Translations under genes and position numbers: made by a program
In this document: positions 1-64,000 of the stretch, in pieces
How positions within the stretch are numbered: position 1 is the stretch's first letter
Layout of the letters: each line of letters begins with the position of its first letter
From: Minisyncoccota bacterium
Lineage (GTDB): Bacteria; Patescibacteriota; Minisyncoccia; Minisyncoccales; Minisyncoccaceae
Length of the DNA: 64,000 nucleotides
Assembly: GCA_028692555.1 (NCBI GenBank)
Contig: JAQUXE010000002.1
Span: 1 to 64,000 of the forward strand
Direction: 5' to 3'
The notes under the pieces: model-generated
Databases searched by the model: none
Seen by the model: only the letters and a program-made list of their open reading frames with translations
Told to the model about the DNA's origin: nothing

Positions 1-170
1 ACTACATTAAGAAAAAAGATGTTGAATATGGTGTCGTAGTTACTAAAAACGAAATAAGCAGAAAAGAGGTGCATGGCAGGACTATATATTTTATCCCTTA
101 CTATCTAATATTAATGATGATTTAACTTGATTTTTTCTATAAAACAAGCTATACTAGCCCCATAAAACAT

Positions 171-578
171 ATGTCATTATCAAAAACAAAGAAGACATTT
201 CTTCTATTTATACTATTGTTTTTAGCTGTTTCTCCTGTTTTAGGAGGTGGTCTGGTTCCTGATGATTGTGATGGTTTTGAGAAAGATGGCGTTAGGGCCT
301 GCAATTCTAATGACTTAATAGGAATGGTTGCTACTATTTTTGATTTTATAGCTTTCACAATTGTTCCTCTTGTTGCCATTATTGGTTTCGTAGTAGCCGG
401 AATAATAATGATGACTTCGGGAGGAGATCCAGGAAAGTTTAATCAAGGTAAGTCTGCCATGATTGCAATTGCAGCAGGAATAATAGTTATTTATCTTGCA
501 TGGACACTTGTAAGTCTTTTTATAACAATACTAGGAGGAGAAACATGGATTACAACATTTTTCAAGAACGGTGATTAA
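171..578 (+). CDS. small secreted two-helix membrane protein with VirB2/TrbC-pilin-like core (distant paralog of N-domains of 6868-11783 proteins)
   Basis: Signal peptide, short Cys-containing segment, then two hydrophobic helices separated by loop GGDPGKFNQGKS. Same architecture and loop pattern (G-D/N...AK/GK) as the three larger minus-strand proteins. Confidence 0.4.
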   Translation: MSLSKTKKTFLLFILLFLAVSPVLGGGLVPDDCDGFEKDGVRACNSNDLIGMVATIFDFIAFTIVPLVAIIGFVVAGIIMMTSGGDPGKFNQGKSAMIAIAAGIIVIYLAWTLVSLFITILGGETWITTFFKNGD

Positions 579-584
579 AAAATT

Positions 585-657
585 GCCCCGTTAGCTCAGT
601 TGGCAGAGCAGGAAGCTCTTAACTTCAAGGTCGGGGGTTCAAGTCCCTCACGGGGCA
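585..657 (+). tRNA. tRNA-Lys (anticodon CTT)
   Basis: Cloverleaf readable by eye: acceptor GCCCCGT/ACGGGGC, D-arm GCTC-AGTTGGCA-GAGC, anticodon loop CTCTTAA (U33, CUU, A37), T-arm GGGGG-TTCAAGT-CCCTC. No encoded CCA. Confidence 0.75.
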
Positions 658-683
658 CTTCAAAATAATAAAGAATAAAAAAT

Positions 684-950
684 ATGTTAACAACAAAACA
701 AAAAACAAAAATAGTTGATGAATTTAAAGTCAACGAAAAAGATACTGGTTCAGCAGAAGTCCAAGTTGCATTACTTTCTGAAGAAATAGATAAATTACTG
801 AAACATCTCCAGAAGCACAAGAAAGATGTAAGTTCTAGAAGAGGTCTTCTAAAAATGGTAAGCAGTAGAAGGAAGCTTCTAAAGTTCCTAAAAAGAACAA
901 ACGAAGAATCTTACAAAGAAGTAATTAAAAAAGTAGGACTAGAGAAATAA
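684..950 (+). CDS. rpsO: 30S ribosomal protein S15
   Basis: 88 aa. Conserved S15 motifs (TGSAEVQVALL..., SRRGLLKMVSSRRKLLKFL). Classical rpsO-pnp synteny. Confidence 0.9.
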   Translation: MLTTKQKTKIVDEFKVNEKDTGSAEVQVALLSEEIDKLLKHLQKHKKDVSSRRGLLKMVSSRRKLLKFLKRTNEESYKEVIKKVGLEK

Positions 951-952
951 AA

Positions 953-3067
953 ATGAAAACAGAAACATTTAAACTAAATATTGATAATAAAATATTAGAA
1001 GTAGAGTTCAACAATCTTGCTGAAAGAACCAATAGTTCTGCTTTCGTTAAAATGGGGAATACTGTCGTTATGGCAACTGTTGTAATGAGCAATAAAGAAA
1101 TCGAGGAGATCGATTTTTTTCCTTTAACTGTGGCATATGAAGAGAGATTCTATGCTGTTGGAAAAATATTGGGCTCAAGATTTACAAAAAGAGAAGGTAG
1201 ACCATCCGAACAATCTATTTTAACTTCAAGATTAATTGATAGAGCTGTGAGACCACTGTTTCCTAAAAACTTTAGAAGAGAAGTCCAAGTAATAATTACT
1301 TGTCTTTCTTGGGATAAAGAAACTGACTTAGCTTCTTTAGGAATGATAGCTGCTTCTATTGTCCTACATTCGTCTGACATTCCATGGGACGGACCAATCG
1401 CCCCGGTAAGAATTGGATCTGTAGAAGGAGAGCTAAAAGTTTTTCCGACATTTAATGAAAGAGAAACAGGAGATATGGACTTACTACTAGCTGGACTAAA
1501 ATCAGAATCAAAAAAAGAAATCTTAATTAATATGATTGAAGCAGGAATGAATGAGATTCCAGAAGAGACAATATTAAAGGGATTAGAATTATCTAAAAAA
1601 TATCACCAAGACATTATTGATTTTCAAGATGATATTAGAAGTAAGATTGGAAAAGAAAAAGTAAAAGTATTATTGCCACAATCAAATGAGGAAATTGAAG
1701 CAGTCGTCAAAGAAGTTGTTAATAGCAGAATAGAAAACACTCTTAAGAAAGACCCAACAGATGATATGCCTCAAATTAGAGATGACCTTGCCTTGAAATT
1801 AAAAGATCTTGAAGATCCTAATGCTCTTCGCTATGGCTTTTCATTCTTTGAAAATTATTCTGAAGGAATAATTCATAAATATGCAATTGAAAAAGGACTT
1901 CGTTTTAATGGAAGGGGGGTAGAAGAAATTAGAGATATTTTTTGCGATGTTTCTAAAATACCAATGGTTCATGGAACAGGATTATTCTCAAGAGGGGAAA
2001 CAAGAGTTCTTTCCTTTCTAACACTTGGCTCTCCAGGAGACCAAAAGCTTTTTGATGAAATGGAAAGACAAGAAAAGAAAAGATTCATGCATCACTATAA
2101 TTTCCCGCCTTCTTGCGTTGGCGAGACTGGACCATTAAGAGGCCCGGGAAGAAGGGAGATTGGTCATGGAATGTTAGGAGAAAAAGCATTAAAGCCCGTG
2201 ATACCAAATGCTGAAACTTTCCCTTACACAATTAGGCTTGTTTCCGAAGTATTGTGTTCAAATGGTTCATCATCAATGGCTTCTACCTGTGCAGCTTGTC
2301 TAGCTCTAATGGATGGAGGCGTTCCAATCAAAGCACCTGTTTCTGGAATAGCAATGGGGCTAATGATGGAAATGAATGATAATAAAAGTACTGAGGATAA
2401 ATCATATGTTGTTTTAACAGATGTTCAAGGAGAAGAAGACCATTATGGTGATATGGACTTTAAAGCAGCTGGAACAGAAAAAGGAATCACTGCTCTTCAA
2501 ATGGACATTAAGGTGAGAGGAATTACTAGAGAAATAATAGCAACTACTTTATCTCAATCAAAAAAAGCACGACTAGAAATACTTCAGAAAATGAAAGAAG
2601 CAATTAGCGAACCAAGGAAAGAGCTTTCTCCTAATGCTCCAAGAATATATGTGCTTAAAATTAAGCCAGAACAAATTGGAGAAGTAATTGGAAGCGGAGG
2701 AAAAACAATAAATGAAATTATTGACACTTGCAATGTTTCAATCGACATCGAAGAAACAGGAGAGGTCTTTGTTACTGCTGAGAATGAAGAATCGGCACAA
2801 AAGGCAGTTGAATGGATTAAGAACATTACAAGAGAAGTTGTTGTTGGAGAGATGTTCCAAGGACTAATTAAAAGAGTTCTTGATTTTGGTGCTTTTGCTG
2901 AAATACTTCCAGGACAAGAGGGGATGATTCACATATCTCAACTATCAGAAAAGCGAGTAGAAAAAGTAAGTGACGTTGTAAAAGTTGGAGATATTGTTCC
3001 TGTAAAAGTAATCTTTATTGACGAACAGGGTAGAATTAATCTATCATTAAAGGAAGCTAAGAAATAA
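953..3067 (+). CDS. pnp: polynucleotide phosphorylase (two RNase PH domains, KH, S1)
   Basis: 704 aa. RNase PH core motifs, C-terminal KH (GSGGKTINEI) and S1 (GMIHISQLS...VKV) domains. Located immediately after rpsO. Confidence 0.95.
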   Translation: MKTETFKLNIDNKILEVEFNNLAERTNSSAFVKMGNTVVMATVVMSNKEIEEIDFFPLTVAYEERFYAVGKILGSRFTKREGRPSEQSILTSRLIDRAVRPLFPKNFRREVQVIITCLSWDKETDLASLGMIAASIVLHSSDIPWDGPIAPVRIGSVEGELKVFPTFNERETGDMDLLLAGLKSESKKEILINMIEAGMNEIPEETILKGLELSKKYHQDIIDFQDDIRSKIGKEKVKVLLPQSNEEIEAVVKEVVNSRIENTLKKDPTDDMPQIRDDLALKLKDLEDPNALRYGFSFFENYSEGIIHKYAIEKGLRFNGRGVEEIRDIFCDVSKIPMVHGTGLFSRGETRVLSFLTLGSPGDQKLFDEMERQEKKRFMHHYNFPPSCVGETGPLRGPGRREIGHGMLGEKALKPVIPNAETFPYTIRLVSEVLCSNGSSSMASTCAACLALMDGGVPIKAPVSGIAMGLMMEMNDNKSTEDKSYVVLTDVQGEEDHYGDMDFKAAGTEKGITALQMDIKVRGITREIIATTLSQSKKARLEILQKMKEAISEPRKELSPNAPRIYVLKIKPEQIGEVIGSGGKTINEIIDTCNVSIDIEETGEVFVTAENEESAQKAVEWIKNITREVVVGEMFQGLIKRVLDFGAFAEILPGQEGMIHISQLSEKRVEKVSDVVKVGDIVPVKVIFIDEQGRINLSLKEAKK

Positions 3068-3086
3068 TTATTAATTAACTTCAAAA

Positions 3087-4487
3087 ATGGAAGAACAAAT
3101 TTTAGACCCTAAGAAAATTAAGACAATGAGCAAAGACCTTAAAGAAGCAGCTGGAGAAATGGTCTACCCAAGAGAAGATAATTTTACTAACTTATCTTCT
3201 TTGCCTAATAACAAGATTGATGAAGTCGAAGAAGAAACACTTGAAATACCACTACCAGAAATAGAAGAAACAGAAGGACTAACAATTAATGATTCAGAAG
3301 AAGATAAGGGAGAGGAGAAAGAAGACTTACCAATAGAAGAAGTTGCTACTACTGAAGAAGCAAGCCTTCCGATTGAAGAAAACATAGAAATAGAAGATTC
3401 AGGAATAGAAGTAATTGTACCGCCAACAGAAGAGACTCCTATTAATAAGGAAGAAGAAATTACTATTAATGAAGTAGTCTCTGAGGAAATAGAATTAACT
3501 ACCGAGGAAGAGGAAGAAAAGTTGCCTAGTGCAGTTGAATTAGGATTAGAGGACCCCGAAGAAGGAGAGATTGTAATAAAGCGTGAAGAAAAGAAAGAGG
3601 AAATGAGCGAAGAGGAACTTCAAAAAATAAAAGAAGCCAATGAAGAAGAGAAAACACTAAAGACAATAGCTGAAAAGGTTCTTGAATTAGAAGATGTTTT
3701 GAAATCAGTTGAAGAAGAAAAAGAGCCTTTCAATAATAGAAAGGAAGAAATATATAATGAGATAGACAACACAAAGAAAAAGATTGGAATGCTTCTAGAA
3801 AAGAAAAATATTATTGATAGTGACAAAAAAGCTATCGAAGAAAGAGAGGCAATAGCAGAAACAACAGGAGAAAAAAGGTCTGTTGAAAAAGAAAGATGGA
3901 GAATAGAAGAAGAAAGAACAAATATTGAAAAAGAAATATTTGAAAAAGAAGATCGAATAAAGTCCCTTGAACTACAATCAAAAGAATGTTCTCTTAACGC
4001 TGATAAGGTTAATGTTAGGGAAAAAAATATTACTCAAGAAATTAATATCCTAAAAAGACAAAAGGAAATAATTATCCTAACAAGATCAAAGAAAGAATTA
4101 AGCATAGATCTTAAGCCCTTAGAAGATAGAATGGAAGATATTAAAAGAGAGATGTTTGAGAACACAAAACAACAAGACAAAGCAGAAAGAAACCTAACCT
4201 CAATTAAGGCAAATGAAGAATCAATTGAAGAGGAGATAAAGATACTAGAGAAAAGACAATCTGAGACAAAAGATGAGAATGATTTGAGAAAGATCGCAGA
4301 GAAAAGAATTGCCCTAGAAGAGAGAAGAAGGGGACTTGAAAAGGAGAGATGGGACACAGAAGACATTCTTGACAATCTTGACTTTAACAGAAAGACAATT
4401 AAAGAAAAGTATCGAGACGTTGCTTCTCAAGCAAAACAAATTAAAACTCAGATTTTCGAGATAGAAGATAAGATTAATAAACCTTAA
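3087..4487 (+). CDS. hypothetical highly acidic coiled-coil protein
   Basis: 466 aa. N-terminal Glu/Ile-rich low-complexity region, then Lys/Glu heptad-like repeats with recurring EKERW(R/D)xE motif. No enzymatic motif recognised. Confidence 0.5.
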   Translation: MEEQILDPKKIKTMSKDLKEAAGEMVYPREDNFTNLSSLPNNKIDEVEEETLEIPLPEIEETEGLTINDSEEDKGEEKEDLPIEEVATTEEASLPIEENIEIEDSGIEVIVPPTEETPINKEEEITINEVVSEEIELTTEEEEEKLPSAVELGLEDPEEGEIVIKREEKKEEMSEEELQKIKEANEEEKTLKTIAEKVLELEDVLKSVEEEKEPFNNRKEEIYNEIDNTKKKIGMLLEKKNIIDSDKKAIEEREAIAETTGEKRSVEKERWRIEEERTNIEKEIFEKEDRIKSLELQSKECSLNADKVNVREKNITQEINILKRQKEIIILTRSKKELSIDLKPLEDRMEDIKREMFENTKQQDKAERNLTSIKANEESIEEEIKILEKRQSETKDENDLRKIAEKRIALEERRRGLEKERWDTEDILDNLDFNRKTIKEKYRDVASQAKQIKTQIFEIEDKINKP

Positions 4488-4577
4488 TGCCAAAACCAAC
4501 AACTATTTCTAAGATAATGATTAGAGCAATAATCATATTAATCATAGTTTTTATTGTTCTTTTGGTAATAAAATAAT

Positions 4578-4946
4578 ATGACACCAGAATTCATAAAACA
4601 AAGAAAAGAAGACTTATTAAACAGAAAAGAAGAGCTTGAAAAAGAGCTTAATGAATTTGCTGTTAGAACAAGCAAAGACAATTGGGAAACAAAATATCCT
4701 CAAATGGATGGCGTTGAAGAAGAAAAAACAGACGAAGTAGAAGAGTATGAGAATCTTCTTCCCATAGAAAGATCATTAGAAGAAAAACTAAAAAATATTA
4801 ATGTTGCATTAGAGAATATTGAAAGGGGAGAGTATGGCAAGTGTAGTTGTGGAGAGTTAATATCTGAAGAACGCTTAACTGTTCTTCCTGAGGCAAGAAC
4901 TTGTGACGTGTGCAAATGCAAGGACAGTGAGTGTATTAGTAACTAA
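4578..4946 (+). CDS. DksA/TraR-family C4 zinc-finger protein
   Basis: 122 aa. Coiled-coil N-terminus, C-terminal CSCGELI...CDVCKC four-Cys finger typical of DksA/TraR. Confidence 0.6.
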   Translation: MTPEFIKQRKEDLLNRKEELEKELNEFAVRTSKDNWETKYPQMDGVEEEKTDEVEEYENLLPIERSLEEKLKNINVALENIERGEYGKCSCGELISEERLTVLPEARTCDVCKCKDSECISN

Positions 4947-6036
4947 CGGATACTCCTAAAGAATAATTCCTTAAAGGATTCTGTGTTCCTCTTGTTTCAA
5001 AGTGTAAATGAGAACCATTTCCACCCATATTAATAGTTCTTCCTGTATTGCCCATATATCCGATGATTTGACCTTGTAAAACGCTAGATCCAGGAGTTAT
5101 TCCTCTTGCAAAAGCGCTAAGATGTGCGTACAGAGTAACTACGCCGTTTGGATGAAGAATTGTAATATAGTTTCCATAAGGCCAAACATTCTTAACAATT
5201 TGAACTGTTCCTCCAGCTGCTGCTACTATTGGCGTTCCAATAGAGTTAGCAATATCAACTGCCGTATAATATGCTACCCCAGCACTAGTATACGCATAGT
5301 GAGATCTTTGAGTAATAATTCCTTTTGTAGGAACTATAAAGTAAGAATTTGAAACACTTGTATTAGTTTGTGTTGTTGCAATAGTAGGAGCAATTTGCCT
5401 TGGCATTACACCATTAGGAATAACGATAATATCTCCTATATATATACTTCCATCAGAAGAAAGTTTATTATAGCTAATAATCTCATCTTTCTTGGCAGAA
5501 TAATTCTTAGCTAGAGCATCGATACTTTCCCCCTTATCTACCATGTGAAGAATGCCATTAATTGGTAAAATTAAAAGCTCTTGGCCAGGATAAATCTTAG
5601 AGTTATTAAGATCATTAGCCAAGAGTATTGTTGTCACAGATATATTGTATTTTTCAGAAATAACAGATAACGTTTCTCCTTCTAGAACAGTATGTTTAAT
5701 GATATACTTCTCTTCATTGAACTCCTCCATAGACAAAGAAGCCATTGTTTCAGAGGTAATGAACAGAGGAGAAGATATTGCCCCTAGAATATTCTCTTGT
5801 TGAATAACCAAACTACTGATAATGGGTTGAAAAGCATCCTGAACACTGATAAAATGACCATGTGAGCTTGTGGCTACTGCTGGACTAGCTGTATCAGCTT
5901 GTCCTGTTGAAAAAGTAGCCCAAAGACACAAGAGAACAAAAAAAGACCAAAATAACTTCTTTTTGCCTATCTTATTGAATAATTTACTAATTTTATCTTT
6001 TGTAAGAATAATTCGTGCTACAAGGTTTCTGTTCAA
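4936..6036 (-). CDS. LysM-domain M23 family peptidoglycan metalloendopeptidase
   Basis: N-terminal membrane anchor, two LysM-like segments (YIIKHTVLEGETLSVISEKYNISV; VDKGESIDALAKNYSAKKDEIISYN), C-terminal M23 motifs incl. HLHFETR. Confidence 0.8.
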   Translation of the reverse strand: MNRNLVARIILTKDKISKLFNKIGKKKLFWSFFVLLCLWATFSTGQADTASPAVATSSHGHFISVQDAFQPIISSLVIQQENILGAISSPLFITSETMASLSMEEFNEEKYIIKHTVLEGETLSVISEKYNISVTTILLANDLNNSKIYPGQELLILPINGILHMVDKGESIDALAKNYSAKKDEIISYNKLSSDGSIYIGDIIVIPNGVMPRQIAPTIATTQTNTSVSNSYFIVPTKGIITQRSHYAYTSAGVAYYTAVDIANSIGTPIVAAAGGTVQIVKNVWPYGNYITILHPNGVVTLYAHLSAFARGITPGSSVLQGQIIGYMGNTGRTINMGGNGSHLHFETRGTQNPLRNYSLGVSVSY

Positions 6037-6110
6037 AATCTTGTAGATTAATAGTTATCAAAATCCAGCGTATTTATCTGAATACTATAATTCTACCCTT
6101 ATAACAATAT

Positions 6111-6890
6111 ATGTCAAGAAACTTTTCCACACCAAAAAAAGAAGATGTTTTCCTTAAAAAAGGCCTTGGTCAAAACCTTTTGACTGATAAAAACATAATT
6201 AATAAAATAATTAATAACATTGATATTAATAAAGATGATGTTGTTTTAGAAATTGGTCCAGGACTAGGAGCAATCACTATTGAATTATCTAAAAAAGCTA
6301 AAAAAGTAATTTGCGTTGAAAAAGATAAGGAGATGATTGAGAAACTAAAAGAGAAAGTAGGGGACAATGTAGAAATAATTAATGCAGATGCTCTTGAATT
6401 CATCAAAGACATTGATCTTAAAGAATACAAGGTTGTTGCAAACATTCCATACTATATTACTTCTTCAATAATTAAGGGCCTACTAGAAAGCACCAATCAG
6501 CCAAGCGATATTTATTTAATGATACAAAAAGAAGTAGGGCGCAGAATATGCTCTAAGCCAGGAGATATGTCTGTCTTAGCAATATCAGTCCAATATTATG
6601 CAACTCCTAAAGTTCTCTTTAATGTTTCTAAGAATTCCTTTTATCCCGCCCCCAAGGTAGATAGCGCTTTTATCCAAATTAAGCCCAATGGGATAAAAAA
6701 GAATGATGACTTTTTTAAATTAATTAAAAAAGGCTTTTTTCATCCAAGAAAAAAGCTTGCTAATAATTTAGAAGCTAGAGAGTTCGTAGAAAATTGGCTC
6801 AAAGAGAATAAATTGAAAGCAGGGGAGAGAGCAGAAAACTTAAGTGTTGAACAATGGAAAGACCTTTTTAATCTAATGAAAAGACCATAA
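6111..6890 (+). CDS. rsmA: 16S rRNA (adenine1518/1519-N6)-dimethyltransferase
   Basis: 259 aa. KsgA N-terminus LGQNLLTD, SAM motif LEIGPGLGAIT, NIPY motif. Confidence 0.85.
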   Translation: MSRNFSTPKKEDVFLKKGLGQNLLTDKNIINKIINNIDINKDDVVLEIGPGLGAITIELSKKAKKVICVEKDKEMIEKLKEKVGDNVEIINADALEFIKDIDLKEYKVVANIPYYITSSIIKGLLESTNQPSDIYLMIQKEVGRRICSKPGDMSVLAISVQYYATPKVLFNVSKNSFYPAPKVDSAFIQIKPNGIKKNDDFFKLIKKGFFHPRKKLANNLEAREFVENWLKENKLKAGERAENLSVEQWKDLFNLMKRP

Positions 6891-8025
6891 TTTCCTTAGG
6901 TGAAAAAAAAGAATCCATTTTTCCATCAATCACCCTATAGAAAGGACCATATTTTATCATATTAATACAAGTAGTATTTTTTGAATCAATATATTGACAA
7001 GATTCTTCTGCCTCATCTTCACCATCAATTAATCTCCCTCTCAAGAGTATCCCTGTTCTTTTTGAAACACCAATGGACAAAATGTCTCCTTCAAACCCAC
7101 CATCTTCTGATTGACAATCTTCTTCCAACAACTCGCTGATTGACTTAAACTCATTAATATTAAAACTGCAAGAATACTCTTCTGGCAAAGGACAAGGATT
7201 CGGCTCTTCCCATTCATCATCGTGATCGTCTATTTCTCTGCAATATTTATCAACCTTAGGCTCGCAATTATAATTATTATATATTGTAATTTCACCCCCT
7301 GTTTTGCCTGCGAGGACAACTAGTGAAGCTAAAGTATCTTGACCTATTGGAGGGTCATTTTGGTCGCCCAAAGCATTGTCTAGATTGGAAATGCTTCCTG
7401 TAATGTATGAGCATTTTCCTCTGAATTCTGTTCCTGTAATAACCTTGCCCTCATCAGCTTCTCTATCTGCAAAAAGTATTGCTCCTAAAGTCATATTATC
7501 TGGTTGGTTAATTTTAATTGAAGAAGTTTTTCTGTAAAAGCTATCACTAATTAAACTGGCCTTTGAGATTTTAATATTTAGAGGATCTTCTTCTGTTTCA
7601 TAATTAACTTCGCTGTACAAAAAAATACCCTTTCCTTCAGGAATAACAATGTCTATCGGTTCATAGTCACTACCTATATCATCAATATTAACATTCATTA
7701 TTGCTGGGTTAATAGTATTGATTATAATATAAGATGTAAATAAAACAGCAAGGCCAGTAAAAACTGCTGCTATTTTTCTCTTTGCTGAATTAATAACTTT
7801 TGCATCACCATAAGCAGAAACCCACTCTAATCCAGCTATAATTAAAAGCACTACACCCAAGAAAGATCCTATCGCTGTTATTATATAAAAAAGATAGGTA
7901 ATAAACTGTGATGCTGTTGTATCAGGATCATTAATATTAATTCCGCCAATAATAGGATAATCAGCTAATATTATATTAGGAAAAATCAAGAATCCTATTA
8001 AAATTAAAAATATTATTTTCTTCAT
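6868..8025 (-). CDS. surface protein: VirB2/TrbC-pilin-like N-domain fused to Cys-containing ectodomain (paralog 1)
   Basis: Signal peptide, then two hydrophobic helices flanking loop EWVSAYGDAKVINSAKRKI and INTINP. C-terminal ~250 aa acidic region with paired Cys. Overlaps next gene by 1 nt. Confidence 0.55.
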   Translation of the reverse strand: MKKIIFLILIGFLIFPNIILADYPIIGGININDPDTTASQFITYLFYIITAIGSFLGVVLLIIAGLEWVSAYGDAKVINSAKRKIAAVFTGLAVLFTSYIIINTINPAIMNVNIDDIGSDYEPIDIVIPEGKGIFLYSEVNYETEEDPLNIKISKASLISDSFYRKTSSIKINQPDNMTLGAILFADREADEGKVITGTEFRGKCSYITGSISNLDNALGDQNDPPIGQDTLASLVVLAGKTGGEITIYNNYNCEPKVDKYCREIDDHDDEWEEPNPCPLPEEYSCSFNINEFKSISELLEEDCQSEDGGFEGDILSIGVSKRTGILLRGRLIDGEDEAEESCQYIDSKNTTCINMIKYGPFYRVIDGKMDSFFSPKEIMVFSLD

Positions 8026-9353
8026 CAGTCAGCAGAAATAATTATAAATGATTGCGGTTTTACTCCCCATGTTTCATAAACAGAAGTTCCACTAATATCA
8101 GCGTAACATGTTCCTCCCTCAAGTAACGAGGAGTCAAAATATTTACAATTCGTGCCTATGCCTGCCTCACCTTGCTTAGAAGTGCTTAATACTAGCCCCG
8201 CATTTCCTAAAATCTCAAAAGATAAAATTGCATCGCCTTCGTCCCAACCAGAACAATTATCAAGAATATTGATATGCCTTGTTGTTGAGCTAATATTAAC
8301 CCTACATTCTTTAATTTCTGTTGAACCAATTGTTGGCAAGGATATCGCCCCTGGTTGTTTTCTTCCACAATTTTTAGTTGTATAAAAAATAACTTGACCT
8401 CTGTCTATTGTAACTCCCGGAGTTGAAACTTCTTTTTTTACAACCAAAGAAGAAATTCTATTATTTCCTATACTCTCACTGTATTGCCACTGGTCCTTCG
8501 CACTTGAGTTTAAATTGTCTATTGACTCTCCAACTAGGGAACAAAATCCTTCATGGTTCGGATTTGCAAAAACAACTGCTCGGTATTTTTCCATTCCTCC
8601 TTGAATAATTTCTATTGACTGAGTTTTATTATTAAAATTAGAAGAAATTAAATTGGAAATACTAGTAGCGGTATAGATAGGGTAGGGAGAACTACCAAGA
8701 TTATAATTTACACTGTCATATAAATAAACTCCTTGATAGTGCCTTAAAAAATATATTGATTTAGCTCCTGAAATATCACCTGAAATATTACCAGAAACAT
8801 CCATTTTAAATGTTCTTCTTGCTCCTGTATAATTTTCACCCTCATAGACAAAAGCTTTTAAAATTGTTCCAGATGGAAAATTCCATTTGCTCTCATTTAT
8901 TGTTTTAACAATATCATATTCTATTTTTACTGTATTGCTATCTAAGCATCTTTGAAGCTCTGGCCCATCATCTTCTAACTTAACACCAACAATAATTCCA
9001 CTTTCGCATCGCAAATCATCTATTTGTATATTAGCAATTTGAGGATTAATGGTGTTAATAATTAAATAACTTCCCAAAAGAACTCCAACGCCCAATAGTG
9101 CATTTTTTATTTTTGTTTTTGCTCCATCAATTTTTCCTGGATTTCCATCAGAGGTCATCCACTCTACTCCCGCCATAACAACCATTGCTACGGCTATTAA
9201 TGCTCCCAAACCAACAAGAATTTGAAATATGTATGATATTATTTCTTCTGGCGTAGTTTCGTCGGTGATAATAAACTCTCCGATTTGAACATCGGCAAAA
9301 ACAGGCGTGGAGATTATTAGTAGTAGAAATATTAAAGATAGTATTTTTTTCAT
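8025..9353 (-). CDS. surface protein: VirB2/TrbC-pilin-like N-domain fused to Cys-containing ectodomain (paralog 2)
   Basis: Signal peptide; helix-loop-helix EWMTSDGNPGKIDGAKTKIKN...INTINP nearly identical in pattern to 6868-8025. Divergent C-terminal domain. Confidence 0.55.
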   Translation of the reverse strand: MKKILSLIFLLLIISTPVFADVQIGEFIITDETTPEEIISYIFQILVGLGALIAVAMVVMAGVEWMTSDGNPGKIDGAKTKIKNALLGVGVLLGSYLIINTINPQIANIQIDDLRCESGIIVGVKLEDDGPELQRCLDSNTVKIEYDIVKTINESKWNFPSGTILKAFVYEGENYTGARRTFKMDVSGNISGDISGAKSIYFLRHYQGVYLYDSVNYNLGSSPYPIYTATSISNLISSNFNNKTQSIEIIQGGMEKYRAVVFANPNHEGFCSLVGESIDNLNSSAKDQWQYSESIGNNRISSLVVKKEVSTPGVTIDRGQVIFYTTKNCGRKQPGAISLPTIGSTEIKECRVNISSTTRHINILDNCSGWDEGDAILSFEILGNAGLVLSTSKQGEAGIGTNCKYFDSSLLEGGTCYADISGTSVYETWGVKPQSFIIISAD

Positions 9354-9362
9354 ATTTATATA

Positions 9363-11783
9363 TTAATTGCAACAATAATAATTATCTGTATATTCCTTTG
9401 TTATTAATAAACATCCTGGATTAGAAGCCGTTCCTTCTCTTAGGGGATTATAGAAGCATTGTGATCTTTCATCTTCTGTTAATCTATCACTATTTTGAGG
9501 ATAGCAATTATTATATGGAGGATTAACATTGCCTTTTCCTGGGTAGGGGAACTCTGGGAGAATTAACACTCCAGGATCTGTAATTCCTTCCATGCAACTT
9601 ATCACTTCTATTACTTCTGTTGGGTTATCTTTGTATCCAGCACCATATCCTTTAACGCACCCTGTGAACTTTTTTCTTGAATAAGATAGTTTTTCTAAAA
9701 TATCAAACCTTTTTTCAACTTTAATGCTTAATTCAGGATCACACGATTTAAATTTTCCACCAGCAAGACCTGCCTTCTTGCATGGAGAGCAAACATAACC
9801 AATTACTCCTGAAAGGTTTCCTATATTGTAAAAAGGATGATTAATTTTCATGTCTGATAATTCTAAAAGCCGATTAGAATATTCTTTAAATTTTTGCAAA
9901 AGACCCATTTTGTTCATATTTTGAGACCTTATTTGATGCTCTGCCGAGTCATTAGTCGCCTCAAAACAATGTTTTATTTCTACCTCGCCATCTTCTTCTA
10001 ATATTCCTAAACTAAAATCATCTTCCCAATAATATATTTTATTAATAGCATCACAAAAATTTTCAATAGGACAAACTCCGAAACATGTACTAGGGACACA
10101 GGAATAACAGGAAAGAGTTGTACAACTATATGAACTACAATGACAATTTGATTGACATTTACCAAACCAAGGATTGCCCGACTTACATCTATTACATGCA
10201 CATCCCTCTTGAAGAGACGGAATTAATATCGCCTGATCTCTTATTGCTTTAGATTCATTAATGGTAAAATCTATTCTCCTTATAACTTCCTTGCCCCAAT
10301 CTTCTGCTTCATCAACTGTTTCACCAATTGGAATTACTCCACTATAAAATCCTTTTTCCATTTCTCCCTCAATAACAGAACATTTCTTTTCTCCTGTGGT
10401 TTTTTTTATTTTAGACATTAAAGCATTATAATCACTGCTAAAATAAAAGGTTGCCTCGTCTCCGTCATAAAAATATTCTCTTTGGTCGTCTGTAATTTTA
10501 CATGGCTCTACATCGACAGTCCCTGAAGAATTAAAATTTCTACAATATCTAGAAATATCATAATCTTTAAATGTTGTTTTTTCTATTTTATAATTTGTCG
10601 CTTCGCCTTGAAGCTTGTTAAACTCTGCTAAAGTAATTCTTTCCCCCCACGGCATTTTCATTTTTAACTTTGCTTCTGATAGATTGTTAAGATGCGTTTG
10701 ATAATAATCCCTAAAAAATTCTATTCTTTCGATTCCATCGTCTAATGTTAATAAAATTGGTGCTTCGGGAGCTGTATCCTTAATTAACCCTTGAGAAAAA
10801 CAAATTTCTCTTGGTTTGGTTCCTGCTATTAACCATTCAATTTCTTCGCTTTTACACTGTAGCTCTAATCTATTAGGACAAGGATCATACTTGTATTGAT
10901 TAAATTCTTCTATTGTTTCTACAATAGGGTTTATAATTAATCCGCCTTCGCTTGGCTGAGCATTCGGACATCCTTCTGCAGCTCCGCAACAATTATAACA
11001 ATAACTCCACCAGGAAGAATTTGAACAGGTTCTATAGCTAGTAGAGCAACTACAACCACCATCTTCAGAACAAGAACAGGTAGTACATGAGCCCGTATAA
11101 GAACCGTAAGAACCATGATCGCTAAGGAAGCTAGCGCCCTCATATCTTCCAGTATAGCATCTATTACATCCACATTGCTTCATTAGGTCATTTAATTCTT
11201 CTATTAGAGGATATAAGTGATGTTCAATTTTAGCTGCGTATGCATCAGTTAAAAGTTTTGTACAGTAAAATAAGTCCTTATTTAAAAGAACATCTTTTTC
11301 ATTTATTTTACCATCTTTATTTTGATCAACAACATTTCCGATGATAATATTTCCGGAAGCATCTCTAAGCCTTGTTTCGTATTGATAACAAGGAACATCA
11401 ATAGAAGAAACTCCAGCTAAAATCGCTTCTGTTATTGTGCCCAAGGGTATTTCTTCAAAGGTGTATGTATCTAACTCTTTAACTACCGGTGGCTTGGGCG
11501 TAATTACAGCGGGAGGAGTAATGCTAATTTCGCCAATGTTCAATTCTACATCTAATATATTAGGATTAATTGTGTATATAAGAACATATGAGAGTAGCAA
11601 CACTCCAAGACCTATTAATGTATTTTTTATTTTTTCTTTGGCTCTAGAAAAAGCAGAAGTATCTCCACGAGAATTCAAAAGATTAATTCCCTGAAAAACA
11701 ATCATAAAAACAGTAAGAGCAATCCCTCCCATTATAGCGATATTGAATATACTAACTACTATTTCTCCAAAATTTTGTTCCAT
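9363..11783 (-). CDS. large cysteine-rich surface protein with VirB2/TrbC-pilin-like N-domain and EF-hand/dockerin-type Ca loop (paralog 3)
   Basis: 806 aa. N-terminal two helices with loop NSRGDTSAFSRAKEKIKN...YTINPN; DQNKDGKINEKD at aa 153-164 fits the 12-residue EF-hand loop. Extreme Cys density with CxC/CC/CxxC clusters. Confidence 0.55.
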   Translation of the reverse strand: MEQNFGEIVVSIFNIAIMGGIALTVFMIVFQGINLLNSRGDTSAFSRAKEKIKNTLIGLGVLLLSYVLIYTINPNILDVELNIGEISITPPAVITPKPPVVKELDTYTFEEIPLGTITEAILAGVSSIDVPCYQYETRLRDASGNIIIGNVVDQNKDGKINEKDVLLNKDLFYCTKLLTDAYAAKIEHHLYPLIEELNDLMKQCGCNRCYTGRYEGASFLSDHGSYGSYTGSCTTCSCSEDGGCSCSTSYRTCSNSSWWSYCYNCCGAAEGCPNAQPSEGGLIINPIVETIEEFNQYKYDPCPNRLELQCKSEEIEWLIAGTKPREICFSQGLIKDTAPEAPILLTLDDGIERIEFFRDYYQTHLNNLSEAKLKMKMPWGERITLAEFNKLQGEATNYKIEKTTFKDYDISRYCRNFNSSGTVDVEPCKITDDQREYFYDGDEATFYFSSDYNALMSKIKKTTGEKKCSVIEGEMEKGFYSGVIPIGETVDEAEDWGKEVIRRIDFTINESKAIRDQAILIPSLQEGCACNRCKSGNPWFGKCQSNCHCSSYSCTTLSCYSCVPSTCFGVCPIENFCDAINKIYYWEDDFSLGILEEDGEVEIKHCFEATNDSAEHQIRSQNMNKMGLLQKFKEYSNRLLELSDMKINHPFYNIGNLSGVIGYVCSPCKKAGLAGGKFKSCDPELSIKVEKRFDILEKLSYSRKKFTGCVKGYGAGYKDNPTEVIEVISCMEGITDPGVLILPEFPYPGKGNVNPPYNNCYPQNSDRLTEDERSQCFYNPLREGTASNPGCLLITKEYTDNYYCCN

Positions 11784-11786
11784 ATA

Positions 11787-12116
11787 TTATTCTTCTAAAT
11801 TAAACAACACTGTCATTGTCCAAAAGAACCCTATTCCTCCTAACCATGGAGATGTTTCTCCGATTAAGGGGGTTAAAAATCTTAAATATTTATTCTTGAA
11901 AAGCTTTTTAATTTTGCCAAAGCTTTTTCTTCCTCTAAGAGATGGTGGCCTGTGTCCTCTGATTAACAACCAAGGAAAAAAGATAAACATTCCTGTAATA
12001 TCAAGTATGCCTAAATCATCTAATCCGAAAATAACTAATCCCAATCCGCACAAATCAAGAAATAGGGCAGTGGGAAGCATAAAAAAGGCCTCTGGTGTAA
12101 ACTTAATATTAAACAT
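11787..12116 (-). CDS. small hydrophobic membrane protein, first gene of the pilin-like operon
   Basis: 109 aa, three hydrophobic segments. Stop is 3 nt before the start of the 806-aa gene on the same strand. No recognisable motif. Confidence 0.35.
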   Translation of the reverse strand: MFNIKFTPEAFFMLPTALFLDLCGLGLVIFGLDDLGILDITGMFIFFPWLLIRGHRPPSLRGRKSFGKIKKLFKNKYLRFLTPLIGETSPWLGGIGFFWTMTVLFNLEE

Positions 12117-12538
12117 AATATAAGTAAATTATACTTTATTATTAGAAGAGAAGCAATAATGTGTACTAGTCCATAATTTTCAAACATGCTAGGGTGTATC
12201 GCATCTATCTGGACCTAGACAGGTTGAAGAAAAAAAGGATCCTGCTCAGCAGGTTCCAAAGGATTCCTCAGATCCATGGAGTGAATTTGAGGAAAGGCAA
12301 GAAAGGGCACGCGAAGCTGCATCTCGGGCGGCTTTTGGCCCAAAGCCATCGCTTCCTGACATTCCGGGAGTGGCTATTATAGGAGGATTCCTAATCATAG
12401 GGGGAATTATATTTCTGGCAAAATCGAAAGATGAAGAATTTTTGCCGAATATATAATGCCTCCTTTTTTTATTGAATAAAAGTTTACAAGAAACAATAGA
12501 TTAATTTTTATTTATTATTGCATTGTGGACAAATTGTT

Positions 12539-13483
12539 TTAGGAACACACATTTTGCACTTTTTTTAACGCCTCATTTGGAGTTAAACCATCTAGAGCAC
12601 AATGTTCTAAATTATTATATTTAATATTCCATACTCTCAATTCTTTTTTTAATTGTATTATGGTTTTAAAATTGTGTCTATCGTAAAACATTTCTTGATC
12701 AGTTCGATGAGATCTTTCTACCTTTCCATTCTGAGCAGGCTTACCGGGATCGATTAAATAGTGAATGATGTTTTTCTTTCCACATAGAATGTCAAATTCA
12801 TGAAGTCGAGGATTTAAAGGGTCATTAGACTTATTGTATCCTATGTATCTGTTTGTGAAACAACTTCCATTATCAGTTTTTATTGCTCTGATTCTAAAAG
12901 GAGCAATTTCAATTATTCTATTTAAAAACTTAATAGCACAATCATTTCCCATACCATCATATACTTCTAAGTGTCTCCACCTCGAAGCACAGTCAATAGC
13001 TGTAAATTGATAATATTTAAGCCCATTAATGCTTCCTGGTACATATTTAATGTCTATTTCTACTAATTCTCCTGGCTGAAGAAGATTTTTTATATACTTC
13101 CACTTTAACTTTCTAGTCCTGTATTTTCTAACCAATCCTTCCGTCTTAATTATTTTTCCAATTGTCCTTGTATTAATTATGATTCCTTTTTTCTTTAACT
13201 TAAAGTTAAGTTTTTTAGCACACAACTTGGATTCTTTTCTTAGTTTAATTATTTCCTCTTTAATATGAATAGGGGTTTCATTGGGTGCTGTTTTAGGCCT
13301 TCTGCTTCTATTTATTAATCCACCTAATCCATTTTTACGATATTTAGACAACCAGTATTTAATTGTTCTTTCACTAAAGGGAGATACAGAAACTAGATTT
13401 TTAATGCTAATATTTTTCTCTAATATGGGTTTTATCCACCTATATTTTTCTTCTTGTGTTGATTTTGGCATAGTTTTTGACAT
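12539..13483 (-). CDS. IS481-family-like DDE transposase (HTH + rve integrase core)
   Basis: 314 aa single ORF. N-terminal HTH; integrase-core DDE signatures (...QFTAIDCASR..., IKTDNGSCFTN, QNGKVERSHRT). Confidence 0.8.
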   Translation of the reverse strand: MSKTMPKSTQEEKYRWIKPILEKNISIKNLVSVSPFSERTIKYWLSKYRKNGLGGLINRSRRPKTAPNETPIHIKEEIIKLRKESKLCAKKLNFKLKKKGIIINTRTIGKIIKTEGLVRKYRTRKLKWKYIKNLLQPGELVEIDIKYVPGSINGLKYYQFTAIDCASRWRHLEVYDGMGNDCAIKFLNRIIEIAPFRIRAIKTDNGSCFTNRYIGYNKSNDPLNPRLHEFDILCGKKNIIHYLIDPGKPAQNGKVERSHRTDQEMFYDRHNFKTIIQLKKELRVWNIKYNNLEHCALDGLTPNEALKKVQNVCS

Positions 13484-13520
13484 ATGCCTCTAGATTATCA
13501 TAAAAGTGCAATATGTGTGT
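12547..13520 (-). mobile_element. IS element (IS481-like), boundaries approximate
   Basis: Imperfect terminal inverted repeats ACACACAT(T/A)TTGCACTTTT at 12547-12565 and reverse-complemented at 13502-13520 bracket the transposase. ORF stop lies ~6 nt outside the left repeat, so true ends may be slightly further out. Confidence 0.5.
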
Positions 13521-13583
13521 ACACATTACCAAATCCTATTGACATTTATTGTCTTTAATTTTATAATATTTGTGGTAATTAAA

Positions 13584-13766
13584 ATGTATAAAAAATTAGC
13601 TATTGGAGAGGCAGGAATCATCATATTCCTAATGGTATTGCTTACAGAAAAGGCCCCACTATCAGCATTTCTGTTGGTGGCTGGAGCAGTTGGAATACTG
13701 ATTATTGCAGTATTCATAGTAATTGGAGTTATGCACCTAGTAACATCGAAAAATGAAAGTTACTAG
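13584..13766 (+). CDS. small two-helix membrane protein upstream of VirB6-like gene
   Basis: Start chosen at internal Met (MYKKLAIGEAG...) of ORF 13506-13766. ~60 aa with two hydrophobic helices. Promoter-proximal to 13849-15774. Confidence 0.35.
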   Translation: MYKKLAIGEAGIIIFLMVLLTEKAPLSAFLLVAGAVGILIIAVFIVIGVMHLVTSKNESY

Positions 13767-13848
13767 GCGCATAACTCTTTTTTTTATTGATGAATAGATT
13801 GCTTTTTTCTTTACAATAAAAAATTTAGTAAGTATAATAAATTAAAAT

Positions 13849-15774
13849 ATGATTAAACTTAAAAGGATTTTATTTTTATTTATTTTTATAGCTATTGTTT
13901 TTTGTTTTTTCTTTCCAATTGAGATGACTGGCGCTATTGAGGAATCAGATGATATAATGTTCGATCCTGTCAACACAATAGCGACTGCTATAATTACAAC
14001 GATCGTAGACATAGCAATTAATACTTGTAGCGTGGTCTTAAAAATATCTTCGCAGATTTTGTCCTGGGCTATTGATGGAGGAGGAGTTGATCAGGCAGGA
14101 TCACAAAGCCCCGTTGTTACGGAGGGATGGGGAATAGTAAGAAATCTTGCAAACGCAGCCCTAATTATTGGACTTGTAATCATAGCTATTAATATTATAT
14201 TAGGAAAGGAAGAGGGGCAAGCAAAGAAAACTTTAGTTAACTTTGTAATCGTTGCTCTTCTTATAAACTTTACTCCATTAATTTGTGGCTTCTTTATTGA
14301 CGGGTCAAACATTATAGCCAACAGCTTTATCGGTCAAGGATTAGATCCATTAATGAACAACCAGCTAAATGATGCTGCTCAAGTGATTAGAGAAATGAAT
14401 ATTTTAGAAGCACTTCTTGGGATAGGATTTTTAGTTGTTTTTACAATCATATCTCTTTTTGTTTATCTTCTTTATGCCATTTTGTTTTTAGCCCGAACTG
14501 TAATTTTATGGATATTAATTATTGCTTCACCAATTGCTCTAGCAACAAAAGTATTTCCGAAATCAAATGCTGTCAGAAAATTCTTTCCTAGTATTTTGTA
14601 TTGGGACGATTGGTACGAAATGTTTCTCCAATGGGTAATAATTGTTATTCCTGCAGCTCTCTTTATTCACCTATCCAATATTGCAATAAGAGCAGCTGTT
14701 GTTACAGATTCACCAGGTGATTTCGATAATATTCTTGATTATTTATTAGTTCTTGGCTTTTCCTATTTTATCCCTTTAATTCTTCTAATTGCCGGATTCA
14801 TGATCACAATCTCTTCAGGAGGAAGTGTTGCCGCTCCTCTTGGAGCACTAGGAAAGAAAGCTTGGGCAGCTACCGCTGGAGCGGCTGGAGGATATGCATT
14901 AGGCAAAGCAAAATCTGGAGCAAAAGCAACTGGATCTTGGGTAAAGGAGGGAGCTGTGGGATCAGCAGCAGCTATAATAAAAAGAGAAAATCCTCTTAAT
15001 AAAGCTGCCCGAGATAGCGGAATGGCTAGCGTTGATAAAGTAAAATCAAGCATAGGTGGTGCAATGACAGGTGCAAAAGATTATTTACGTATTGGTGAAA
15101 GTAACACATGGGCGAAAAGATCGGCAGAAACAGAAAAACAATTAGCAGAAGGTATGGATAATTATTTTGACGGATCAAAAGAAGAAAATGTGGTAAAGTT
15201 TAACCTAGCACAACAACAGCTTGAAAAGTTAAGATTGAGTAAATCTTTATCACAGAAAGAACTTTCTAAAAGATATGAAAATCTATTTATTGCCGCTACG
15301 AATAATGGCGACATAGAAGACTCTGCTATTGAGAATTTCTTAAGTCAATCAAAAGGAAAAGGGGTGGACGTTGACTATGGAAAAATGCTAAGAGGAACAT
15401 CTGCTGTTGATATTATGAAAAAATACAAACCAAAAGCATTAGAAAGAGGATTTATTGCAGAAAAACTGGTTGACACTAAACAAGGAGAATATATTCTCAC
15501 TAACCCTAGAGCAACACAAGCTCATAGCAAGGCACTATTTGATGGAATAAAAAACTCAAAAAACACAGGAACACAAGCTGCTGGAGCAGCAAGCATTGGC
15601 GCATCCTCAAGTCCCGGAGATGCTACACAAAAAATAGACCAAGCAGAACAAATTTTGGCAGGAGAGCTCGACAGTCTTAATAGCAAGGCAACTTCATCCG
15701 GATTATCTGACGAAGAAGAAAAAAGAAGAGATGAAGTAAGTGATCAATTAAAGTCGCTAAAAGGAACACAATGA
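13849..15774 (+). CDS. VirB6/TrbL-like polytopic membrane protein with Gly/Ala/Ser-rich hydrophilic C-terminal tail
   Basis: 641 aa. Signal/TM N-terminus, ~6-7 further hydrophobic helices with Trp-rich loops in first 330 aa, then long low-complexity soluble tail. Architecture typical of VirB6/TrbL. Confidence 0.5.
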   Translation: MIKLKRILFLFIFIAIVFCFFFPIEMTGAIEESDDIMFDPVNTIATAIITTIVDIAINTCSVVLKISSQILSWAIDGGGVDQAGSQSPVVTEGWGIVRNLANAALIIGLVIIAINIILGKEEGQAKKTLVNFVIVALLINFTPLICGFFIDGSNIIANSFIGQGLDPLMNNQLNDAAQVIREMNILEALLGIGFLVVFTIISLFVYLLYAILFLARTVILWILIIASPIALATKVFPKSNAVRKFFPSILYWDDWYEMFLQWVIIVIPAALFIHLSNIAIRAAVVTDSPGDFDNILDYLLVLGFSYFIPLILLIAGFMITISSGGSVAAPLGALGKKAWAATAGAAGGYALGKAKSGAKATGSWVKEGAVGSAAAIIKRENPLNKAARDSGMASVDKVKSSIGGAMTGAKDYLRIGESNTWAKRSAETEKQLAEGMDNYFDGSKEENVVKFNLAQQQLEKLRLSKSLSQKELSKRYENLFIAATNNGDIEDSAIENFLSQSKGKGVDVDYGKMLRGTSAVDIMKKYKPKALERGFIAEKLVDTKQGEYILTNPRATQAHSKALFDGIKNSKNTGTQAAGAASIGASSSPGDATQKIDQAEQILAGELDSLNSKATSSGLSDEEEKRRDEVSDQLKSLKGTQ

Positions 15775-15778
15775 ATGT

Positions 15779-16216
15779 ATGAAAAAAATAAACGATAAAA
15801 TTATTGCCTTTTTAGGTGAAATCATATTAAAAAACAATCTAGAGAAAGATGTTATCGATAGCTCTTTTGACTATTCAGAAAGAACTCCTATTTTAGAAAA
15901 AACACTATCAATGATATTTAACGATGTCGTTACACAAAGAATGGAAAATGGAGAAAGGATTGCTCAGTTTCATCCTTTTGTAAAATTAAGAAACATTATT
16001 GATCGTTTAATTAATAATTTAATTAATTACGAAGATGTTCTTCCTTTATTAAAAGAAGAATTTGATTTTCCAAAAGAAAAAGCAAAGGAAATATCTTTAC
16101 TGATAGAAGGAAATAAAGAAATTAAGGAATTGATAGAAAAAGAAGATGATACTGTTTACGAAAAAACAGAAGAAAAGGTGAGTCCCAAAAGTATCGGCTA
16201 TGAGTTATTGAAATAA
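15779..16216 (+). CDS. hypothetical acidic protein
   Basis: 145 aa. Start 5 nt after VirB6-like stop. No motif recognised. Confidence 0.4.
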   Translation: MKKINDKIIAFLGEIILKNNLEKDVIDSSFDYSERTPILEKTLSMIFNDVVTQRMENGERIAQFHPFVKLRNIIDRLINNLINYEDVLPLLKEEFDFPKEKAKEISLLIEGNKEIKELIEKEDDTVYEKTEEKVSPKSIGYELLK

Positions 16217-16236
16217 AAAATGCAGGATAATGATTA

Positions 16237-17493
16237 TCATTTCCTGCTTCTGTTTTTATCTGCTTCGGCGATGAGTGCGTCAATTTCCTCGCGCGAATAG
16301 ATTTTCTTCTTTTCTTCTTTAGTAGAAGACGAGGAAGAGAGTGATGGTGATGTTTTTTGCTGCTCAATAATTTTATTAGCAGCAATGATCGCGCCAATCA
16401 TATTACTATAATCAGCACCGCCGCCTGTGCCAGAACCCTTGGGAAGCTTCATTTCGAAGTATGCCTTCCCATCAATCGCCATGTTCTTATTTACAAGATC
16501 CATAGCAACCTTGAACTGTTTCTTGTACTTCGTATCAAGAACTTCTGGGCTTGTTTCCAGCTCTTGCTGAAGTTTTTCAACCGTCTGTCCGGTTGCCGAA
16601 GCAACCATGCTAAGAGCACTTCCCATACGAGCAATTGCTTCCTTTTGGGCATCTGCTCTAGCTCTCACAAGAGTGGCTTCCATTTTCCTTTCCTCAACAA
16701 CCTTTTGTTGGGTTGCTTGCTCGTACTCAGCATTAGAGGGCACAACCTGAATAACACTCAGGTTAGTAATTTTAACACCATATCTTTCAATAATTTTTTC
16801 AACCCTTTTTGAGATATGATTTTCAAGACTACTAGAAAGTTCTCCTCTTATGATCTCCTCGTAAGAGTTTTTGCTGACGAAATCCCTGCTTGCTCCTTCA
16901 ATCCAAGAAGTCATGGCGGCGTTCCAATCCTTGATTTGAAACATTGCCTTGTATGGATTAAAGATCACTGCTTCAACCTCAATCCACATATTAATGGGGA
17001 CCTTTCCTTCAGTCTCCGCATCCTTAATTTCAACACCATAAACATATGGCATCAAAATTACATGTGCTAAAGGTTCTTCTCTTTGTTCTTTGGTTCCATT
17101 CTTAAACTTTACCCACCTCTGTTGGTAGGTATAAACCCTATAGAAAGGCCAGAGAATAGGGACCATCCCCATTATGTTGAAGGGGACTTTCTCTACTCCA
17201 TCAGCAACATCAAAGTTGCTGAGAAGCACCCTTCCTTGATACTTAATGTAGCATCCATGAAAGGAGTCTCCTTTCATAAGGATCTTTGCGTATCCTTCCT
17301 CGAGGAAGAATCCGAAAATCCCATGGGGTGCCCATACAAGATAAAGCACCAGAAAGACAGCTAGAATGAATACTCCCATTCCAATAAGTACTCCCCAAAT
17401 TATTCCCATTACAAAACAAATAATTGCTGAAAAAACAACAATCATTCCCCCTGTTGTAAGAGGGCTCTCATCAATCTTTTTTCTTACTTCCAT
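16237..17493 (-). CDS. SPFH/band-7 (flotillin/prohibitin-like) membrane protein
   Basis: 418 aa. N-terminal TM hairpin, SPFH-like core, long Ala/Glu/Gln coiled-coil and basic Ser-rich tail. Confidence 0.65.
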   Translation of the reverse strand: MEVRKKIDESPLTTGGMIVVFSAIICFVMGIIWGVLIGMGVFILAVFLVLYLVWAPHGIFGFFLEEGYAKILMKGDSFHGCYIKYQGRVLLSNFDVADGVEKVPFNIMGMVPILWPFYRVYTYQQRWVKFKNGTKEQREEPLAHVILMPYVYGVEIKDAETEGKVPINMWIEVEAVIFNPYKAMFQIKDWNAAMTSWIEGASRDFVSKNSYEEIIRGELSSSLENHISKRVEKIIERYGVKITNLSVIQVVPSNAEYEQATQQKVVEERKMEATLVRARADAQKEAIARMGSALSMVASATGQTVEKLQQELETSPEVLDTKYKKQFKVAMDLVNKNMAIDGKAYFEMKLPKGSGTGGGADYSNMIGAIIAANKIIEQQKTSPSLSSSSSTKEEKKKIYSREEIDALIAEADKNRSRK

Positions 17494-17619
17494 TTTAATT
17501 CCTCCTAATTGTTAAATAACCATAATTCCCTAAATAGGGATACATAAATTATAAAACATTATATTGTTTTTGTAAAGGGCAGTGTTGATTGAATAAAAAA
17601 ATGTGTTAAAATAAAGTAT

Positions 17620-18063
17620 ATGAAAAACACTGGTGATTCAAAAGATATTTTTTGGAAAGAATATGAAAAACTTCCCGACGCTATAAAAGAAGCTCTTTTT
17701 TCTGAAGAGAATTTTAAGATTGTTTCTGATATCTGTGAAGTAAATGGAGTTACTGGTGAAGATTCAAAATCTGAGTTAATGAAATATGTTGGAAGAACTT
17801 TAATGGGCAAGCTACCTATTAAAGATTTTTTTGTTACTCTTGAGTTAGAGATGGACATGGAAACAAATAAAGCAAAAACCATAAGTAGAGAAATAGACAG
17901 AAAAATATTCAGTGGCCTTAGGATAGCATTAAATAAAATATACTCTCTAAATATTGCAGAAAACAAGATTGTAAGCGATAATAAGAAGAACAAGGATGGA
18001 ATTGAAATTCCGGTACCCAGCAAAAGTGAATATAAGGATCCATATAAAGAACCATTAATATAA
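17620..18063 (+). CDS. hypothetical protein
   Basis: 147 aa. Immediately precedes the VirB3-like/VirB4 genes (2-nt gap). No motif. Confidence 0.4.
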   Translation: MKNTGDSKDIFWKEYEKLPDAIKEALFSEENFKIVSDICEVNGVTGEDSKSELMKYVGRTLMGKLPIKDFFVTLELEMDMETNKAKTISREIDRKIFSGLRIALNKIYSLNIAENKIVSDNKKNKDGIEIPVPSKSEYKDPYKEPLI

Positions 18064-18064
18064 T

Positions 18065-18484
18065 ATGCAATACAGAGTTCCTCAATTTATTGAACACCAG
18101 GCAAAAATATTAGGACCATTGAACGTAAAGCAAAGCATGACGATTGGAGTGGTTCTAGTTATTTGTTTCTTTCTTTATTTTGCCATCGGAGAAGAAAACT
18201 TTTTTCTCTTTATTCTTTTAGCGGGACTTCTTACTGGAATAGCACTAGCAATTTCTTTTTATAAAGTACAAGGGCAATCATTGCCAGTAGTAATGAAAAA
18301 TTGGACAAGTTTTAATATCTCTCCTAGGTTATTTCTTTGGAAAAGAAAGCGGTCACCGGTTTTTTTATCAACCGAAAGAGAAAGAAGAGCGATTACAATT
18401 GTTAAACAAGAAAAATCACCATTGAAAATGAGGGACGAAGGGAAGATAGAAGAACTAATTAAGAAAATTGATTTTGAAGAATAA
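18065..18484 (+). CDS. small 2-TM membrane protein, VirB3/TcpE/PrgI-like partner of VirB4
   Basis: 139 aa, two adjacent hydrophobic helices after a short N-terminus. Position directly upstream of VirB4 with overlapping stop/start (ATAATG) matches small partners of VirB4-type ATPases. Confidence 0.4.
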   Translation: MQYRVPQFIEHQAKILGPLNVKQSMTIGVVLVICFFLYFAIGEENFFLFILLAGLLTGIALAISFYKVQGQSLPVVMKNWTSFNISPRLFLWKRKRSPVFLSTERERRAITIVKQEKSPLKMRDEGKIEELIKKIDFEE

Positions 18485-19119
18485 TGGCAAAAGCACCATC
18501 ACAACAATTCATACCAATCCAGCAAATTAGAGAGGGGATAATGGTCCAGAAAGACAAATCCCTAAAGGGCGTTATTTTAGTTTCTTCTTTAAACTTCGGA
18601 CTAAAGTCAGAAGATGAACAAATGGCTATCATTTATCAATTTCAAAACTTCTTGAATTCTCTTGATTTCTCTTGTCAGATTGTTGTTAGTTCTAGAAAAG
18701 TAAATATTACAGGGTATATCGAAAAAATTGGAGAACTAGAAGGAAAGCAACAAAATCAATTATTAAAAATTCAAACAGCTGAATATCGTGCTTTTATCGA
18801 AGAGATTGTTTCTACAGGATCTATTATGACTAAGAAATTCTATATCGTTGTTCCATACTTCCCAATGCTTGAAATAGCTGGTGTTCCAGGACAAACATCT
18901 TCTGAAACAGGAATGGACTTAACAGAGAAGAAGTTTCAAACAGGAAAATATCAATTATGGCAAAGAATGGAGTATGTTTCATTGGGGATAAGAAGATGTG
19001 GTCTAAAATCAGTAAATTTAGGCTCTGAAGAGCTAATTGAATTGTTATGGTCACTTCATCACATTAATCAGGCAGAGCTAGGATATTATCCTGACTTGCC
19101 ACCTGAAATTATAATATAA
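18484..19119 (+). CDS. VirB4/TraE-type conjugation ATPase, N-terminal portion (split gene or frameshift)
   Basis: 211 aa beginning ...FIPIQQIREGIMVQKDKSLKGVILVSSLNFGLKSEDEQ..., the characteristic N-terminal domain of Gram-positive-type VirB4 homologs. Ends 1 nt before the next ORF in another frame. Confidence 0.55.
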   Translation: MAKAPSQQFIPIQQIREGIMVQKDKSLKGVILVSSLNFGLKSEDEQMAIIYQFQNFLNSLDFSCQIVVSSRKVNITGYIEKIGELEGKQQNQLLKIQTAEYRAFIEEIVSTGSIMTKKFYIVVPYFPMLEIAGVPGQTSSETGMDLTEKKFQTGKYQLWQRMEYVSLGIRRCGLKSVNLGSEELIELLWSLHHINQAELGYYPDLPPEIII

Positions 19120-19120
19120 T

Positions 19121-20899
19121 ATGGGATTATTCGGAAACAAAAGACAAAAGAAAGAAAAGATTATGGACAGAGAAATAACTTCTGCAATAGACATTATTTC
19201 TCCTGCCTCAATTGAGGTTCATCCAAATCACATTAAGCTAGAAGAGAAATTAGCAAAAACCTATTTTGTTTTTTCTTATCCAAGATATTTAACTACTGGA
19301 TGGCTTTCTCCAATTATTAATATGGATATTCCACTTGATATTTCTTTCTTTTTTCATCCAATTGAAACAGGTAGCATTTTGAAACAGCTAAGGAAAAGTG
19401 TAACAGAAGTTCAAGCAGAAATAATGGAAAGAGAAGAGAAAGGCCTTATTAGAGATCCGGCACTAGAGACAGCATATCAAGACCTTGAAGACTTAAGAGG
19501 ACAACTTCAAACAGCTCAAGAAAAAATGTTCAAGTTTGGATTATATATTACAGTTTATGCTGATGATATAAAAGAGCTTGAAAGGATAGAAACTATTTTA
19601 AGATCGACGCTTGAGTCTCGTTTAATTTATATCAAGCCAGCACTATACCAGCAAAAAGAAGGACTACTTTCAACTTTTCCCTATGGAACTGATTTATTAC
19701 AAATTCACAACACGTTAAACACAACTCCACTATCAAGTATTTTTCCCTTCATATCATTTGATCTTAGTTCAAACGAAGGAATACTTTATGGATTAAATAA
19801 ACATAACAGCTCACTAGTTCTATTTGATCGTTTTAGTATGGAAAATGCTAATATGGTAATTTTTGCTAAATCAGGTTCTGGTAAATCATATGCTGTAAAA
19901 TTAGAGATTCTTCGTTCTTTAATGATGGGAACAGAATGTATTATTTTAGACCCTGAAAATGAGTTTAAAACGCTAGCTGAATCAGTCGATGGATCATTCT
20001 TTAAAATATCTTTAAGTTCCGAAAGCCATGTTAATCCATTTGACTTGCCCGAGCCAAGGGAAGATGAGCGAGCAGAAGATGTTTTGCGTTCTAATATTAT
20101 TAATCTAGTTGGACTAATGAGAATCATGCTCGATGGATTAAGCGCCGAAGAAGATGCTATTATGGATCAAGCGTTATCTGAAACTTATGCTGCAAAAGAC
20201 ATTACCCCTAACTCTGACCCATCAACATGGGCAGAGAATGTTCCAATTATGTCAGACCTTGAATCAGTGCTAGAAACGATGGAAGGGGCCGATTCTTTAG
20301 TTGAAAGAATAAGAAAGTTCACAAGGGGAACATTTGCCTCCTTCTTTAATCAAAGATCAAATATATCAATGAATAATAATTTAGTTGTTTTCGGTATAAG
20401 GGACATGGAAGATGAGCTTCGTCCTATGGCGATGTTTATTATCATGCGTTACATCTGGAACACAGCAAGAGCGGTCCTCAAGAAAAGAATACTAGTTATA
20501 GATGAGGCATGGTGGATGATGAAAACTGACGATGGAGCATCTTTCTTGTTTGGAATATGTAAAAGAGCTAGAAAATATTGGTTAGGAGTAACAACTATCA
20601 CTCAAGATGTTTCTGATTTTATGCGATCTGATTATGGAAAACCAATCATCACCAACTCTTCTATACAATTACTATTAAAACAAAGTCCCGCAACAATAGA
20701 TTTAATCCAGCAAACATTTAATTTAACTGAGCAAGAAAAATTTCTTTTGCTTGAAACCCCAGTAGGGGAAGGAATCTTTTTCGCTGGACAGAAACATGTC
20801 TCCATTAGAATTATGGCATCATACACAGAAGATCAAATTATTACCACAAGCCCAGAAGAGATAGCAAAAATTAAACAAGCAAAAAACCTGCTTAGCTAG
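19121..20899 (+). CDS. VirB4/TraE-type conjugation ATPase, ATPase domain
   Basis: 592 aa. Walker A FAKSGSGKSY, VirB4 hallmark Walker B ILVIDEAWWMM, conserved C-terminal region. 211+592 aa matches full-length VirB4 (~800 aa). Confidence 0.8.
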   Translation: MGLFGNKRQKKEKIMDREITSAIDIISPASIEVHPNHIKLEEKLAKTYFVFSYPRYLTTGWLSPIINMDIPLDISFFFHPIETGSILKQLRKSVTEVQAEIMEREEKGLIRDPALETAYQDLEDLRGQLQTAQEKMFKFGLYITVYADDIKELERIETILRSTLESRLIYIKPALYQQKEGLLSTFPYGTDLLQIHNTLNTTPLSSIFPFISFDLSSNEGILYGLNKHNSSLVLFDRFSMENANMVIFAKSGSGKSYAVKLEILRSLMMGTECIILDPENEFKTLAESVDGSFFKISLSSESHVNPFDLPEPREDERAEDVLRSNIINLVGLMRIMLDGLSAEEDAIMDQALSETYAAKDITPNSDPSTWAENVPIMSDLESVLETMEGADSLVERIRKFTRGTFASFFNQRSNISMNNNLVVFGIRDMEDELRPMAMFIIMRYIWNTARAVLKKRILVIDEAWWMMKTDDGASFLFGICKRARKYWLGVTTITQDVSDFMRSDYGKPIITNSSIQLLLKQSPATIDLIQQTFNLTEQEKFLLLETPVGEGIFFAGQKHVSIRIMASYTEDQIITTSPEEIAKIKQAKNLLS

Positions 20900-21341
20900 C
20901 AGGTTTTACTATAATCTTTCTTTCTTCTCCTTCGCCAACACTTTCTGCTAAAACGTCGTTTCTTTCTTGTAGTTCTATGTGAACTATTCTTCTGTCAAAC
21001 GAAGACATTAAAGGAATCTCTCTTTCTCTTCCTGTCTTTAAAACCTCGTCAGCAACTCTCCAAGCAAGATCTTTTAAATAGCTTTCTTTGTTCTTTTTGT
21101 AATTATCAACATCTACACTAATATATGATTCTTCGCTTGTTTTCTTTTTAATTATTTTTCTCAAGAGTAGTTGTACATCTGCTAAAACAAGGCCCTGTCT
21201 TCCAATTAGTGTTTGAGCGTCATTTGTTGCAATGTCAATATTAATTAGATTATCTTTTTGTTCAACTTCAATACTAGCTTCAAAACTAGCCTTTTTAAAG
21301 AATTCATCTACTATGTTCTTAATTTCTTCTTTGTTAATCAT
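20892..21341 (-). CDS. jag: Jag/EloR-type KH + R3H RNA-binding protein
   Basis: 149 aa with KH-like and R3H-like C-terminal region. Last gene of the conserved rpmH-rnpA-yidC-jag cluster. Confidence 0.7.
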   Translation of the reverse strand: MINKEEIKNIVDEFFKKASFEASIEVEQKDNLINIDIATNDAQTLIGRQGLVLADVQLLLRKIIKKKTSEESYISVDVDNYKKNKESYLKDLAWRVADEVLKTGREREIPLMSSFDRRIVHIELQERNDVLAESVGEGEERKIIVKPAS

Positions 21342-22053
21342 TGTTCTGTTTTAATATTTTCTTTTGTTGATATATTGTCATTGCAGTTGTTATTAGCCAA
21401 TAAACACCAAGTGCTGATGGTAAAGTGAATAAAACAAACAATGTTACTATAGGAAGTATAAAAACCATCTGTTTCTGCATCATGTCAGTAATCTGCATCG
21501 TTTTGTCTTTTGGCTCTTTGCTTTCTTTTCCGTCTTTCTGTTTTGTAAAACTTGTCTTTGCTTGGAAGTATTGAGCTATTGCTGCAAGTACTGCTAAAAA
21601 CATATTTGGTTGAGACAGGTCAATTCCTAAGAAGTAAGGGTTAATCATTTCTGGAAGGTGAACAAAAGAATACATGTATTGGGGATCAATCACTATTCCT
21701 CCTTTGAATATTTGGAACAAGGCGATAATAATAGGTATCTGTATAAAAAGCAAAAGAATGCTTGAAAAAGGATTAAAGTTCTTTTCCTTATATAGAGCCA
21801 TCATTGCTTGAGCTTGTTTCTCTGGAGTATCTTTGTATTTCTTTTGGATTTCTTTTATCTTTGGCTGAATTTCTGCCATTGCCTTTTGCGACTCTATTGC
21901 TTTTTTATTTAATGGATTTGTTAACCATTTGATTAGAACTGTAAGGATTATTACAGCAACACCAAAATTATTTGTAAGGACATATATTAAAACTAAGAAA
22001 TTCAGCATTGGCTGATAGAGTAGGGCATTATAGATTGTTAAAAAGATATTCAT
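21334..22053 (-). CDS. yidC: membrane protein insertase YidC (short form)
   Basis: 239 aa polytopic protein with YidC/Oxa1 core motifs. Synteny after rnpA. Confidence 0.8.
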   Translation of the reverse strand: MNIFLTIYNALLYQPMLNFLVLIYVLTNNFGVAVIILTVLIKWLTNPLNKKAIESQKAMAEIQPKIKEIQKKYKDTPEKQAQAMMALYKEKNFNPFSSILLLFIQIPIIIALFQIFKGGIVIDPQYMYSFVHLPEMINPYFLGIDLSQPNMFLAVLAAIAQYFQAKTSFTKQKDGKESKEPKDKTMQITDMMQKQMVFILPIVTLFVLFTLPSALGVYWLITTAMTIYQQKKILKQNND

Positions 22054-22370
22054 CGTTTTAATGTTTTTTCAATATCACTCTCTATTTCATTATATGGAAC
22101 GCCTTTTATTGAAGATAATGCAATGATTATAATACTTAGCCCTCTCTTAAGGTCAGTCTTTTTTGCTACTTCTCTAAGCTGTCTTTTTATCTTATTTCTT
22201 TCTACGGCCTTTTTAGAAACTTTCTTGCTAACTATGAATCCTACTTTTGCATACCCTAGCCCATTACCTAAATACTTTACAATAATATTTCTTCCCTTTA
22301 TCGTTCTTCCATTCTCAAAAATAGCCTCAAACTCTTTCTTTTTCTTAAGCCGATTCTCTTTGGGCAACAT
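22050..22370 (-). CDS. rnpA: ribonuclease P protein component
   Basis: 106 aa basic protein. RnpA motif KVSKKAVERNKIKRQLRE. Follows rpmH. Confidence 0.8.
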   Translation of the reverse strand: MLPKENRLKKKKEFEAIFENGRTIKGRNIIVKYLGNGLGYAKVGFIVSKKVSKKAVERNKIKRQLREVAKKTDLKRGLSIIIIALSSIKGVPYNEIESDIEKTLKR

Positions 22371-22376
22371 AGAACA

Positions 22377-22511
22377 TTAAACAGAAAGCTTTGCTCTTCC
22401 TTTTCTTCTCCTGTTAGCTAGAATCTTCTGGCCACTTTTTGTGCTAGATCTTTCTAGAAAACCGTGAGTTGTTTGCCTCTTCTTCTTTTTGGGCTGATAG
22501 GTTTTGCTCAT
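22377..22511 (-). CDS. rpmH: 50S ribosomal protein L34
   Basis: Not in ORF track (44 aa). Reverse-complement translation gives MSKTYQPKKKKRQTTHGFLERSSTKSGQKILANRRRKGRAKLSV, a textbook L34. Confidence 0.85.
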   Translation of the reverse strand: MSKTYQPKKKKRQTTHGFLERSSTKSGQKILANRRRKGRAKLSV

Positions 22512-22738
22512 AATGTTATTAATAATTAACTTATGAGGAAACTATAACAAAAAATGTTCCCTTGGTCAATCAATTTATGCGCTGCCTATATTTTATCTTG
22601 TACGCTTATATATATACAGGATAATACAACGCTTAAAATTACCAGCTACTTTTCCACATCATATCCACAGGGGCCATTATTCCCTTCATCCTATAATGTT
22701 TTTTTGATTTGTTGACGATAGTAAGATATAATGATGTT
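22512..22738. other. origin-proximal spacer upstream of dnaA with near-consensus DnaA boxes
   Basis: TTTTCCACA (22651-22659) and ATATCCACA (22661-22669), each 1 mismatch to TTATCCACA. AT-rich. Divergent rpmH / dnaA promoters expected here. Confidence 0.45.
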
Positions 22739-24100
22739 ATGACTAATGAAGAAATCTGGCAATCAGTTTTATCTCAAATTCAATTGAATATTTCTCCAGC
22801 AAACTTTGCTACATGGTTTGCCAATACCGCCATATCTTCTATTGAAGATGATTTTGCTGTTGTCTCTGTTCCAAACTCTTTTTCGAAAGAATGGATGGAA
22901 CAAAAATACCACAAAGAAATATTAAAGATCATAAAATCAATTGATGAAAGTGTTAAGGAGATTAAATATATTGTTGTTCCTATGAACACAAAAACAACCA
23001 CCAAGAAAACAATGAAGAAAGAGCAGGAAGAACCTGTTGAACAACTTGGCTTTTCAGAGTTAGAAGTAGACAAAGAAACAAACCTTAACCCTAAATACAG
23101 TTTTAATAATTTCATAATCGGGCCATTCAATGAAATCGCCTATGCCGCCGCGATGTCTATTGTAGAAGAGCCAGGAAGAAACTATAATCCCTTATTCATA
23201 TACGGCGATGTGGGACTAGGAAAAACTCACTTAATGCAAGCTATTGGAAACAAGATAAAAGAAGACTTTCCCTCTAAGAAAATAAAATATATACCTGCAG
23301 AAAGATTAATTTCAAAGATTGTAAATGCTATTAGATCTCAAAGCATTGAAGAATTGAAAAAAAACCTAAGAGAAATCGATGTTTTGATTGTCGACGATAT
23401 TCAATTCTTGGCCGGAAAAGATAAAACTCAAGAAGAGTTCTTTCACACTTTTAATTCTCTCTATCAAAAAAATAAACAAATTATACTTTCTTCTGATAGA
23501 CACCCTGATAATATTCCTGCTATCACAGAAAGACTCAAGTCACGCTTTAATGGGGGAATGATCGCTGACATAAATATGCCCGACTATGAAACAAGGCTAG
23601 CAATATTAAGTCAGAAAATAGAAGAAAAGAATATTAGTATTTCTCAAGATGTTTTAGAATATATTGCTAGTAACGTCCAAAAGAACATAAGAGAGCTAGA
23701 AAGCTCAATTAGTCGATTAGTAATTTGTAAAAAAACAAACGGAAATAAAATAATAAACATTGATGACGCTAAGAAGTTGTTAAAGAATATTATTGTTTCT
23801 CCAGTCAAGATTACTAATCATAAGAAAATAATTGAATCAATTAATAGTTTCTATGATATCTCTTCGAGTAATATGTTCTTAACTTCTAGAAAGAAAGAGT
23901 ATGCTAGACCGAGACAGATTGCAATGTATTTACTTAAGAAGGAATTAAAAATGTCTTACTCAGAAATAGGTAGAAAGTTTGGAGGAAAAGACCATACAAC
24001 AGTAATGCATGCTTGTCAATTAATAGAAAAATCTTATGAAGAAAATGATAAAACAAGACAAGAAATAGATTTAATTTTGCAAAGAATATATAGTAAATAG
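22739..24100 (+). CDS. dnaA: chromosomal replication initiator DnaA
   Basis: AAA+ Walker A GDVGLGKTHL, Walker B LIVDDIQF, C-terminal DnaA box-binding signature (KFGGKDHTTVMHA). Start placed at ATG MTNEEIWQ (ORF track begins at upstream TTG 22709). Confidence 0.95.
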   Translation: MTNEEIWQSVLSQIQLNISPANFATWFANTAISSIEDDFAVVSVPNSFSKEWMEQKYHKEILKIIKSIDESVKEIKYIVVPMNTKTTTKKTMKKEQEEPVEQLGFSELEVDKETNLNPKYSFNNFIIGPFNEIAYAAAMSIVEEPGRNYNPLFIYGDVGLGKTHLMQAIGNKIKEDFPSKKIKYIPAERLISKIVNAIRSQSIEELKKNLREIDVLIVDDIQFLAGKDKTQEEFFHTFNSLYQKNKQIILSSDRHPDNIPAITERLKSRFNGGMIADINMPDYETRLAILSQKIEEKNISISQDVLEYIASNVQKNIRELESSISRLVICKKTNGNKIINIDDAKKLLKNIIVSPVKITNHKKIIESINSFYDISSSNMFLTSRKKEYARPRQIAMYLLKKELKMSYSEIGRKFGGKDHTTVMHACQLIEKSYEENDKTRQEIDLILQRIYSK

Positions 24101-24319
24101 TGTGGAAAAAATGTTAAGATAATAGTGGTAAAATAATTAATAAAAAAGTTATTAATTATTAAACAGAGATTATCTAATAATTAATACCCTTCTTATCCAC
24201 ATTCAATAAAACCTAAAGCCCTTACAATTAAAACAAAAAATTAGAAATAATAATGTTATCCACAAAATAATCAAAATTAATAGTAATAATAAATAAATAA
24301 GAATTATTATAAGAAAAAT
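24101..24319. other. oriC candidate (dnaA-dnaN intergenic) with DnaA boxes and AT-rich unwinding region
   Basis: Perfect TTATCCACA at 24193-24201 and 24256-24264. TGTGGAAAA (1 mismatch, opposite orientation) at 24101-24109. Extremely AT-rich tracts (ATAATAAATAAATAAGAATTATTATAAG) near 24281-24310. Confidence 0.65.
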
Positions 24320-25444
24320 ATGAACTTCACAATATTAGCTAAAGAACTAAAAAAAGGATTAACCTTTGTAGAGAAAATAACAGGTAAAAATTTAACATTA
24401 CCAATACTTAATAATTTATTAATTGAAGCGCTTCCTAATTTCTTAAAAATATCTTCAACTGATTTAGAAGTAGGAATAGAATGGTGGGGACCATGCAAAA
24501 CTGAAAAAGAGGGAAGTGTTGTTGTTCCTGCTAAATTCTTAAGTCAATTAGTCGGGGCATTACCAGAAGAGAAAATAAATATAAGGAATAAGGGAAGTAA
24601 CCTTTTAATTGAAGGTAATAATATTAAAACACAAGTTAAAGGATTTTCTTCTGAAGAATTTCCAATTATTCCTAAATTTCTTAAAGATATATATATAGAG
24701 ATGGATGGAAAAAAATTAAGGGATGGCTTAATAAGTGTTGTCGATATGGTAAGTGCTTCTCAAGTTAAGCCAGAAATATCTGGAGTATATTTCTCTTTTA
24801 ATAATGGAGATATTAAACTAGTAGCGACAGATAGTTTTAGGCTTGCCGAAAAAACAATTAAAGATGATATTAAAAATTTATTTGAAAGGGAAATTAATTT
24901 TATTCTTCCTCAAAAAACAACAAAAGAATTAATTAATATTTTACCAGAAGAAGAAGACAAAAAAATAAGAATATATTTTTCTGAGTCACAGGTAATGTTT
25001 GAGACTTTCCTACCCAACTCAACTCATTCAGAGATTAATCTTGTTTCAAGACAAATTGACGGCGAGTACCCATCATATGAAGAAATTATTCCTAAAGCGT
25101 CAAAAACAAAAATTGTTTTAAATAAAGATGAGTTTGTAAAACAAATTAAGATGGCGGGACTCTTTGGAGGAAAGACTAGTGAAGTAGCTATAAAAGTAGG
25201 AGAAAAAAACATAGAGATAAAAAGTCAAGATGATGAGATAGGAGAAAGTGAGTTAAGTATGATAGCTATTACTGAGGGCGATCCAGCAAAAGTATCATTT
25301 AATTATCGTTTCATATTAAATGCACTAATAAACATTAAAGCTTCAGAAATATCTTTTGAAATGCAAGGCAATGATGGTCCAGCGCTAATCAAGCCAATAG
25401 GAGACACCAGTTATCAGTATGTAATTATGCCTATTAGAGTATAA
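24320..25444 (+). CDS. dnaN: DNA polymerase III beta sliding clamp
   Basis: 374 aa, three-domain clamp pattern. Canonical position after dnaA. Confidence 0.9.
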   Translation: MNFTILAKELKKGLTFVEKITGKNLTLPILNNLLIEALPNFLKISSTDLEVGIEWWGPCKTEKEGSVVVPAKFLSQLVGALPEEKINIRNKGSNLLIEGNNIKTQVKGFSSEEFPIIPKFLKDIYIEMDGKKLRDGLISVVDMVSASQVKPEISGVYFSFNNGDIKLVATDSFRLAEKTIKDDIKNLFEREINFILPQKTTKELINILPEEEDKKIRIYFSESQVMFETFLPNSTHSEINLVSRQIDGEYPSYEEIIPKASKTKIVLNKDEFVKQIKMAGLFGGKTSEVAIKVGEKNIEIKSQDDEIGESELSMIAITEGDPAKVSFNYRFILNALINIKASEISFEMQGNDGPALIKPIGDTSYQYVIMPIRV

Positions 25445-25508
25445 TTTATATTAATTGATCCAAGTTGAACTATATCAATTAATACAAATTGAATATAGTA
25501 TAGTTTGA

Positions 25509-27389
25509 TTAATTTCTAATTTCCACGCTTTTCTCAATAATTCTTCTCCATTGAGGACCAGAGGCTGATTCTCCAACTCCTCCGTACATAGGAGTGTTAT
25601 CGTTATTCCCCGACCACACACCAACACAAGTGTCTTTGGTGCAACCAACAATCCAGCCGTCAACATTTAATTGAGTGGTACCTGTTTTTACAAAGACCTT
25701 GTAATTATCAAACCTTAAGTTTGAATTATATCCAAATATTGGAGCCCTAGCGTTATTGTCTGATAAGACATCTGTAATCATTTCGCAAACACTAGTTTCT
25801 AGAACTTTCCTTGGAGTATTCTTATTCTCATAAATCACATTTCCATTAGCATCTTCAATTTTTAAAATTGCTGAAGGAACAATTCTATATCCTCCATTAG
25901 CAAAGACGCCGTAAGCACTTACCATATCAATTAAGTGAACCTCTCCTCCTCCTAAAACAAGAGATAGTCCATAAAAAGAAGATGGTTGATTTAATGTTGT
26001 AATGCCCATCTTTTGAGCTAAAGTTATACTATCGTTTAAACCAGCCATACTATTTAAAACCTTAACAGCAGGGATATTCAATGATTGAGCGAGAGCACTT
26101 CTTAGTGTAACAGCGCCTCTAAGTCTTCCATCATAGTTTCTAGGAATGTATTCTTCTCCACCCCAAATACCAAAACTTGTTAATTCATCAATTACAATTG
26201 TCTGGTCAGTAAATCCCTTTCTAAATGCCTCAGCGTAAACAAATGGTTTAAAGGATGAGCCCGGCTGTCTTTTTCCTTGAGTAGCAACATTATAATCAGG
26301 AACAAATTTACAGTTAGTTGCTGGATTGCATCCTTCTGGGAACGGCTTTCCCCATGGGTCGGCGGAGCCCACCATTGAAAGAATTTGCCCTGTCTTATGA
26401 TCAATTGAAACAGTTGCGGAATTATATGCTCCAAAGCGATTAATATTGCTTGTAACCCCTTCCTTGATTATATTCTCAGATTCTTGCTGTAGATCCCAAT
26501 CAAGAGTAGTATATATTCTTAACCCTCTTGTTTCTAGAAATGTAGGCCCATAAATTGATTCTATTTGTTGTCTTACATAATTAACAAAATGAACAGCAAC
26601 CGTTTTTGGCCTATCAGAAAAAGATAACTCAATTTCTTTTATCTCATCTCTTTGCTCTTCAGAAATATATCCAACAATTGCCATCCTATTTAAAACATAA
26701 TTTTTTCTTTCCAGTAGGGCGTCAACGTTCTTGCCATAAGGGGAATAAAAACTAGGAGCTTGGATTGTTGCTGCTAAAAGAGCGGACTCTTCTATTGTTA
26801 AATCATTTGCACTCTTTTGAAAGTATGTTTGTGAGGCCTCTTCAATTCCATATATATTTACACCAAAAGGAACTTGATTCAAATACCACTCTAGTATCTG
26901 CTCCTTAGAATATGTTCTATCTAACTCAAGAGACAAAACAATCTCTCTTACCTTTCTTCCAATACTTCTATCAGGAATTAAAAAAGTACTTCTAATTAAT
27001 TGTTGAGTAATGGTTGACCCACCAGGGACGTGTAAGCTCTGAGCAGATATTCCTAACTTAAGGGCTCTAGCAATTCCTCCAAAATCAATTCCGATGTGGT
27101 TATAGAAATCAGCATCCTCAGTTGCAATTACTGCATTTTGCATATTAATTGATATTTGAGATAAAGGTACATATGTTCTTCTTTCTTCTCCATAGATATT
27201 AGATAAGACAACCTTACCAGTCCTATCATATATCTTAGTAGACAAGTTCAGTTGTGCTTCAGTAAAAACCTCTGGACGAGGCAAATCTTTAGTGTAGTAG
27301 AAAAACAGTGAGAGGCCGGCAATAAAAGTCACGAATAATAGTGAAAACAATATTTTGAAACATTTCTTTAGTCCTTTTTTCATAACCAT
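25509..27389 (-). CDS. class A penicillin-binding protein (GT51 transglycosylase + transpeptidase)
   Basis: N-terminal TM. GT51 motif EDADFYNHIGID. Transpeptidase SSFKP (SxxK), KTGTT. Confidence 0.85.
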   Translation of the reverse strand: MVMKKGLKKCFKILFSLLFVTFIAGLSLFFYYTKDLPRPEVFTEAQLNLSTKIYDRTGKVVLSNIYGEERRTYVPLSQISINMQNAVIATEDADFYNHIGIDFGGIARALKLGISAQSLHVPGGSTITQQLIRSTFLIPDRSIGRKVREIVLSLELDRTYSKEQILEWYLNQVPFGVNIYGIEEASQTYFQKSANDLTIEESALLAATIQAPSFYSPYGKNVDALLERKNYVLNRMAIVGYISEEQRDEIKEIELSFSDRPKTVAVHFVNYVRQQIESIYGPTFLETRGLRIYTTLDWDLQQESENIIKEGVTSNINRFGAYNSATVSIDHKTGQILSMVGSADPWGKPFPEGCNPATNCKFVPDYNVATQGKRQPGSSFKPFVYAEAFRKGFTDQTIVIDELTSFGIWGGEEYIPRNYDGRLRGAVTLRSALAQSLNIPAVKVLNSMAGLNDSITLAQKMGITTLNQPSSFYGLSLVLGGGEVHLIDMVSAYGVFANGGYRIVPSAILKIEDANGNVIYENKNTPRKVLETSVCEMITDVLSDNNARAPIFGYNSNLRFDNYKVFVKTGTTQLNVDGWIVGCTKDTCVGVWSGNNDNTPMYGGVGESASGPQWRRIIEKSVEIRN

Positions 27390-27439
27390 ATATTATCACT
27401 TCTTTTGACTTTTGGGAACATTTAATCAATAATATAATT

Positions 27440-28642
27440 ATGAAAATAATAACAGATGAAAACAAAATAGAAGAGATTTTAACAAGAGGGACAGAAGATA
27501 TTATTGAGAAAGAGTCTCTTAAAAAAAGATTGCTTTCTGGTAAAAAACTAAACATCAAATTAGGAATAGACCCAACTGGGCCTAAGATTCACCTGGGCAG
27601 AGCTACAATATTAATGAAATTGAGGGATTTCCAGGATTTAGGGCATAATATTATCTTAATCATTGGAAACTTTACTGCTCTAATTGGAGACGCATCAGAT
27701 AAAGATGCAATGAGAAAAGTTTTAACAGAAAAAGAAATTAAAGAAAATGTAAAGGACTACTTAAATCAGATAGGAAAGATATTAGATATTAAGAAAGTAC
27801 AAGTAAAATACAACAAGGACTGGTTGGGAAAAATTAAACCAGAAGAATTCATTCAGCTAGCAATGAACTTTACTGCTCAACAAATGATTCAAAGAAGAAA
27901 CTTTAAAGAAAGATGGGACAAAGAGTCACCAATTGGTCTTCATGAATTAATGTATCCACTTCTTCAGGGCTACGATTCAGTAGCTATTAAGTCCGATGTT
28001 GAAATTGGCGGCTTTGATCAACTATTCAACTTAAAAGCAGGTAGAGTTCTGCAAAGAGCATTTAACCAAGAGCCACAAGATGTTATGACTTTTAGAATGA
28101 TTTATGGCTTAGATGGAAGGAAAATGTCTACTTCATGGGGAAATGTAATTAACATACTAGACGAACCAGTAGATATGTTTGGTAAGTTAATGACATTAAA
28201 GGACGAACTAATGATTGATTACTTTGAGTCTTGTACAAGAATACCAATGATACAAATTGAAGAGATTAAGAAATCATTAAAGAACAAAGAAGTAAATCCT
28301 AAAGAAATTAAAAAAGCACTAGCTAAAGAGATTGTTACTATTTTCCACAATTCAAATGAAGCACAAAGGGCCCAAGAAGAATTTGAGCAGGTCTTTGAAG
28401 ATAAAAAGCTTCCTACAGAGATTGAAGAAGTTCAAGTTGAGAACGGAGAACATAATGCTCAGGAATTATTAATTAAATTATCTCTCGCAAAATCAAAAAG
28501 CGATGCTAAAAGATTGCTTGAGCAGGGAGGAGTAAAAACTATCATTAACACCATTACAGAAGTTGTTAAGACGGACAACATTAAAACAGAGAAGGGAATG
28601 ATTATTCAAGTAGGTAAGAGAAACTTCAGAAAGATCATATAG
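27440..28642 (+). CDS. tyrS: tyrosine--tRNA ligase
   Basis: Class I motifs: IHLGR (HIGH), FQDLGH, GDASDK, KMSTS (KMSKS). C-terminal S4-like domain (KSDAKRLLEQGGV). Confidence 0.8.
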   Translation: MKIITDENKIEEILTRGTEDIIEKESLKKRLLSGKKLNIKLGIDPTGPKIHLGRATILMKLRDFQDLGHNIILIIGNFTALIGDASDKDAMRKVLTEKEIKENVKDYLNQIGKILDIKKVQVKYNKDWLGKIKPEEFIQLAMNFTAQQMIQRRNFKERWDKESPIGLHELMYPLLQGYDSVAIKSDVEIGGFDQLFNLKAGRVLQRAFNQEPQDVMTFRMIYGLDGRKMSTSWGNVINILDEPVDMFGKLMTLKDELMIDYFESCTRIPMIQIEEIKKSLKNKEVNPKEIKKALAKEIVTIFHNSNEAQRAQEEFEQVFEDKKLPTEIEEVQVENGEHNAQELLIKLSLAKSKSDAKRLLEQGGVKTIINTITEVVKTDNIKTEKGMIIQVGKRNFRKII

Positions 28643-28725
28643 TCTTTTCCATGTCGTAGACATTTAATGGAGTTGCATGGTTGTGCACTATGAGTAATAA
28701 GCACACTTATTGGTTTTTATAAAAA

Positions 28726-28742
28726 TGGGATTGTAATCCCAT
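28726..28742. terminator. stem-loop between convergent tyrS and ruvC (bidirectional terminator candidate)
   Basis: TGGGATT-gta-AATCCCA perfect 7-bp stem, flanked by AAAAA (5') and TAATT (3'). Confidence 0.4.
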
Positions 28743-28773
28743 AATTCAACAAAACCATTATAAACAGGATTTA

Positions 28774-29253
28774 CTACTTACTAAACTTTAAATTATTAGC
28801 ACAGCATATTGCTAGAGCCAGGGCATCTGCGGCATCGTCTGGCTTGGGAATGTCTTCTAAGTTAAGAATGTTTTTAACCATCTCTTGGACTTGGTTCTTT
28901 TGTGCTTTGCCGTAGCCAGTTACAGCAATCTTTGCTTGTAGGGGAGTATATTCAACAAAAGGAATGTTGTTTTTTGAAATAGTGAAAAGAATAACACCTT
29001 TAGCTTGGCTTACGGGTATAGCGGTCTTAAGGTTCTTGAAAAAGAATAAACTCTCGACAGCAACGAGAGCAGGCTTATGTTTCTTAATAATGTAGTTTAA
29101 ATCAAAGTGGATTTGTTTTAGTCGTTCTCCTGGACACTCTGTTGATAGAGTTTCAATTACTCCGTAATCAAGACAAGAAAAAGAGTTTTTGTCGTAGTTA
29201 ATTAGTCCAAAACCAGTCGTTGCTGTTCCTGGATCTATCCCTAGTATAATCAT
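28774..29253 (-). CDS. ruvC: Holliday junction resolvase RuvC
   Basis: 159 aa. N-terminus MIILGIDPGTATTGFGLI. Overlaps yebC stop (ATGA). Confidence 0.85.
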   Translation of the reverse strand: MIILGIDPGTATTGFGLINYDKNSFSCLDYGVIETLSTECPGERLKQIHFDLNYIIKKHKPALVAVESLFFFKNLKTAIPVSQAKGVILFTISKNNIPFVEYTPLQAKIAVTGYGKAQKNQVQEMVKNILNLEDIPKPDDAADALALAICCANNLKFSK

Positions 29254-29945
29254 ATATTGGTGTATACATTTGAAACGTCGTCATGGTCTTCAATTGCTTC
29301 AATAAAACTATTACACCTTTCTTCGTCAACTGATATTTTTTCTTTAGCCACCCATTCTAAATTAGCAAAGTCAATCTTAAATGATTCTAGTTCTTTTTTA
29401 ACTTGTTCCATTTCTTCTGGCTTGGTGTAGACAATTAGATTATCTTCTTCCCATAATATATCTTCAGCTCCTGCTTCTATTACTAAAAGCTCGGCGTCTT
29501 CTTTTGATTGGATTTCGGTTATGCCAATAACGCCACGCCTTTCAAACATCCATTTTATAGCTCCCTCGTTTACCATTTTACCTCCTTTTTGAGAGATAAT
29601 AAGTTTGATTTCATTGATACTTCTATTTTTATTATCAGTTATTCCTTCAATTAATAGAGCCATATTGTCTGGGCCATAAGCCTCCATTAAGAATTCCTCA
29701 AAAGTTACTCCTTCTAGCTCTCCTGAGCCCCTTTTGATTGCCTTATCAATACTATCATTAGGCATATTAAGGCCTTTTGCCTTATCAACGATGCTTCTTA
29801 ATTTTGGATTAAAGGCAACATCAGTTCCGCCGTCTTTAACGGCTACTGATATTTCTTTAGACAACTTAGAAAAGAGCTTGCTTCTTTTAGCATCTTCGGC
29901 TCCTTTCTTTAATTTAATATTATGAAAATGACTGTGTCCACTCAT
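29250..29945 (-). CDS. yebC: YebC/PmpR family DNA-binding regulator
   Basis: 231 aa. N-terminus MSGHSHFHNIKLKKGAEDAKRSK. Conserved yebC-ruvC arrangement. Confidence 0.9.
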   Translation of the reverse strand: MSGHSHFHNIKLKKGAEDAKRSKLFSKLSKEISVAVKDGGTDVAFNPKLRSIVDKAKGLNMPNDSIDKAIKRGSGELEGVTFEEFLMEAYGPDNMALLIEGITDNKNRSINEIKLIISQKGGKMVNEGAIKWMFERRGVIGITEIQSKEDAELLVIEAGAEDILWEEDNLIVYTKPEEMEQVKKELESFKIDFANLEWVAKEKISVDEERCNSFIEAIEDHDDVSNVYTNI

Positions 29946-29981
29946 AGTTAAATATTACAGAAAAAAGGGGATTTAGTCAAA

Positions 29982-30015
29982 GTTGACTATTGACTATTGA
30001 TAGTCAATAGTCAAC
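29982..30015. repeat. 34-bp perfect palindrome (16-bp arms) built from TTGACTA/TAGTCAA heptamers
   Basis: GTTGACTATTGACTATT-g|a-TAGTCAATAGTCAAC verified base by base. A further TAGTCAA at 29974-29980. Lies between ruvB stop and yebC start on the minus strand. Confidence 0.6.
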
Positions 30016-30029
30016 AAACTAAGTGAAGT

Positions 30030-31022
30030 TTAAATATCAATCTTTAAATGTTCATATGCCACCTTGGTAGCAACCCTTCCTTTAGAAGTTCTTTTGATTA
30101 ATCCTAATTGGATAAGATAGGGCTCATAAACATCAAGGATTGTGTTTTTTTCTTCAGAGGTTGCTGAAGATAATGCTTGAAGACCAACGGGACCACCTTC
30201 AAACTTGTGAATAATTGCTTCTAGTATTTTTATATCTCCCACTTCTAGTCCCAGTTCATCAACTTCTAAAAATGATAAACTATCAATTACGATCTTTTTA
30301 GTAATTATGTTCTTATTCTCCATCTGAGCAAAATCACGTACTCTTTTTAGTAATTTGTTGGCAATTCTAGGAGTGAAGCGAGAACGTTTTGATAGTTCTT
30401 TTGCTGCATCATCATTGATTTCAATGTTTAATATCTTAGCAGATCTTCTTATTATCTCTTCTATCTCACTAGGTTCATAGAAATTCAATTGAAATATTGC
30501 TCCGAACCTTCCTCTTAAGGGAGAAGAAAGCATATCAAGTTTTGTTGTGGCTCCTATTAGTGTAAAGCGAGGCAAAGTGAGGTCTAGCGTCTTTGCCATT
30601 GGACCCTTACCTAAAATCAAACTTAATTTAAAGTCTTCCATGGCGGAATAAAGATATTCTTCAACTTGTTTATTTAATCGATGACATTCGTCAATAAAAA
30701 GAAAGTCGCCCTCGCTTAAACTTGTTAGTAATGCAACCAGGTCGCCTGGTTTTTCAATGATTGGTGCAGCTATTGTCCGGATGTTTCCTTCTGCTTCTTT
30801 AGCTATTAAGTAAGCTAGAGTAGTTTTTCCTAGCCCAGCGCCACCATAAAAAAGCAAGTGATCCGGAGAATCATTTCTTTTCTTTGCAGCACCAATAATA
30901 ATCTTTAAATTTTTTTTAATTCTTTCTTGTCCAACATAATTAGACCACTTTTGAGGACGAAGCGTGCTTTCTATTGTTTCTTCAGAACTATTTAATTGTG
31001 GAGAAAAAGACTTGACAGACAT
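30030..31022 (-). CDS. ruvB: Holliday junction branch-migration helicase RuvB
   Basis: 330 aa. AAA+ Walker A GGAGLGKTTLA, Walker B FIDECHRL, sensor and C-terminal winged helix. Confidence 0.95.
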   Translation of the reverse strand: MSVKSFSPQLNSSEETIESTLRPQKWSNYVGQERIKKNLKIIIGAAKKRNDSPDHLLFYGGAGLGKTTLAYLIAKEAEGNIRTIAAPIIEKPGDLVALLTSLSEGDFLFIDECHRLNKQVEEYLYSAMEDFKLSLILGKGPMAKTLDLTLPRFTLIGATTKLDMLSSPLRGRFGAIFQLNFYEPSEIEEIIRRSAKILNIEINDDAAKELSKRSRFTPRIANKLLKRVRDFAQMENKNIITKKIVIDSLSFLEVDELGLEVGDIKILEAIIHKFEGGPVGLQALSSATSEEKNTILDVYEPYLIQLGLIKRTSKGRVATKVAYEHLKIDI

Positions 31023-31193
31023 TTTATGCTATGTTATATTATCTATACAAAGTGAATGATTCTTGAAATGGGGGGAGGGGGAGTTTTTTTAGTTAACGGT
31101 TAACTTGGTTCCGACTGGGTTATACCTCAAAAAATTTCTTGGCTTAGCCCTACCGCTAACGAGGACCCCCATTTCAGGAATTATTTAATAAAC

Positions 31194-31213
31194 ATCCCCG
31201 CAAGGGATTTTTT
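31194..31213. terminator. hairpin + T-run abutting pilB 3' end
   Basis: ATCCC-cgcaa-GGGAT followed by TTTTTT on plus strand. On minus strand preceded by A-run and followed by GUUUAUU. 2 nt from pilB stop. Confidence 0.4.
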
Positions 31214-31215
31214 GT

Positions 31216-32511
31216 TTATCCTGCAACTCTAATGACTTCATTAATAGTTGTTACCCCTTTTAGCACCTTAATTAATCCATCTTGTTTCATCGTGGTCATT
31301 CCTTTCTTGATGGCCATTTTTTGTAGTGCTGATGTCGATGGAGCGGTTAAGATAAAATCTTCTATCTCATCATCAATTAACATGGCTTCAAATATTCCAA
31401 CTCTACCTTTATATCCTGTAAAATTACAATATTCACAGCCTTTAATCTCTGCCACCTCCATATCATCATTTATTTCTGGACAATCAACGTGGCTTCCGAT
31501 TCCGCTTAGCCCTTCTTTAATGTTCTGTAATAACTCAGGAGTAATCTTTTTCATTTCTGTGCACTTGGGGCAAACCTTTCTAACTAATCTTTGAGCAATA
31601 GCAGTATTAATAGCGGGAGCAATATTTGTTGGCGACTCTCCTAGAGCTTGAAATCTTGCAATTGTTCCAGCAGCTTCATTAGCATGTAGGGTGCTCAATA
31701 CTAAGTGTCCAGTTAGTGCAGCTTGTAGGGAAATAGATGCAGTTTCAAGGTCTCTAATTTCACCAACAAGAATTGCATCAGGGTCTTGTCTTACGATTGA
31801 TTTTAATCCAGCGGCGAAGTTATATCCCTTTTTAGGATTTACTTGTGTTTGAGATATTCCGTCTAAGTGGTATTCGATAGGATCTTCAATTGTAATTACT
31901 TTAATTTCAGGGTTTCTAATTTTTTTAAGAAAGGCATAAAGAGTAGTTGTTTTACCAGAGCCAGTTGGACCAGTAACAACAATCATTCCATTTGGTTTTT
32001 TTGCCTGTAATTCAAAAATTTGATAAATATCTTTTCTTAAGCCAAGCTGTTCTAAGTTAACAAGATTATTAGGATTTAATACCCTCATAACAACTGTTTC
32101 TCCATATTCTGTTGGTAGCGTAGAGACTCTAATCTCAATTTCATCATTTGTATGAAAAACAATAGAGAATCTTCCATCTTGGGGTTTATCAGATACATTC
32201 AACTTCAGAGCACTCAAAAGCTTAATTCTTGAAACAATTCTTTGATGTTTTAATTTATCAAAAGAAAAAACCTCTTGTAGTACTCCATCAATTCTGGTCC
32301 TTAGAGTTGATCCAGTTGGCACCGCTTCAATGTGTAAGTCAGAGGCATTCAAAAGAATTGATCCAGACATTATTGTCTTTAGCAAGACAGATATATCTAG
32401 CCCTATCGAATCTGTAATTTGTTTCTTTAGCGCCTGAATCCCAGTAATGTTTTGCTCTAATACCTCTTGTATCTCTTTTTCGATTTCAATTTTGTTCTTA
32501 ATTGTTTCCAT
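31216..32511 (-). CDS. pilB: type IV pilus / type II secretion assembly ATPase (PilB/GspE family)
   Basis: 431 aa. Walker A VTGPTGSGKTTT, Asp/His boxes, tetracysteine motif CPKC...CEYC typical of PilB/GspE. Confidence 0.85.
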   Translation of the reverse strand: METIKNKIEIEKEIQEVLEQNITGIQALKKQITDSIGLDISVLLKTIMSGSILLNASDLHIEAVPTGSTLRTRIDGVLQEVFSFDKLKHQRIVSRIKLLSALKLNVSDKPQDGRFSIVFHTNDEIEIRVSTLPTEYGETVVMRVLNPNNLVNLEQLGLRKDIYQIFELQAKKPNGMIVVTGPTGSGKTTTLYAFLKKIRNPEIKVITIEDPIEYHLDGISQTQVNPKKGYNFAAGLKSIVRQDPDAILVGEIRDLETASISLQAALTGHLVLSTLHANEAAGTIARFQALGESPTNIAPAINTAIAQRLVRKVCPKCTEMKKITPELLQNIKEGLSGIGSHVDCPEINDDMEVAEIKGCEYCNFTGYKGRVGIFEAMLIDDEIEDFILTAPSTSALQKMAIKKGMTTMKQDGLIKVLKGVTTINEVIRVAG

Positions 32512-33550
32512 AGTTTAAGTAGGAGAGTATTTTTTCTTTAGCGATGTTTATTTTGTTTTCTTCCGTAAGAAATATCCCACCTTTCTCTTTATATATTCCT
32601 TTGAATCTGTCGGCTATTTTCTTAACTATATACTGTTTGTTGGTATAAAACAATCCCTTAATAGATAATGGTGAGGTCCTACTTTCCCATAGAATAAAGA
32701 AGGATGAAATATTCAAGAAGTTCTTGAGCTTTTCCGTAATGAATCCAAGGTCTTTTGATGTGGTTTTGCTTTTTTCAAAATCATCTTCAGAAACAGTCGA
32801 AATGTATGTGTCATTCTCGTAAGAAATATTCTTTAATATTACTTCTAGTAAGTTGTTCTTTTGCGAATCTCCTGAAAAGAGAGAAAGGTCGCCGCCGTTT
32901 TTTAAAAGCCATTTTATTGTAGAGAGCTTCTTCTTGTTGTCCGTCTTCTTGTTAGAGAAAGACAGTCCATAAAGAAGAAAGCTATTTGCTTCTTTGTTTG
33001 TATATTCGTCGATTTCTTTTAACAAGCAAGCAATTGTTTGGGAGAGTGACTGGTTATCTTCTATAATATTGATTTCTCCGTAGTTCTGATTATTAAGATT
33101 GTTATCAATATTTATAATAGCGCAGCTGAATAATTGGTCGGGGTCGCAAAGATCTTCGACTTCTTTAAAGTCATTAATCCCTATGGTAAAAAGAATATCA
33201 TAATCTGAAGAGAAGAATCCCTCTCCAGAAATTACCTTGCAAGAAAAGTTTTCGTCGCTTGTAGATTTGTTCTTTGGCGTTAAATAAAGAACAAGGCCTT
33301 TGCCCTTTTTTTCATAATAAACTTCCGAGATCTCTTCACTAAATGTTACTTGAAATTGTTTGCCATCTTTCTTATTAGCAAATGCAATGATTTCTTTGGG
33401 CAAGTTACTAGAAGGGAAGCACATTTTTTTTCCTGCACCCCTCAGCGCAAAAAAAAGAGCCAAAGAAGCTCCTATTGCATCATTATTTGCACTTTTCCTA
33501 GTTAAAATGCCTATATTCTTTGCTCCGCTTAGTGTTTCTTTAATATCCAT
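32498..33550 (-). CDS. DHH-phosphoesterase-like protein with substituted catalytic motifs (possible pseudoenzyme)
   Basis: 350 aa. Segments align by eye to NrnA/DHH motifs, but motif I reads RKSANNDAIGAS (Asp-rich DxD lost) and motif III reads IDNN instead of DHH. Overlaps pilB start by 14 nt. Confidence 0.35.
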   Translation of the reverse strand: MDIKETLSGAKNIGILTRKSANNDAIGASLALFFALRGAGKKMCFPSSNLPKEIIAFANKKDGKQFQVTFSEEISEVYYEKKGKGLVLYLTPKNKSTSDENFSCKVISGEGFFSSDYDILFTIGINDFKEVEDLCDPDQLFSCAIINIDNNLNNQNYGEINIIEDNQSLSQTIACLLKEIDEYTNKEANSFLLYGLSFSNKKTDNKKKLSTIKWLLKNGGDLSLFSGDSQKNNLLEVILKNISYENDTYISTVSEDDFEKSKTTSKDLGFITEKLKNFLNISSFFILWESRTSPLSIKGLFYTNKQYIVKKIADRFKGIYKEKGGIFLTEENKINIAKEKILSYLNYGNN

Positions 33551-33626
33551 ACTACACCATTAATTTATTATATTCGCAAGCAAAAGTCAATTTACTTGAT
33601 ATGTTGTTTCGCATAATATACAATGG

Positions 33627-34052
33627 TTGTATATTATTAAAATGATTATGGAATATTTATCAAGAAGCATAGAAGAGACTAAGGAAGTTGGTAGGCAATT
33701 AGCAAGAAGTGGTTATAGGGTTTTTGTTCTCGAGGGTGAGCTTGGAGCTGGAAAAACCTCTCTTGTACAGGGACTTGCTGAGGAGTTAGGAATTTTGAAT
33801 ATAACTAGTCCAACTTTTGTTTTAATGAACAAGTATCAGCTTAAAGGTAACAAAAGTTTCTGCCACTTTGATTTTTATAGAATTGAGAATGATGAAGAGG
33901 CAATATTTGCTAAAGAATTTATTCTTGATGAGAATAATATAATTTGTATAGAGTGGCCAGTAAAAGAGGTTCTACCTAAAGAGGTTGTTAGTATGAAAAT
34001 AGAAATAATAGACGAAGACAAAAGAAAAATAATAGTTGATTATGGAGAATAA
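33627..34052 (+). CDS. tsaE: tRNA threonylcarbamoyladenosine biosynthesis protein TsaE
   Basis: 141 aa. P-loop GELGAGKTSLVQG characteristic of TsaE/YjeE. Confidence 0.8.
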   Translation: MYIIKMIMEYLSRSIEETKEVGRQLARSGYRVFVLEGELGAGKTSLVQGLAEELGILNITSPTFVLMNKYQLKGNKSFCHFDFYRIENDEEAIFAKEFILDENNIICIEWPVKEVLPKEVVSMKIEIIDEDKRKIIVDYGE

Positions 34053-34947
34053 AGAAACTTTTGTAATAATTGATGCTAATTCAATAATTCATAGAGCTTT
34101 TCATGCTTTGCCACCATTGAAATCAAAAGATGGCCAAGTGGTTAATGCGGTTTATGGTTTTTTGTTAGTTTTATTTAAACTTTTAAAAGAAATAGAGCCA
34201 AAATACTTTGTTGCTTGTTTTGATGTTCCCAAACCAACATTTAGAAAAAAAATGTTTGAAGAGTATAAGGCGCAAAGAAAGAAAGCACCAGACGAATTAT
34301 ATATCCAAATTCCAATAGTTAAAGAAGTCTTAAAAACCTTTAATGTTCCTGTTTTTGAAAAAGAAGGTTACGAAGGGGACGATTTAATAGGAACCCTTTC
34401 TTTTAATGTAAAAGACAAATTAAACATTATTGTTTCGGGAGATAAAGATAATTTACAATTAATTAATAATAATACAAGAGTTTATTATCTTAACCAGGGA
34501 GTTAAGAGCGCCATAATGTATGATGAAGTAATGGTAAAAGAGAAATATGGGGGATTAATACCAAATCAACTTATCGATTACAAAGGATTAAGAGGGGACG
34601 CATCAGATAATATTCCAGGAGTTAAAGGCATTGGAGAAAAAACAGGCCTAGTTTTAATAAGGGACTTTGGAAGCATAGACAACTTATATGATAAGATTGG
34701 AAAAGGAGAAGATAACTTGCCAAAGAAATTAAAAGAAAAGCTGATCGATCAAAAGAAGGAAGCATACTTAAGTAGAGAATTGTCAGAGATTAGAAAAGAT
34801 GTACCCATAGAAATAAATTTAAAGGATTGTGAGTGGGGGGGCTACGATAATAAAGAAGTTTTAGAAATGTTAAAGCAATTAAATTTTAATAGTTTAATTA
34901 AGAATATCGATCCAGATAGAACTGGTGAAAATTTAAGATTATGGTAG
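34036..34947 (+). CDS. stand-alone 5'-3' exonuclease (FEN/Pol I N-terminal domain homolog)
   Basis: 303 aa. FVIIDANSIIHRAFHA start, acidic metal-binding clusters, H3TH region (GIGEKTG). No polymerase domain. Confidence 0.8.
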   Translation: MIMENKETFVIIDANSIIHRAFHALPPLKSKDGQVVNAVYGFLLVLFKLLKEIEPKYFVACFDVPKPTFRKKMFEEYKAQRKKAPDELYIQIPIVKEVLKTFNVPVFEKEGYEGDDLIGTLSFNVKDKLNIIVSGDKDNLQLINNNTRVYYLNQGVKSAIMYDEVMVKEKYGGLIPNQLIDYKGLRGDASDNIPGVKGIGEKTGLVLIRDFGSIDNLYDKIGKGEDNLPKKLKEKLIDQKKEAYLSRELSEIRKDVPIEINLKDCEWGGYDNKEVLEMLKQLNFNSLIKNIDPDRTGENLRLW

Positions 34948-34956
34948 AATAGATTT

Positions 34957-36102
34957 ATGGAAGAATTACTAACAAAATCTGAAGAACTAAGAAATGTTCG
35001 CGTTGCATTGCTTAATGTTTTAGAAGATACAGACGATCTAAGGAAAGAGGCTGTTGACGAAAGAAACAAAACAATGACCATCATTGAGAATCTTAATGAT
35101 GGAGTTATTTTATTAAACAAGAATAATCAAGTAGAGATTATCAATTCTCCTGCACTAGAAGTACTTAATATAAAGAGAGAGGGAGTATTAGGAATTCCTT
35201 TTGCTAATTTATTAGATAAAGAGGAATTAGCAGAAATTAAAAAGGCGATAATAGACGAAAAAGACCATAAGAAAATTAAAGATATATACAGAGAAGAGTT
35301 CTCGACCTCAAAAGATAGGCACGTAGAGATTACTTCTGTGTTATTAAGAGACGAACTAGAAGAAAAAGGATTTCTAATTGTTATTCATGACGTCACCAAG
35401 GAAAAGTTAGTTGAAAGAATGAAGACAGAGTTTGTGTCTGTTGCTGCTCATCAACTAAGGACTCCCTTATCAGCAATAAAATGGACGGTTAGGATGATCT
35501 TAGATGGAGATGTTGGCAGCATTAATGAAGAACAAAAAGAATTACTAGAAAAAACATATATTAGCAACGAAAGAATGATTAGATTGATTAACGACTTATT
35601 AAACGTTAGTAGAATCGAAGAAGGCAGGCTATTATATAATCAAGAAGAAGTTCAGATCGAAGATGTTCTAGAAGGCGTTGTTAATGCATCTCAAGAGATA
35701 TTAAGAAATAAGAACATAAAATTAAAAGTTGAAAAGAAAGAACTGCCCAAGGTGATAATTGATAAAGAAAAGATGGGGCTAGTTATTCAAAACCTTTTAG
35801 AGAATGCAGTAAAATATACACATCAAGGCGGTAAGATAAAGATTTCTTTGGACAATGATGAAAAAAATGTTATATTTAAGATAGAGGATTCAGGGGTAGG
35901 AATACCTAAAGATCAGCAAGACAGAATTTTCACGAAGTTTTTTAGAGCAGAGAATGTGACAAGAATGGAAACTGATGGTACTGGATTAGGTCTCTATACT
36001 ACAAAGAATATTATTCAAGCTCACAAAGGAGAAATATGGTTTGAGTCAGAGGAGAATAAAGGAACAACTTTTTATTTTAAGATTCCAATTTCTAATAAAT
36101 AA
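34957..36102 (+). CDS. cytoplasmic sensor histidine kinase (PAS-like + HisKA + HATPase_c)
   Basis: H-box VAAHQLRTPLSAIKW, N-box NLLENAVKYT, G-boxes DSGVGIP and GTGLGL. No TM segment. Confidence 0.8.
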   Translation: MEELLTKSEELRNVRVALLNVLEDTDDLRKEAVDERNKTMTIIENLNDGVILLNKNNQVEIINSPALEVLNIKREGVLGIPFANLLDKEELAEIKKAIIDEKDHKKIKDIYREEFSTSKDRHVEITSVLLRDELEEKGFLIVIHDVTKEKLVERMKTEFVSVAAHQLRTPLSAIKWTVRMILDGDVGSINEEQKELLEKTYISNERMIRLINDLLNVSRIEEGRLLYNQEEVQIEDVLEGVVNASQEILRNKNIKLKVEKKELPKVIIDKEKMGLVIQNLLENAVKYTHQGGKIKISLDNDEKNVIFKIEDSGVGIPKDQQDRIFTKFFRAENVTRMETDGTGLGLYTTKNIIQAHKGEIWFESEENKGTTFYFKIPISNK

Positions 36103-36117
36103 TAAATAAAAAAAAAT

Positions 36118-36486
36118 ATGATGAAAAAAATATTACTAATAGAAGATGATAAGTTCTTAAGAGAACTAATGGTTAAAAAGCTTTTGACTATGGAATATGA
36201 TGTTGTTTCTGCCGTTGATGGCGAGAGTGGTTTATCGATGATTAAAGAGTCTAAGCCAGATGTTGTTCTTTTAGATTTGATATTGCCTGGAATCAATGGA
36301 TTCGAGGTTTTAGAAAGAGCAAAGCAAGATCCAGAAACAGCTGATATTCCTGTCATCATACTTTCTAACTTGGGACAAAAAGAAGACATTGAGCGAGGGC
36401 AAGAACTTGGTGCAGTTGACTTTATGATCAAGGCACACTTCACCCCTCAGGAAGTAGCCAATAAACTTAAGACTATTTTAGAATAA
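36118..36486 (+). CDS. single-domain response regulator (CheY-like receiver only)
   Basis: 122 aa. Acidic pocket EDD, phospho-acceptor in LLDLILPG, conserved Lys near C-terminus. No output domain. Confidence 0.8.
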   Translation: MMKKILLIEDDKFLRELMVKKLLTMEYDVVSAVDGESGLSMIKESKPDVVLLDLILPGINGFEVLERAKQDPETADIPVIILSNLGQKEDIERGQELGAVDFMIKAHFTPQEVANKLKTILE

Positions 36487-46083: not shown

Positions 46084-46948
46084 AGAAGTAAAAGCAAAAA
46101 TTGGTTCAGTTAAAAATATTTCAGACATTACGGGCGCTCTGGAAACTTTTTCTGCTCTTAAAATGAAAAAAACTCAAAAGAGATTTTCAGAGTCAAAACC
46201 TTTTACTGAAGAAATGGCAAAAATGTTAAAGAATATGAAAAAAGCTCTAAGAGAAGGAAAGTCAGTATTCTTAGAAAAAAGGCCTGTTAAAGATATATTG
46301 GTTTGTGTTATTGCTTCTGATAGAGGATTTTGTGGGTCTTTTAACTCTAGTGTTTTAAAACTTGCAGATAAGGAAATAGCAGAATTAAGAAAAGAAGGGG
46401 TTGTTGAAATCTTGCCAGTCGGTAAAAAATCTGTAAAACATTATCTAAAAAAAGAAAAAATTAGATACAGCTTTTCTGGTGTTGGTGATTATTGGGAATT
46501 TAAACAAACAAAAGAGATTTCTGATTTTTTAATCAATTCATTTTTGAATGATAAATATCAAAAAATATATATTGTTTATACTCACTTCTATTCATCTTTT
46601 ATTCAAAAACCAAAAGTAGTTCAATTATTTCCAGCAAGAACTAAAACAATAGAAGGTTTTTTACAAGAAAAAACTTGCGGAGAAGTAGACAAAAACTATA
46701 TCTTAGAGCCATCACCCAAAGTAATATTAGATGAAGTGATTCCTGTTTTTGTTCAATATTTGATATATCAGTTTATTCTTTCAGCAAATACATCAGAACA
46801 TTCTGCGAGAATGATGGCAATGAGAAATGCATCTGATAACGCAAAGGGATTATTAGAAGATTTAAGATTAGTTTATAATAAAGCAAGACAAGCACAAATT
46901 ACTTCTGAAGTTTCTGAGATATCATCAACTAAAGAAGCGATGGGATAA
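46073..46948 (+). CDS. atpG: F-type ATP synthase subunit gamma
   Basis: 291 aa. N- and C-terminal coiled-coil helices (…ARQAQITSEVSEISS) typical of gamma. Confidence 0.85.
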   Translation: MELKEVKAKIGSVKNISDITGALETFSALKMKKTQKRFSESKPFTEEMAKMLKNMKKALREGKSVFLEKRPVKDILVCVIASDRGFCGSFNSSVLKLADKEIAELRKEGVVEILPVGKKSVKHYLKKEKIRYSFSGVGDYWEFKQTKEISDFLINSFLNDKYQKIYIVYTHFYSSFIQKPKVVQLFPARTKTIEGFLQEKTCGEVDKNYILEPSPKVILDEVIPVFVQYLIYQFILSANTSEHSARMMAMRNASDNAKGLLEDLRLVYNKARQAQITSEVSEISSTKEAMG

Positions 46949-46951
46949 TAA

Positions 46952-48567
<1,616 letters not shown>

Positions 48568-48604
48568 CAATATAAGTTCTTCTTATACAAAATACTGTTG
48601 ATTA

Positions 48605-48633
48605 TTGACATATTTTAAATGATTTGATATCAT
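48605..48633 (+). promoter_or_regulatory. sigma70-type promoter TTGACA-N17-TATCAT driving the AbiL-like module
   Basis: TTGACA 48605-48610, 17-nt spacer, TATCAT 48628-48633. ATG at 48644 is ~3-5 nt from predicted +1, so the transcript would be leaderless. Confidence 0.45.
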
Positions 48634-48643
48634 ATTAATTAAT

Positions 48644-49864
48644 ATGATACATTCATTTTCTTGTCATAATTTTTATTCATTTAAAGACCTAACAAAGGTT
48701 GATTTTGTGGTTAATAAAAAGGCACCAATAAACAATTCTTATTTCATTACTGAAACAGGTAGTCGTTTATCAAAAATAGAAACAGTGATTGGTCCCAACG
48801 CTTCAGGAAAAACAAACCTATTAAAGGTCATTCCTTTTTTGAGGTGGTTTATTGTTCATTCTTTTGAAATAGATATCGAAAAGAACCTCCCTGTAAAATC
48901 TTTTTTTTATGGTGATTCTGAAAAAAAACCAACATATTTTGCTGTTGTCTTTCAGATAGAAAATAAAATATATGAATATTCAGTAATTCTTGATAGTAAA
49001 ATAATTAAAAAAGAAGAACTTAAGGTTAGGGTAAAAAACATAAAAAAAACATCTACAAAAAAATTGTTTACTAGGGAGTGGGATCCTATAAACAAAAAAT
49101 ATAAATTAAGTGCAAGAAATTTTAATTTGCCCAAAGTTGTGGATGCTTCTCAATTGCAAAATAAGGCAAGCTTAATTTGCACTGCGGCTCGTAGCAATCA
49201 CAAAGAAAGTCAAGAAATAATTAATTTTTGGAGAAAAATAGAAACCAATGTAATTGAAATAGGATGGCTGGGGGACAGTTATTCAAAAGACAAAGGGACT
49301 CAATTTTATAGGGCCGTAAATTTTTATAATAATCCTCAAAATAAAATAATAAAAGAAAGAGTAGAAGAATTGCTTTCTCAATTTGATTTAGGATTAAATT
49401 CATTTAATATTGAGAAAGACGAAAAAGAAGGAGAAGCTTTTCTTCGCCTGAATTTTAACCATTCTTTTGGCGGAGAAATAAAGTTGCTTCCATTTATTTA
49501 TGAGTCTTCCGGAACAAAGCAGTTGTTTATTATACTAAAAAGTATTTTAAGTGTTTTAAATAACGGAGGAATTATTGTTTTAGATGAATTTGATGCGAGC
49601 TTACATCCATCTATAGTTTTAAAAATATTTGAATTATTTATTCATCCAGAAACTAATCCCAACAATGCTCAAATTATTTTTAGTACTCATAATCATCAAA
49701 TTTTAAATTCTTTAGACAAATATCAAATCATTTTGGTTGAAAAAAACAATGAAGGAGTAAGTGAGGCATGGCGATTAGATGAAATGGGTAGTGAAGTTCG
49801 AATAGATGATAATTTTTATGCTAAATATATAGCTGGTACATATGGTGGCATACCAAAGATATAA
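48644..49864 (+). CDS. ABC-type (AAA_21-like) ATPase, AbiLi/RloA-like putative defense ATPase
   Basis: 406 aa. Walker A GPNASGKTN, signature-like ESSGTKQL, Walker B IIVLDEFDASLHP, H-loop STHN. Confidence 0.7.
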   Translation: MIHSFSCHNFYSFKDLTKVDFVVNKKAPINNSYFITETGSRLSKIETVIGPNASGKTNLLKVIPFLRWFIVHSFEIDIEKNLPVKSFFYGDSEKKPTYFAVVFQIENKIYEYSVILDSKIIKKEELKVRVKNIKKTSTKKLFTREWDPINKKYKLSARNFNLPKVVDASQLQNKASLICTAARSNHKESQEIINFWRKIETNVIEIGWLGDSYSKDKGTQFYRAVNFYNNPQNKIIKERVEELLSQFDLGLNSFNIEKDEKEGEAFLRLNFNHSFGGEIKLLPFIYESSGTKQLFIILKSILSVLNNGGIIVLDEFDASLHPSIVLKIFELFIHPETNPNNAQIIFSTHNHQILNSLDKYQIILVEKNNEGVSEAWRLDEMGSEVRIDDNFYAKYIAGTYGGIPKI

Positions 49865-50354
49865 GAAAAAAATAATAAAAAAGACAACTCTTTTTTTCGG
49901 AGAAGGTCTTTTAGATTCTTTGTTTTTAGAGTATTTAAAATCAATATACTCATCAAAAAAGATTCATATAACAATACGACGCGGTCGAGGAGGAGACGCC
50001 AAAAAAATCGTCAAAGATTGTATAAAAGTTTTTGGTGATTTTAAAAAAAGAGCTGTTCTTTTAGATAATGATAAGCCAGCAAAAGAAGTTTTAGATGCAC
50101 GAAAGATTGCTAAAGAAAACAATATTATTGTTATAGAAAATACACCATGCTTAGAAGCACTTTTTTTATCTATTCTTGATAAAGATTATGAAAATAAGAA
50201 TACCAAGTGGTACAAGAAAGAATTTGAAAAACATCATAAAAAAGAAATTCAATCTTTTTATGATTTTAATAAAATCTTTCCAAAAGAAATAATTGAAGAA
50301 AAAAGAGAAAAGATTAGTAATCTTAAATTAATAATAGAGACATTAACAAAATAG
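49842..50354 (+). CDS. RloB/AbiLii-like (TOPRIM-related) partner protein
   Basis: 170 aa. N-terminal TLFFGEGLLDSLFLEYL (cf. RloB ilivcEGekTE.yF) and IVIENTPCLEALFLSIL (cf. RloB NPcFElWlLlHF) recalled from the RloB family. 23-nt overlap with upstream ATPase gene. Confidence 0.5.
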   Translation: MVAYQRYKKKIIKKTTLFFGEGLLDSLFLEYLKSIYSSKKIHITIRRGRGGDAKKIVKDCIKVFGDFKKRAVLLDNDKPAKEVLDARKIAKENNIIVIENTPCLEALFLSILDKDYENKNTKWYKKEFEKHHKKEIQSFYDFNKIFPKEIIEEKREKISNLKLIIETLTK

Positions 50355-50386
50355 ACAAATTTATTTTTTTAGAGTAATATATCACT

Positions 50387-51328
50387 ATGAAAATACAAGA
50401 GATTTTTGATTTAGCAATAAAGATGGGAATAAATTCCGACTTAAGGGGTTCTGCAAAAGTAGAGAAGTTTTTGAGTAGAAAAAAGAAAAAATATGATGAA
50501 TTAAGCGAAGGCAAAAAAGAAGAGTTTGATATTGAGGCACTAACTAATCCTTACTTAGATTCAAGAATTCACAACATTGCAGAAGATAAGGAGATAAAAA
50601 AGGTCTTGTCTGGTATTGATGCTGACACAGCGGAGCTATTACTAGCAAAACAGCTGGGAGTAGATTTAGTTATTAGTCATCATCCTGTTGGAAAAGGATT
50701 GTCTTGCCTGGGGGATGTTATGGAGATGCAGGCCGATATTTACAATCAATATGGAGTTCCAATTAATGTTGCAGAAGCACTAAATAACCCTAAGATTGGA
50801 GAAGTTACAAGAAGCGTTACTTCTTCAAATCATCAAAAAAGTGTTGACGCAGCAAAAATTTTGGGGGTTAATTTTATAAATATTCATACCCCAGCAGATA
50901 ATTTAGTAGCAAATTTTCTTAAGAACTTAGTTGAAAGCAAGGAATTAGAAACAGTTGAGGAGTTAATTAATTTATTAAAAGAAATTCCTGAGTACAGAGA
51001 GGCGATTAAAAATGGTTCTGGTCCTAAAATTATTACAGGCAAGGGAGACAACAGGTGTGGCAAAATTGCAATTACAGAAATAACAGGAGGAACAGAAGCA
51101 TCTTCAAAATTAATGGAAGCTCTTTCTCAGGCAGGAGTTGGTACTGTTGTTGCTATGCACGCCTCGGAAGATCACAGAAAAAAAGCAGAGGCCTCTCATA
51201 TTAATATTGTTATTGCTGGCCATATTTCTTCTGACTCTTTAGGGATGAATTTATTTTTAGATGAACTAGAAAAAAAGGGAATAGAAATTATTCCTTTTAG
51301 TGGATTAACTAGAGTTAAAAGGTCTTAA
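50387..51328 (+). CDS. Nif3-like dinuclear-metal-centre protein (tentative)
   Basis: 313 aa. LVISHHPV and NIHTPAD resemble NIF3 metal-binding motifs (HHP..., H-T-x-x-D). Confidence 0.45.
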   Translation: MKIQEIFDLAIKMGINSDLRGSAKVEKFLSRKKKKYDELSEGKKEEFDIEALTNPYLDSRIHNIAEDKEIKKVLSGIDADTAELLLAKQLGVDLVISHHPVGKGLSCLGDVMEMQADIYNQYGVPINVAEALNNPKIGEVTRSVTSSNHQKSVDAAKILGVNFINIHTPADNLVANFLKNLVESKELETVEELINLLKEIPEYREAIKNGSGPKIITGKGDNRCGKIAITEITGGTEASSKLMEALSQAGVGTVVAMHASEDHRKKAEASHINIVIAGHISSDSLGMNLFLDELEKKGIEIIPFSGLTRVKRS

Positions 51329-52817
51329 TCATATAGGTTTTTGAAAGGCGATATCCTAATTTTTTCCTATAATAATCTCTTACGCCAACACCTGAAATTA
51401 CAGCAATTCTTTTTTTATTTGCTATTTTTTCTGCTTCTTTAACCATTAGCATTCCTAGCCCTTTGTGTTGGGATCCTTTTTTTGATATTTGTGTCGCTTG
51501 ACCATAAACGTGAACTTCTCTAATTAAGGCAGTGTCACTATTAGTAATTCTTAATCTTAAAATAGAATATATATTTTTTCTATTTTTGTCTTCGAAACTT
51601 AAAAATATTTCTTTCCCATCTGATGCCTCATACTCTTCTTTAAAAAGAAAAACTTCTTCGTTTTTTATATCTTTAATTTCTCTGCATCTTATGCATTTGC
51701 ATATTTTTTGAGAATCAATAAATTGTCTTAAGTTTGATGATTTAGCTCCTCCCTCAACAATTAATGGAGAAGGAATATCTCTAATAATTCTTTCAATTCG
51801 AACATAGATTGGAATGTACTTTTTTATTTCATTAATTGTTTCAATTAAAATCTCTCTATTATATGGCTTATATTCTCCTTTGAGATAAAGATTATATAAT
51901 GGAGCTTCTTTTACGAGCGCACAAGGATATATTTTTAAATAATCGGGCTTAAAAGAAGGATTACTAAACAATTCTTTAAACATTTCAATATCTTTTTGAG
52001 GATTAGATCCTGGAAGATTTAACATCATTTGATAGGCAACTTTAAAACCAGCATTTTTCAATAGCTTCGTTGCTTTTATTGTTTCTTTAACTCCGTGGCC
52101 TCTTTTATTCATAGTTAAAACATTATCATATAGTGACTGAACTCCTATCTCTATTTTTGTAGCGCCCAATAGAAGCATTTCGTCAATTTCTTTTTGGTTA
52201 ATAAAATCGGGCCTTGTTTCAAAAGAAATTCCCACGATTCTATGCTTTGCTTTCTCATTCCTTCTTTGGGAAAGCTTCAATGTTCTATCTTTTTTATCAT
52301 TGCAGGCCTCAAAGCATCTTTTAACAAACCACTCTTTGTATTTTTTAGTATAACTAGACCAGTTCCCTCCAATTAGACGGAGCTCTATTTTATCAGTTGG
52401 ATGTCCTCCTAATTCTAATGATTCAATACGATTTTTGACTTGCAAATAGGGATCATACTTTAATTTTTTAGCTCTTTCAACCGCCGGTTCACCCGATAGG
52501 TAGCTTTTGGGAATATTTGTCTCTTTAGGGCAATAAATACACTCTCCAGGGCAATCATATGGCTTGGTTAAGACAGAAACATTAACTACACCTGATAAAG
52601 ACCTCACAGGCCTAGTGATTAATAGTTTTTCTATTTCGCTATTTTTTTTAATTCTTTTTTTATTAACTAAACTATGATATTCTCTAAGCAGAGCAATGTT
52701 ACTTGGGCAATCAATTTTATTCTCTTTAGCAAAGCTTCTTTTAACAGAAGCCAGCTCTTTAGAAGAGGTAACATTTTTATCTAAAAGATCTCTAATTATT
52801 AATTCGTTGTAATTCAT
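51315..52817 (-). CDS. elp3: Elp3-type radical SAM + GNAT tRNA wobble-uridine modifying enzyme
   Basis: 500 aa. Radical-SAM cluster CPGECIYC (CxxxCxxC), long rSAM core, C-terminal acetyltransferase-like domain. Confidence 0.85.
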   Translation of the reverse strand: MNYNELIIRDLLDKNVTSSKELASVKRSFAKENKIDCPSNIALLREYHSLVNKKRIKKNSEIEKLLITRPVRSLSGVVNVSVLTKPYDCPGECIYCPKETNIPKSYLSGEPAVERAKKLKYDPYLQVKNRIESLELGGHPTDKIELRLIGGNWSSYTKKYKEWFVKRCFEACNDKKDRTLKLSQRRNEKAKHRIVGISFETRPDFINQKEIDEMLLLGATKIEIGVQSLYDNVLTMNKRGHGVKETIKATKLLKNAGFKVAYQMMLNLPGSNPQKDIEMFKELFSNPSFKPDYLKIYPCALVKEAPLYNLYLKGEYKPYNREILIETINEIKKYIPIYVRIERIIRDIPSPLIVEGGAKSSNLRQFIDSQKICKCIRCREIKDIKNEEVFLFKEEYEASDGKEIFLSFEDKNRKNIYSILRLRITNSDTALIREVHVYGQATQISKKGSQHKGLGMLMVKEAEKIANKKRIAVISGVGVRDYYRKKLGYRLSKTYMIKTF

Positions 52818-53451
52818 GGAAAATAATAAAGCTAAAAATATAATAAGGGAAACTATTGAGGATTATAACAGCATTTCCCAAAAATACTCAAGCGTTAGAA
52901 GTAAGCCATGGAAAGAGATGGAGTTTCTCTTTAGAGATACTAAAGAGGGCGACAACGTCTTAGATTTAGGTTGCGGAAACGGAAGATTTTATGAATATCT
53001 TAAAAAATCTAACTATATTGGTATAGACCCTTCGGTAGAATTAATTAAAATATGTAAAAATAATTATCCTGAGGCAAGCTTCAAGGTTGCTCTTGGCAAT
53101 GATCTTCCCTTTGAAGATGAATTATTTGATAAAATATTTAGCATTGCAGTTTTGCATCATATCCCTAGTGAAAAATTAAGAAAAGAATTTTTATTAGAAG
53201 TTAAAAGAGTTTTAAAAAATGATGGCATATTTATTTTGACTGTCTGGAATTTAAAAAACAAACTAAAAGGAGAGAAAGATGTTTTTATTCCATGGTATAG
53301 CGAAAAAGAAACTTATTTTTATTGTTTTAATCTAGAAGAACTGATACAATTAGTCAAAGATTGTGGTTTTGAGATTATTGACAGCGGAGAGATATTAATA
53401 GGAAAAAAGCCATATTCTAATTTTTATATCAAATGTCAAAAAAAGAAATAA
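52816..53451 (+). CDS. Trm9-like tRNA (carboxymethyluridine34) methyltransferase
   Basis: 211 aa. SAM motif VLDLGCGNGRF. Blocks Y..ISQKYSSVRSKPW, FDKIFSIAVLHHIPS and DVFIPW mirror Trm9 blocks (YNEIAPHFSQTRYKPW, FDFAISIAVVHH, DVFVPW). Divergent with elp3, overlapping by 2 nt. Confidence 0.65.
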   Translation: MENNKAKNIIRETIEDYNSISQKYSSVRSKPWKEMEFLFRDTKEGDNVLDLGCGNGRFYEYLKKSNYIGIDPSVELIKICKNNYPEASFKVALGNDLPFEDELFDKIFSIAVLHHIPSEKLRKEFLLEVKRVLKNDGIFILTVWNLKNKLKGEKDVFIPWYSEKETYFYCFNLEELIQLVKDCGFEIIDSGEILIGKKPYSNFYIKCQKKK

Positions 53452-54011
53452 AATATAATATAGTTGTTTCTGGGGCCGCTCAAGTTGGTCATTGCGCAGA
53501 AAACATAGAAGAAATATCAAAAGAAGTTGGTAGAGAAATCGCTAGACAGGGCCACACACTTGTGACAGGGGCAACAACAGGTGTTCCATATTTTTCTGCA
53601 GTTGGATGTAATGAAGAAGGGGGATTTAATATAGGATTTTCTCCCGCATCAACAGAAAGTCAGCACCTTAAGTCATATAGATTGCCATTAGATCCTTTTA
53701 ATATTATGATTTATACAGGAGCTGATTATGTTGGAAGAGATGTTGTAATGACTAAGTCGGCTGATGCAGTAATTATTATTTGTGGAAGAACAGGAACACT
53801 TCACGAATTTACTGTAGCTATTGAAACACAAAAAGCAATTGCTGTTTTAGAAGGAACTGGAGGCATGGCCGATAAGATAAGGGGAATAATTGAGAGTTAT
53901 TGCAAAGCATCAAACAAAATCATATATGACAGAGATCCTAGAAAATTAGTAGAGAGAACAATTAAAGAAATTCAAAGAAAAAAGAAAAAGACATCTAAAT
54001 TATTAAAATAA
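53433..54011 (+). CDS. Rossmann-fold nucleotide-binding protein of the TIGR00725/SLOG (LOG-like) type
   Basis: 192 aa. VVSGAAQVG...GHTLVTGATTGVPY...ICGRTGTLHEF pattern typical of LOG/SLOG proteins. Confidence 0.45.
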   Translation: MSKKEIKYNIVVSGAAQVGHCAENIEEISKEVGREIARQGHTLVTGATTGVPYFSAVGCNEEGGFNIGFSPASTESQHLKSYRLPLDPFNIMIYTGADYVGRDVVMTKSADAVIIICGRTGTLHEFTVAIETQKAIAVLEGTGGMADKIRGIIESYCKASNKIIYDRDPRKLVERTIKEIQRKKKKTSKLLK

Positions 54012-54015
54012 AAAT

Positions 54016-54765
54016 ATGAACGAAATAATAATACCAATCATAATCACAATAGCAGTTATTTTATTAGCTTCAATAAAGCAAATAAATCAATATGAGAACG
54101 GAGTTAAATTTACTCTGGGTAAGTTTTCTGGAACAATGAGTCCGGGGTGGCGAATTGTTTTGCCAATTATTCAATTTTACAAAAAAGTTGATATGAGAAC
54201 AAAAGCGGTAGATGTTCCTGATCAAGAGGCAATTACGAGAGACAATATTTCAGTAAGAGTTAATGCAGTAATTTATTATAAAATTAAATCAGCCCCAAAA
54301 GCAATTTTACAAGTAGAAGATTTTTATTATGCTATTTCTCAATTAGCTCAAACAACAATGAGAAATGCTGTTGGTAAAGTAGAATTAGATGAATTATTAT
54401 CTCAAAGGGACAAGGTTTCCGAAGATATTAGGGGAATTATTGATGCAATGTCTGATCCATGGGGAATTGATGTTGAAAATCTTGAATTAAAAGATATTAC
54501 TTTGCCTGAAGAAATGAAAAGAGTCATTGGAAAACAAGCAGAAGCAGAAAGAGAAAAAAGAGCTGTTATTATTAAAGCAGAAGGTGAGGTTGCAGCAGCT
54601 AATAATATGGCCACAGCGGCCAAGGTTTTGTCTGGCTCAGAAGGAGCTCTTCACTTAAGAACCTTGCAATCAATAAATGATATTAGTTCAGATCAATCAA
54701 ACACAATTATATTTGCAGTTCCATTAGAAGTGCTAAGGTCTTTTGAGGGCAAGAAGTTACCTTAA
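54016..54765 (+). CDS. SPFH/stomatin-like (slipin) membrane protein
   Basis: 249 aa. N-terminal TM, stomatin core (VDMRTKAVDVPDQEAITRDNISVRVNAVIYYKI), coiled-coil C-terminus. Confidence 0.8.
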   Translation: MNEIIIPIIITIAVILLASIKQINQYENGVKFTLGKFSGTMSPGWRIVLPIIQFYKKVDMRTKAVDVPDQEAITRDNISVRVNAVIYYKIKSAPKAILQVEDFYYAISQLAQTTMRNAVGKVELDELLSQRDKVSEDIRGIIDAMSDPWGIDVENLELKDITLPEEMKRVIGKQAEAEREKRAVIIKAEGEVAAANNMATAAKVLSGSEGALHLRTLQSINDISSDQSNTIIFAVPLEVLRSFEGKKLP

Positions 54766-55707
54766 GTATAGATTCTTCTTATAATTATGCTCATTAAGAG
54801 TAGTTGAGAAATGAGTTTTACCGTCTGGTGCTGACAAATAATACCAGTAGTTATTTTTTGTTGGGTATATTGCAGCAAGAATACTATTCATTCCTGGATT
54901 AGATATGGGGCCAATAGGAAGGCCCCTATATTTATATGTATTATATGGAGAATCAATTTGTGTATCTGTTGTTGAAACGCTAGATTTTTTTTCTCCAAGA
55001 GCATAAAGGACTGTTGCACATGTTTGCAGGGGCATATTAGCGTTAATTCTTTTCCATAAAACATCAGAAACATTTTTTTTGTCTTCTAAGCTTTTAACCT
55101 CTTTTTCAATAATTGAGGCCATGATAATTATTTCCTCAATCGTTTTTCCCTGTTTTTCAATTTCATTCTTTAATTCTGTAGTCATTTTTTTTTCAAAATT
55201 TAAAAGCGCTTTTTGAACTATTGTTTCTGCTGTATCTTTGCTTGTGATATTGTATGTATCAGGAAAAATATATCCTTCTAAGCTATCTTTGTTTCTTGGT
55301 TCTCCGGTAATACTAAAAAATTCATCTTTGCTCGAAATACCTTTTTCTTCAAGATAAATTGCGATGTCATTTAAGTCCCATCCTTCAATTATGGTTATTT
55401 TTTCTTCATTTATTTTTCCCCCAACTATTATTTCTATAATTTGCGGAATGTTCATTTGTGGAGATAAAAGATATTCTCCTGCTTGAATATTTCTATTATT
55501 AGTTATTAGAGAATAAAATAAAAAAAGATTTGATGACCTGATGATTTCTTCATTTTTCAAATCTTGAGCAATTTTTTTAATAGATGATCCTTTTTCAATA
55601 TTGAAAATATTTAAATCATTCGTGTTTGAAATTGGTTGATATATACCTTGTTGTATATAAATAAAAATAACAACCATTATTAATAAAATAAGGATTCTTT
55701 TAATCAT
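54757..55707 (-). CDS. mltG: endolytic murein transglycosylase MltG (YceG family)
   Basis: 316 aa. N-terminal TM, YceG/MltG core (IIMASIIEKEV; YNTYKYRGLPIGPISNPG). Confidence 0.8.
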   Translation of the reverse strand: MIKRILILLIMVVIFIYIQQGIYQPISNTNDLNIFNIEKGSSIKKIAQDLKNEEIIRSSNLFLFYSLITNNRNIQAGEYLLSPQMNIPQIIEIIVGGKINEEKITIIEGWDLNDIAIYLEEKGISSKDEFFSITGEPRNKDSLEGYIFPDTYNITSKDTAETIVQKALLNFEKKMTTELKNEIEKQGKTIEEIIIMASIIEKEVKSLEDKKNVSDVLWKRINANMPLQTCATVLYALGEKKSSVSTTDTQIDSPYNTYKYRGLPIGPISNPGMNSILAAIYPTKNNYWYYLSAPDGKTHFSTTLNEHNYKKNLYLR

Positions 55708-55735
55708 AAATATATACTATTTTATAATTGTCCTC

Positions 55736-55763
55736 TTGACAAGAGCCAACAAGAGAGTATACT
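55736..55763 (+). promoter_or_regulatory. sigma70-type promoter TTGACA-N16-TATACT for the greA leader
   Basis: TTGACA 55736-55741, 16-nt spacer, TATACT 55758-55763. ~185 nt upstream of greA ATG. Confidence 0.45.
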
Positions 55764-55910
55764 CATAAAAAAGCATGAATACTTTTATTATAAATCAGAA
55801 ATATACGTCAATGTGGGCAAAACAAATTTGCTTTATTTTGGTGTCATTTTTGAATAATAAGGGGAGAAGCTTTATTTTATAAGATAAATAAAATTAATAA
55901 AGATTAATAA

Positions 55911-55935
55911 CTTCTCCCCAAAAGGAGAAGTTTTT
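55911..55935 (+). terminator. intrinsic terminator hairpin in greA leader, with alternative upstream pairing (attenuator-like)
   Basis: CTTCTCC-ccaaaa-GGAGAAG followed by TTTTT, 13 nt before greA ATG. GGGGAGAAG at 55861-55869 can alternatively pair with CTTCTCCCC (55911-55919). Confidence 0.45.
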
Positions 55936-55948
55936 CTTTAATAAAAAT

Positions 55949-56416
55949 ATGACAAAAATATACTATTTAACAAAAAATGGGCTTAAAAATATTCAAAGAG
56001 AATATGAAGAATTAAAAAATCTCTACAAAAGGGAAATTTTAGAAGAGGCACCATCAATGCTTGAGGGAGATTCTTTGAATCCTGAATTTTCTGTTTTCCA
56101 AGAAAATATTGAATTATTAGAACAAAGAATTGAGGAGTTGAATCATATTCTTAAAAATTATAGAATAATAAGTAAACCATCTAAAAAAGAGCAAGACAAG
56201 GTAGACATAGGGGCGAAAGTTATTCTTAAAAATGGATCAAAAAAAGAAGAGGAATATAAGATAGTGGGAACACTTGAGGCAGATCCTTTTGCTGGTAAAA
56301 TTAGTAATGAGTCACCATTAGGGGTTTCTTTTATCGGTAAAAAAGTTGGAGAAGTGGTATCTTTTAATAATGATAGGAAGTATAAAATATTAAAAATTCA
56401 ATATGAGGAAGCGTGA
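55949..56416 (+). CDS. greA: transcription elongation factor GreA
   Basis: 155 aa. N-terminal coiled coil, C-terminal FKBP-like domain (YKIVGTLEADPFAGKISNESPLGVSFIGKKVGEVV). Confidence 0.8.
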   Translation: MTKIYYLTKNGLKNIQREYEELKNLYKREILEEAPSMLEGDSLNPEFSVFQENIELLEQRIEELNHILKNYRIISKPSKKEQDKVDIGAKVILKNGSKKEEEYKIVGTLEADPFAGKISNESPLGVSFIGKKVGEVVSFNNDRKYKILKIQYEEA

Positions 56417-57152
56417 CAAAATAATAATATTTTGTTTTGCGGGACTTTTAATAATCTCTTCTATTTGGTTTTATTTATTCTTTTTAGAAGATAATATAAT
56501 GAGCTTTGAAGAAAAACTAATAACAGCTAGTCAAGATAGTGATGTTGTTGTTATTTTTAATTCTGGTGGCTGGGGAACCATTCCTTTTGAGAATGCGATG
56601 GATTTTAATCCAATAATAAATGAAGTCAAAGAATTAATTGAAGATCAGGGACTTAAGGTATCAATTGTTGAGTATCATAGAACTAAAGAGAGCATTATCG
56701 GCAAGCTTGGCTCACTTAGAGAAATATTGCAAGGATTTCCAAGTAGTTCGAGCTCTTTTGCTAGGGCAATTGATGATTTTTTAGAGAATAATCCAGGAGA
56801 TAAGGTTATTATAGCTGGGCTAAGTAATGGTGCTGCTTTTGCTAATTCAGCAATAGAGAAAATAGAAAAAAACAAAGAAAGTGTTTTTTCCATAGAACTA
56901 GGAGCTCCTTTCTGGAAAAAGAAAACAGAAGGAATTAATATGTTGGGAATAAATAATCAAAATGATATTTTAGCTAATGGTCAGATAGGTGGATTACTAT
57001 TTTCTTTATTTAGAGCACCATTTATTTGGACCTATGAAAACATTAAGGGAAATAAGACATCTTTTTCAGAAGCGATGAATATTTCAGGGCACGATTATTA
57101 TTGGGAAGAACATAAAGAAGAAATCACCTTGTTTATTAAAGAAAGAATCTAG
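56403..57152 (+). CDS. membrane-anchored hypothetical protein, possible alpha/beta-hydrolase (GLSNG nucleophile-elbow-like motif)
   Basis: 249 aa. N-terminal TM anchor. GxSxG-like GLSNG. Otherwise unrecognised. Confidence 0.3.
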   Translation: MRKRDKIIIFCFAGLLIISSIWFYLFFLEDNIMSFEEKLITASQDSDVVVIFNSGGWGTIPFENAMDFNPIINEVKELIEDQGLKVSIVEYHRTKESIIGKLGSLREILQGFPSSSSSFARAIDDFLENNPGDKVIIAGLSNGAAFANSAIEKIEKNKESVFSIELGAPFWKKKTEGINMLGINNQNDILANGQIGGLLFSLFRAPFIWTYENIKGNKTSFSEAMNISGHDYYWEEHKEEITLFIKERI

Positions 57153-57205
57153 CAATGAAGATAAAATTTCTTGATTAGAGAGTTGATTTGTAATACAATA
57201 CAGGT

Positions 57206-58216
57206 ATGGATTTTGATTTTAAGCAGAAAATATTATTACTATTTTCTTTAGTCCTGGGAACAATTGTCTTCCTTTGGTTTGGAAAAATAGTCGGATGGGA
57301 AGAGATAAGGGAGTCATTTTCTGTTTTTAATATATATCAAGCAATTTTTATCCTTTTTTTATCTTTTATTATTATTTTTATTGGTAATTGGAGATGGAAA
57401 GAAATACTTAAGGACTCTGGAGAGAAGGCTAATTTTTGGTCACTATTTAAAATATACTTAGGTGGATATGCAATGATGTATCTTCTTCCTATTATAGTTT
57501 GGGGAGGTGAGGGATATAGAGTGTATAGATTGTCTAAAGATAATGAAATTTCTTGGCAAAAGTCATTTTCCTCAGTTTTTATTGAAAGAATTCTAGAATG
57601 GACAGCAAACATCATTGTTATTTTATTAGGAATAACTTTCTTTTTGTTTAACTTTTATTTACCCTCAAAAGAGCTGATGATTGTATTTGGAGCATCTTTA
57701 TTTATCTTTATTCTTTTTATTGGATATTTTTATTTTAAGGCAATTGGTAAAAAAAGCATAATTAGGCAAGTGTGTAAAACTTTCTTAAGAAAAGAAATTA
57801 AAGACGGTAATAGTTTTCTTAGTGTTGAAGAAGATGTTTTTAATTATTTTGATTTAAGAAACAAGTCCTTTTACAAGGGAATGGCAATATCTTTCCTAAG
57901 AGCTTTTGCAATGCAAGCAAGGGCATGGATATTGATATTTTTCCTAGGAAGCATTACTGGATTTTTGCCATCATTATCAATTTTAGGATTTACATATCTC
58001 TCTGCAATGATACCTATTCCAACAGCTCTTGGATCTCATGAGGCCCTTCAATACTTTGCTTTTGGTGCACTAGGAATTTCTGTTTCAATTGTAACTGCAT
58101 TTACAATGATTATTAGAGGAGCCGAAGTGATTATTTCTTCAATTGGAATTATTTTTATAATCAAAACAGGATTTAATTTTTTAGGCGATAAAATTATTAA
58201 GAACGACAATGAATAA
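57206..58216 (+). CDS. polytopic membrane protein (UPF0104 / lysylphosphatidylglycerol-synthase-TM-like, flippase-like)
   Basis: 336 aa, ~8 hydrophobic helices. Arrangement reminiscent of UPF0104 family. Confidence 0.4.
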   Translation: MDFDFKQKILLLFSLVLGTIVFLWFGKIVGWEEIRESFSVFNIYQAIFILFLSFIIIFIGNWRWKEILKDSGEKANFWSLFKIYLGGYAMMYLLPIIVWGGEGYRVYRLSKDNEISWQKSFSSVFIERILEWTANIIVILLGITFFLFNFYLPSKELMIVFGASLFIFILFIGYFYFKAIGKKSIIRQVCKTFLRKEIKDGNSFLSVEEDVFNYFDLRNKSFYKGMAISFLRAFAMQARAWILIFFLGSITGFLPSLSILGFTYLSAMIPIPTALGSHEALQYFAFGALGISVSIVTAFTMIIRGAEVIISSIGIIFIIKTGFNFLGDKIIKNDNE

Positions 58217-58829
58217 AATTATTAAAAATTTAATATTAACTGACATTGCCTTTTGGACTGGCTGGGGAATGATTACACCTGTTTTTGCTATATTTATTGT
58301 TGACAGGATTGTTGGAGGAACAGCATTGACTGTTGGAATTGCTGTAGCAATATATTGGACACTCAGAGCTTTATTAGTTTTTCCTTTTGCAAAAATAATA
58401 GACAAATATCAAGGACAAAAAGATGATTATTTATTTTTAGTTTCGGGAAACTTCTTAGCTGCCCTGGTTCCTTTTGGATATATTTTTGCAATTTATCCAT
58501 GGCATATATATGTTTTGCAAATTGCCTATGGAGTTGGAATGGCAATGGCTTTTGTTGGATGGAGAACAATGTTTACAAGAAATATTGTTAAAGGAAAAGA
58601 AGCAAGTCAATGGGCTGTAAATGAAGCTACGCTAGGGCTCGGAACAGCGCTAGCAGGAATATTTACCGGTTTTGCAATAACTCAATGGGGATATGTTGTT
58701 GCTTTTAGCGTTGCCGGATCTCTTGCAATGATTAGCGTTATTGTTCTTTTATGTCTAAGAAAAGAAATTGAGGGAGTTTTTAATAGAAGGTTTCCTTTTA
58801 ATATCGTAGATATCTTTAGAGGAGAATGA
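58209..58829 (+). CDS. 6-TM membrane protein (MFS-like half transporter?)
   Basis: 206 aa, six hydrophobic helices. Overlaps neighbours on both sides. Confidence 0.35.
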   Translation: MNKIIKNLILTDIAFWTGWGMITPVFAIFIVDRIVGGTALTVGIAVAIYWTLRALLVFPFAKIIDKYQGQKDDYLFLVSGNFLAALVPFGYIFAIYPWHIYVLQIAYGVGMAMAFVGWRTMFTRNIVKGKEASQWAVNEATLGLGTALAGIFTGFAITQWGYVVAFSVAGSLAMISVIVLLCLRKEIEGVFNRRFPFNIVDIFRGE

Positions 58830-60511
58830 AAAATCAAGAAATAGCGCAAATTTTATTTGAAATTGGTGATTTATTGGACTTACAAGAAGTTCCATTTAAG
58901 CCAGAGGCATATAAGAAAGCAGCTATTGCGATTGATTTATTAGAGGAAAATATTGATTTAATATATCAAAAAGAAGGCATAAAAGGATTAGAAAAGATTG
59001 GGGGAGTTGGTAAAAGCATTGCCCTTTCAATTGAAGAATACTTAAAAACAAATAAGATAGCTTTCTATAAGCAACTTAAAAAAGAATCACCAGTTAATCT
59101 GGAAGAATTATTAAAAGTTGAAGGGCTTGGTGTTAAAAAAATTAAAAAGCTTTATCAACAGTTAAAAATTAGAAACTTGAAGGACTTAGAAAAAGCCATT
59201 GAAGACAATAAAATAGCGCCATTGTTTGGTTTTGGAGAAAAGACAGAGCAAAATATTTTAGAATCAATTAAGTTTCTAAGACAAGGTCAGGATAAATTTC
59301 TTTTAAGGGACACATTAAAAGAGATAGATTTGGTAAGTGAAAAAATTAAAAGAATAAAAGAGGTTGTTGATTTTAGTGTTGCTGGCTCTGTAAGAAGAAA
59401 AAAGGAGATTATTGGAGATGTTGATTTTCTCGTTTCAATTGAAGACACAAGTAATAAATATGTAGTTGAGAAGGTAATGAATACTTTTGTGACGATGGAT
59501 AATGTAGTTAAAGTTATTGGAAAAGGAGAAACAAAATCATCAATAAAGACAAGTAATAATTTAAATATGGACTTAAGATTAGTTAGCGCCACTTCTTTTG
59601 GTGCAGCACTACAATACTTTACTGGTTCTAAGGACCATAATATCGCTTTAAGGAGGATTGCAATCAAAAAAGGATACAAGCTTAATGAGTATGGGCTTTT
59701 TAATGGAGACAAGAAGATAGCGGGGCAAACAGAAGAGGGTGTTTATGAGAAGCTTGGGCTTCAATTCGTTCCTCCAGAATTAAGAGAAAATCAGGGTGAA
59801 ATTAATTTAGCTATCAATAATGAAGTTCCTGATTTAGTAAGCTCTGTCAAAGGAGATCTTCATTGCCACACATCTTATAATGGTGGAGAGAATACAATAG
59901 AAGAAATGGCTGAAGAAGCAATTAAAATGGGTTATTCTTATTTGGGAATTACTGATCATAGCAAATCATTAAGAATTGAAAATGGGCTAGATGAGAAAAG
60001 ATTATTAGAGCAAAAAAAAGAAATAGATAAGTTGAATAAAAAGTATACTAATTTTAAATTGCTTTCGGGAGTAGAGGTAGACATTTTAAAAGATGGTTCA
60101 TTAGATATTGATAATGATGTATTAAAAGTCCTTGATTACGTTTCTATTAGTGTTCATTCTGGTTTTAAAATGACAAAAGAAGAAATGACTAAAAGAATAC
60201 TTAAGGCAATGGACAATTCTTATGTTAAAACACTAAATCATCCCACAGGTGCTATTATAGGGAAAAGAGAGAGTTATTTAGTTGATATGGAATTAATAAT
60301 TAAAAAGGCAAAGGAAAGAAACATTGCCCTAGAGATTAATTCATATAGGTGTGATTTAAATAGCCAGCTAGCAAAAATGGCTAAGAATTCAGGAGTAAAA
60401 TTAGTAATTAATAGTGATGCACATAATAAAAAAGAATTGCACGATATTCAATTTGGAATATATATTGCAAGGAGGGCAGGGTTAACAAAAGAAGATATAT
60501 ATGAAATATAA
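58826..60511 (+). CDS. polX: family X DNA polymerase with C-terminal PHP domain (PolX)
   Basis: 561 aa. HhH motifs (GVGKSIA, GLGVKKI), PolX catalytic Asp region (GDVDFLV), PHP His/Asp motifs (GDLHCHTSYNGG; ITDHS). Confidence 0.85.
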   Translation: MKNQEIAQILFEIGDLLDLQEVPFKPEAYKKAAIAIDLLEENIDLIYQKEGIKGLEKIGGVGKSIALSIEEYLKTNKIAFYKQLKKESPVNLEELLKVEGLGVKKIKKLYQQLKIRNLKDLEKAIEDNKIAPLFGFGEKTEQNILESIKFLRQGQDKFLLRDTLKEIDLVSEKIKRIKEVVDFSVAGSVRRKKEIIGDVDFLVSIEDTSNKYVVEKVMNTFVTMDNVVKVIGKGETKSSIKTSNNLNMDLRLVSATSFGAALQYFTGSKDHNIALRRIAIKKGYKLNEYGLFNGDKKIAGQTEEGVYEKLGLQFVPPELRENQGEINLAINNEVPDLVSSVKGDLHCHTSYNGGENTIEEMAEEAIKMGYSYLGITDHSKSLRIENGLDEKRLLEQKKEIDKLNKKYTNFKLLSGVEVDILKDGSLDIDNDVLKVLDYVSISVHSGFKMTKEEMTKRILKAMDNSYVKTLNHPTGAIIGKRESYLVDMELIIKKAKERNIALEINSYRCDLNSQLAKMAKNSGVKLVINSDAHNKKELHDIQFGIYIARRAGLTKEDIYEI

Positions 60512-61391
60512 ATGTTTATTACTTTTTTCTGGTGGGCTTGATTCTATGCTTGCAGCAAAGATATTAGAAGACGATGGTGTTAAGGTTATACCGATATGCT
60601 TTAAGAGCTCATTCTTTTCTTGTGAGCAAGCACAAAAATCTGCCAAAAAGATTGGTCTTAAATTAAGAATAGAAGATATTAGTGACACGCACTTGCGTAT
60701 TATTAAAAAGCCAAAATATGGTAGAGGCAAAGGATTTAATCCTTGCATAGATTGTCATTTGTTAATGATAAAAACTGCAGGAAGAATAATGAAGAAAGAG
60801 GGCTTTGACTTTATAGCCACTGGTGAAGTTTTAGGTCAGCGTCCAATGTCTCAAAATATTAATGCTCTTAAAATAATTGATAAAGCAGCAAAGCTTAGCA
60901 ATTTAATTGTAAGGCCATTGTCAGCTAAATTATTACCTCCAACTATTTTAGGTGATGGTAAATATTCAATATCTGGAAAATCAAGGGAGATGCAATTGAA
61001 ATTAGCTAAGAAGTTTAGAATTAAAGAATATCCAAGTCCAGCAGGGGGATGTATACTGACGGACATAAACTATTCAATTAATCTTAAAAAATTGATGGAT
61101 ATTAATCCCTCCTTCTCACATAACGATGTCTTAATATTAAGGCAAGGAAGGGTTTTTTGGGAAAAAGATTTATTAATTATTGTAGCAAGAAATGAAAGTG
61201 AATCTAATGAGCTGCCTAAGCTTAAGAAAAGGGTAGATGTTACTTTAGTGCCAGACAATTTTCCTGGTCCGACGGTGCTTGTTCGTAAGTACAAAAAATC
61301 ATCTCGAGAAGAGATGATTGATTGTGGTGTTAAGTATATTACGAAATATTCTAAAAATATTACGCCTTCACCCGTTCTAAAATTTTTATAA
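60501..61391 (+). CDS. PP-loop ATP pyrophosphatase, ThiI-like tRNA sulfurtransferase catalytic domain (no THUMP domain)
   Basis: 296 aa. PP-loop SGGLDS; NPCIDCH and FIATGEVLGQRPMSQNINAL...IVRPL resemble ThiI C-terminal half. Confidence 0.45.
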   Translation: MKYKCLLLFSGGLDSMLAAKILEDDGVKVIPICFKSSFFSCEQAQKSAKKIGLKLRIEDISDTHLRIIKKPKYGRGKGFNPCIDCHLLMIKTAGRIMKKEGFDFIATGEVLGQRPMSQNINALKIIDKAAKLSNLIVRPLSAKLLPPTILGDGKYSISGKSREMQLKLAKKFRIKEYPSPAGGCILTDINYSINLKKLMDINPSFSHNDVLILRQGRVFWEKDLLIIVARNESESNELPKLKKRVDVTLVPDNFPGPTVLVRKYKKSSREEMIDCGVKYITKYSKNITPSPVLKFL

Positions 61392-61707
61392 ACAAATCGC
61401 TGTTTTCTCTAGCTAATTGAGATAATATTTTTCTGTCTACTTCAATAGCATTCTTTTTTAATAGAGCGATGAATTTACTATAAGTTGTTCCATTTTGTCT
61501 GCAGATTGCATTAATCTGAACTTGCCAAAGCTGTCTTTTTACTCTTTTCTTTACCTTTCTATCTCTATAAGCATAAGCCCATGCTTTTAATAGAGCTTGT
61601 TTTGCTGCAACATACTTGGATTTTCTACTCCACTTATATCCCTTAGCAGCTTTTATTACTTTTTTTCTTCTTTTGTTTGCGGCAACGCCTCTTTTTACTC
61701 TTACCAT
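61360..61707 (-). CDS. rplT: 50S ribosomal protein L20
   Basis: 115 aa. MVRVKRGVAANKRRKKVIKAAKGY... classic L20. Confidence 0.9.
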   Translation of the reverse strand: MVRVKRGVAANKRRKKVIKAAKGYKWSRKSKYVAAKQALLKAWAYAYRDRKVKKRVKRQLWQVQINAICRQNGTTYSKFIALLKKNAIEVDRKILSQLARENSDLFIKILERVKA

Positions 61708-61711
61708 ATTT

Positions 61712-61903
61712 TTATACTCCTAATAATTTTTTAATCTTCTTTGCTTCTGGAGCTGACATTTCTACCATTTTCTTTAAACTTCTTTTTTTGTCTGAAGATT
61801 TTTTAGATAAAAGGTGATCTTGTCCAACAGCTCTTCTTAGAACTTTTCCCGACTTTGTTACTTTGAATCTTTTTGTTAATGATTTTCTTGTTTTTTCTTT
61901 CAT
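61712..61903 (-). CDS. rpmI: 50S ribosomal protein L35
   Basis: 63 aa basic protein. infC-rpmI-rplT synteny. Confidence 0.85.
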   Translation of the reverse strand: MKEKTRKSLTKRFKVTKSGKVLRRAVGQDHLLSKKSSDKKRSLKKMVEMSAPEAKKIKKLLGV

Positions 61904-61904
61904 A

Positions 61905-62414
61905 TTATTTTTTTAATATAGTCACTGATAGTCCCTTTGGCTCTTTTTTAATTTCCTTCTCAATTTTAATCTCTACTTTTTCTCCCAATAATTGAATAAA
62001 CTTTTTAATTTTCTCTAATCCAATATTTGATAATTGTTTTTCTCTTCCTTTTAATCTTAATTCAACATTAATTTTGTCTCCTTTGTTCAAAAACTTTTCT
62101 GTAGCTAATATTCTTGTTAGCATATCATTGTCAGAAATATTAAATGACAATCTTATATTCTTTGTTTCTCCGTGTTTGCTCCCAGCAATATTCTTTCTTT
62201 CTTTCTTTTTGAGGGAATAAAGGTACTTGCCGTAGTCACCAATCTTGCATATTGGCGGCACGGCCTTATCGGTCACCATAATTAGATCAAGTCCTTTTTC
62301 TTTTGACATTGCTAGGGCTTCTGGTAAATTAAAAATGCCTAACTGCTGGCCATCTTCACCGACTAATCTGATCTCTTCTGCTCTTATTTGATTGTTGTAT
62401 TGTGGTTTATTCAA
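61905..62414 (-). CDS. infC: translation initiation factor IF-3
   Basis: 169 aa. IRAEEIRLVGEDGQQLGI N-domain. ORF as given begins with non-ATG (TTG) start, consistent with atypical starts of infC. Confidence 0.85.
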   Translation of the reverse strand: MNKPQYNNQIRAEEIRLVGEDGQQLGIFNLPEALAMSKEKGLDLIMVTDKAVPPICKIGDYGKYLYSLKKKERKNIAGSKHGETKNIRLSFNISDNDMLTRILATEKFLNKGDKINVELRLKGREKQLSNIGLEKIKKFIQLLGEKVEIKIEKEIKKEPKGLSVTILKK

Positions 62415-62772
62415 TTTTAATTGTGGAGGTGGCGAGTAATGAGCCCGCGTCCAAAAATTATTCGATAATAACTCTACAAGCTTATTCCAATTTAATTTTT
62501 ACAAGTGTTTAAGACTATAAAATTGGAAGAAATGTCTTAACCTTGAATCCAGATTTTTTCAAGCAACATGTTCTGAATTAAAACATATTGCCGGTCCCGC
62601 GATGTTTGTGCCCTTTACTACCCAGCGAGAATCGGTAGGAGGACATGCACTAAGCGTATGCTAATGCAGGTTCTTCAAATAAGTTGTTTACACTTAATTG
62701 TTTTCTCGAAGTTTTACGAGTTTTGAGATGGCTCGGCTTGCATATTATTTTCAAATCCTTGTCAAAGCGAAT

Positions 62773-63234
62773 TCACCCCCTTGTGCTTATCTCGCTTTTT
62801 ATCTTTCTTTCTACTTCTCTTTTCTTAATGGATTCTCTTTTGTCAAACTTCTTCTTTCCTTTGGCTAAACCAAATTCCAGCTTTATTTTGTATGTCCCAG
62901 TATAAACTGAAAGTGGCACTAAAGTCAAGCCCTTTTCTTTGATTTTTCCTGTTAAATAATCGATTTCTTCTCTATTTAATAAAAGCTTTCTTGGTCTTTG
63001 TGGATCGTAAGATTTGTCTATGTTAGCAGACTGATAAGGGGGAATATTGACTCCAACCCAAAAAGCCTCAAAAAAACCTTTATTATTAGGCTTTATTTCT
63101 ATATATGTGCCTGACAAACTGATTCCTCTAGTTCTTAAAGACTTTACTTCTTGCCCATTTAAGACTAAACCAGCTTGAAACTTTTCAAGGATTTCATAGT
63201 CATAATAGGCTTTTTTGTTGTTAATCTTGTTCAT
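62773..63234 (-). CDS. smpB: SsrA-binding protein SmpB
   Basis: 153 aa. N-terminus KKAYYDYEILEKFQAGLVLNGQEVKS; C-terminal basic tail. Confidence 0.9.
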   Translation of the reverse strand: MNKINNKKAYYDYEILEKFQAGLVLNGQEVKSLRTRGISLSGTYIEIKPNNKGFFEAFWVGVNIPPYQSANIDKSYDPQRPRKLLLNREEIDYLTGKIKEKGLTLVPLSVYTGTYKIKLEFGLAKGKKKFDKRESIKKREVERKIKSEISTRG

Positions 63235-63306
63235 ACATTTCCATTCTATACGATTTTTTGTTAAAATAAAAGGATAAAAATAGATAATTAATTTGTCAAG
63301 AAAAAA

Positions 63307-64000
63307 ATGAGCATAAGAGCAGAAATTAAAAAAAATATCTTAGAAGCTTTAAAGCTCTTAGGATACGAAGAAAATATACCCATTAAAATAGTTCGTCCTC
63401 AAAAATCTTCCTTTGGAGATTATTCTGTTAGTGTTGCGATGGAGTTAGGAAAAAGCAACGGGGATAATCCAATGAAGATAGCAGAGAAAATAAAGGAAAA
63501 GATAAAGGGAAAATATTTTGATAAAATAGAGGTTGTCTATCCTGGATTTATAAATTTCTATATCTCTCCTAAATATTTTTTTAAAGAGATTAAAGAAGCT
63601 TTTGAGAAGAAAGATGATTTTGGGCAATTTCCTAAAAAAAAGAAAAAAGTTCAAGTCGAGTTTATTTCCGCTAATCCAACTGGGCCATTAACAGTTGGAA
63701 ATGGAAGAGGAGGTCCTTTTGGTGATGTTTTGGCCAATGTTCTCAAAAAATATGGATACGAAGTTAAAAAAGCATATTATGTTAACGACCACGGAAAACA
63801 AATATTATCTCTTGGTCATTCTGTTTTAAAAGATGAAGAAGCTAAGTATAATGGAGAATATATTGATAAATTAAATAAGAAAATAAAAGGCAAAGATCCT
63901 TATAAAGTTGGAAAAGAAGCAGCTAAAATAATTTTAAATGAAATTATCAAGAAGACAGTAAAAAGATTAAATGTTAGTTTTGATGAATGGTTTTCTGAAA
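63307..64000 (+). CDS. argS: arginine--tRNA ligase, N-terminal part (runs off window)
   Basis: Not in ORF track (no stop in window). ATG at 63307 gives MSIRAEIKKNILEALK...; add-1 domain pattern and class I motif region ISANPTGPLTVGNGRGG (HIGH-equivalent). Confidence 0.85.
   Translation, partial: MSIRAEIKKNILEALKLLGYEENIPIKIVRPQKSSFGDYSVSVAMELGKSNGDNPMKIAEKIKEKIKGKYFDKIEVVYPGFINFYISPKYFFKEIKEAFEKKDDFGQFPKKKKKVQVEFISANPTGPLTVGNGRGGPFGDVLANVLKKYGYEVKKAYYVNDHGKQILSLGHSVLKDEEAKYNGEYIDKLNKKIKGKDPYKVGKEAAKIILNEIIKKTVKRLNVSFDEWFSE

Follow-up and report, generated by a model that had tools for sequence, protein, structure and literature searches.

The 64-kb window (the whole stretch of DNA analysed here, 64,000 nucleotides) very probably carries a type IV secretion system (T4SS) of the "Patescibacteria type" from a Paceibacteria (Minisyncoccales-like) bacterium, one that is fixed in the chromosome, vertically inherited and derived from MPF-FATA, the conjugation machinery of monoderms, with loss of its DNA-processing half. 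The motor module is encoded in one tightly packed operon of p147, PrgI/VirB3, TrsD and a short VirB4, and is accompanied by an extended VirB6-like polytopic protein and several VirB2-type pilin-hairpin proteins (Table 1); gene junctions within the operons overlap or are spaced by 1-10 nt. This type of locus is already known rather than new, origin-proximal chromosomal T4SSs having been published in 2023-2025 across ultra-small Patescibacteria, and these reports leave no support for the statement in the first-pass annotation that no such canonical system had been described (PMC10633639, PMC12102498, PMC12857230). In Saccharibacteria the homologous system, pilin array included, proved essential and has neither relaxase nor T4CP (Wang et al. 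2023, PMC10633639), and epibiotic growth of S. epibionticum needs the homologous T4SS and its pilins, ComEC being dispensable (PMC10633639, PMC12857230). A survey of 3,035 Patescibacteria genomes placed the VirB4s in a monophyletic clade within MPF-FATA and described a separate TrsD, PrgI/VirB3, VirB6, VirB2-like pilin arrays, no relaxases and a location near dnaA, dnaN, rnpA, rpmH and ksgA (Quinonero-Coronel et al. 2025, PMC12102498). The system is listed as a T4SS type in a 2025 FEMS review (PMC12857230), and its role was termed "completely unknown" in a 2024 perspective (PMC11665869). What we did not find in published descriptions is the joining of pilin hairpins to large ectodomains, as in the 442-, 385- and 806-aa proteins; of the novelty once claimed for the set, only the part "fused to giant adhesin-like pilins" is left.

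Table 1. Features of the T4SS locus and its surroundings.
Feature	Coordinates	Strand	Basis
Small free-standing VirB2-like pilin, 135 aa	171..578	+	PF18895 E 1.8e-10, 41.2 bits, above gathering score
LysM + M23 peptidoglycan endopeptidase	4936..6036	-	Peptidase_M23 7.5e-25, LysM 3.5e-21
Pilin-domain fusion, 385 aa: signal peptide, VirB2-like hairpin, C-terminal ectodomain	6868..8025	-	PF18895 E 1e-3
Pilin-domain fusion, 442 aa: signal peptide, VirB2-like hairpin 35-102, ectodomain(s) ~120-440	8025..9353	-	PF18895 8e-10
Pilin-domain fusion, 806 aa: N-terminal VirB2-like hairpin, ~700-aa Cys-rich ectodomain	9363..11783	-	PF18895 2e-5
p109, small membrane protein, 109 aa, first gene of pilin operon	11787..12116	-	
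IS481-family insertion sequence	12540..13525	-	rve 2e-13, rve_3, HTH_32, LZ_Tnp_IS481
Extended VirB6/TrbL-like polytopic protein, 641 aa	13849..15774	+	hydrophobic helices; structure searches
p145, small, soluble, acidic; directly downstream of virB6	15779..16216	+	
SPFH/Band-7 membrane protein, divergent, 418 aa	16237..17493	-	Band_7 1.9e-12
p147, soluble, heads p147-prgI-trsD-virB4 operon	17620..18063	+	conservation upstream of prgI
PrgI/VirB3-like, 2-TM	18065..18484	+	PF12666 PrgI
trsD-like, 211 aa, VirB4 N-terminal domain as own polypeptide	18484..19119	+	NCBIfam, PF26593
virB4 ATPase, short form, 592 aa	19121..20899	+	NF045971, P-loop_TraG, PDB 4ag5
jag, yidC, rnpA, rpmH (-) and dnaA, dnaN (+)	20892..25444		Pfam

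The ATPase is a VirB4 of the CD1110/MPF-FATA type. It scores above the cutoff of the NCBIfam CD1110-family model NF045971 (1.9e-105; 353.8 bits, cutoff 325; model positions 182-733), matches P-loop_TraG (5e-27) and the VirB4 structure 4ag5 (3.3e-39), and retains intact Walker A (GSGKS) and Walker B (VIDEAW) motifs. Clusters of its relatives number more than 120 (86-99% identity), and all are of about 590 aa; the nearest VirB4s outside Patescibacteria come from Firmicutes and Actinobacteria, where conjugative plasmids and ICEs encode them (27-35% identity). The family proposed earlier for this ATPase was therefore correct, but the single gene drawn for it (18484-20899) resolves into two conserved ORFs in different frames, trsD ending in TAA and virB4 beginning one base later. 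The TrsD-like product matches VirB4_plasma (103-233; 4.9e-10), CD1110 VirB4 (2-117; 1.9e-5) and TrsD (1.6e-4) in NCBIfam and carries PF26593 TraC-like in the precomputed annotation. We fetched 80 related loci from other species, 46 of them with virB4, and a separate trsD ORF of ~210 aa was present in all 46. Upstream, the prgI stop overlaps the trsD start (TAATG). The product of prgI falls just short of the PF12666 cutoff (E 2.8e-5, 25 bits, cutoff 27), yet all 48 aligned PrgI/VirB3 orthologues match that family (best 1.7e-11) and 11 of them also match TcpE, in keeping with the VirB3/TcpE-like character first assigned to this small protein. The stop of p147 lies one base ahead of the prgI start; p147 has no match in Pfam, NCBIfam or the PDB and precedes prgI in 41/46 virB4-bearing loci.

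The VirB6-like protein has ~7-8 hydrophobic helices and then, at the C-terminus, a helical, hydrophilic tail of ~310 aa, and R388 VirB6 was the best match of its predicted model in two structure searches; topology and model together are consistent with the VirB6/TrbL-like label it had been given. The SPFH protein, which has a TM region at its N-terminus, may be a membrane-scaffold partner of the apparatus; 21/46 virB4-bearing loci encode one at this position, between virB6 and p147 (median identity 26%). No family match was found for p145 in Pfam or NCBIfam, and it occurs in 8/46 virB4-bearing loci, some closer relatives only, while the genes for p109, p147 and SPFH are recurrent neighbours of the system in many related loci. 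The first-pass annotation had listed an SPFH protein and three hypothetical proteins here: the former holds, and one of the latter is an IS481 transposase.

In genomes of related species the order M23-ksgA-[pilins]-virB6-SPFH-p147-prgI-trsD-virB4-jag-yidC-rnpA-dnaA recurs, and the gene order beside dnaA is kept in the 46 virB4-bearing loci; the pilin array and p109 change place together, lying either ahead of virB6 or behind virB4. Relative to the proteins of the window, median identity is 71.5% for VirB4, 71% for DnaA and 56.5% for TrsD, 45-48% for YidC, KsgA, Jag and RnpA, and 32% and 29-32% for the surface parts VirB6 and pilin fusions, respectively. The motor is thus very strongly constrained, the surface parts being fast-evolving. 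No break in GC content is seen along the locus. As first annotated, the origin cluster adjoins directly; however, there is no 9-bp gap between virB4 and jag, which are convergent and overlap by 8 nt (20892-20899). The cluster (rpmH at 22377-22511) is probably oriC: the only two perfect DnaA boxes of the window lie in the dnaA-dnaN gap (24193 and 24256), with one-mismatch boxes at 24101, 22650 and 22661. Among the substantial ORFs of the whole window there was no relaxase and no VirD4/TcpA-type coupling protein, in agreement with the earlier reading; tyrosine and serine recombinases and flanking direct repeats were likewise absent from the 64 kb. A T4CP may still lie elsewhere in the genome. 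Neither a VirB8-like component nor an oriT was found.

On the other side of the block, most of the related loci long enough to show it have the M23/LysM gene beside ksgA and bordering the T4SS genes; this syntenic hydrolase was absent from the first-pass annotation. It is a candidate VirB1-like wall-opening enzyme, but could also be a housekeeping division enzyme merely neighbouring the locus. VirB1-like matches carrying M23/LysM domains have been reported, the association of VirB1 with virB4 being high only in Paceibacteria (PMC12102498).

The IS481 element is not part of the secretion system. Its DDE transposase ORF (12539-13483, with an rve integrase-core domain) is framed by 19-nt terminal inverted repeats (12545-12563 and 13502-13520), and a homologue was found in none of the 80 loci of other species, only in near-identical strains. 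That no integrase is visible was hence not literally true, although it does hold for an ICE integrase. The element sits in the gap that holds the divergent promoters of the pilin operon and virB6, a gap much shorter in other species (155 bp in L013), and since it parts the two in this strain, expression could be altered.

Three co-directional, tightly packed genes each begin with a PF18895 T4SS_pilin domain, which bears out three members of what had been taken for a four-gene minus-strand operon of pilin-like proteins. Only the 442-aa protein passes the PF18895 gathering score (the 806-aa protein reaches 25.0 bits, cutoff 26.6). The three N-domains are mutually homologous by BLAST (1e-11 to 1e-19), and hhalign places the N-domain family of the 806-aa protein with those of the 385- and 442-aa proteins (probability 99.9%, E 5e-31). 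The ectodomain(s) of the 442-aa protein have a beta-gamma-crystallin fold, which by sequence homology would extend to the 385-aa ectodomain (BLAST between the two proteins: N-domain 1.7e-19, C-domain 5.5e-13). The 806-aa protein has 44 Cys and lacks a signal peptide; its C-terminal part has no Pfam or PDB sequence match, nor has that of its homologues of ~800-1300 aa, and its family counts 1241 representatives, mostly of 800-1400 aa. The fourth gene, p109, was rejected as a pilin: it has no Pfam or NCBIfam match, and hhalign gave probabilities of 1.6% against the pilin N-domains and 0.5% against PrgI. It heads the array in most related loci where detected, including arrays relocated downstream of virB4. 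The small free-standing pilin, which had escaped the first-pass annotation, combines a signal-peptide-like helix with two hydrophobic helices and of all the candidates best fits a conventional pilin subunit; the arrangement pilin-S15-PNPase was found in several related loci. PMX.50 has the same locus (L026 of the related set). Proteins with the T4SS-pilin domain have been reported among the top five by expression of signal-peptide proteins of unknown function in a Candidatus taxon.

We regard the locus as real and probably essential. Hexamers of VirB4, with TrsD supplying the missing N-domain, would dock on PrgI and VirB6 at the cytoplasmic membrane, and ATP hydrolysis would pull pilin hairpins from the membrane and stack them on the VirB6 platform. 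The product may be a short pilus or stalk, with the neighbouring M23/LysM hydrolase opening the wall and the small pilin (171-578) as the presumed bulk subunit. The three large proteins might serve as minor subunits, as tip subunits or as partners anchored in the membrane; their hairpins would be inserted likewise, and the host-cell surface would be bound through their beta-gamma-crystallin and Cys-rich ectodomains. Such an apparatus could hold the epibiont on its host and serve as a macromolecule conduit, for import or export, without conjugation. We know of no patescibacterial T4SS for which a pilus or a substrate has been demonstrated.

Alternatively, the large "pilins" may simply be anchored adhesins, the VirB2-like hairpin being a mere anchor and the VirB4/VirB6/PrgI core a separate machine, for instance an effector exporter. 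We consider this rather unlikely, although it is the best placed of the alternatives. In related loci 119/150 pilin-domain ORFs exceed 350 aa and 40 exceed 700 aa, sizes unlike, to our knowledge, those of any characterised VirB2, and we know of no pilins with 300-700-aa ectodomains that polymerise. Two of the three fusions in the window miss the Pfam score, and the array relocates together with p109, as a separable module would. However, in most related loci where it is detected the array is kept beside the T4SS core, suggesting functional coupling. In the F and T pilus structures both termini of the conjugative pilin face the pilus exterior, so a C-terminal ectodomain is topologically possible. 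Moreover, S. epibionticum cannot do without the pilin array of its T4SS cluster (PMC10633639).

It is less likely still that the locus encodes a DNA or nucleotide importer like H. pylori ComB or archaeal Ced, whose pilus-like structure and VirB4 draw in host macromolecules. The bacterium belongs to a group without nucleotide biosynthesis, import has been put forward as a hypothesis (PMC12102498, PMC11665869), and VirB4 matches CedB (1.2e-12) and CedD (7e-5) weakly. The CedB score of 47 bits, however, is far under the cutoff of 700 and the 354 bits of CD1110, we recognised neither a DNA-binding component nor a nuclease among the products of the locus, and transformation of S. epibionticum, as distinct from nutritional import, depends on ComEC and not on the T4SS (PMC10633639). 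An importer overlaps with the apparatus we favour, differing only in cargo and direction.

An ordinary ICE or its decaying remnant, with relaxase, coupling protein and integrase outside the region or recently lost, is scarcely credible: the conjugative kin of VirB4, its best NCBIfam model (a conjugal-transfer ATPase family), its split appearance and the rve-domain transposase inside the locus would fit, but they are outweighed by 64 kb without relaxase, T4CP, tyrosine or serine recombinase or flanking direct repeats, the shared order among housekeeping genes in 46 species-level genomes, a VirB4 as conserved as DnaA, the TrsD/VirB4 split as the conserved state, the private inverted repeats and restricted distribution of the IS481 element, and uniform GC.

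Overall the interpretation in the first-pass annotation is partly supported: its claim of novelty falls, but its functional reading, a chromosomal, non-conjugative, T4SS-derived surface/host-interaction apparatus of an ultra-small episymbiont, stands because the gene assignments hold, the window lacks relaxase and T4CP, the gene order has been inherited vertically in many species and the bacterium belongs to the Paceibacteria/Minisyncoccales.

The closest known counterpart is the Patescibacteria T4SS (Ca. Southlakia epibionticum SEML1_0006-0019), which shares the MPF-FATA-type VirB4, separate TrsD, PrgI/VirB3, VirB6 and an array of divergent VirB2-like pilins in a chromosomal cluster without relaxase or T4CP, beside dnaA, dnaN, rnpA, rpmH and ksgA and close to a peptidase gene. 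Here, however, the arrangement is that of Paceibacteria, in which the pilin operon and virB6 are divergently oriented and have ksgA and M23 next to them, and in this strain IS481 breaks the intergenic region. The pilin-domain proteins are fusions of 385-806 aa, whereas published accounts speak of VirB2-like pilins and small VirB2; the conserved neighbours p109, p147 and SPFH are unmentioned in Wang et al. 2023 and Quinonero-Coronel et al. 2025. The monoderm MPF-FATA systems of pGO1/pSK41 (trs), pIP501 (tra), pCF10 (prg) and CTn2/CD1110 share the VirB4 family NF045971 and a polytopic VirB6-like protein, and lack an outer-membrane core complex. The operon order of pGO1 is trsC-trsD-trsE, which the VirB3-like-TrsD-VirB4 order parallels. 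Unlike these mobile systems, the locus is chromosomal and vertically inherited, with none of their relaxase, T4CP, oriT and VirB8-like protein found, and VirB2-like pilins, absent from Gram-positive conjugation systems, are present. Similarity to archaeal Ced import and conjugative pili (Aeropyrum pernix, PDB 8dfu) is weak (CedB 47, CedD 22 bits), with no CedA-like component recognised. Finally, the effector T4SSs of Bartonella and Anaplasma are likewise host-interaction systems with divergent pilin genes side by side, and their tandem VirB2 paralogues have been interpreted as host-contact surface variation; but theirs are small pilins of a diderm MPF-T system, whereas here, in a monoderm, variation lies mainly in large fused ectodomains.

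The genes beside jag encode a VirB4 ATPase, a TrsD-like protein, PrgI/VirB3-like and VirB6-like membrane proteins and a set of pilin-domain proteins, and we regard a Patescibacteria-type type IV secretion system (T4SS) as the likely overall explanation of the locus. Family membership is held with more confidence than that, and the pilus-adhesin mechanism set out below with less. The gene list was built from an ORF map together with Pfam and NCBIfam scans. Most of the list that the first-pass annotation had drawn up for 6.9-20.9 kb from the sequence alone is borne out, with several corrections. It omitted the 135-aa pilin and the M23/LysM hydrolase, and it took the minus-strand operon for four pilin-like genes, of which PF18895 supports three and not the 109-aa first gene. 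Its VirB4-type ATPase at 18484-20899, right as to family, is not a single gene: there are two ORFs in different frames. Finally, the locus does not end 9 bp from jag; virB4 and jag are convergent with an 8-nt overlap.

Features of the locus and its surroundings, with median identity to the window proteins over the 46 related loci that carry virB4 (pil385, pil442 and pil806, pilin-domain fusion proteins; p109, p145 and p147, unnamed small proteins)
Feature	Position	Strand	Description	Median identity
Free-standing small pilin	171-578		135 aa; PF18895, E 1.8e-10	
466-aa protein	3087-4487	plus		
DksA/YteA-like zinc-finger protein	4578-4946	plus	122 aa	
M23/LysM hydrolase	4936-6036		Pfam match	41%
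pil385	6868-8025	minus	PF18895 T4SS_pilin, E 1e-3, below gathering score	29-32% (pilin fusions)
pil442	8025-9353	minus	PF18895, E 8e-10; alone of the three passes gathering score	29-32% (pilin fusions)
pil806	9363-11783	minus	PF18895, E 2e-5, below gathering score	29-32% (pilin fusions)
p109	11787-12116	minus	109 aa; small membrane protein, first gene of the operon	38%
p109-to-IS gap	12120-12540		~400 bp	
IS481-family insertion sequence	12540-13525		19-nt terminal inverted repeats	
IS481 transposase ORF	12539-13483	minus	rve, rve_3, HTH_32, LZ_Tnp_IS481	
Sigma-70-like hexamer pair	13539-13567	plus	12/12 match	
VirB6-like	13849-15774	plus	polytopic, long hydrophilic tail	32%
p145	15779-16216	plus	145 aa	
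SPFH	16237-17493	minus	between two plus-strand groups	26%
p147	17620-18063	plus	147 aa	36%
PrgI-like	18065-18484	plus	PF12666	41%
TrsD-like	18484-19119	plus	211 aa	56.5%
VirB4	19121-20899	plus	592 aa	71.5%
Hairpin	20883-20907		10-bp stem	
Jag				48%
YidC				47%
RnpA				45%
DnaA				71%
KsgA				47.5%
PilB/GspE-type ATPase	31216-32511	minus	431 aa	
The same with overlapping 350-aa protein	31216-33550	minus		
AAA_21 (AbiEii-like) ATPase, then RloB-like protein	48644-50354	plus		
SLOG (LDcluster4) protein and second SPFH/Band-7 protein	53433-54765	plus	SPFH: 249 aa, E 1.5e-39	

The VirB4 product scored 353.8 bits against the CD1110-family VirB4 model NF045971 (cutoff 325, E 1.9e-105), covering model positions 182-733, and it also matches the Thermoanaerobacter VirB4 C-domain of known structure (PDB 4ag5, E 3.3e-39); its Walker A and Walker B motifs are intact. 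The TrsD-like ORF in front of it covers positions 2-117 of the CD1110 model and 103-233 of the Mycoplasma ICE VirB4 model; its NCBIfam matches are to TrsD (1.6e-4) and to VirB4 N-terminal regions (4.9e-10 and 1.9e-5), and its precomputed annotation is PF26593, TraC-like. A frameshifted VirB4 pseudogene is ruled out: the products in all of the more than 120 VirB4 homologue clusters are ~590 aa long and a separate trsD gene of ~210 aa precedes virB4 in 46/46 related loci, so the split is not damage. It matches the TrsD and VirB4 arrangement reported phylum-wide (PMC12102498). The nearest plasmid relatives of VirB4 are from Actinobacteria and Firmicutes (27-35% identity), and the protein falls in the MPF-FATA lineage, as does the VirB4 of Patescibacteria-type T4SSs (PMC12102498). 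Among its 120 closest clusters (86-99% identity), those that are named carry the label Paceibacterota, Minisyncoccales, Parcubacteria or Patescibacteria or, wrongly, 'Pacearchaeota'.

Close to virB4 lie the two membrane components. The window's PrgI/VirB3-like protein reaches 25.0 bits against a PF12666 cutoff of 27, and all 48 of its aligned orthologues match PF12666 (best E 1.7e-11), 11 of them TcpE as well. The VirB6 assignment is the weakest of the component claims: neither the protein nor any of 40 homologues had a match in the Pfam copy used, and a PDB sequence-profile search with the family came back empty. PF19590 (TrbL_3) is present in the precomputed annotation of the protein and of most homologues. 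All-helical matches are noisy, and we accept the product as 'extended VirB6-like', in keeping with its initial description as a VirB6/TrbL-like polytopic protein. The genes p147, prgI, trsD and virB4 form a single packed operon with the junctions TAA-T-ATG, TAATG and TAA-T-ATG. The hairpin in the table covers the overlapping stop codons of virB4 and jag and could be a bidirectional terminator.

Directly downstream of the locus are jag, yidC, rnpA, rpmH, dnaA and dnaN, with dnaA 1.8 kb from the virB4/jag junction. The window holds just two perfect DnaA boxes, both between dnaA and dnaN; three more boxes, each with one mismatch, lie near them. This gene run and the boxes around dnaA justify the term 'origin-proximal' applied at the outset. 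Otherwise the window carries housekeeping genes such as those for PNPase, S15, RuvABC, PBP, TyrS, a Mur ligase and the F-ATPase operon. The AAA_21/RloB-like pair, of a two-gene type seen in anti-phage defence islands, sits in such surroundings.

We compared the locus with 80 loci from a VirB6-family profile scan, one genome per species, annotated with the window proteins. Several MAGs encode proteins identical to those of the window, GCA_028699955.1, GCA_028688425.1 and GCA_028708475.1 among them, and named homologues are labelled Paceibacterota, Minisyncoccales or Parcubacteria; one locus is that of the archaeal parasite Ca. Microsyncoccus archaeolyticus PMX.50. In the closer genomes the gene order is S15-PNPase-(h466)-DksA-like-M23-ksgA, then the block pil385-pil442-pil806-p109, then virB6-(p145)-SPFH-p147-prgI-trsD-virB4-jag-yidC-rnpA-dnaA-dnaN; more distant Paceibacteria have the p109-pilin block placed between virB4 and jag instead. 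The locus is inherited vertically next to oriC, and its proximity to dnaA, dnaN, rnpA, rpmH and ksgA is the Paceibacteria pattern, these being the genes enriched beside virB4 in that group (PMC12102498). The DksA/YteA-like gene lies just outside M23-ksgA in many related loci, and the 466-aa protein recurs less regularly near them.

Median identities split the system into a conserved motor and a variable surface: VirB4 is conserved at the level of DnaA and the surface parts fall to ~30% identity, which places the cytoplasmic motor among the most constrained proteins of the region, with the envelope-exposed parts evolving fast. Conservation of VirB4 equal to that of DnaA, and far above that of YidC, KsgA, RnpA and Jag across Paceibacteria (loci L013-L092), is an unusual trait in a secretion ATPase with conjugative origins. 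It lends only indirect support to a requirement of the system for epibiotic growth here; such a requirement has been demonstrated for S. epibionticum only (PMC10633639). Beside the core genes, p109, p147, SPFH and the M23/LysM hydrolase recur in the related loci, and they are candidates for components still missing, for example a VirB8 or VirB1 equivalent or a scaffold. None of p109, p145 and p147 has a Pfam or NCBIfam match, nor p147 a match in the PDB search. p109 was rejected as a fourth pilin (hhalign probability 1.6%) and as a VirB3 paralogue (0.5%). The second SPFH protein of the window, adjoining the SLOG protein, is canonical, so the genome has a standard SPFH protein plus the divergent T4SS-linked one.

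Could the locus nevertheless be a conjugative element? No relaxase was found among the scanned ORFs of the 64-kb window, so that the relaxase/oriT hallmark of such an element is missing there, and no VirD4/TcpA/FtsK-like coupling protein (T4CP) occurs in the window; on both points the first-pass annotation was right. There are no DNA-processing genes nearby, and a virB4 flanked by neither relaxase nor T4CP is what has been described for Patescibacteria (PMC12102498). The annotation had also seen no integrase or att site. Of this the att part stands, no long direct repeats being present in the window, and the integrase part needs amending: an rve transposase is present, its IS481 element supplying the sole recombinase-type gene. 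The distribution is not the patchy one of an integrase-borne element, the same chromosomal context recurring in 46 species. The CedB-type ATPase of a DNA-import system like archaeal Ced or ComB is not seen here: the CedB model gives 47.3 bits where its cutoff is 700, the CedD model gives 21.6 where its cutoff is 600, and no other Ced or ComB component was recognised. VirB11 is likewise absent from the window; the one other secretion ATPase there, of the PilB/GspE type, scores 57 bits for VirB11 vs 432 and 424 for PilB/GspE, was rejected as the missing VirB11, and belongs to a type IV pilus system separate from the T4SS. The same-strand 350-aa protein that overlaps it has no family match.

The IS481 element lies between the pilin operon and virB6, in the promoter gap from which the two diverge. 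This gap is 155 bp long in L013, the closest other species, and no homologue of the element was found in the 80 loci of other species. Just beyond its right end, the sigma-70-like hexamer pair points at virB6. The gap between p109 and the element contains a locally GC-rich stretch (~12200-12400) that is absent from the equivalent L013 gap, and a 50-aa ORF is called within this gap in related strains. Short-read assemblies with identical proteins (L001-L011) break at ~13400-13560, within the IS region, and at ~17390-17460, either within the SPFH gene at its 5' end or in the gap before p147, which leaves virB6-p145-SPFH on a separate contig of ~4 kb. Repeats or an invertible segment behind the breaks at ~13.5 and ~17.4 kb were rejected, there being no long repeats in the window. 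The left break coincides with IS481. SNPs of L001 in the intergenic stretch at the right break make strain heterogeneity likely, and this break is probably strain variation.

The pilins of the locus are mostly large fusions. virB4 has VirB2-like pilin genes nearby: the window contains four PF18895-domain proteins, two of them above the gathering score. The three fusion proteins, products of tightly packed genes, have mutually homologous N-domains (BLAST 1e-11 to 1e-19; hhalign 99.9%, E 5e-31). Hydropathy and AF2 modelling give the signal peptide plus two-helix hairpin of VirB2/TrbC pilins, the 806-aa protein being without the signal peptide. The 442-aa protein was modelled with AF2 at a pLDDT of 80.7; the model has three parts, one of them a signal helix, and its helices span 2-18, 35-66 and 72-102. 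The pilin hairpin matches a conjugative pilin structure. VirB2/TrbC pilins are small (~70-130 aa mature, the hairpin alone); the 385-, 442- and 806-aa proteins exceed this size, and only the free-standing 135-aa product fits it. The virB4-bearing related loci hold 150 ORFs with the pilin N-domain, 119 above 350 aa and 40 above 700 aa, in a count that under-represents small pilins since the HMM was derived from the large type.

Behind the hairpin, the 442-aa protein carries a domain with the double Greek-key fold and Y/FxxxxY/FxG signatures (residues 170, 201 and 262) of the beta-gamma-crystallins, and the 385-aa protein has the same C-domain by homology (BLAST 5.5e-13). Beta-gamma-crystallin domains often carry an N/D-N/D-x-x-S/T-S Ca2+ site. 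Motifs of this type occur in the 442-aa protein at 279 (DNLNSS) and 297 (NNRISS), and across its family S302 is invariant and S301 nearly so. The 806-aa protein contains 44 cysteines, and its C-part has no Pfam match and no PDB sequence match; a search of 1.84 billion library proteins puts its family at 1241 representatives, mostly 800-1400 aa long, and only 35 of these reach E <= 1e-30. Pfam scans of eight homologues of ~800-1300 aa from both large-pilin families found, beyond the pilin domain, just one lamin-tail domain. This is PF00932 (5e-10), behind the hairpin of a distant homologue (L048:16174-18642), so that differing ectodomain types are attached to the same anchor. The ectodomains are plausible host-recognition modules, one of them with a beta-gamma-crystallin fold and Ca-site motifs.

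From established T4SS biology, a mechanism can be proposed in which VirB4 hexamers, with TrsD giving the N-domain, would dock on PrgI/VirB3 and VirB6, and pilin hairpins would be pulled from the membrane by ATP use and stacked onto the VirB6 platform, the wall being opened by the M23/LysM enzyme. The 135-aa pilin would be the likeliest bulk subunit, and the three fusion proteins might serve as tip or minor subunits, or as anchors that are co-assembled, their ectodomains touching the host. It is a tentative extension of this scheme, which we hold to be possible and on balance doubtful, that the T4SS pilin hairpin of Paceibacteria has come to serve as a module that delivers and anchors large host-binding ectodomains which evolve fast (beta-gamma-crystallin repeats, Cys-rich and, in one relative, lamin-tail), with VirB4 and VirB6 placing the fusions in the pilus or on its tip in a monoderm cell and thereby setting the choice of bacterial or archaeal host. 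If true, this would be the first T4SS with adhesin domains on the pilins themselves and would give a handle on the host range of uncultured Patescibacteria.

Of the few machines known to be indispensable to the epibiotic life of a huge, mostly uncultured radiation, the patescibacterial T4SS is one. In S. epibionticum, neither the homologous cluster nor its pilins can be dispensed with, unlike ComEC (PMC10633639; PMC12857230). T4SS-pilin-domain proteins rank with the top-expressed signal-peptide proteins of the cultured Minisyncoccaceae that parasitise methanogens; Table S2 of that study lists PF18895 genes of 1230 and 1458 bp, and a signal peptide is called for one of them (PMC10936435). A 2024 perspective states explicitly that T4SS cargo and transport direction are unknown (PMC11665869).

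As regards known systems, the biology first read from the locus, T4SS-derived and free of relaxase and T4CP, holds, and its claim to novelty does not. Quinonero-Coronel et al. (2025) found VirB4 in 2,417 of 3,035 Patescibacteria genomes as a monophyletic clade nested in MPF-FATA, with TrsD as its commonest partner, and reported PrgI, VirB6, VirB2-like pilin arrays of 2-11 genes and an almost complete absence of relaxases (PMC12102498); Wang et al. (2023) and a FEMS review of 2025 treat the same subject (PMC10633639; PMC12857230). The window system, which the first-pass annotation had set apart from any described canonical system, is therefore already known, the same minimal VirB2/VirB3/VirB4/VirB6 set having been described in ultra-small episymbionts as chromosomal, origin-adjacent and lacking relaxase and T4CP. 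Neither the main text of PMC12102498 nor the other accounts compared mention that the pilin hairpin is fused to large ectodomains, that one ectodomain class has a beta-gamma-crystallin fold, or that p109, p147 and SPFH recur as neighbours, and a search of the literature for crystallin domains in connection with Patescibacteria pilins returned nothing relevant, with matches to 'crystalline' only. These three points are modest extensions and do not amount to a new system. The window is a clean, complete example of the Paceibacteria T4SS, and its lineage is closely related to the cultured Minisyncoccaceae that parasitise archaea.

Follow-up and report, generated by a model that had tools for sequence, protein, structure and literature searches.

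Much of bacterial diversity lies in the Patescibacteria, whose lifestyle is one of attachment to other cells. [quoted passage not shown] Among the unknown genes of methanogen-parasitising Paceibacterales, those with T4SS pilin domains rank with the most strongly expressed (PMC10936435). No recognisable adhesin emerged from a large survey of the T4SS in Patescibacteria (PMC12102498).

The closest described systems are the VirB2-like arrays of the Patescibacteria T4SS (PF18895; Quinonero-Coronel 2025, PMC12102498; Wang 2023, PMC10633639). Their members are treated as pilin subunits in both studies and explicitly as small proteins in PMC12102498. The window analysed here, 64,000 nt of a Minisyncoccota contig, encodes an 806-aa protein with a hairpin of the same family. 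The arrays and this locus share a chromosomal context near dnaA with VirB4, PrgI and VirB6, have no relaxase or coupling protein nearby, and contain several sequence-divergent pilin genes in tandem. Here, however, the hairpin is joined to a 730-aa ectodomain of unrecognised fold, the neighbouring genes encode 300-aa ectodomains of predicted betagamma-crystallin type, and the genes form a fixed orthologous set rather than an array of variable number.

Type IV pili (T4P) include minor pilins with large C-terminal domains (CofB/TcpB), and PilY1 contains an EF-hand-like calcium site. The shared principle is a pilin module with a bulky tip domain and a lone EF-hand-like calcium loop in a pilus adhesin. 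The pilus is different (T4P, single N-terminal helix, prepilin peptidase processing), and neither CofB/TcpB nor PilY1 is homologous to the 806-aa protein. In Gram-positive conjugative T4SS, the PrgB adhesins are T4SS-encoded surface proteins of a monoderm and are thought to bring cells into contact. They are held in the cell wall by an LPXTG anchor, and their domains are unrelated to those of the 806-aa protein. No PrgB homologues were found in Patescibacteria (PMC12102498). In Gram-negative T4SS, VirB5/TraC is a minor, helix-rich tip subunit that contacts the host and sits on VirB6, with VirB2 polymerising beneath it (PMC12857230, PMC9259494). Its likeness to the 806-aa protein lies in the role proposed below. 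No sequence or fold match between the two was detected; VirB5 lacks both a pilin hairpin and a high Cys content, and the organism here is monoderm.

Gene content and order of the T4SS locus

The features of the locus are listed in Table 1. The 109-aa, 806-aa, 442-aa and 385-aa genes occur in a fixed order next to VirB6, VirB3, VirB4 and dnaA, and this order is shared by L001–L003 and by about 22 of the 28 genome loci. Each operon gene has its own separate orthologue. The initial annotation had described a cassette-like pattern, in which one anchor bears variable tips; this does not fit a fixed set of distinct orthologues found in the same order in most loci. The layout agrees with that published for the Patescibacteria T4SS (PMC12102498).

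Table 1. Positions of the 806-aa gene, its parts and its neighbours in the window.
Feature	Position	Strand	Basis
135-aa small T4SS pilin	171..578	+	PF18895 41 bits; TrbC weak
385-aa pilin fusion, ectodomain paralogous to that of the 442-aa protein	6868..8025	-	PF18895 19.5 bits, BLASTP
442-aa pilin fusion, predicted betagamma-crystallin ectodomain	8025..9353	-	Model
806-aa gene, VirB2-like pilin hairpin and ~730-aa Cys-rich ectodomain	9363..11783	-	ORF/translation, homologues, AF2 model
C-terminal module, aa ~685-806, ends NYYCC	9366..9731	-	Stand-alone occurrence; invariant residues
Cys cluster 2, aa 528-577, starts CACNRC; richest in indels	10053..10202	-	12 Cys, insertions, identity to L005
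IPIGETVD motif, aa 484-491, start of second internal-repeat copy	10311..10334	-	Invariant residues, hhalign
Cys cluster 1, aa 204-272, starts CGCNRC; hypervariable	10968..11174	-	13 Cys, entropy, mosaic replacement
Calcium-type loop DQNKDGKINEKD, aa 153-164	11292..11327	-	Conservation; EF-hand/dockerin loop positions only
Pilin hairpin, aa 8-72, two hydrophobic helices with a positively charged loop between	11568..11762	-	PF18895, hydropathy, charge
109-aa membrane protein gene, directly upstream of the 806-aa gene, 3-nt gap	11787..12116	-	Synteny
IS481-type insertion sequence between operon and VirB6-like gene	12545..13520	-	rve/HTH_32/LZ_Tnp_IS481; 19-nt inverted repeats, 95% complementary
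VirB6/TrbL-like polytopic membrane protein, divergent to operon	13849..15774	+	PF19590 TrbL_3 in orthologues
PrgI/VirB3-like, TrsD/TraC-like and VirB4 ATPase genes	18065..20899	+	PrgI PF12666, P-loop_TraG/AAA_10; NCBIfam TrsD and VirB4 N-terminus

The 109-aa protein is 53% identical to its L001 counterpart and is present in 25 of the 28 genome loci, with no match in Pfam or NCBIfam; its gene always lies ahead of the 806-aa gene. The model of the 442-aa ectodomain has a Greek-key topology, and a betagamma-crystallin fold is predicted. The 442-aa and 385-aa ectodomains are homologous (BLASTP, E 3e-13), and the 385-aa protein has an L001 orthologue at 35% identity. The downstream ectodomains had been called unrelated; this holds relative to the 806-aa protein but not between the two. 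The 135-aa protein is encoded by the only further pilin-domain ORF in the window and is a candidate major pilin. In L003, a 132-aa pilin occupies the equivalent position beside the S15 gene.

The VirB6-like gene adjoins the operon in nearly all loci. Its orthologues match PF19590 weakly in L001, L003 and L005, and the L038 orthologue is unflagged. The IS481-type element is no part of the secretion system, and no transposase is called at its position in L004, L005 or L037. L001 has a small gene between the 109-aa gene and the VirB6-like gene; a search for a remnant of it in the window gave no significant match.

No relaxase or coupling protein is found near the T4SS genes, as described for other Patescibacteria (PMC10633639), and protein rather than DNA transfer is therefore suggested. 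The 806-aa protein could then be a secreted effector or toxin with its pilin-like N-terminus as T4SS export signal, and Cys-rich secreted toxins are known. This is extremely improbable, since no enzymatic or toxin domain was found in the protein, its fixed single-copy synteny is that of a machine part, no neighbour was identified as an immunity gene, and a two-pass hairpin implies stable insertion in a membrane or pilus.

Reading frame and composition of the 806-aa gene

The 806-aa ORF is intact and aligns over its full length with homologues down to 28% identity (44 homologues). It begins with ATG and has a genuine in-frame TAA ahead of it, so that no recoded stop is involved. A longer gene read through a code 25 stop was considered, as the 109-aa upstream ORF is in the same frame, and was rejected: the TAA separates the two ORFs, and table 11 leaves the other genes intact.

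The protein contains 44 Cys (5.46%), the highest content of the 62 window genes. The remaining genes have a mean of 0.87% (SD 0.89), which places the 806-aa protein at a z of ~5. The initial annotation called this content extreme. It is high, but 5.5% Cys has precedent. All four Cys strings quoted in that annotation are found in the sequence. The first Cys does not occur before aa 132, and there are two dense clusters (Table 1).

The N-terminal pilin hairpin

By its sequence, the segment formed by the first ~75 residues is a VirB2/TrbC-like type IV secretion pilin hairpin (PF18895) and not a T4P pilin. The 806-aa protein scores 25.0 bits against a PF18895 cut-off of 26.6 (E 2e-5), and all 26 full-length family members match the profile (best E 1.1e-10). 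Paralogues score 39 and 41 bits, over the cut-off; the 385-aa protein scores 19.5 bits. The N-terminal domains of the three fusions align with one another and with ORF 171-578, and all match PF18895, which supports the earlier description of the protein as a pilin fusion.

Only two hydrophobic segments are present in the 806-aa protein, at about aa 5-36 and 52-77. The AF2 model places helices at aa 5-37 and 42-72. The net charge is -2 in the N-tail, +3 in the loop (NSRGDTSAFSRAKEKIKN) and -2 after the second helix, and the positive-inside rule puts both hairpin ends outside. Two helices, a short positive loop and outside ends characterise a T4SS pilin, as do VirB4, VirB3 and VirB6 homologues in the same locus, and these are present in the window and in relatives. 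The pilin-like two-helix N-terminus proposed earlier is retained, and its class is corrected to T4SS/VirB2. A T4P pilin is rejected by the start (MEQNFGEIVV), the two helices and the lack of a prepilin-peptidase site (G followed by F/M...E5). Sequence comparison of the hairpin with solved pilins detected no link, and 806 aa is far above the size of any characterised VirB2.

No cleavable leader or signal peptide is present in the 806-aa protein, which starts 7 residues before helix 1 with TAA as the upstream in-frame codon. The N-termini of the 442-aa, 385-aa and 135-aa paralogues are hydrophobic and signal-peptide-like. The hairpin could be a mere two-pass anchor that is never extracted into a filament, and the protein a membrane-anchored receptor or adhesin independent of the T4SS. 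The missing signal peptide and the lack of any sign of processing are consistent with this, as are relatives in which an ordinary Sec signal peptide is found and no hairpin is detected, and a relative, P0161, with extra domains both before and after the hairpin. However, the gene is practically always inside the T4SS cluster, and even the split version in L035 sits between VirB4 and another pilin fusion. The hairpin is retained in 130 of the 181 relatives, and most of the others are fragments. An independent anchor is rather improbable.

Structure of the ectodomain

The ectodomain is helix-rich, extracytoplasmic and composed of two modules, with two Cys-rich loop clusters and one DxNxDGxIxxxD loop. 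Beyond PF18895, the ~730 residues have no match in Pfam (all 26 members), NCBIfam or PDB sequence profiles (E up to 1). In 1.84 billion representative proteins the ectodomain family has about 165 relatives, and its genome matches are without exception Patescibacteria MAGs. The AF2 model of the 806-aa protein has a pLDDT of 79 and a pTM of 0.77. The only matches of the ectodomain among solved structures are generic helical bundles, and no adhesin-like fold is recognised.

Residues 143-265 and 481-562 form an internal repeat (hhalign, E 1.7e-4). In the IPIGETVD motif, I486, G487, E488 and D491 are invariant, and in short secreted relatives the motif comes at most a few tens of residues after the signal peptide. 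The C-terminal module stands alone in shorter relatives (profile positions 585-715), and N801, Y802, Y803, C804 and C805 of its terminal NYYCC are invariant. The densest Cys stretches are both the low-confidence regions of the model and the least conserved regions. Cluster 1 has high entropy, with low pLDDT at aa 215-260, and aa 541-570 in cluster 2 accommodate 35 inserted residues per sequence. Distant relatives carry additional fn3 and beta-helix domains.

Location and chemistry of the cysteines

The evidence places the Cys-rich region outside the cytoplasm. L035 carries a gene-fission variant whose second half, corresponding to aa 466-806, bears a separate Sec signal peptide. The positive-inside topology and the added fn3 and beta-helix domains of distant relatives point the same way. 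To judge from the pattern of Cys gain and loss, the region is most likely disulfide-bonded. Cys columns are gained and lost pairwise across the family, also at long range (730-760, 577-665, 554-668 and 209-530), and the Cys count is even in 20 of 26 members. The initial annotation proposed a disulfide- or metal-knotted extracellular domain, and these results agree with its location and with the first of its two chemistries. MdbA-like oxidoreductases and VKOR are enriched in Patescibacteria (10.1101/335083).

Binding of Zn or Fe-S by the clusters, as in a metalloprotein that might be redox-active, is very unlikely. The CxC and CxxC spacing, the many relatives from anoxic habitats and the co-variation of columns 236/554/668 as threes are compatible with metal binding. 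Paired gain and loss, Cys parity and an extracytoplasmic position argue against it, as does the low conservation of the densest clusters. His is scarce (1-10 per member, with no conserved His column), and a family search with the Cys-rich region matched no metalloprotein family. Many Patescibacteria of this sort inhabit anoxic sites, where stable disulfides outside the cell are not so readily expected.

The calcium-type loop

Residues 153-164 are a conserved, lone calcium-type loop and a predicted calcium site. The loop shares the 12-residue D-x-N-x-D-G-x-I-x-x-x-D pattern, followed by hydrophobic residues, with EF-hands and the dockerin F-hand (DxDxDG class). Its consensus residues at positions 1, 3, 5, 6, 8 and 12 are D153, N155, D157, G158, I160 and D164, as given in the initial annotation. 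The loop is the sole match to D.[DN].[DN]G.[ILV]...[DE] in 28,387 aa of six-frame ORFs and is kept in 25 of 26 relatives. D153 and N155 are invariant, D157, I160 and D164 are conserved in at least 90%, and no 30-aa window of the protein is more conserved than the one that contains the loop.

The loop is not the canonical EF-hand or dockerin that was proposed. In the AF2 model it is entered by strand or coil and not by a helix, with pLDDT >90 there. EF-hand_1, _5 and _6 reach 12-16 bits, where the cut-offs lie near 25. Dockerin_1, with a cut-off of 22.9 bits, scores 15 and aligns as one segment only, over positions 34-51 of its 57. The alignments of EF-hand_1, EF-hand_5 and Dockerin_1 are confined to the loop positions. 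A canonical EF-hand is rejected for a lone, unpaired loop without an entering helix and under the gathering threshold. Type I dockerins need two tandem 22-residue F-hand segments, and only one is present.

Variation between strains

Near-identical strains share 96-100% identity in the flanking genes, whereas identity falls to 42-90%, and dS is raised, in the 806-aa gene, the other operon genes and the VirB6-like gene. The VirB6-like gene shows only 42% identity between strains that share 99.5% in VirB4. Relative to L005, aa 481-680 are 38-52% identical, the gene ends are 100% identical, and cluster 1 is mosaic-replaced. Relative to L037, codons 1-260 are identical at the nucleotide level, codons 261-365 differ at 51 nucleotides and codons 366-806 at one. 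The patch replaced in L037 (aa 268-363) begins where cluster 1 ends. Variable patches thus sit in, and just after, both Cys clusters. On these alignments, the variation is between strains within each orthologue, by recombination in or just after the Cys-rich loops; the variability expected earlier is real, but it is not an exchange of tips in a cassette. Searches of the window with the gene and the L037 patch (tblastn, blastn) for silent donor cassettes of the pilE/pilS kind returned paralogue hairpins only.

The dN/dS of the variable patches is 0.5-0.6. Because this is <1 even there, positive selection is not shown. An SPFH protein and p145 likewise have elevated divergence, and the island may therefore be a recombination hot spot and not the result of host-contact selection.

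These patterns also bear on a structural role, in which the three hairpins would dock on a VirB6-like platform and the ectodomains would form a cell-wall conduit, as stalk or channel parts that replace missing VirB8/VirB5-type components. The strict single-copy synteny with the VirB6-like gene in most loci, the co-divergence of that gene with the fusions between strains and the long helical-bundle core are consistent with such a conduit, and VirB8 homologues are reported to be largely missing in Patescibacteria (PMC12102498). Recombining hypervariable loops are unexpected in a purely internal part, however, and partners of the betagamma-crystallin and fn3/beta-helix kinds are typically those of surface-exposed proteins. 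A structural role is unlikely, if less so than the other alternatives.

Proposed role

The favoured and most likely role of the 806-aa protein is that of a host-contact subunit, either tip or adhesin, of the Patescibacteria T4SS. The reading as a whole, a conserved, surface-exposed T4SS subunit of Paceibacteria-type Patescibacteria that contacts the host as a tip or minor pilus subunit, is somewhat more probable than not. The hairpin would allow the T4SS, via the VirB6-like platform, to treat the protein as a pilin. Its place would be the tip, or that of a minor subunit, in a putative VirB2-type pilus or stalk that would be built in bulk from the 135-aa pilin. Calcium would stabilise the conserved core, and disulfides would staple the variable loops to the conserved helical scaffold. 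The ectodomain would touch the host cell, with the Cys-rich loops as a specificity-determining surface that diversifies through recombination between strains.

To our knowledge, a 730-aa C-terminal extension is without precedent among VirB2-type pilins, and not every subunit could carry one. Further points against a host-contact subunit are the lack of a signal peptide, unlike the paralogues, the lack of a recognised adhesin-like fold, the anoxic habitats and the low-confidence modelling of the Cys stretches.

A stronger form of the proposal is possible but on balance doubtful. On this view the essential T4SS of Patescibacteria would have its missing host-recognition subunit in this family: a tip adhesin with a VirB2-type anchor and a new two-module fold stapled by disulfides. 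The two clusters of Cys-rich loops, exchanged between strains together with VirB6-like alleles by homologous recombination, would set the bacterial or archaeal host of the Paceibacteria epibiont.

The locus widens the known cargo range of the VirB2-type pilin module. In the trio, one member has a new Cys-rich architecture with strain-recombining loops, and the other two have ectodomains of predicted betagamma-crystallin type. The variable loop segments are delimited closely enough for swapping or mutation where cultures exist. The conserved trio of pilin-anchored ectodomains provides concrete candidates for the host-contact surface of these attached bacteria.

The pilin module and the ectodomain family

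The 109-codon ORF upstream lies in the same frame as the 806-aa ORF. Its stop codon is TAA and the remaining window genes translate intact under table 11, which rules out a recoded stop joining the two ORFs; the 806-aa start stands as given.

Residues 8-71 of the 806-aa protein match PF18895 (T4SS_pilin) with 25.0 bits, slightly below the 26.6-bit cut-off. The paralogues of 442, 385 and 135 aa score 39, 19.5 and 41 bits, and also have weak TrbC/VirB2 matches. PF18895 is matched by 26/26 full-length relatives (best E 1.1e-10) and is the sole Pfam family found in them. An HMM of the family's N-domain recovers exactly four ORFs in the window, the 806-aa protein and these paralogues, and the four N-domains can be aligned. 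The PF18895 matches, the HMM and the alignment identify the N-terminus, at the level of sequence, as a type IV secretion (conjugative-type) pilin module. The shared pilin-like N-domain of the initial annotation is thus retained as a T4SS type; a type IV pilus pilin is rejected on the PF18895 matches and the family HMM. The 806-aa protein, unlike its paralogues, has no signal peptide, and the same is true of the consensus of the whole subfamily.

Searches of Pfam, NCBIfam and the PDB sequence set give no match to the ectodomain. A collection of 5.8 billion proteins contains 44 homologues of the 806-aa protein, which remain full length at identities as low as 28%; source names are given for few of them, and these are Patescibacteria-type MAG entries, with one exception labelled Pacearchaeota. 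The ectodomain-only profile (aa 101-806) finds only 165 proteins at E <= 1e-3 among 1.84 billion cluster representatives. The pilin hairpin is present in 130 of 181 relatives, and the remainder are mostly fragments. Scanned with a pattern, 185,579 species genomes yield 28 loci, all in Patescibacteria MAGs (Paceibacterota, Minisyncoccales, Nealsonbacteria) save a few evidently mislabelled bins. Five public MAG records (L007, L017, L018, L023, L034) are labelled 'Bacillales bacterium UBA6259', 'Candidatus Pacearchaeota archaeon' or 'Saccharibacteria'. The gene sits in a Paceibacteria-type context where flanks exist, and these records are probably mis-binned or mislabelled.

Features of the window, with protein identity to the close strain L004
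Feature	Position	Strand	Identity (%)	Remark
806-aa pilin fusion	9363-11783	minus	86.8	intact 806-codon frame, ATG start
Ca-type loop DQNKDGKINEKD	11292-11327 (aa 153-164)	minus		
N-Y-Y-C-C end	9366-9380 (aa 801-805)			
442-aa pilin fusion	8025-9353	minus	89.6	
385-aa pilin fusion	6868-8025	minus	77.9	
135-aa small pilin	171-578			
109-aa membrane protein	11787-12116	minus	76.1	
IS481-type insertion	12545-13520			
Transposase ORF	12539-13483	minus		
VirB6/TrbL-like protein	13849-15774		42.0	
p145			48.3	
SPFH protein			56.8	
Divergent-allele island	13849-17493			VirB6-like, p145, SPFH
T2SSE-family ATPase region	31216-33550			
Defence-like genes	48644-50354, 53433-54011			

Calcium-type loop and cysteines

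The loop DQNKDGKINEKD is the sole match to D.[DN].[DN]G.[ILV]...[DE] in the 28,387 residues of the six-frame ORFs of the window. In the family alignment, D153 and N155 are invariant, D157, I160 and D164 are conserved in at least 90%, and the motif is intact in 25/26 relatives. The 30 residues from 151 to 180 have the lowest entropy in the protein, below the pilin hairpin. Pfam EF-hand_1, EF-hand_5, EF-hand_6 and Dockerin_1 align to the loop positions only, with 12-16 bits against cut-offs of 23-26. The structure model (pLDDT >90 here) enters the loop from strand or coil rather than helix, and the protein contains no second loop. These features point to a DxDxDG-class loop that is probably functional. 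They exclude the canonical EF-hand or dockerin proposed initially, of which the 12-residue loop itself survives.

The extreme cysteine content first noted alongside the loop is confirmed. The protein has 44 cysteines (5.46%), the top value among 62 tabulated window genes; the others average 0.87% (SD 0.89), and a 122-aa DksA/TraR-type zinc-finger protein ranks second. The first cysteine occurs no earlier than residue 132. Thirteen cysteines crowd into aa 204-272 and 12 into aa 528-577, and both of these dense clusters open with C-x-C-N-R-C.

Approximately 30 of the 44 cysteine columns are conserved, and the variable ones are gained or lost pairwise across the 26-sequence alignment. Counted as both, only first, only second or neither, the pairs give 25/0/0/1 (730-760), 22/0/0/4 (577-665), 7/0/0/19 (554-668) and 15/1/0/10 (209-530). 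The last pair bridges the two clusters and has at least two independent losses, with both residues changed to Ser, Ala or Gly. Cysteine number is even in 20/26 members (binomial P = 0.005 assuming independence, although members are not independent). Histidine is scarce (1-10 per protein) and has no conserved position. CPR genomes are enriched in MdbA-like thiol-disulfide oxidoreductases with VKOR adjacent (10.1101/335083). Pairwise gain and loss, even counts, scarce histidine, these oxidoreductases and the extracytoplasmic location favour disulfides over metal sites. The metal half of the proposed disulfide- or metal-knotted ectodomain, and with it the rival reading of the protein as a metalloprotein, is disfavoured; columns 236, 554 and 668 co-vary as a triple, which leaves room for a metal site.

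Internal repeat, fission and export

In a profile-profile comparison, aa 143-265 align with aa 481-562 (E 1.7e-4, probability 50%). Both copies run from a strand motif (IIIGNVVD or IPIGETVD) through a long helix and C-x-C-x-x-C into a Cys-rich stretch, and the Ca-type loop is an insertion within the first copy. Members of a short subfamily (300-470 aa) begin with a standard Sec signal peptide; GKIPIGETVDE comes at most a few tens of residues later, and then a helix, a Cys cluster in several members and a C-terminal HCYPYN...MDNYFCC module. These sequences lend independent support to the two-copy anatomy.

In locus L035 (2737-5433), two adjacent genes replace the 806-aa gene between VirB4 and another pilin fusion. 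The first encodes 426 aa: an N-terminal extension of ~50 residues that is presumably a leader, then the pilin hairpin and the region corresponding to aa 7-451 (E 2e-30). The second encodes 470 aa corresponding to aa 466-806. The Ca-type loop of this split version is degenerate. Because the 470-aa product has its own Sec signal peptide, the second half is exported alone, and the ectodomain is therefore extracytoplasmic. In distant relatives there are additional fn3 and right-handed beta-helix domains, both characteristic of surface proteins.

The N-Y-Y-C-C end, one residue from the C-terminus, is invariant across the family, and most short secreted relatives keep a near-identical NY[FY]CC. Its vicinal cysteine pair could form an intermolecular link.

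The T4SS locus

The 806-aa gene lies in a Patescibacteria-type chromosomal T4SS adjoining the replication origin. The order is small pilin, S15, PNPase, coiled-coil protein, DksA-like protein, LysM-M23 peptidase, KsgA, the minus-strand operon (109-aa, 806-aa, 442-aa and 385-aa proteins), IS481-type insertion, VirB6/TrbL-like protein, p145, SPFH protein, p147, PrgI/VirB3-like, TrsD-like, VirB4, Jag, YidC, dnaA and dnaN. No relaxase or coupling protein is found within the window. The same layout has been published, with VirB2-like pilin arrays close to KsgA, M23/LysM and dnaA (PMC12102498; review PMC12857230).

The order VirB6-like (minus), 109 aa, 806-like, 442-like, 385-like, KsgA (minus), M23 recurs in ~22/28 genome loci. 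Alongside a 35%-identical 806-aa homologue, the 442-aa, 385-aa and 109-aa proteins have orthologues of 40%, 35% and 53% identity. An orthologue of the 442-aa protein is also encoded in a Nealsonbacteria MAG, and the 442-aa protein itself is 100% identical to the NCBI entry 'MAG: pilin [Candidatus Pacebacteria bacterium]'. The three pilin fusions thus read as a fixed set, each with its own orthologue, and the suggested cassette of one anchor with variable tips is not borne out.

The 109-aa protein has several hydrophobic segments and no family assignment. It precedes the 806-aa gene in 25/28 loci, directly upstream in nearly all. Speculatively, it may be a TraQ-like insertion helper for the signal-less fusion.

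The IS481-type insertion is bounded by terminal inverted repeats of 19 nt (95% complementary). In the close strains L004, L005 and L037, no transposase call falls at this site; L038 has a 62%-identical transposase at another place.

Elsewhere in the window, a T2SSE-family (PilB/PilT-like) ATPase gene adjoins a 350-aa ORF without a Pfam match; this region probably belongs to a type IV pilus system distinct from the T4SS. Defence-like genes (an AAA_21 (AbiEii-like) ATPase with RloB-like partner, and a SLOG-family (LDcluster4) protein) occur amid housekeeping genes.

Variation between close strains

Compared with L004, flanking genes are 96-100% identical (VirB4 99.5%, TrsD-like 100%, M23 99.2%). 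The block between them, from the 385-aa protein to the SPFH protein, is much more divergent (42.0-89.6%). In this block, dN and dS are both raised (dS 0.35-1.7, dN/dS 0.16-0.4), and dS reaches 1.5-1.7 in the VirB6-like, p145 and SPFH island. In most flanking genes dS is 0.03-0.22, with the 88-codon S15 gene (0.48) as sole exception. The joint rise indicates that the block carries divergent alleles imported by recombination.

Relative to L005, aa 1-160 and 721-806 of the 806-aa protein are 100% identical, and identity falls to 50-60% in aa 201-280 and 38-52% in aa 481-680. Relative to L037, codons 1-260, 261-365 and 366-806 contain 0, 51 and 1 nucleotide differences. The variable segments are both Cys clusters and the stretches immediately after, which are also family-wide hot spots of entropy and indels. 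Strain-level recombination centres on these Cys-rich loops. The window holds no silent donor copies of the gene, and the alignments describe mosaics between close strains, not cassettes.

Interpretation

The 806-aa protein joins a VirB2-type hairpin to a Cys-rich domain that is exported, has two modules and carries a conserved Ca-type loop; its gene is conserved, in single copy, within the Paceibacteria T4SS locus. Very probably the protein represents a new family of extracytoplasmic, T4SS-associated pilin fusions. Pilin arrays and the T4SS locus are already known. The accessible literature does not mention a VirB2-type module with a 730-aa ectodomain, nor the ectodomain family, its internal duplication and fission, or the mosaic Cys-rich loops.

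For function, we lean slightly towards host contact. Through its hairpin, the protein would be handled by the VirB6-like platform like a pilin; the 135-aa pilin would make up the filament, in which the 806-aa protein would occupy the tip or be a minor subunit. Its ectodomain cysteines would form disulfides, and the variable Cys-rich loops would contact the host. A functional likeness to VirB5 and to minor pilins with bulky tip domains is proposed. Rival readings are a structural part of the stalk or channel, a plain membrane-anchored surface protein and an effector. The host-contact reading is consistent with T4SS pilin-domain genes being highly expressed in Paceibacterales parasitising methanogens (PMC10936435). 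Host-dependent growth of Southlakia epibionticum requires the T4SS together with its pilin array (PMC10633639). Adhesins are reported absent from Patescibacteria T4SS (PMC12102498); if the host-contact reading is true, the 806-aa protein would fill this gap.

What the first reader, a model, noticed from the sequence alone, without database searches (positions are those of the whole stretch)
48605..50354. AbiL/RloAB-like two-gene putative abortive-infection module with leaderless start, appended to the ATP synthase operon
An ABC-type ATPase (406 aa; Walker A GPNASGKTN, signature ESSGTKQL, Walker B VLDEFD, H-loop STHN) is translationally overlapped by 23 nt with a 170-aa partner. The partner's motifs (TLFFGEGLL..., ENTPCLEALFL) match the RloB/AbiLii (TOPRIM-like) family, from memory. 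The pair has its own near-consensus promoter (TTGACA-N17-TATCAT), positioned so that the ATG at 48644 is essentially at the transcription start. ATPase+RloB pairs are associated with abortive infection (AbiL) and restriction-linked loci. Finding one directly after atpC in a reduced genome is unexpected.
Basis: partly seen in the sequence, partly recalled or inferred. Interest (0 to 1): 0.7.

Follow-up and report, generated by a model that had tools for sequence, protein, structure and literature searches.

The report
AbiL-type phage-defence pair after atpC
A two-gene cassette (an ABC-type ATPase plus a small RloB/TOPRIM-like nuclease) of the known AbiL anti-phage family was inserted between the ATP synthase operon and the next gene in one narrow lineage of ultrasmall Paceibacteria; it is a real but fairly ordinary defence-gene insertion.

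Summary
ORFs 48644-49864 (406 aa) and 49842-50354 (170 aa) overlap by 23 nt and follow an 11/12 sigma-70-like promoter.

**Family.** The ATPase hits PADLOC AbiLi at E=9e-74, as strongly as a lactococcal prophage AbiL ATPase, and models as a Rad50/SMC-type head, not a transporter. The partner is a divergent short RloB/AbiLii protein (PADLOC AbiLii E=1.4e-8; Pfam RloB 25.1 bits, below the 31.5 cut-off). It aligns end to end with 176-aa RloB partners of homologous ATPases and keeps E21, D75xD77, E99 and E105.

**Insertion.** The closest species representatives have atpC, a terminator, then the NIF3-like gene, with no pair. Other relatives carry different cargo in that slot, including a candidate defence ATPase and a DGR.

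**Corrections.** The near-leaderless, SD-less start is a habit of this genome. The 23-nt overlap comes from a lineage-specific 35-nt deletion. The atpC terminator is lost, so read-through is possible. Published surveys report high defence density per Mb in Paceibacteria, so the presence of a defence system is not very surprising.

**Verdict.** New member of a known kind; anti-phage function is inferred, not shown. Interest is low to moderate.

The parts
48568..48604 (+). Left junction of the insertion: decayed remnant of the atpC intrinsic terminator
   Evidence: Empty-site relatives L011, L013 and L014 fold into a hairpin plus U-run here (-10.4 to -14.7 kcal/mol). The window and L091 give about -3 kcal/mol, no better than shuffled sequence (alignment A3). 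No terminator-like site was found on the + strand between 48198 and 51453.
48605..48633 (+). Sigma-70-like promoter of the pair (TTGACA-N17-TATCAT, with TG extended -10 in this lineage)
   Evidence: Matches 11 of 12 positions. Both hexamers are invariant in the window, L091, L095 and L096 while the spacer varies; the TG is not conserved. The -10 ends 10 nt before the ATG.
48644..49864 (+). AbiLi-type ABC ATPase (406 aa), Rad50/SMC-head-like
48791..48814 (+). Walker A (G50-P-N-A-S-G-K-T57)
   Evidence: Read from the sequence. G50, A53, S54, G55, K56 and T57 are invariant in A5.
49499..49522 (+). ABC signature motif variant (Y286-E-S-S-G-T-K-Q293)
   Evidence: Read from the sequence. Y286, E287, S288, G290, T291 and Q293 are invariant in A5.
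49577..49609 (+). Walker B and D-loop (V312-L-D-E-F-D-A-S-L-H-P322)
   Evidence: Read from the sequence. D314, E315, D317, L320, H321 and P322 are invariant.
49682..49690 (+). H-loop (S347-T-H349)
   Evidence: Read from the sequence. S347 and H349 are invariant.
49790..49861 (+). Conserved but predicted-disordered C-terminal tail of the ATPase (residues 383-406); possible docking peptide
   Evidence: pLDDT is below 50 for residues 383-391 and 396-406, yet R386, D388, N390, K394, Y395, G398, Y400, G401 and P404 are invariant. The docking role is inferred.
49842..49864 (+). 23-nt gene overlap created by a lineage-specific net 35-nt deletion
   Evidence: Homologous pairs in L007 and L009 have a 12-nt spacer, and their partner starts MSRTNPYKKK. 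In the window the ATPase stops at a TAA inside the partner's TAT-AAG, and the partner starts at an ATG inside the ATPase's invariant Y400-G401 codons. The same overlap is present in L091, L095 and L096.
49842..50354 (+). AbiLii / short RloB-family, TOPRIM-like putative nuclease (170 aa)
49896..49907 (+). F19-G-E21-G22: TOPRIM-type glutamate at the end of strand 1
   Evidence: G20, E21 and G22 are invariant in 57 sequences. E21 and G22 are also invariant in plasmid and phage partners at 23-25% identity. Strand 1 spans residues 14-20 in the model.
50064..50072 (+). D75-N-D77: DxD metal-binding motif at the end of strand 3
   Evidence: D75 and D77 are invariant. Strand 3 spans residues 69-75.
50136..50156 (+). 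E99-N-T-P-C-L-E105: second acidic motif of the RloB family
   Evidence: P102, C103, L104 and E105 are invariant and E99 is at least 90% conserved. E105 is invariant in distant partners.
50352..50386 (+). Right junction: the partner's stop codon TAG overlaps the -35 box (TAGACA) of the ancestral promoter of the NIF3-like gene (TAGACA-N17-TAATAT-N6-ATG)
   Evidence: Alignment A4 shows homology with the empty sites L011, L013 and L014 resuming at TAGACAA. The promoter site was found.

Best explanation
This is a compact AbiL-family (RloA/RloB-type) two-gene anti-phage module.

Shown: a roughly 1.76 kb cassette with its own promoter was inserted into the 55-60 nt spacer between atpC and the NIF3-like gene in one narrow lineage of Paceibacteria (Patescibacteria/CPR). 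It encodes a Rad50/SMC-head-type ABC ATPase with all catalytic motifs intact. It also encodes a 170-aa RloB-family protein that keeps the TOPRIM-type acidic residues (E21, D75xD77, E99, E105). Both genes have been kept open in four diverged lineages. The ATPase is under purifying selection as strong as its housekeeping neighbours, and the partner is under weaker purifying selection. The cassette is co-directional with the atp operon. The atpC terminator has been lost.

Inferred, by analogy with PARIS (AriA/AriB), with lactococcal AbiL and with experimentally validated AAA-ATPase/TOPRIM_OLD toxin-antitoxin pairs: the ATPase oligomer holds the small nuclease inactive and acts as the infection sensor. 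A phage cue triggers an ATP-dependent change that releases or activates the nuclease. The nuclease then cuts host or phage nucleic acid (tRNA/RNA or DNA). This stops growth of the infected cell and aborts the infection. Translation of the two genes is probably coupled through the 23-nt overlap. Transcription probably comes both from the cassette's promoter, giving an mRNA with almost no leader, and from atp read-through.
For: - Family assignment: PADLOC AbiLi E=9.4e-74 and AbiLii E=1.4e-8. A lactococcal prophage pair annotated 'abortive phage resistance protein' scores about the same on the AbiLi model (254 bits against 246).
- The architecture recurs in unrelated contexts: Falkowbacteria L007 and a 430 kb contig L009; a 5.3 kb Photobacterium plasmid; a Stenotrophomonas phage; and Lactococcus prophage proPhi7, where it sits after the lysin gene.
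- Partner homology and motifs.
- Insertion: the pair is absent from 80 atp loci of related species, and the closest three have atpC directly followed by NIF3; junctions.
- The slot carries other accessory or defence cargo in relatives: candidate PDC-S27 in L012 and a DGR in L029.
- Selection: ATPase dN/dS 0.09-0.13, partner 0.27-0.49, all ORFs intact.
- Promoter hexamers are conserved, and the terminator is lost.
- Literature: AbiL is grouped with the ABC ATPase + TOPRIM systems (PMC11464382; PMC13064643). AAA + TOPRIM_OLD pairs behave as toxin-antitoxin pairs (PMC10440598). PARIS mechanism: PMC11464382.
Against: - There is no functional data for this subfamily or this organism; no phage, trigger or nuclease substrate is known.
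- The partner's Pfam RloB score is below the gathering threshold (25.1 against 31.5 bits).
- Foldseek against the PDB gave nothing at E<=1e-3.
- The window lineage lost the family's near-invariant N-terminal M-S-x-x-N-P motif through the 35-nt deletion.
- The partner's dN/dS is several-fold higher than the ATPase's, so its activity could be altered or weakened.
- No relatives were found in the viral-contig collection.
Confidence: 0.75

Rival explanations
1. The pair is a selfish toxin-antitoxin (addiction) cassette with no antiviral role. The RloB nuclease is the toxin and the ATPase the antitoxin, and the pair persists because losing it kills the cell.
For: AAA ATPase + TOPRIM_OLD pairs were validated as toxin/antitoxin pairs in toxicity-neutralisation assays (PMC10440598). 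The cassette is horizontally acquired and appears to be exchanged by recombination among related lineages. Relatives occur on small plasmids.
Against: The same paper and the PARIS work treat such pairs as phage-defence systems, so the two readings are not exclusive. Homologs sit in prophage moron positions and in defence-type hotspots. The founding AbiL was isolated by its phage-resistance phenotype (Deng 1999, as cited in PMC13064643).
Confidence: 0.1
2. The cassette is decaying. After the 35-nt junction deletion the partner lost its conserved N-terminus and is no longer a functional effector, so the ATPase is now an orphan or does something else.
For: The near-invariant MSxxNP N-terminus is lost. 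The partner's dN/dS is 0.27-0.49 against 0.09-0.13 for the ATPase. The partner scores lowest of the tested partners on PADLOC AbiLii and lacks the second AbiLii model hit that other partners give. Its Pfam RloB score is below threshold.
Against: Four lineages separated by dS up to about 0.2-0.3 all keep a 170-aa ORF with no stops or indels, and every catalytic motif is invariant. dN/dS is still well below 1. Residues 1-9 are disordered in the model. Elevated rates are common in defence effectors.
Confidence: 0.08
3. The pair is a housekeeping DNA repair/recombination pair (an SMC/Rad50/RecF-like ATPase with a TOPRIM partner, analogous to RecF-RecR or SbcCD) that happens to sit after the atp operon.
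For: The ATPase's best structural matches are Rad50 and SMC heads. RecR is a TOPRIM protein and RecF an SMC-like ABC ATPase (established knowledge; Aravind 1998, cited in PMC10568477).
Against: NCBIfam RecF gives 16 bits against a cut-off of 172, and the partner has no RecR hit. The pair is absent from the atp loci of the closest species, and homologs lie in unrelated contexts. The best profile hits are to defence families. Homologs are spread patchily across phyla at about 55-60% identity.
Confidence: 0.03
4. The pair is a restriction-modification accessory (RloA/RloB as first described inside type I hsd loci of Campylobacter) that modulates a restriction system.
For: Pfam names the partner family after RloB. 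RloAB were found in type I R-M loci (Miller 2005, as cited in PMC13064643 and PMC10440598).
Against: There are no hsd or other restriction genes within about 10 kb on either side (gene lists). The only methyltransferase nearby (52816-53451) is conserved in relatives that lack the pair. None of the homolog contexts examined is R-M linked.
Confidence: 0.02

Closest known systems
AbiL (AbiLi/AbiLii) of Lactococcus lactis plasmid pND861 and AbiL-like pairs as defined in PADLOC/DefenseFinder
   Same: Two co-directional genes with the ATPase first: an AAA_21/AAA_15-type ABC ATPase and an RloB-family TOPRIM-like partner. The window ATPase scores on the PADLOC AbiLi model as well as a lactococcal prophage copy does (246 against 254 bits). 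The partner hits only AbiLii.
   Different: Both proteins are smaller than the sizes implied in the 2026 review for lactococcal AbiLi/AbiLii (about 453 aa, and at least 206 aa aligned range; PMC13064643): 406 and 170 aa here. Sequence identity to the lactococcal prophage pair is only about 26% and 23%. The location is chromosomal, in a CPR bacterium. The genes overlap by 23 nt and the partner's N-terminus has been rebuilt.
Compact ATPase (~404 aa) + short RloB (~176 aa) subfamily, widespread in Patescibacteria metagenomes (e.g. Falkowbacteria GCA_026396805.1; 'Abortive infection protein' of Parcubacteria GW2011_GWC2_39_14)
   Same: This is the direct family of the window pair: ATPase 53-60% identical and partner 40-49% identical, both over their full length, with the same motifs. 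The short-RloB profile finds 955 clusters at 50% identity.
   Different: Other members have a 12-nt spacer and a conserved MSRTNP N-terminus on the partner. The window clade has the 35-nt deletion and forms its own 50%-identity cluster.
PARIS (AriA ABC ATPase + AriB TOPRIM/DUF4435 nuclease), OLD class 4
   Different: The partner gives no AriB/DUF4435 hit. The AriA models in PADLOC score far below AbiLi (5.8e-30 against 9.4e-74). The partner is half the size of AriB (35 kDa). The helical insert of the ATPase is short (about residues 177-246) instead of a long coiled-coil arm.
RloA/RloB of Campylobacter jejuni type I R-M loci
   Same: The partner belongs to the Pfam family named after RloB and is paired with an AAA ATPase.
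   Different: There is no R-M context here.
Single-chain OLD nucleases (P2 Old, class 1; Gabija GajA, class 2)
   Different: The modules are on separate polypeptides here, and there is no GajB-like helicase partner.

Membership tests
AbiL (PADLOC/DefenseFinder sense) | First gene is an AbiLi-type AAA_21/AAA_15 ABC ATPase | tested here: met
   PADLOC AbiLi PDLC02335 E=9.4e-74, 246 bits, far ahead of the next model. Pfam AAA_21 scores 106.9 bits against a gathering score of 27. A lactococcal prophage AbiL-like ATPase scores 254 bits on the same model.
AbiL (PADLOC/DefenseFinder sense) | Second gene is homologous to AbiLii / RloB (PF13707) | tested here: met
   PADLOC AbiLii PDLC02338 E=1.4e-8, the only hit. 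Pfam RloB E=2.4e-5, but 25.1 bits is below the gathering score of 31.5, so the protein would not be auto-annotated; NCBI calls it 'hypothetical protein'. Homology is secured by end-to-end alignment at 43-49% identity with partners that do carry PF13707. All 57 aligned family members hit RloB, best E=1.4e-12.
AbiL (PADLOC/DefenseFinder sense) | The two genes are adjacent, co-directional and form one operon | tested here: met
   23-nt overlap on the same strand behind a single upstream promoter. The same order is seen in all homologous loci examined.
AbiL (PADLOC/DefenseFinder sense) | Confers phage resistance by abortive infection | not testable with these tools
   This needs phage challenge in a host. 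It is known only for the founding lactococcal system (Deng 1999, via PMC13064643).
ABC ATPase + TOPRIM (OLD-like) defence superfamily | Catalytically intact ABC ATPase of the Rad50/SMC-like class | tested here: met
ABC ATPase + TOPRIM (OLD-like) defence superfamily | Effector has the TOPRIM acidic residues: a Glu after strand 1 and DxD after strand 3 | tested here: met
   E21 follows strand 14-20 and D75-N-D77 ends strand 69-75 in the model. These residues are invariant in 57 sequences and in partners at 23-25% identity.
ABC ATPase + TOPRIM (OLD-like) defence superfamily | Effector adopts the TOPRIM fold, closest to OLD-family nucleases | tested here: inconclusive
PARIS (AriA/AriB) | Effector is AriB (DUF4435 + TOPRIM, about 35 kDa) | tested here: not met
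   The partner has no AriB or DUF4435 hit in Pfam or PADLOC, and it is only 170 aa.
RloAB of type I restriction-modification loci | Embedded among hsdR/M/S genes | tested here: not met
   Neighbouring genes are atp subunits, a NIF3-like gene, a radical SAM gene, a methyltransferase that is conserved in pair-less relatives, and others. There are no hsd genes.
RecF / SbcC housekeeping repair ATPases | Equivalog-level profile match and conserved synteny or presence across relatives | tested here: not met
   NCBIfam RecF gives 16.1 bits against a cut-off of 172. The pair is absent from 80 related atp loci.
ABC transporter ATP-binding subunit | Transporter-type nucleotide-binding domain with an adjacent permease | tested here: not met
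   All NCBIfam transporter hits are far below their cut-offs. There is no membrane partner. Structurally it is closer to Rad50/SMC than to transporter domains.

The most novel reading that the evidence does not exclude
The cassette may be more than a passive passenger. In this clade the atpC|NIF3 spacer may act as a recombination-exchangeable 'defence slot' flanked by core genes. Through it, ultrasmall Paceibacteria would swap immune cargo: the AbiL pair here, candidate PDC-S27 in L012, and a DGR plus DUF4143 ATPases in L029. In addition, loss of the atpC terminator may have wired the AbiL pair into the ATP synthase transcription unit, so that the level of an ATP-dependent suicide sensor tracks expression of the cell's ATP-generating machinery. 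The rebuilt partner N-terminus and overlap could then be an adaptation for tightly coupled stoichiometric translation.
Probability: 0.12. Interest if true: 0.5.

Novelty: new member of a known kind. Interest (0 to 1): 0.3.

Why it matters
Patescibacteria/CPR are abundant, mostly uncultured episymbionts, and their virus-host biology is barely known. This locus is a clean, datable example of a CPR genome acquiring a known class of anti-phage system (ABC ATPase + TOPRIM-like nuclease). It has the empty site, both junctions, the promoter and the selection regime all visible.

It also identifies a compact subfamily (about 404 aa + about 176 aa) with roughly 950 clusters at 50% identity. That subfamily would be a convenient minimal model for how AbiL/RloAB systems work, which is still unknown.

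The partner escapes automatic annotation because it falls below the Pfam threshold, so defence censuses of CPR genomes probably undercount such pairs. Beyond that, the finding does not change the picture of what these systems are.

Tried and rejected
- Foldseek of the partner model against the PDB: no match at E<=1e-3.
- phmmer and profile search of the partner against PDB sequences: only chance-level hits.
- NCBIfam on both proteins: nothing near any cut-off, and no hit at all for the partner.
- Scan of IMG/VR viral contigs with the ATPase family alignment: no relatives.
- Search for terminal direct or inverted repeats, an integrase or other mobility signature at the insertion edges: only AT-rich chance matches.
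- Rfam scan of 42000-52000 at E<=0.1: nothing, so there is no RNA component, unlike retron- or ToxIN-type systems.
- Base composition: the pair has 26-30% GC against 34-38% for the atp genes, but that is similar to other nearby genes, so it is not a usable foreignness signal.
- 'Leaderless start as a special feature of the pair': rejected, because the same geometry and the lack of SD are seen throughout the window.
- PARIS membership, R-M-linked RloAB, RecF/SbcC housekeeping and ABC transporter: each considered and rejected on the tests listed under membership.
- The methyltransferase at 52816-53451 hits PADLOC mad2, but only over the generic methyltransferase domain, and it is conserved in pair-less relatives. 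It is not treated as part of a system.
Full report
**1. What is in the sequence.**
ORF listing and direct reading confirm two co-directional ORFs on the + strand. ORF A is 48644-49864 (406 aa) and ORF B is 49842-50354 (170 aa), overlapping by 23 nt. ORF A starts 76 nt after the stop of an 82-aa atpC, which closes a complete F-type ATP synthase operon (atpB at 42545 through atpC at 48567).
- ATPase: GPNASGKT, YESSGTKQ, VLDEFD, STH.
- Partner: FFGEG, LDNDK, ENTPCLE.

A promoter scan finds TTGACA-N17-TATCAT, preceded by TG, at 48605-48633. It is one of only two 11/12 matches in the 10 kb examined; the other is the atp operon's own promoter at 42506-42533. Consensus matches as a class are not enriched (40 found against 38.3 expected). 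The stronger argument for function is comparative: in four diverged lineages the two hexamers are invariant while the 17-nt spacer differs at 5 or more positions.

**2. Organism and public status.**
An exact-sequence look-up places the locus in a Candidatus Pacebacteria/Paceibacterota MAG (GCA_028708475.1, contig JAQVYU010000001.1) and in five other assemblies with identical gene order. Related atp operons belong to Paceibacterota/Minisyncoccales, including the cultured Minisyncoccus archaeiphilus. In the public record the ATPase is named 'ATP-binding protein' and the partner 'hypothetical protein', so the pair is not annotated as a defence system.

**3. Family of the ATPase.**
- Pfam gives AAA_21 (E=2.8e-30), above threshold.
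- PADLOC gives AbiLi at E=9.4e-74 (246 bits). The next model, a generic AAA_21-based AriA model, is at 5.8e-30.
- A Lactococcus prophage (proPhi7) gene annotated 'abortive phage resistance protein' scores 254 bits on the same AbiLi model. The window protein is therefore as good a member as a lactococcal one, although the two share only about 26% identity.
- NCBIfam gives nothing near any cut-off (RecF 16 bits against 172; transporter ATPases far below).
- All ATPase motif residues are invariant in the family alignment.
- In place of a coiled coil there is a short helical insert (about residues 177-246).
- The last 24 residues are predicted disordered yet contain nine invariant positions. This suggests a docking peptide (inference).

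**4. Family of the partner.**
Alone, the partner is a weak hitter:
- Pfam RloB E=2.4e-5 at 25.1 bits, below the gathering score of 31.5.
- PADLOC AbiLii E=1.4e-8, its only hit.
- No NCBIfam hit.
- A word-indexed homology search found only five relatives.

The link becomes solid through context:
- ATPase homologs at 55-60% identity in a Falkowbacteria MAG and in a 430 kb contig are each followed, 12 nt downstream, by a 176-177 aa gene with a Pfam RloB hit.
- Those proteins align with the window partner from end to end at 43-49% identity.
- A profile built from that alignment retrieves 441 relatives, nearly all 175-177 aa and mostly carrying PF13707.
- All 57 members of a curated alignment hit RloB, best E=1.4e-12.
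- An exhaustive profile search over 1.84 billion cluster representatives finds 955 clusters at E<=1e-3 and 551 at E<=1e-10, almost all 165-185 aa.

So this is a sizeable family of compact RloB proteins, in which the window clade forms its own 50%-identity cluster.

Invariant residues are G20-E21-G22, G48xG50G51, D75 and D77, and P102-C103-L104-E105, with E99 at 90% or more. E21, G22, G50, D75, D77 and E105 remain invariant when plasmid and phage partners at 23-25% identity are added.

**5. Is the partner a TOPRIM nuclease?**

**6. The pair is an insertion.**
A scan of one genome per GTDB species with the AtpG protein returned 80 atp loci. tblastn with the window's proteins found no AbiLi or AbiLii in any of them.
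- In the three closest species that have a compact site (L011, L013, L014; AtpG 85-88%), atpC is followed after about 55-60 nt by the ortholog of the window's NIF3-like gene (50387-51328).
- Alignments of the junctions show the empty site consists of a terminator hairpin with a U-run overlapping the atpC stop, followed by TAGACA-N17-TAATAT-N6-ATG.
- In the window, homology on the right resumes exactly at TAGACAA. The partner's stop codon (50352-50354) therefore overlaps the -35 box of the NIF3 promoter.
- On the left the hairpin has decayed. Folding gives -10.4 to -14.7 kcal/mol in the empty sites against about -3 kcal/mol, no better than shuffles, in pair-bearing lineages.
- No terminator-like site lies between atpC and the pair or after it. 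Read-through from the atp operon is therefore plausible in addition to the cassette's own promoter.
- No repeats, integrase or RNA element mark the edges.

**7. The slot is a cargo site.**
Other relatives carry different content between atpC and NIF3:
- L012: transposase-like fragments plus an ATPase_2/DUF234 protein that matches the PADLOC candidate system PDC-S27 (E=1.4e-47).
- L029: two DUF4143 ATPases and a diversity-generating-retroelement set (RVT_1, bAvd, and an FGE-sulfatase-type target protein).
- L015, L042, L043: secreted-looking proteins.

This pattern fits the defence reading by location.

**8. History within the clade.**
Four lineages (window, L091, L095, L096) carry the pair in the same slot. 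Nei-Gojobori estimates give the following.

| Gene | dN/dS |
|---|---|
| AtpD | 0.02 |
| NIF3-like | 0.07-0.16 |
| ATPase (AbiLi) | 0.09-0.13 |
| Partner (AbiLii) | 0.27-0.49 |

All partner ORFs are intact and all motifs unchanged. The partner is therefore constrained, but less so than the ATPase.

Divergence is incongruent along the locus. Window versus L095 is the most diverged pair at atpD (dS 0.61) and atpC (0.52). It is the least diverged pair at AbiLi (0.10) and AbiLii (0.085), and the 80 nt upstream are identical. The simplest reading is homologous recombination that moved the cassette between related lineages, with a breakpoint between atpC and the cassette.

**9. Origin of the overlap.**
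Compared with L007 and L009, the window clade has a net 35-nt deletion at the gene junction. It removed the ATPase's last codon and stop, the 12-nt spacer, and the partner's start plus five codons. Both frames were restored by accident: the ATPase now ends at a TAA lying within the partner's TAT-AAG, and the partner now starts at an ATG lying within the ATPase's invariant Tyr400-Gly401 codons (TAT-GGN). The cost is the loss of the family's near-invariant N-terminal M-S-x-x-N-P. The new residues 1-9 are disordered in the model. The overlap is thus derived, not a family trait. Translational coupling is a reasonable inference.

**10. The 'leaderless' claim.**
The -10 ends 10 nt before the ATG, which predicts a leader of about 3-4 nt with no Shine-Dalgarno. 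A crude survey of all 68 ORFs of at least 80 aa in the window shows only 6 have even a 4-mer SD core. Many first genes of operons have a good promoter whose -10 ends 5-11 nt before the start codon:
- 13849 (distance 10)
- 27440 (6)
- 29945 on the - strand (5)
- 33550 on the - strand (11)
- 38827 (6)
- atpB at 42545 (11)
- NIF3 at 50387 (6)
- 55707 on the - strand (6)
- 57206 (6)

The geometry is a genome habit, so it says nothing special about this pair.

**11. Mechanism.**
Nothing is known experimentally for this subfamily. From the literature:
- The founding AbiL blocks Ceduovirus phages after transcription (table in PMC13064643, citing Deng 1999).
- AbiL is placed with PARIS and MADS among AAA15/21 ABC ATPase + TOPRIM systems (PMC11464382).
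- AAA + TOPRIM_OLD pairs behave as antitoxin and toxin in E. coli (PMC10440598).
- In PARIS the ATPase hexamer sequesters the nuclease and releases it on sensing a phage protein, after which tRNA-Lys is cleaved (PMC11464382).

I therefore propose, as inference, that the ATPase is the sensor and keeper and the RloB protein is a metal-dependent nuclease effector whose release arrests the infected cell. Which nucleic acid is cut, and what the trigger is, cannot be said.

**12. Comparison and verdict.**
The pair meets the sequence-level definition of AbiL and of the wider ABC ATPase + TOPRIM group. It fails the tests for PARIS (no AriB/DUF4435), R-M-linked RloAB (no hsd genes), RecF/SbcC (no equivalog match, not conserved) and transporters. 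Distant copies of the same architecture sit on a 5.3 kb plasmid, in a Stenotrophomonas phage and in a Lactococcus prophage. Homologs of the ATPase at 53-60% identity are labelled Patescibacteria, Nanoarchaeota, Elusimicrobiota, Bacteroidales and Clostridia. That patchy spread is typical of defence genes.

A groundwater survey reports that CPR genomes have fewer systems per genome but a higher density per Mb, highest in Paceibacteria (PMC12259885). [quoted passage not shown] The find is thus a new, well-documented member of a known kind. Its evolutionary detail is tidy, but there is no new principle.

Noticed in passing
L012:4336-7679; L029:4226-9763; L015:10495-11545; L042:6296-9847; L043:10527-12108: The atpC|NIF3 intergenic slot is a variable cargo site in this clade. 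L012 holds transposase-like fragments plus an ATPase_2/DUF234 protein matching PADLOC candidate PDC-S27 (E=1.4e-47). L029 holds two DUF4143 ATPases and a diversity-generating-retroelement set (RVT_1, bAvd, FGE-sulfatase-type target). The others hold secreted-looking proteins.
   Followed up: partly
window:38827-40242: A 471-aa AAA_14/DUF4143 ATPase matches the PADLOC single-gene candidate defence system PDC-S01 (E=4.7e-35). It lies about 8 kb upstream of the AbiL pair, so the region may hold more than one defence-type gene.
   Followed up: partly
window:42296-42499: A 67-aa ORF matches only the C-terminal two-thirds of the YafQ/RelE-type toxin profile (positions 30-87 of 88; E=9.6e-15). It starts at the stop of the Mur ligase gene, and no antitoxin gene is visible. 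It is probably a truncated toxin remnant just upstream of the atp promoter.
   Followed up: partly
whole window (68 ORF starts): Only 6 of 68 ORF starts have even a 4-mer Shine-Dalgarno core. Many operon-leading genes have a strong promoter whose -10 ends 5-6 or 10-11 nt before the start codon. This suggests widespread leaderless or near-leaderless mRNAs in this Paceibacteria genome.
   Followed up: partly
window:46961-51328 versus L095, L091, L096: Synonymous divergence is incongruent along the locus. Window versus L095 has dS 0.61 at atpD but 0.10 at AbiLi, with an identical promoter region. This points to a recombination breakpoint between atpC and the cassette, that is, exchange of the cassette among related lineages.
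   Followed up: partly
window:48319-48567 and 44211-44594: atpC encodes only 82 aa (the N-terminal beta-sandwich domain, Pfam ATP-synt_DE_N only), so the epsilon subunit lacks the usual C-terminal helical inhibitory domain. The 127-aa ORF in the delta-subunit position has no Pfam hit. Both features are shared by relatives.
   Followed up: no
window:49790-49861: The ATPase's C-terminal 24 residues are predicted disordered (pLDDT below 50) yet contain nine invariant residues across 49 homologs. They may be an interaction peptide. The partner's new start codon lies inside this conserved stretch.
   Followed up: no
window:53433-54011: A 192-aa LDcluster4/SLOG-type protein (with a faint STALD hit in the precomputed Pfam list) lies downstream. 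SLOG domains occur in some conflict systems, but this gene is conserved in pair-bearing relatives and gave no PADLOC hit.
   Followed up: partly
P0017: An ATPase homolog at 59% identity is labelled Nanoarchaeota archaeon. If it is not a binning error, it would indicate inter-domain transfer of this compact AbiL subfamily among ultrasmall symbionts.
   Followed up: no

What the first reader, a model, noticed from the sequence alone, without database searches (positions are those of the whole stretch)
51315..53451. Divergent Elp3 / Trm9-like gene pair: eukaryote-archaea-type mcm5U34 tRNA wobble modification in a bacterium
The 500-aa radical-SAM (CPGECIYC) + GNAT protein is an Elp3 homolog. The divergently transcribed 211-aa methyltransferase starts 2 nt away (overlap at 52816-52817). 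It matches Trm9 in several blocks beyond the generic SAM motif (SVRSKPW; FDKIFSIAVLHH; DVFIPW). In eukaryotes Elp3 makes cm5U and Trm9 methylates it to mcm5U. Their coupling here suggests this pathway operates instead of, or in addition to, the bacterial MnmE/MnmG route. The ThiI-like PP-loop protein at 60501-61391 could supply thiolation, though that link is speculative.
Basis: partly seen in the sequence, partly recalled or inferred. Interest (0 to 1): 0.6.

Follow-up and report, generated by a model that had tools for sequence, protein, structure and literature searches.

The report
Bacterial Elp3 plus Trm9-like methyltransferase pair
A candidate-phyla-radiation bacterium carries, head to head, the two enzymes that eukaryotes and some archaea use to build the mcm5U wobble modification of tRNA, and the same pair recurs across Patescibacteria and in Dehalococcoides, so this "non-bacterial" pathway probably operates in two bacterial phyla.

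Summary
A 500-aa ORF (51315-52817, minus strand) and a 211-aa ORF (52816-53451, plus strand) are divergent, and their start codons share two bases (CATG).

The 500-aa protein is a genuine Elp3. It scores 527 bits on TIGR01211 (cut-off 350) and has the radical-SAM and zinc cysteine triads.

Pfam and NCBIfam see only a generic class I methyltransferase in the 211-aa protein. Its closest solved relative by sequence is Trm9 (PDB 5CM2). It keeps six of the eight residues shown by mutagenesis to be essential in yeast Trm9. The equivalents of R241 and Y243 are T166 and F168 in this clade; R241 is retained in 65 of 80 Patescibacteria relatives, Y243 in 37.

Linkage is the strongest evidence. Elp3 lies head to head with this methyltransferase in 73 of 80 Patescibacteria species genomes, although the flanking genes differ. 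The same holds in 4 of 5 Dehalococcoidia loci, including D. mccartyi.

Best reading: Elp3 makes cm5U34 and the methyltransferase esterifies it to mcm5U.

Not shown: enzyme activity, a Trm112 partner, absence of MnmE/MnmG, and the proposed thiolation link (1 of 80 loci). I found no paper describing a bacterial Trm9.

The parts
51315..52817 (-). Elp3: radical-SAM + KAT/GNAT tRNA U34 carboxymethyl (cm5U) synthase. It is the prokaryotic stand-alone type with a basic N-terminal extension.
   Evidence: TIGR01211 526.9 bits against cut-off 350, covering residues 8-499. Pfam Radical_SAM plus Radical_SAM_C. PDB best hits are M. infernus Elp3 6iaz at 417 bits, D. mccartyi Elp3 5l7j at 340 bits and eukaryotic Elp3 at about 310 bits; the alignment runs through the KAT domain including QHKGLG. 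The rSAM Cys are 89/93/96 and the Zn-motif Cys are 373/375/378. Residues 1-70 carry 15 K/R.
52816..53451 (+). Trm9-like class I SAM-dependent methyltransferase, the predicted cm5U34 carboxyl O-methyltransferase that would make mcm5U.
52815..52818 (.). CATG: overlapping divergent start codons. There is no intergenic region, so each gene's promoter must lie inside the other gene's coding sequence.
   Evidence: Sequence. In 73 related loci the apparent gap between the two genes is -12 to about +100 nt in most cases. Promoter-like sites in the region are not more frequent than in shuffled sequence, so no promoter is assigned.
53433..54011 (+). SLOG cluster-4 / TIGR00725-like protein. It is co-directional with the methyltransferase gene and overlaps its 3' end by 19 nt. 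It is a probable operon partner of unknown role and is not assigned to the pathway.
   Evidence: PF18306 117.9 bits. TIGR00725 scores 78.6, below its cut-off of 106.9. Closest PDB hit is 1rcu, a hypothetical protein. A homologue lies downstream on the same strand in 27 of 80 related loci.

Best explanation
The two divergent genes form a two-enzyme module for the archaeal/eukaryotic type of wobble-uridine modification. Elp3 would work alone, as it does in archaea. It would use its [4Fe-4S]/SAM domain and its acetyl-CoA-binding KAT domain to attach a carboxymethyl group to C5 of U34 in a subset of tRNAs, giving cm5U. The adjacent Trm9-like enzyme would then use SAM to methylate that carboxyl group, giving the methyl ester mcm5U. 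What is shown: both family assignments at sequence level, conservation of most of the Trm9 substrate-pocket residues, and very strong conservation of the head-to-head gene pair across two bacterial phyla. What is inferred: the two catalytic activities, the tRNA substrates, and whether the methyltransferase works without a Trm112-type activator.
For: Elp3 membership is supported by TIGR01211 above its cut-off and by full-length alignment to solved Elp3s with both Cys triads.

The methyltransferase has Trm9 as its top solved relative by sequence and by family profiles. It is also top by Foldseek.

The residue map was made against verified yeast Trm9, using the mutagenesis data of PMC4678810. R29, D72, H115/H116, W145, W168 and N271 are conserved in the window protein. 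Across 80 Patescibacteria homologues they are conserved in 68 to 80 sequences each. R241 is conserved in 65 of 80.

Linkage: Elp3 is head to head with the methyltransferase in 73 of 80 species-representative loci. Three of the 7 misses are contig ends. Other neighbours are far less constant: NIF3 32, SLOG 27, GreA 14, YceG 11.

The same divergent pair occurs in D. mccartyi and in 3 of 4 other Dehalococcoidia-type loci (L086 lacks it). The three aligned (L084, L085, L087) carry the full signature R..HH..W..PW..RYY[RHY]..N; the L088 gene as called lacks the N-terminal R.

Pairwise identities of the two proteins co-vary (Mantel r = 0.72, 0 of 999 permutations reached it).

Precedent: archaeal Trm9 makes mcm5U in a cm5U-dependent manner, and the Elp3 and Trm9 genes cluster in Sulfolobus (PMC6144793; PMC2584109).
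Against: The window protein and 14 relatives (15 of the 80 aligned sequences) have replaced the equivalent of Trm9 R241 (T166 in the window protein; T/C/H/V in the group) and all 15 have F in place of Y243 (F168). In yeast, R241A retains about 1% and Y243A about 10% of specific activity. No compensating basic residue was found.

No curated Trm9 model exists in Pfam or NCBIfam, and those libraries give only generic methyltransferase hits.

Eukaryotic and haloarchaeal Trm9 need Trm112. No Trm112-like ORF was found in the window.

No xcm5U nucleoside has been reported from any bacterium (PMC7663514).
Confidence: 0.7

Rival explanations
1. The methyltransferase is functionally coupled to Elp3 but, at least in the window's clade, makes a different product from mcm5U. 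It might act on a thiolated or 2'-O-methylated cm5U derivative, or methylate another atom of the Elp3-installed side chain.
For: R241 and Y243, modelled as contacting the cm5U carboxylate or positioning the nucleotide, are T166 and F168 here and in 14 relatives. Archaeal U34 chemistry downstream of Elp3 is itself incompletely known: an unidentified peak was seen in H. volcanii.
Against: R29 and H116, proposed to orient the carboxylate directly, are intact, as are W145, W168 and N271. The rest of the family keeps RYYH. The gene pair is retained in the divergent clade.
Confidence: 0.15
2. The methyltransferase is a small-molecule or protein methyltransferase (UbiE-like, as JGI annotates many homologues). 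Its position next to Elp3 would reflect only inherited synteny in compact genomes.
Against: UbiE models score 46 bits against a cut-off of 216. The pair persists where all other neighbours have changed, and it recurs in a second phylum. The Trm9-specific non-SAM residues are conserved.
Confidence: 0.07
3. The pair is a horizontally acquired remnant that is no longer active in tRNA modification.
For: Elp3 is regarded as an archaeal/eukaryotic enzyme. Purified DmcElp3 shows only weak activity (PMC7663514).
Against: Both ORFs are intact with catalytic motifs in 70+ species. GC content matches the surroundings. The two proteins co-vary in sequence across the phylum, which indicates long-term selection.
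Confidence: 0.04

Closest known systems
Trm9-Trm112 of yeasts (S. cerevisiae Trm9; Y. lipolytica structure PDB 5CM2) and the ALKBH8 methyltransferase domain
   Same: Class I SAM methyltransferase fold. It is the best solved relative by sequence. R29, D72, H115/H116, W145, W168 and N271 are shared. It acts downstream of Elp3.
   Different: 33% identity. It lacks the long lysine-rich insertion of yeast Trm9. The window protein has T and F in place of R241 and Y243. No Trm112 partner was identified. It is bacterial and genetically fused, head to head, to Elp3.
Archaeal Trm9 (H. volcanii HVO_1032 with Trm112) and the Elp3/Trm9 gene cluster of Sulfolobus solfataricus
   Same: A stand-alone Elp3 plus a Trm9 homologue in a prokaryote. 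Gene clustering of the two is reported. mcm5U was demonstrated in vivo and shown to depend on cm5U (PMC6144793, PMC2584109).
   Different: That system is archaeal and its Trm112 dependence is shown. No archaeal Trm9 sequence was available here for direct comparison, so relative closeness to archaeal versus eukaryotic Trm9 is untested.
Dehalococcoides mccartyi Elp3 (PDB 5L7J), the model bacterial Elp3
   Same: A bacterial stand-alone Elp3 with a zinc Cys triad. I find that it too has a divergent Trm9-like neighbour.
   Different: DmcElp3 is shorter (459 aa) and lacks the basic N-terminal extension. The window Elp3 scores higher against archaeal MinElp3 (417 against 340 bits) and has a 70-residue basic N-terminus like archaeal Elp3.
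MnmE/MnmG (cmnm5U/nm5U), the canonical bacterial xm5U34 pathway
   Same: It targets C5 of the wobble uridine in tRNAs.
   Different: The enzymes and chemistry are unrelated (GTPase plus FAD enzyme, using methylene-THF and glycine). Neither was found among the window ORFs scanned. Their genome-wide presence is untested.
E. coli CmoM (cmo5U to mcmo5U), cited from my own knowledge
   Same: A bacterial SAM-dependent methyl esterification of a carboxyl group on a U34 side chain.
   Different: It acts on the oxyacetic-acid pathway (CmoA/CmoB), not on an Elp3 product. I did not recognise a CmoM/SmtA entry among the 40 PDB matches with E <= 1e-3.

Membership tests
Elp3 (TIGR01211) | Full-length match to the curated family model above its trusted cut-off | tested here: met
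   526.9 bits against cut-off 350; residues 8-499 match model positions 3-521 of 522.
Elp3 (TIGR01211) | Radical-SAM [4Fe-4S] cysteine triad | tested here: met
   C89-x3-C93-x2-C96 aligns with the cluster loop of MinElp3. The motif is present in 71 of 71 full-length relatives.
Elp3 (TIGR01211) | C-terminal KAT/GNAT domain with an acetyl-CoA-binding motif | tested here: met
   The alignment to 6iaz runs to residue 498 and includes QHKGLGMLMVKEAE against QHMGYGRMLMKEAE. Pfam Acetyltransf_1 itself is not reported for this protein.
Elp3 (TIGR01211) | Zinc-binding Cys triad in the linker (bacterial/archaeal type, absent in eukaryotes; PMC6367351) | tested here: met
   C373, C375 and C378 (CKCIRC). 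Present in 69 of 71 relatives.
Elp3 (TIGR01211) | cm5U34 synthase activity on tRNA | not testable with these tools
   Requires biochemistry or nucleoside mass spectrometry.
Trm9 (tRNA carboxymethyluridine34 5-O-methyltransferase) | Trm9 is the closest characterised relative | tested here: met
Trm9 (tRNA carboxymethyluridine34 5-O-methyltransferase) | Substrate-pocket residues essential in yeast: R29, H116 (plus H115), W145, W168, N271; and the SAM-binding D72 | tested here: met
   The window protein has R28, H114/H115, W144, W160, N202 and D71. Family conservation is 68-80 of 80.
Trm9 (tRNA carboxymethyluridine34 5-O-methyltransferase) | Substrate-pocket residues R241 and Y243 (the RYYH motif) | tested here: not met
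   The window protein has T166 and F168 (TYFY). R is present in 65 of 80 and Y in 37 of 80 Patescibacteria homologues, and in the Dehalococcoides neighbours. The feature is therefore met by the family but not by this protein.
Trm9 (tRNA carboxymethyluridine34 5-O-methyltransferase) | Obligate Trm112 activator subunit | tested here: inconclusive
   No Trm112-like or CPxC...CxxC small ORF lies near the pair in the window. The rest of the genome is not available.
Trm9 (tRNA carboxymethyluridine34 5-O-methyltransferase) | Functional dependence on Elp3 (here tested as genomic coupling) | tested here: met
   73 of 80 loci are head to head (73 of the 77 that have enough upstream sequence). 4 of 5 Dehalococcoidia loci also carry the pair.
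Trm9 (tRNA carboxymethyluridine34 5-O-methyltransferase) | cm5U-dependent methyl ester formation | not testable with these tools
   Needs an in vitro assay on trm9-delta and elp-delta tRNA, or mass spectrometry.
UbiE/MenG quinone methyltransferases (the common database name for homologues) | Score above the curated family cut-off | tested here: not met
   Best UbiE model scores 46 bits against cut-off 216. TIGR01934 scores 44 against 158.
ThiI / MnmA tRNA thiolases (for the PP-loop protein at 60501-61391) | Score above equivalog cut-offs; conserved linkage with the pair | tested here: not met
   ThiI TIGR00342 scores 44 against 264.5 and MnmA 32 against 284. Only the PP-loop domain PF02568 and NFACT-R_2 pass the Pfam thresholds. 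A homologue lies near the pair in 1 of 80 loci.

The most novel reading that the evidence does not exclude
Patescibacteria as a phylum, and Dehalococcoidia, decode split codon boxes with an Elp3/Trm9-type xcm5U34 modification rather than the MnmE/MnmG type. mcm5U, possibly with 2-thiolation, would then be a genuine bacterial tRNA nucleoside. It would be made by a compact two-gene module whose Trm9 works without, or with a very different, Trm112 activator. The module would be either ancient or an early archaea-to-bacteria transfer that has been inherited vertically ever since.
Probability: 0.35. Interest if true: 0.7.

Novelty: new member of a known kind. Interest (0 to 1): 0.55.

Why it matters
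The searchable literature treats Elp3-type wobble modification as eukaryotic and archaeal. A 2020 review lists Dehalococcoides as the single bacterial clade and notes that no xcm5U has been seen there. A 2017 review states that no bacterial homologues of the Trm112-dependent methyltransferases could be detected.

A conserved Elp3/Trm9-like module across a huge bacterial radiation, and next to the very Elp3 used as the bacterial structural model, would have three consequences:
- It would add mcm5U to the bacterial modification repertoire.
- It would give biochemists small stand-alone versions of both enzymes for reconstituting the two-step pathway.
- It would bear on whether xcm5U chemistry predates the split between bacteria and archaea.

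It would also correct a widespread 'UbiE' mis-annotation in organisms that are not expected to make quinones (my own knowledge).

Tried and rejected
- Pfam and NCBIfam scans of the methyltransferase gave only generic class I hits. No Trm9 model exists in either library, so they can neither confirm nor refute.
- The AFDB50 fold library was unavailable.
- Pattern searches for a Trm112-like ORF found none in the window or near the Patescibacteria pairs. The small Zn-ribbon ORFs in L061 and L066 resemble LysW-type proteins by eye (not tested).
- The conserved Dehalococcoidia Zn-ribbon ORFs did not hit Pfam Trm112p. They could not be submitted for structure prediction.
- I searched for MnmE, MnmG and MnmA in two ways. 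About 45 window ORFs were scanned against family libraries. Motif scans covered 926 kb of fetched loci. Both were negative, but neither says anything about whole genomes.
- A search for a compensating basic residue in the clade that lost R241 found none.
- The promoter scan gave counts no higher than in shuffled sequence.
- Glatt et al. 2016 (PMC5018218) is not held. I could not check whether the D. mccartyi methyltransferase neighbour was noted there.
- Literature searches combining Elp3 with CPR terms returned nothing relevant.
Full report
**Observation**

The two ORFs exist exactly as described: 51315..52817 (-) of 500 aa and 52816..53451 (+) of 211 aa. The plus strand reads CATG at 52815-52818, so the two divergent start codons share two bases. 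Both N-termini align with homologues from the first residues, so the annotated starts are credible.

The window is bacterial. It carries tmRNA, GreA, MltG/YceG and dnaA-dnaN, and it is uniformly about 32% G+C. The closest relatives of its genes are Patescibacteria of the Paceibacteria/Minisyncoccales group.

**Elp3**

The 500-aa protein passes the curated Elp3 model (TIGR01211, 527 bits against a cut-off of 350). It aligns over its full catalytic length with solved Elp3s: archaeal MinElp3 at 417 bits, bacterial DmcElp3 at 340 bits and eukaryotic Elp3 at about 310 bits.

It has the radical-SAM Cys triad (C89/C93/C96). It also has the linker Cys triad (C373/C375/C378), which PMC6367351 describes as specific to bacterial and archaeal Elp3, and the KAT-domain QHxGxG motif.

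Unlike DmcElp3, it has a 70-residue N-terminal extension rich in K/R. PMC6367351 links this feature to tRNA binding in archaeal Elp3.

**The methyltransferase**

Pfam and NCBIfam recognise only a generic Methyltransf_11-type class I enzyme, and UbiE models fall far below their cut-offs.

Against all PDB sequences the top hit is Y. lipolytica Trm9 (5cm2_Z), at 68 bits against 45 for the next hit. Trm9 stays on top with a profile of the window's subclade (79.6 against 71.0) and with a profile of 25 diverse family members (102 against 85).

My recalled S. cerevisiae Trm9 sequence proved 100% identical to a database Trm9p. It aligns with the window protein at 33% identity over 168 residues.

**Active-site residues**

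Létoquart et al. (PMC4678810) showed that R29, D72, H116, W145, W168, R241, Y243 and N271 of yeast Trm9 are required for activity. H115 contributes partially. I aligned 80 Patescibacteria homologues (the window protein plus 79 GTDB loci) with seven yeast Trm9s.

| Yeast Trm9 residue | Window protein | Conserved in 80 Patescibacteria homologues |
|---|---|---|
| R29 | R28 | 80 |
| D72 | D71 | 80 |
| H115 | H114 | 75 |
| H116 | H115 | 73 |
| W145 | W144 | 80 |
| W168 | W160 | 68 |
| N271 | N202 | 77 |
| R241 | T166 | 65 |
| Y243 | F168 | 37 |

The window protein and 14 relatives (15 sequences in all) lack the arginine at the R241 position (T/C/H/V instead), and all 15 have F at the Y243 position. 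I found no compensating basic position. The family therefore carries the Trm9 pocket, while the window's clade has modified part of it. This is the main reason for caution about the exact product.

**Gene linkage**

The 80 best were all Patescibacteria: Paceibacteria, Nealson-, Campbell-, Portnoy-, Magasanik-, Peregrini-, Peri- and Gracilibacteria. Some records carry obviously wrong bin labels.

Elp3 lies immediately upstream on the opposite strand in 73 of the 80 loci. Three of the seven exceptions are contig ends. Other neighbours are much less constant: NIF3-like 32, SLOG 27, GreA 14 and YceG 11. The pair is thus the conserved core, not a by-product of block synteny. Pairwise identities of the two proteins co-vary (Mantel r = 0.72, 0 of 999 permutations reached it).

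I then reconstructed the DmcElp3 sequence from the PDB alignment and retrieved its relatives. Four of five loci examined, including D. mccartyi CP019867.1, also have a divergent methyltransferase next to Elp3, called at 186-224 aa (L086 does not). The three I aligned (L084, L085, L087) carry the complete Trm9 signature R..HH..VW..PW..RYY[RHY]..N; the L088 gene as called is N-terminally shorter and lacks the R, and was not aligned. The module therefore exists in two bacterial phyla.

**Mechanism**

The best-supported reading is a two-step pathway. Stand-alone Elp3 makes cm5U34. The Trm9-like enzyme then methyl-esterifies it to mcm5U. This is what was shown for H. volcanii Trm9, and it matches the Elp3/Trm9 gene cluster of Sulfolobus.

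The family assignments, the residue conservation and the linkage are shown. Catalysis, the substrates and any activator are inferred.

**What could not be settled**

- No Trm112-like ORF is present in the window.
- No mnmE, mnmG or mnmA was found among the roughly 45 window ORFs scanned, including the yidC-dnaA region where they often lie. That is weak evidence about the whole genome.
- The PP-loop protein at 60501-61391 is a ThiI-type PP-loop domain without THUMP, fused to an NFACT-R RNA-binding domain. It scores far below the ThiI and MnmA cut-offs. A homologue lies near the pair in only 1 of 80 loci. The proposed thiolation link remains speculation.

**Comparison with the literature**

Bacterial Elp3 is known. 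However, a 2020 review restricts it to Dehalococcoides and states that xcm5U has not been seen in these bacteria. A 2026 paper speaks of 'numerous bacteria'.

A 2017 review states that no bacterial genes resembling the Trm112-dependent methyltransferases could be detected. I found no paper linking Elp3 or Trm9 to the candidate phyla radiation.

Public annotation of the homologues is mostly 'UbiE' or 'class I SAM-dependent methyltransferase'. A few automated JGI assignments name TRM9 or ALKBH8.

**Verdict**

It is a new bacterial member of a known pathway, not a new kind of system. What lifts its value is its breadth across Patescibacteria and its presence beside the model DmcElp3.

Noticed in passing
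L084:3423-3650(-), L085:3387-3605(-), L087:2967-3185(-), L088:3002-3226(-): In all four Dehalococcoidia loci that have the Elp3/Trm9-like pair, a conserved 72-75-aa zinc-ribbon ORF (CPxC-x18-CWKC) lies just downstream of the methyltransferase. Its size and Cys pattern recall the short archaeal Trm112 class ([C/D]PX[C/D]X19-36CX2C), but it gives no Pfam Trm112p hit. It is a candidate activator subunit.
   Followed up: partly
window 53433-54011 (+): A SLOG cluster-4 / TIGR00725-like protein overlaps the 3' end of the methyltransferase gene by 19 nt. A homologue lies downstream on the same strand in 27 of 80 related loci. Its closest solved relative is an uncharacterised protein (1rcu). Its role is unknown.
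   Followed up: partly
window 48644-50354 (+): An AbiL-type abortive-infection pair is present: AbiLi AAA_21 ATPase at 246 bits and an AbiLii/RloB-like protein. It sits between the ATP synthase operon and the NIF3-like gene. Relatives L002 and L003 have no such genes there, so it looks like a small defence insertion.
   Followed up: partly
window 60501-61391 (+): A PP-loop ATPase of ThiI type (PF02568) without a THUMP domain is fused to a C-terminal NFACT-R_2 RNA-binding domain. It is probably an RNA-modifying enzyme with an unassigned target. It is not linked to the Elp3 pair in other genomes.
   Followed up: partly
window 50387-51328 (+): A highly divergent NIF3/DUF34-like protein (41 bits) is convergent with Elp3, and their 3' ends overlap by 14 nt. 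Homologues occur within 6 kb of the pair in 32 of 80 loci.
   Followed up: no
window 8025-11783 (-), 19121-20899 (+), 12539-13483 (-): Two large proteins carry T4SS-pilin domains. There is also a VirB4-like conjugation ATPase (CD1110 family, 354 bits) and an rve-family (IS481-like) integrase. This fits the monoderm-type T4SS reported for Patescibacteria.
   Followed up: no
window 38827-40242 (+): An AAA_14/DUF4143 ATPase matches the PADLOC candidate defence family PDC-S01 (119 bits).
   Followed up: no
window 21334-25444: This is the replication-origin neighbourhood (yidC, dnaA, dnaN). It lacks the mnmE/mnmG/rsmG genes that often accompany it in other bacteria.
   Followed up: partly
L011 (BTXY01000007.1, Ca. 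Microsyncoccus archaeolyticus PMX.50): A named, enrichment-cultured Patescibacterium carries the same Elp3/methyltransferase/SLOG arrangement. It offers an experimental handle for tRNA nucleoside analysis.
   Followed up: no
L062:1664-3145 (+): In one Peribacteria bin the Trm9-like ORF continues into a further ~250 aa C-terminal extension of unidentified nature, giving 493 aa. This may be a real fusion or an assembly or frameshift artefact.
   Followed up: no
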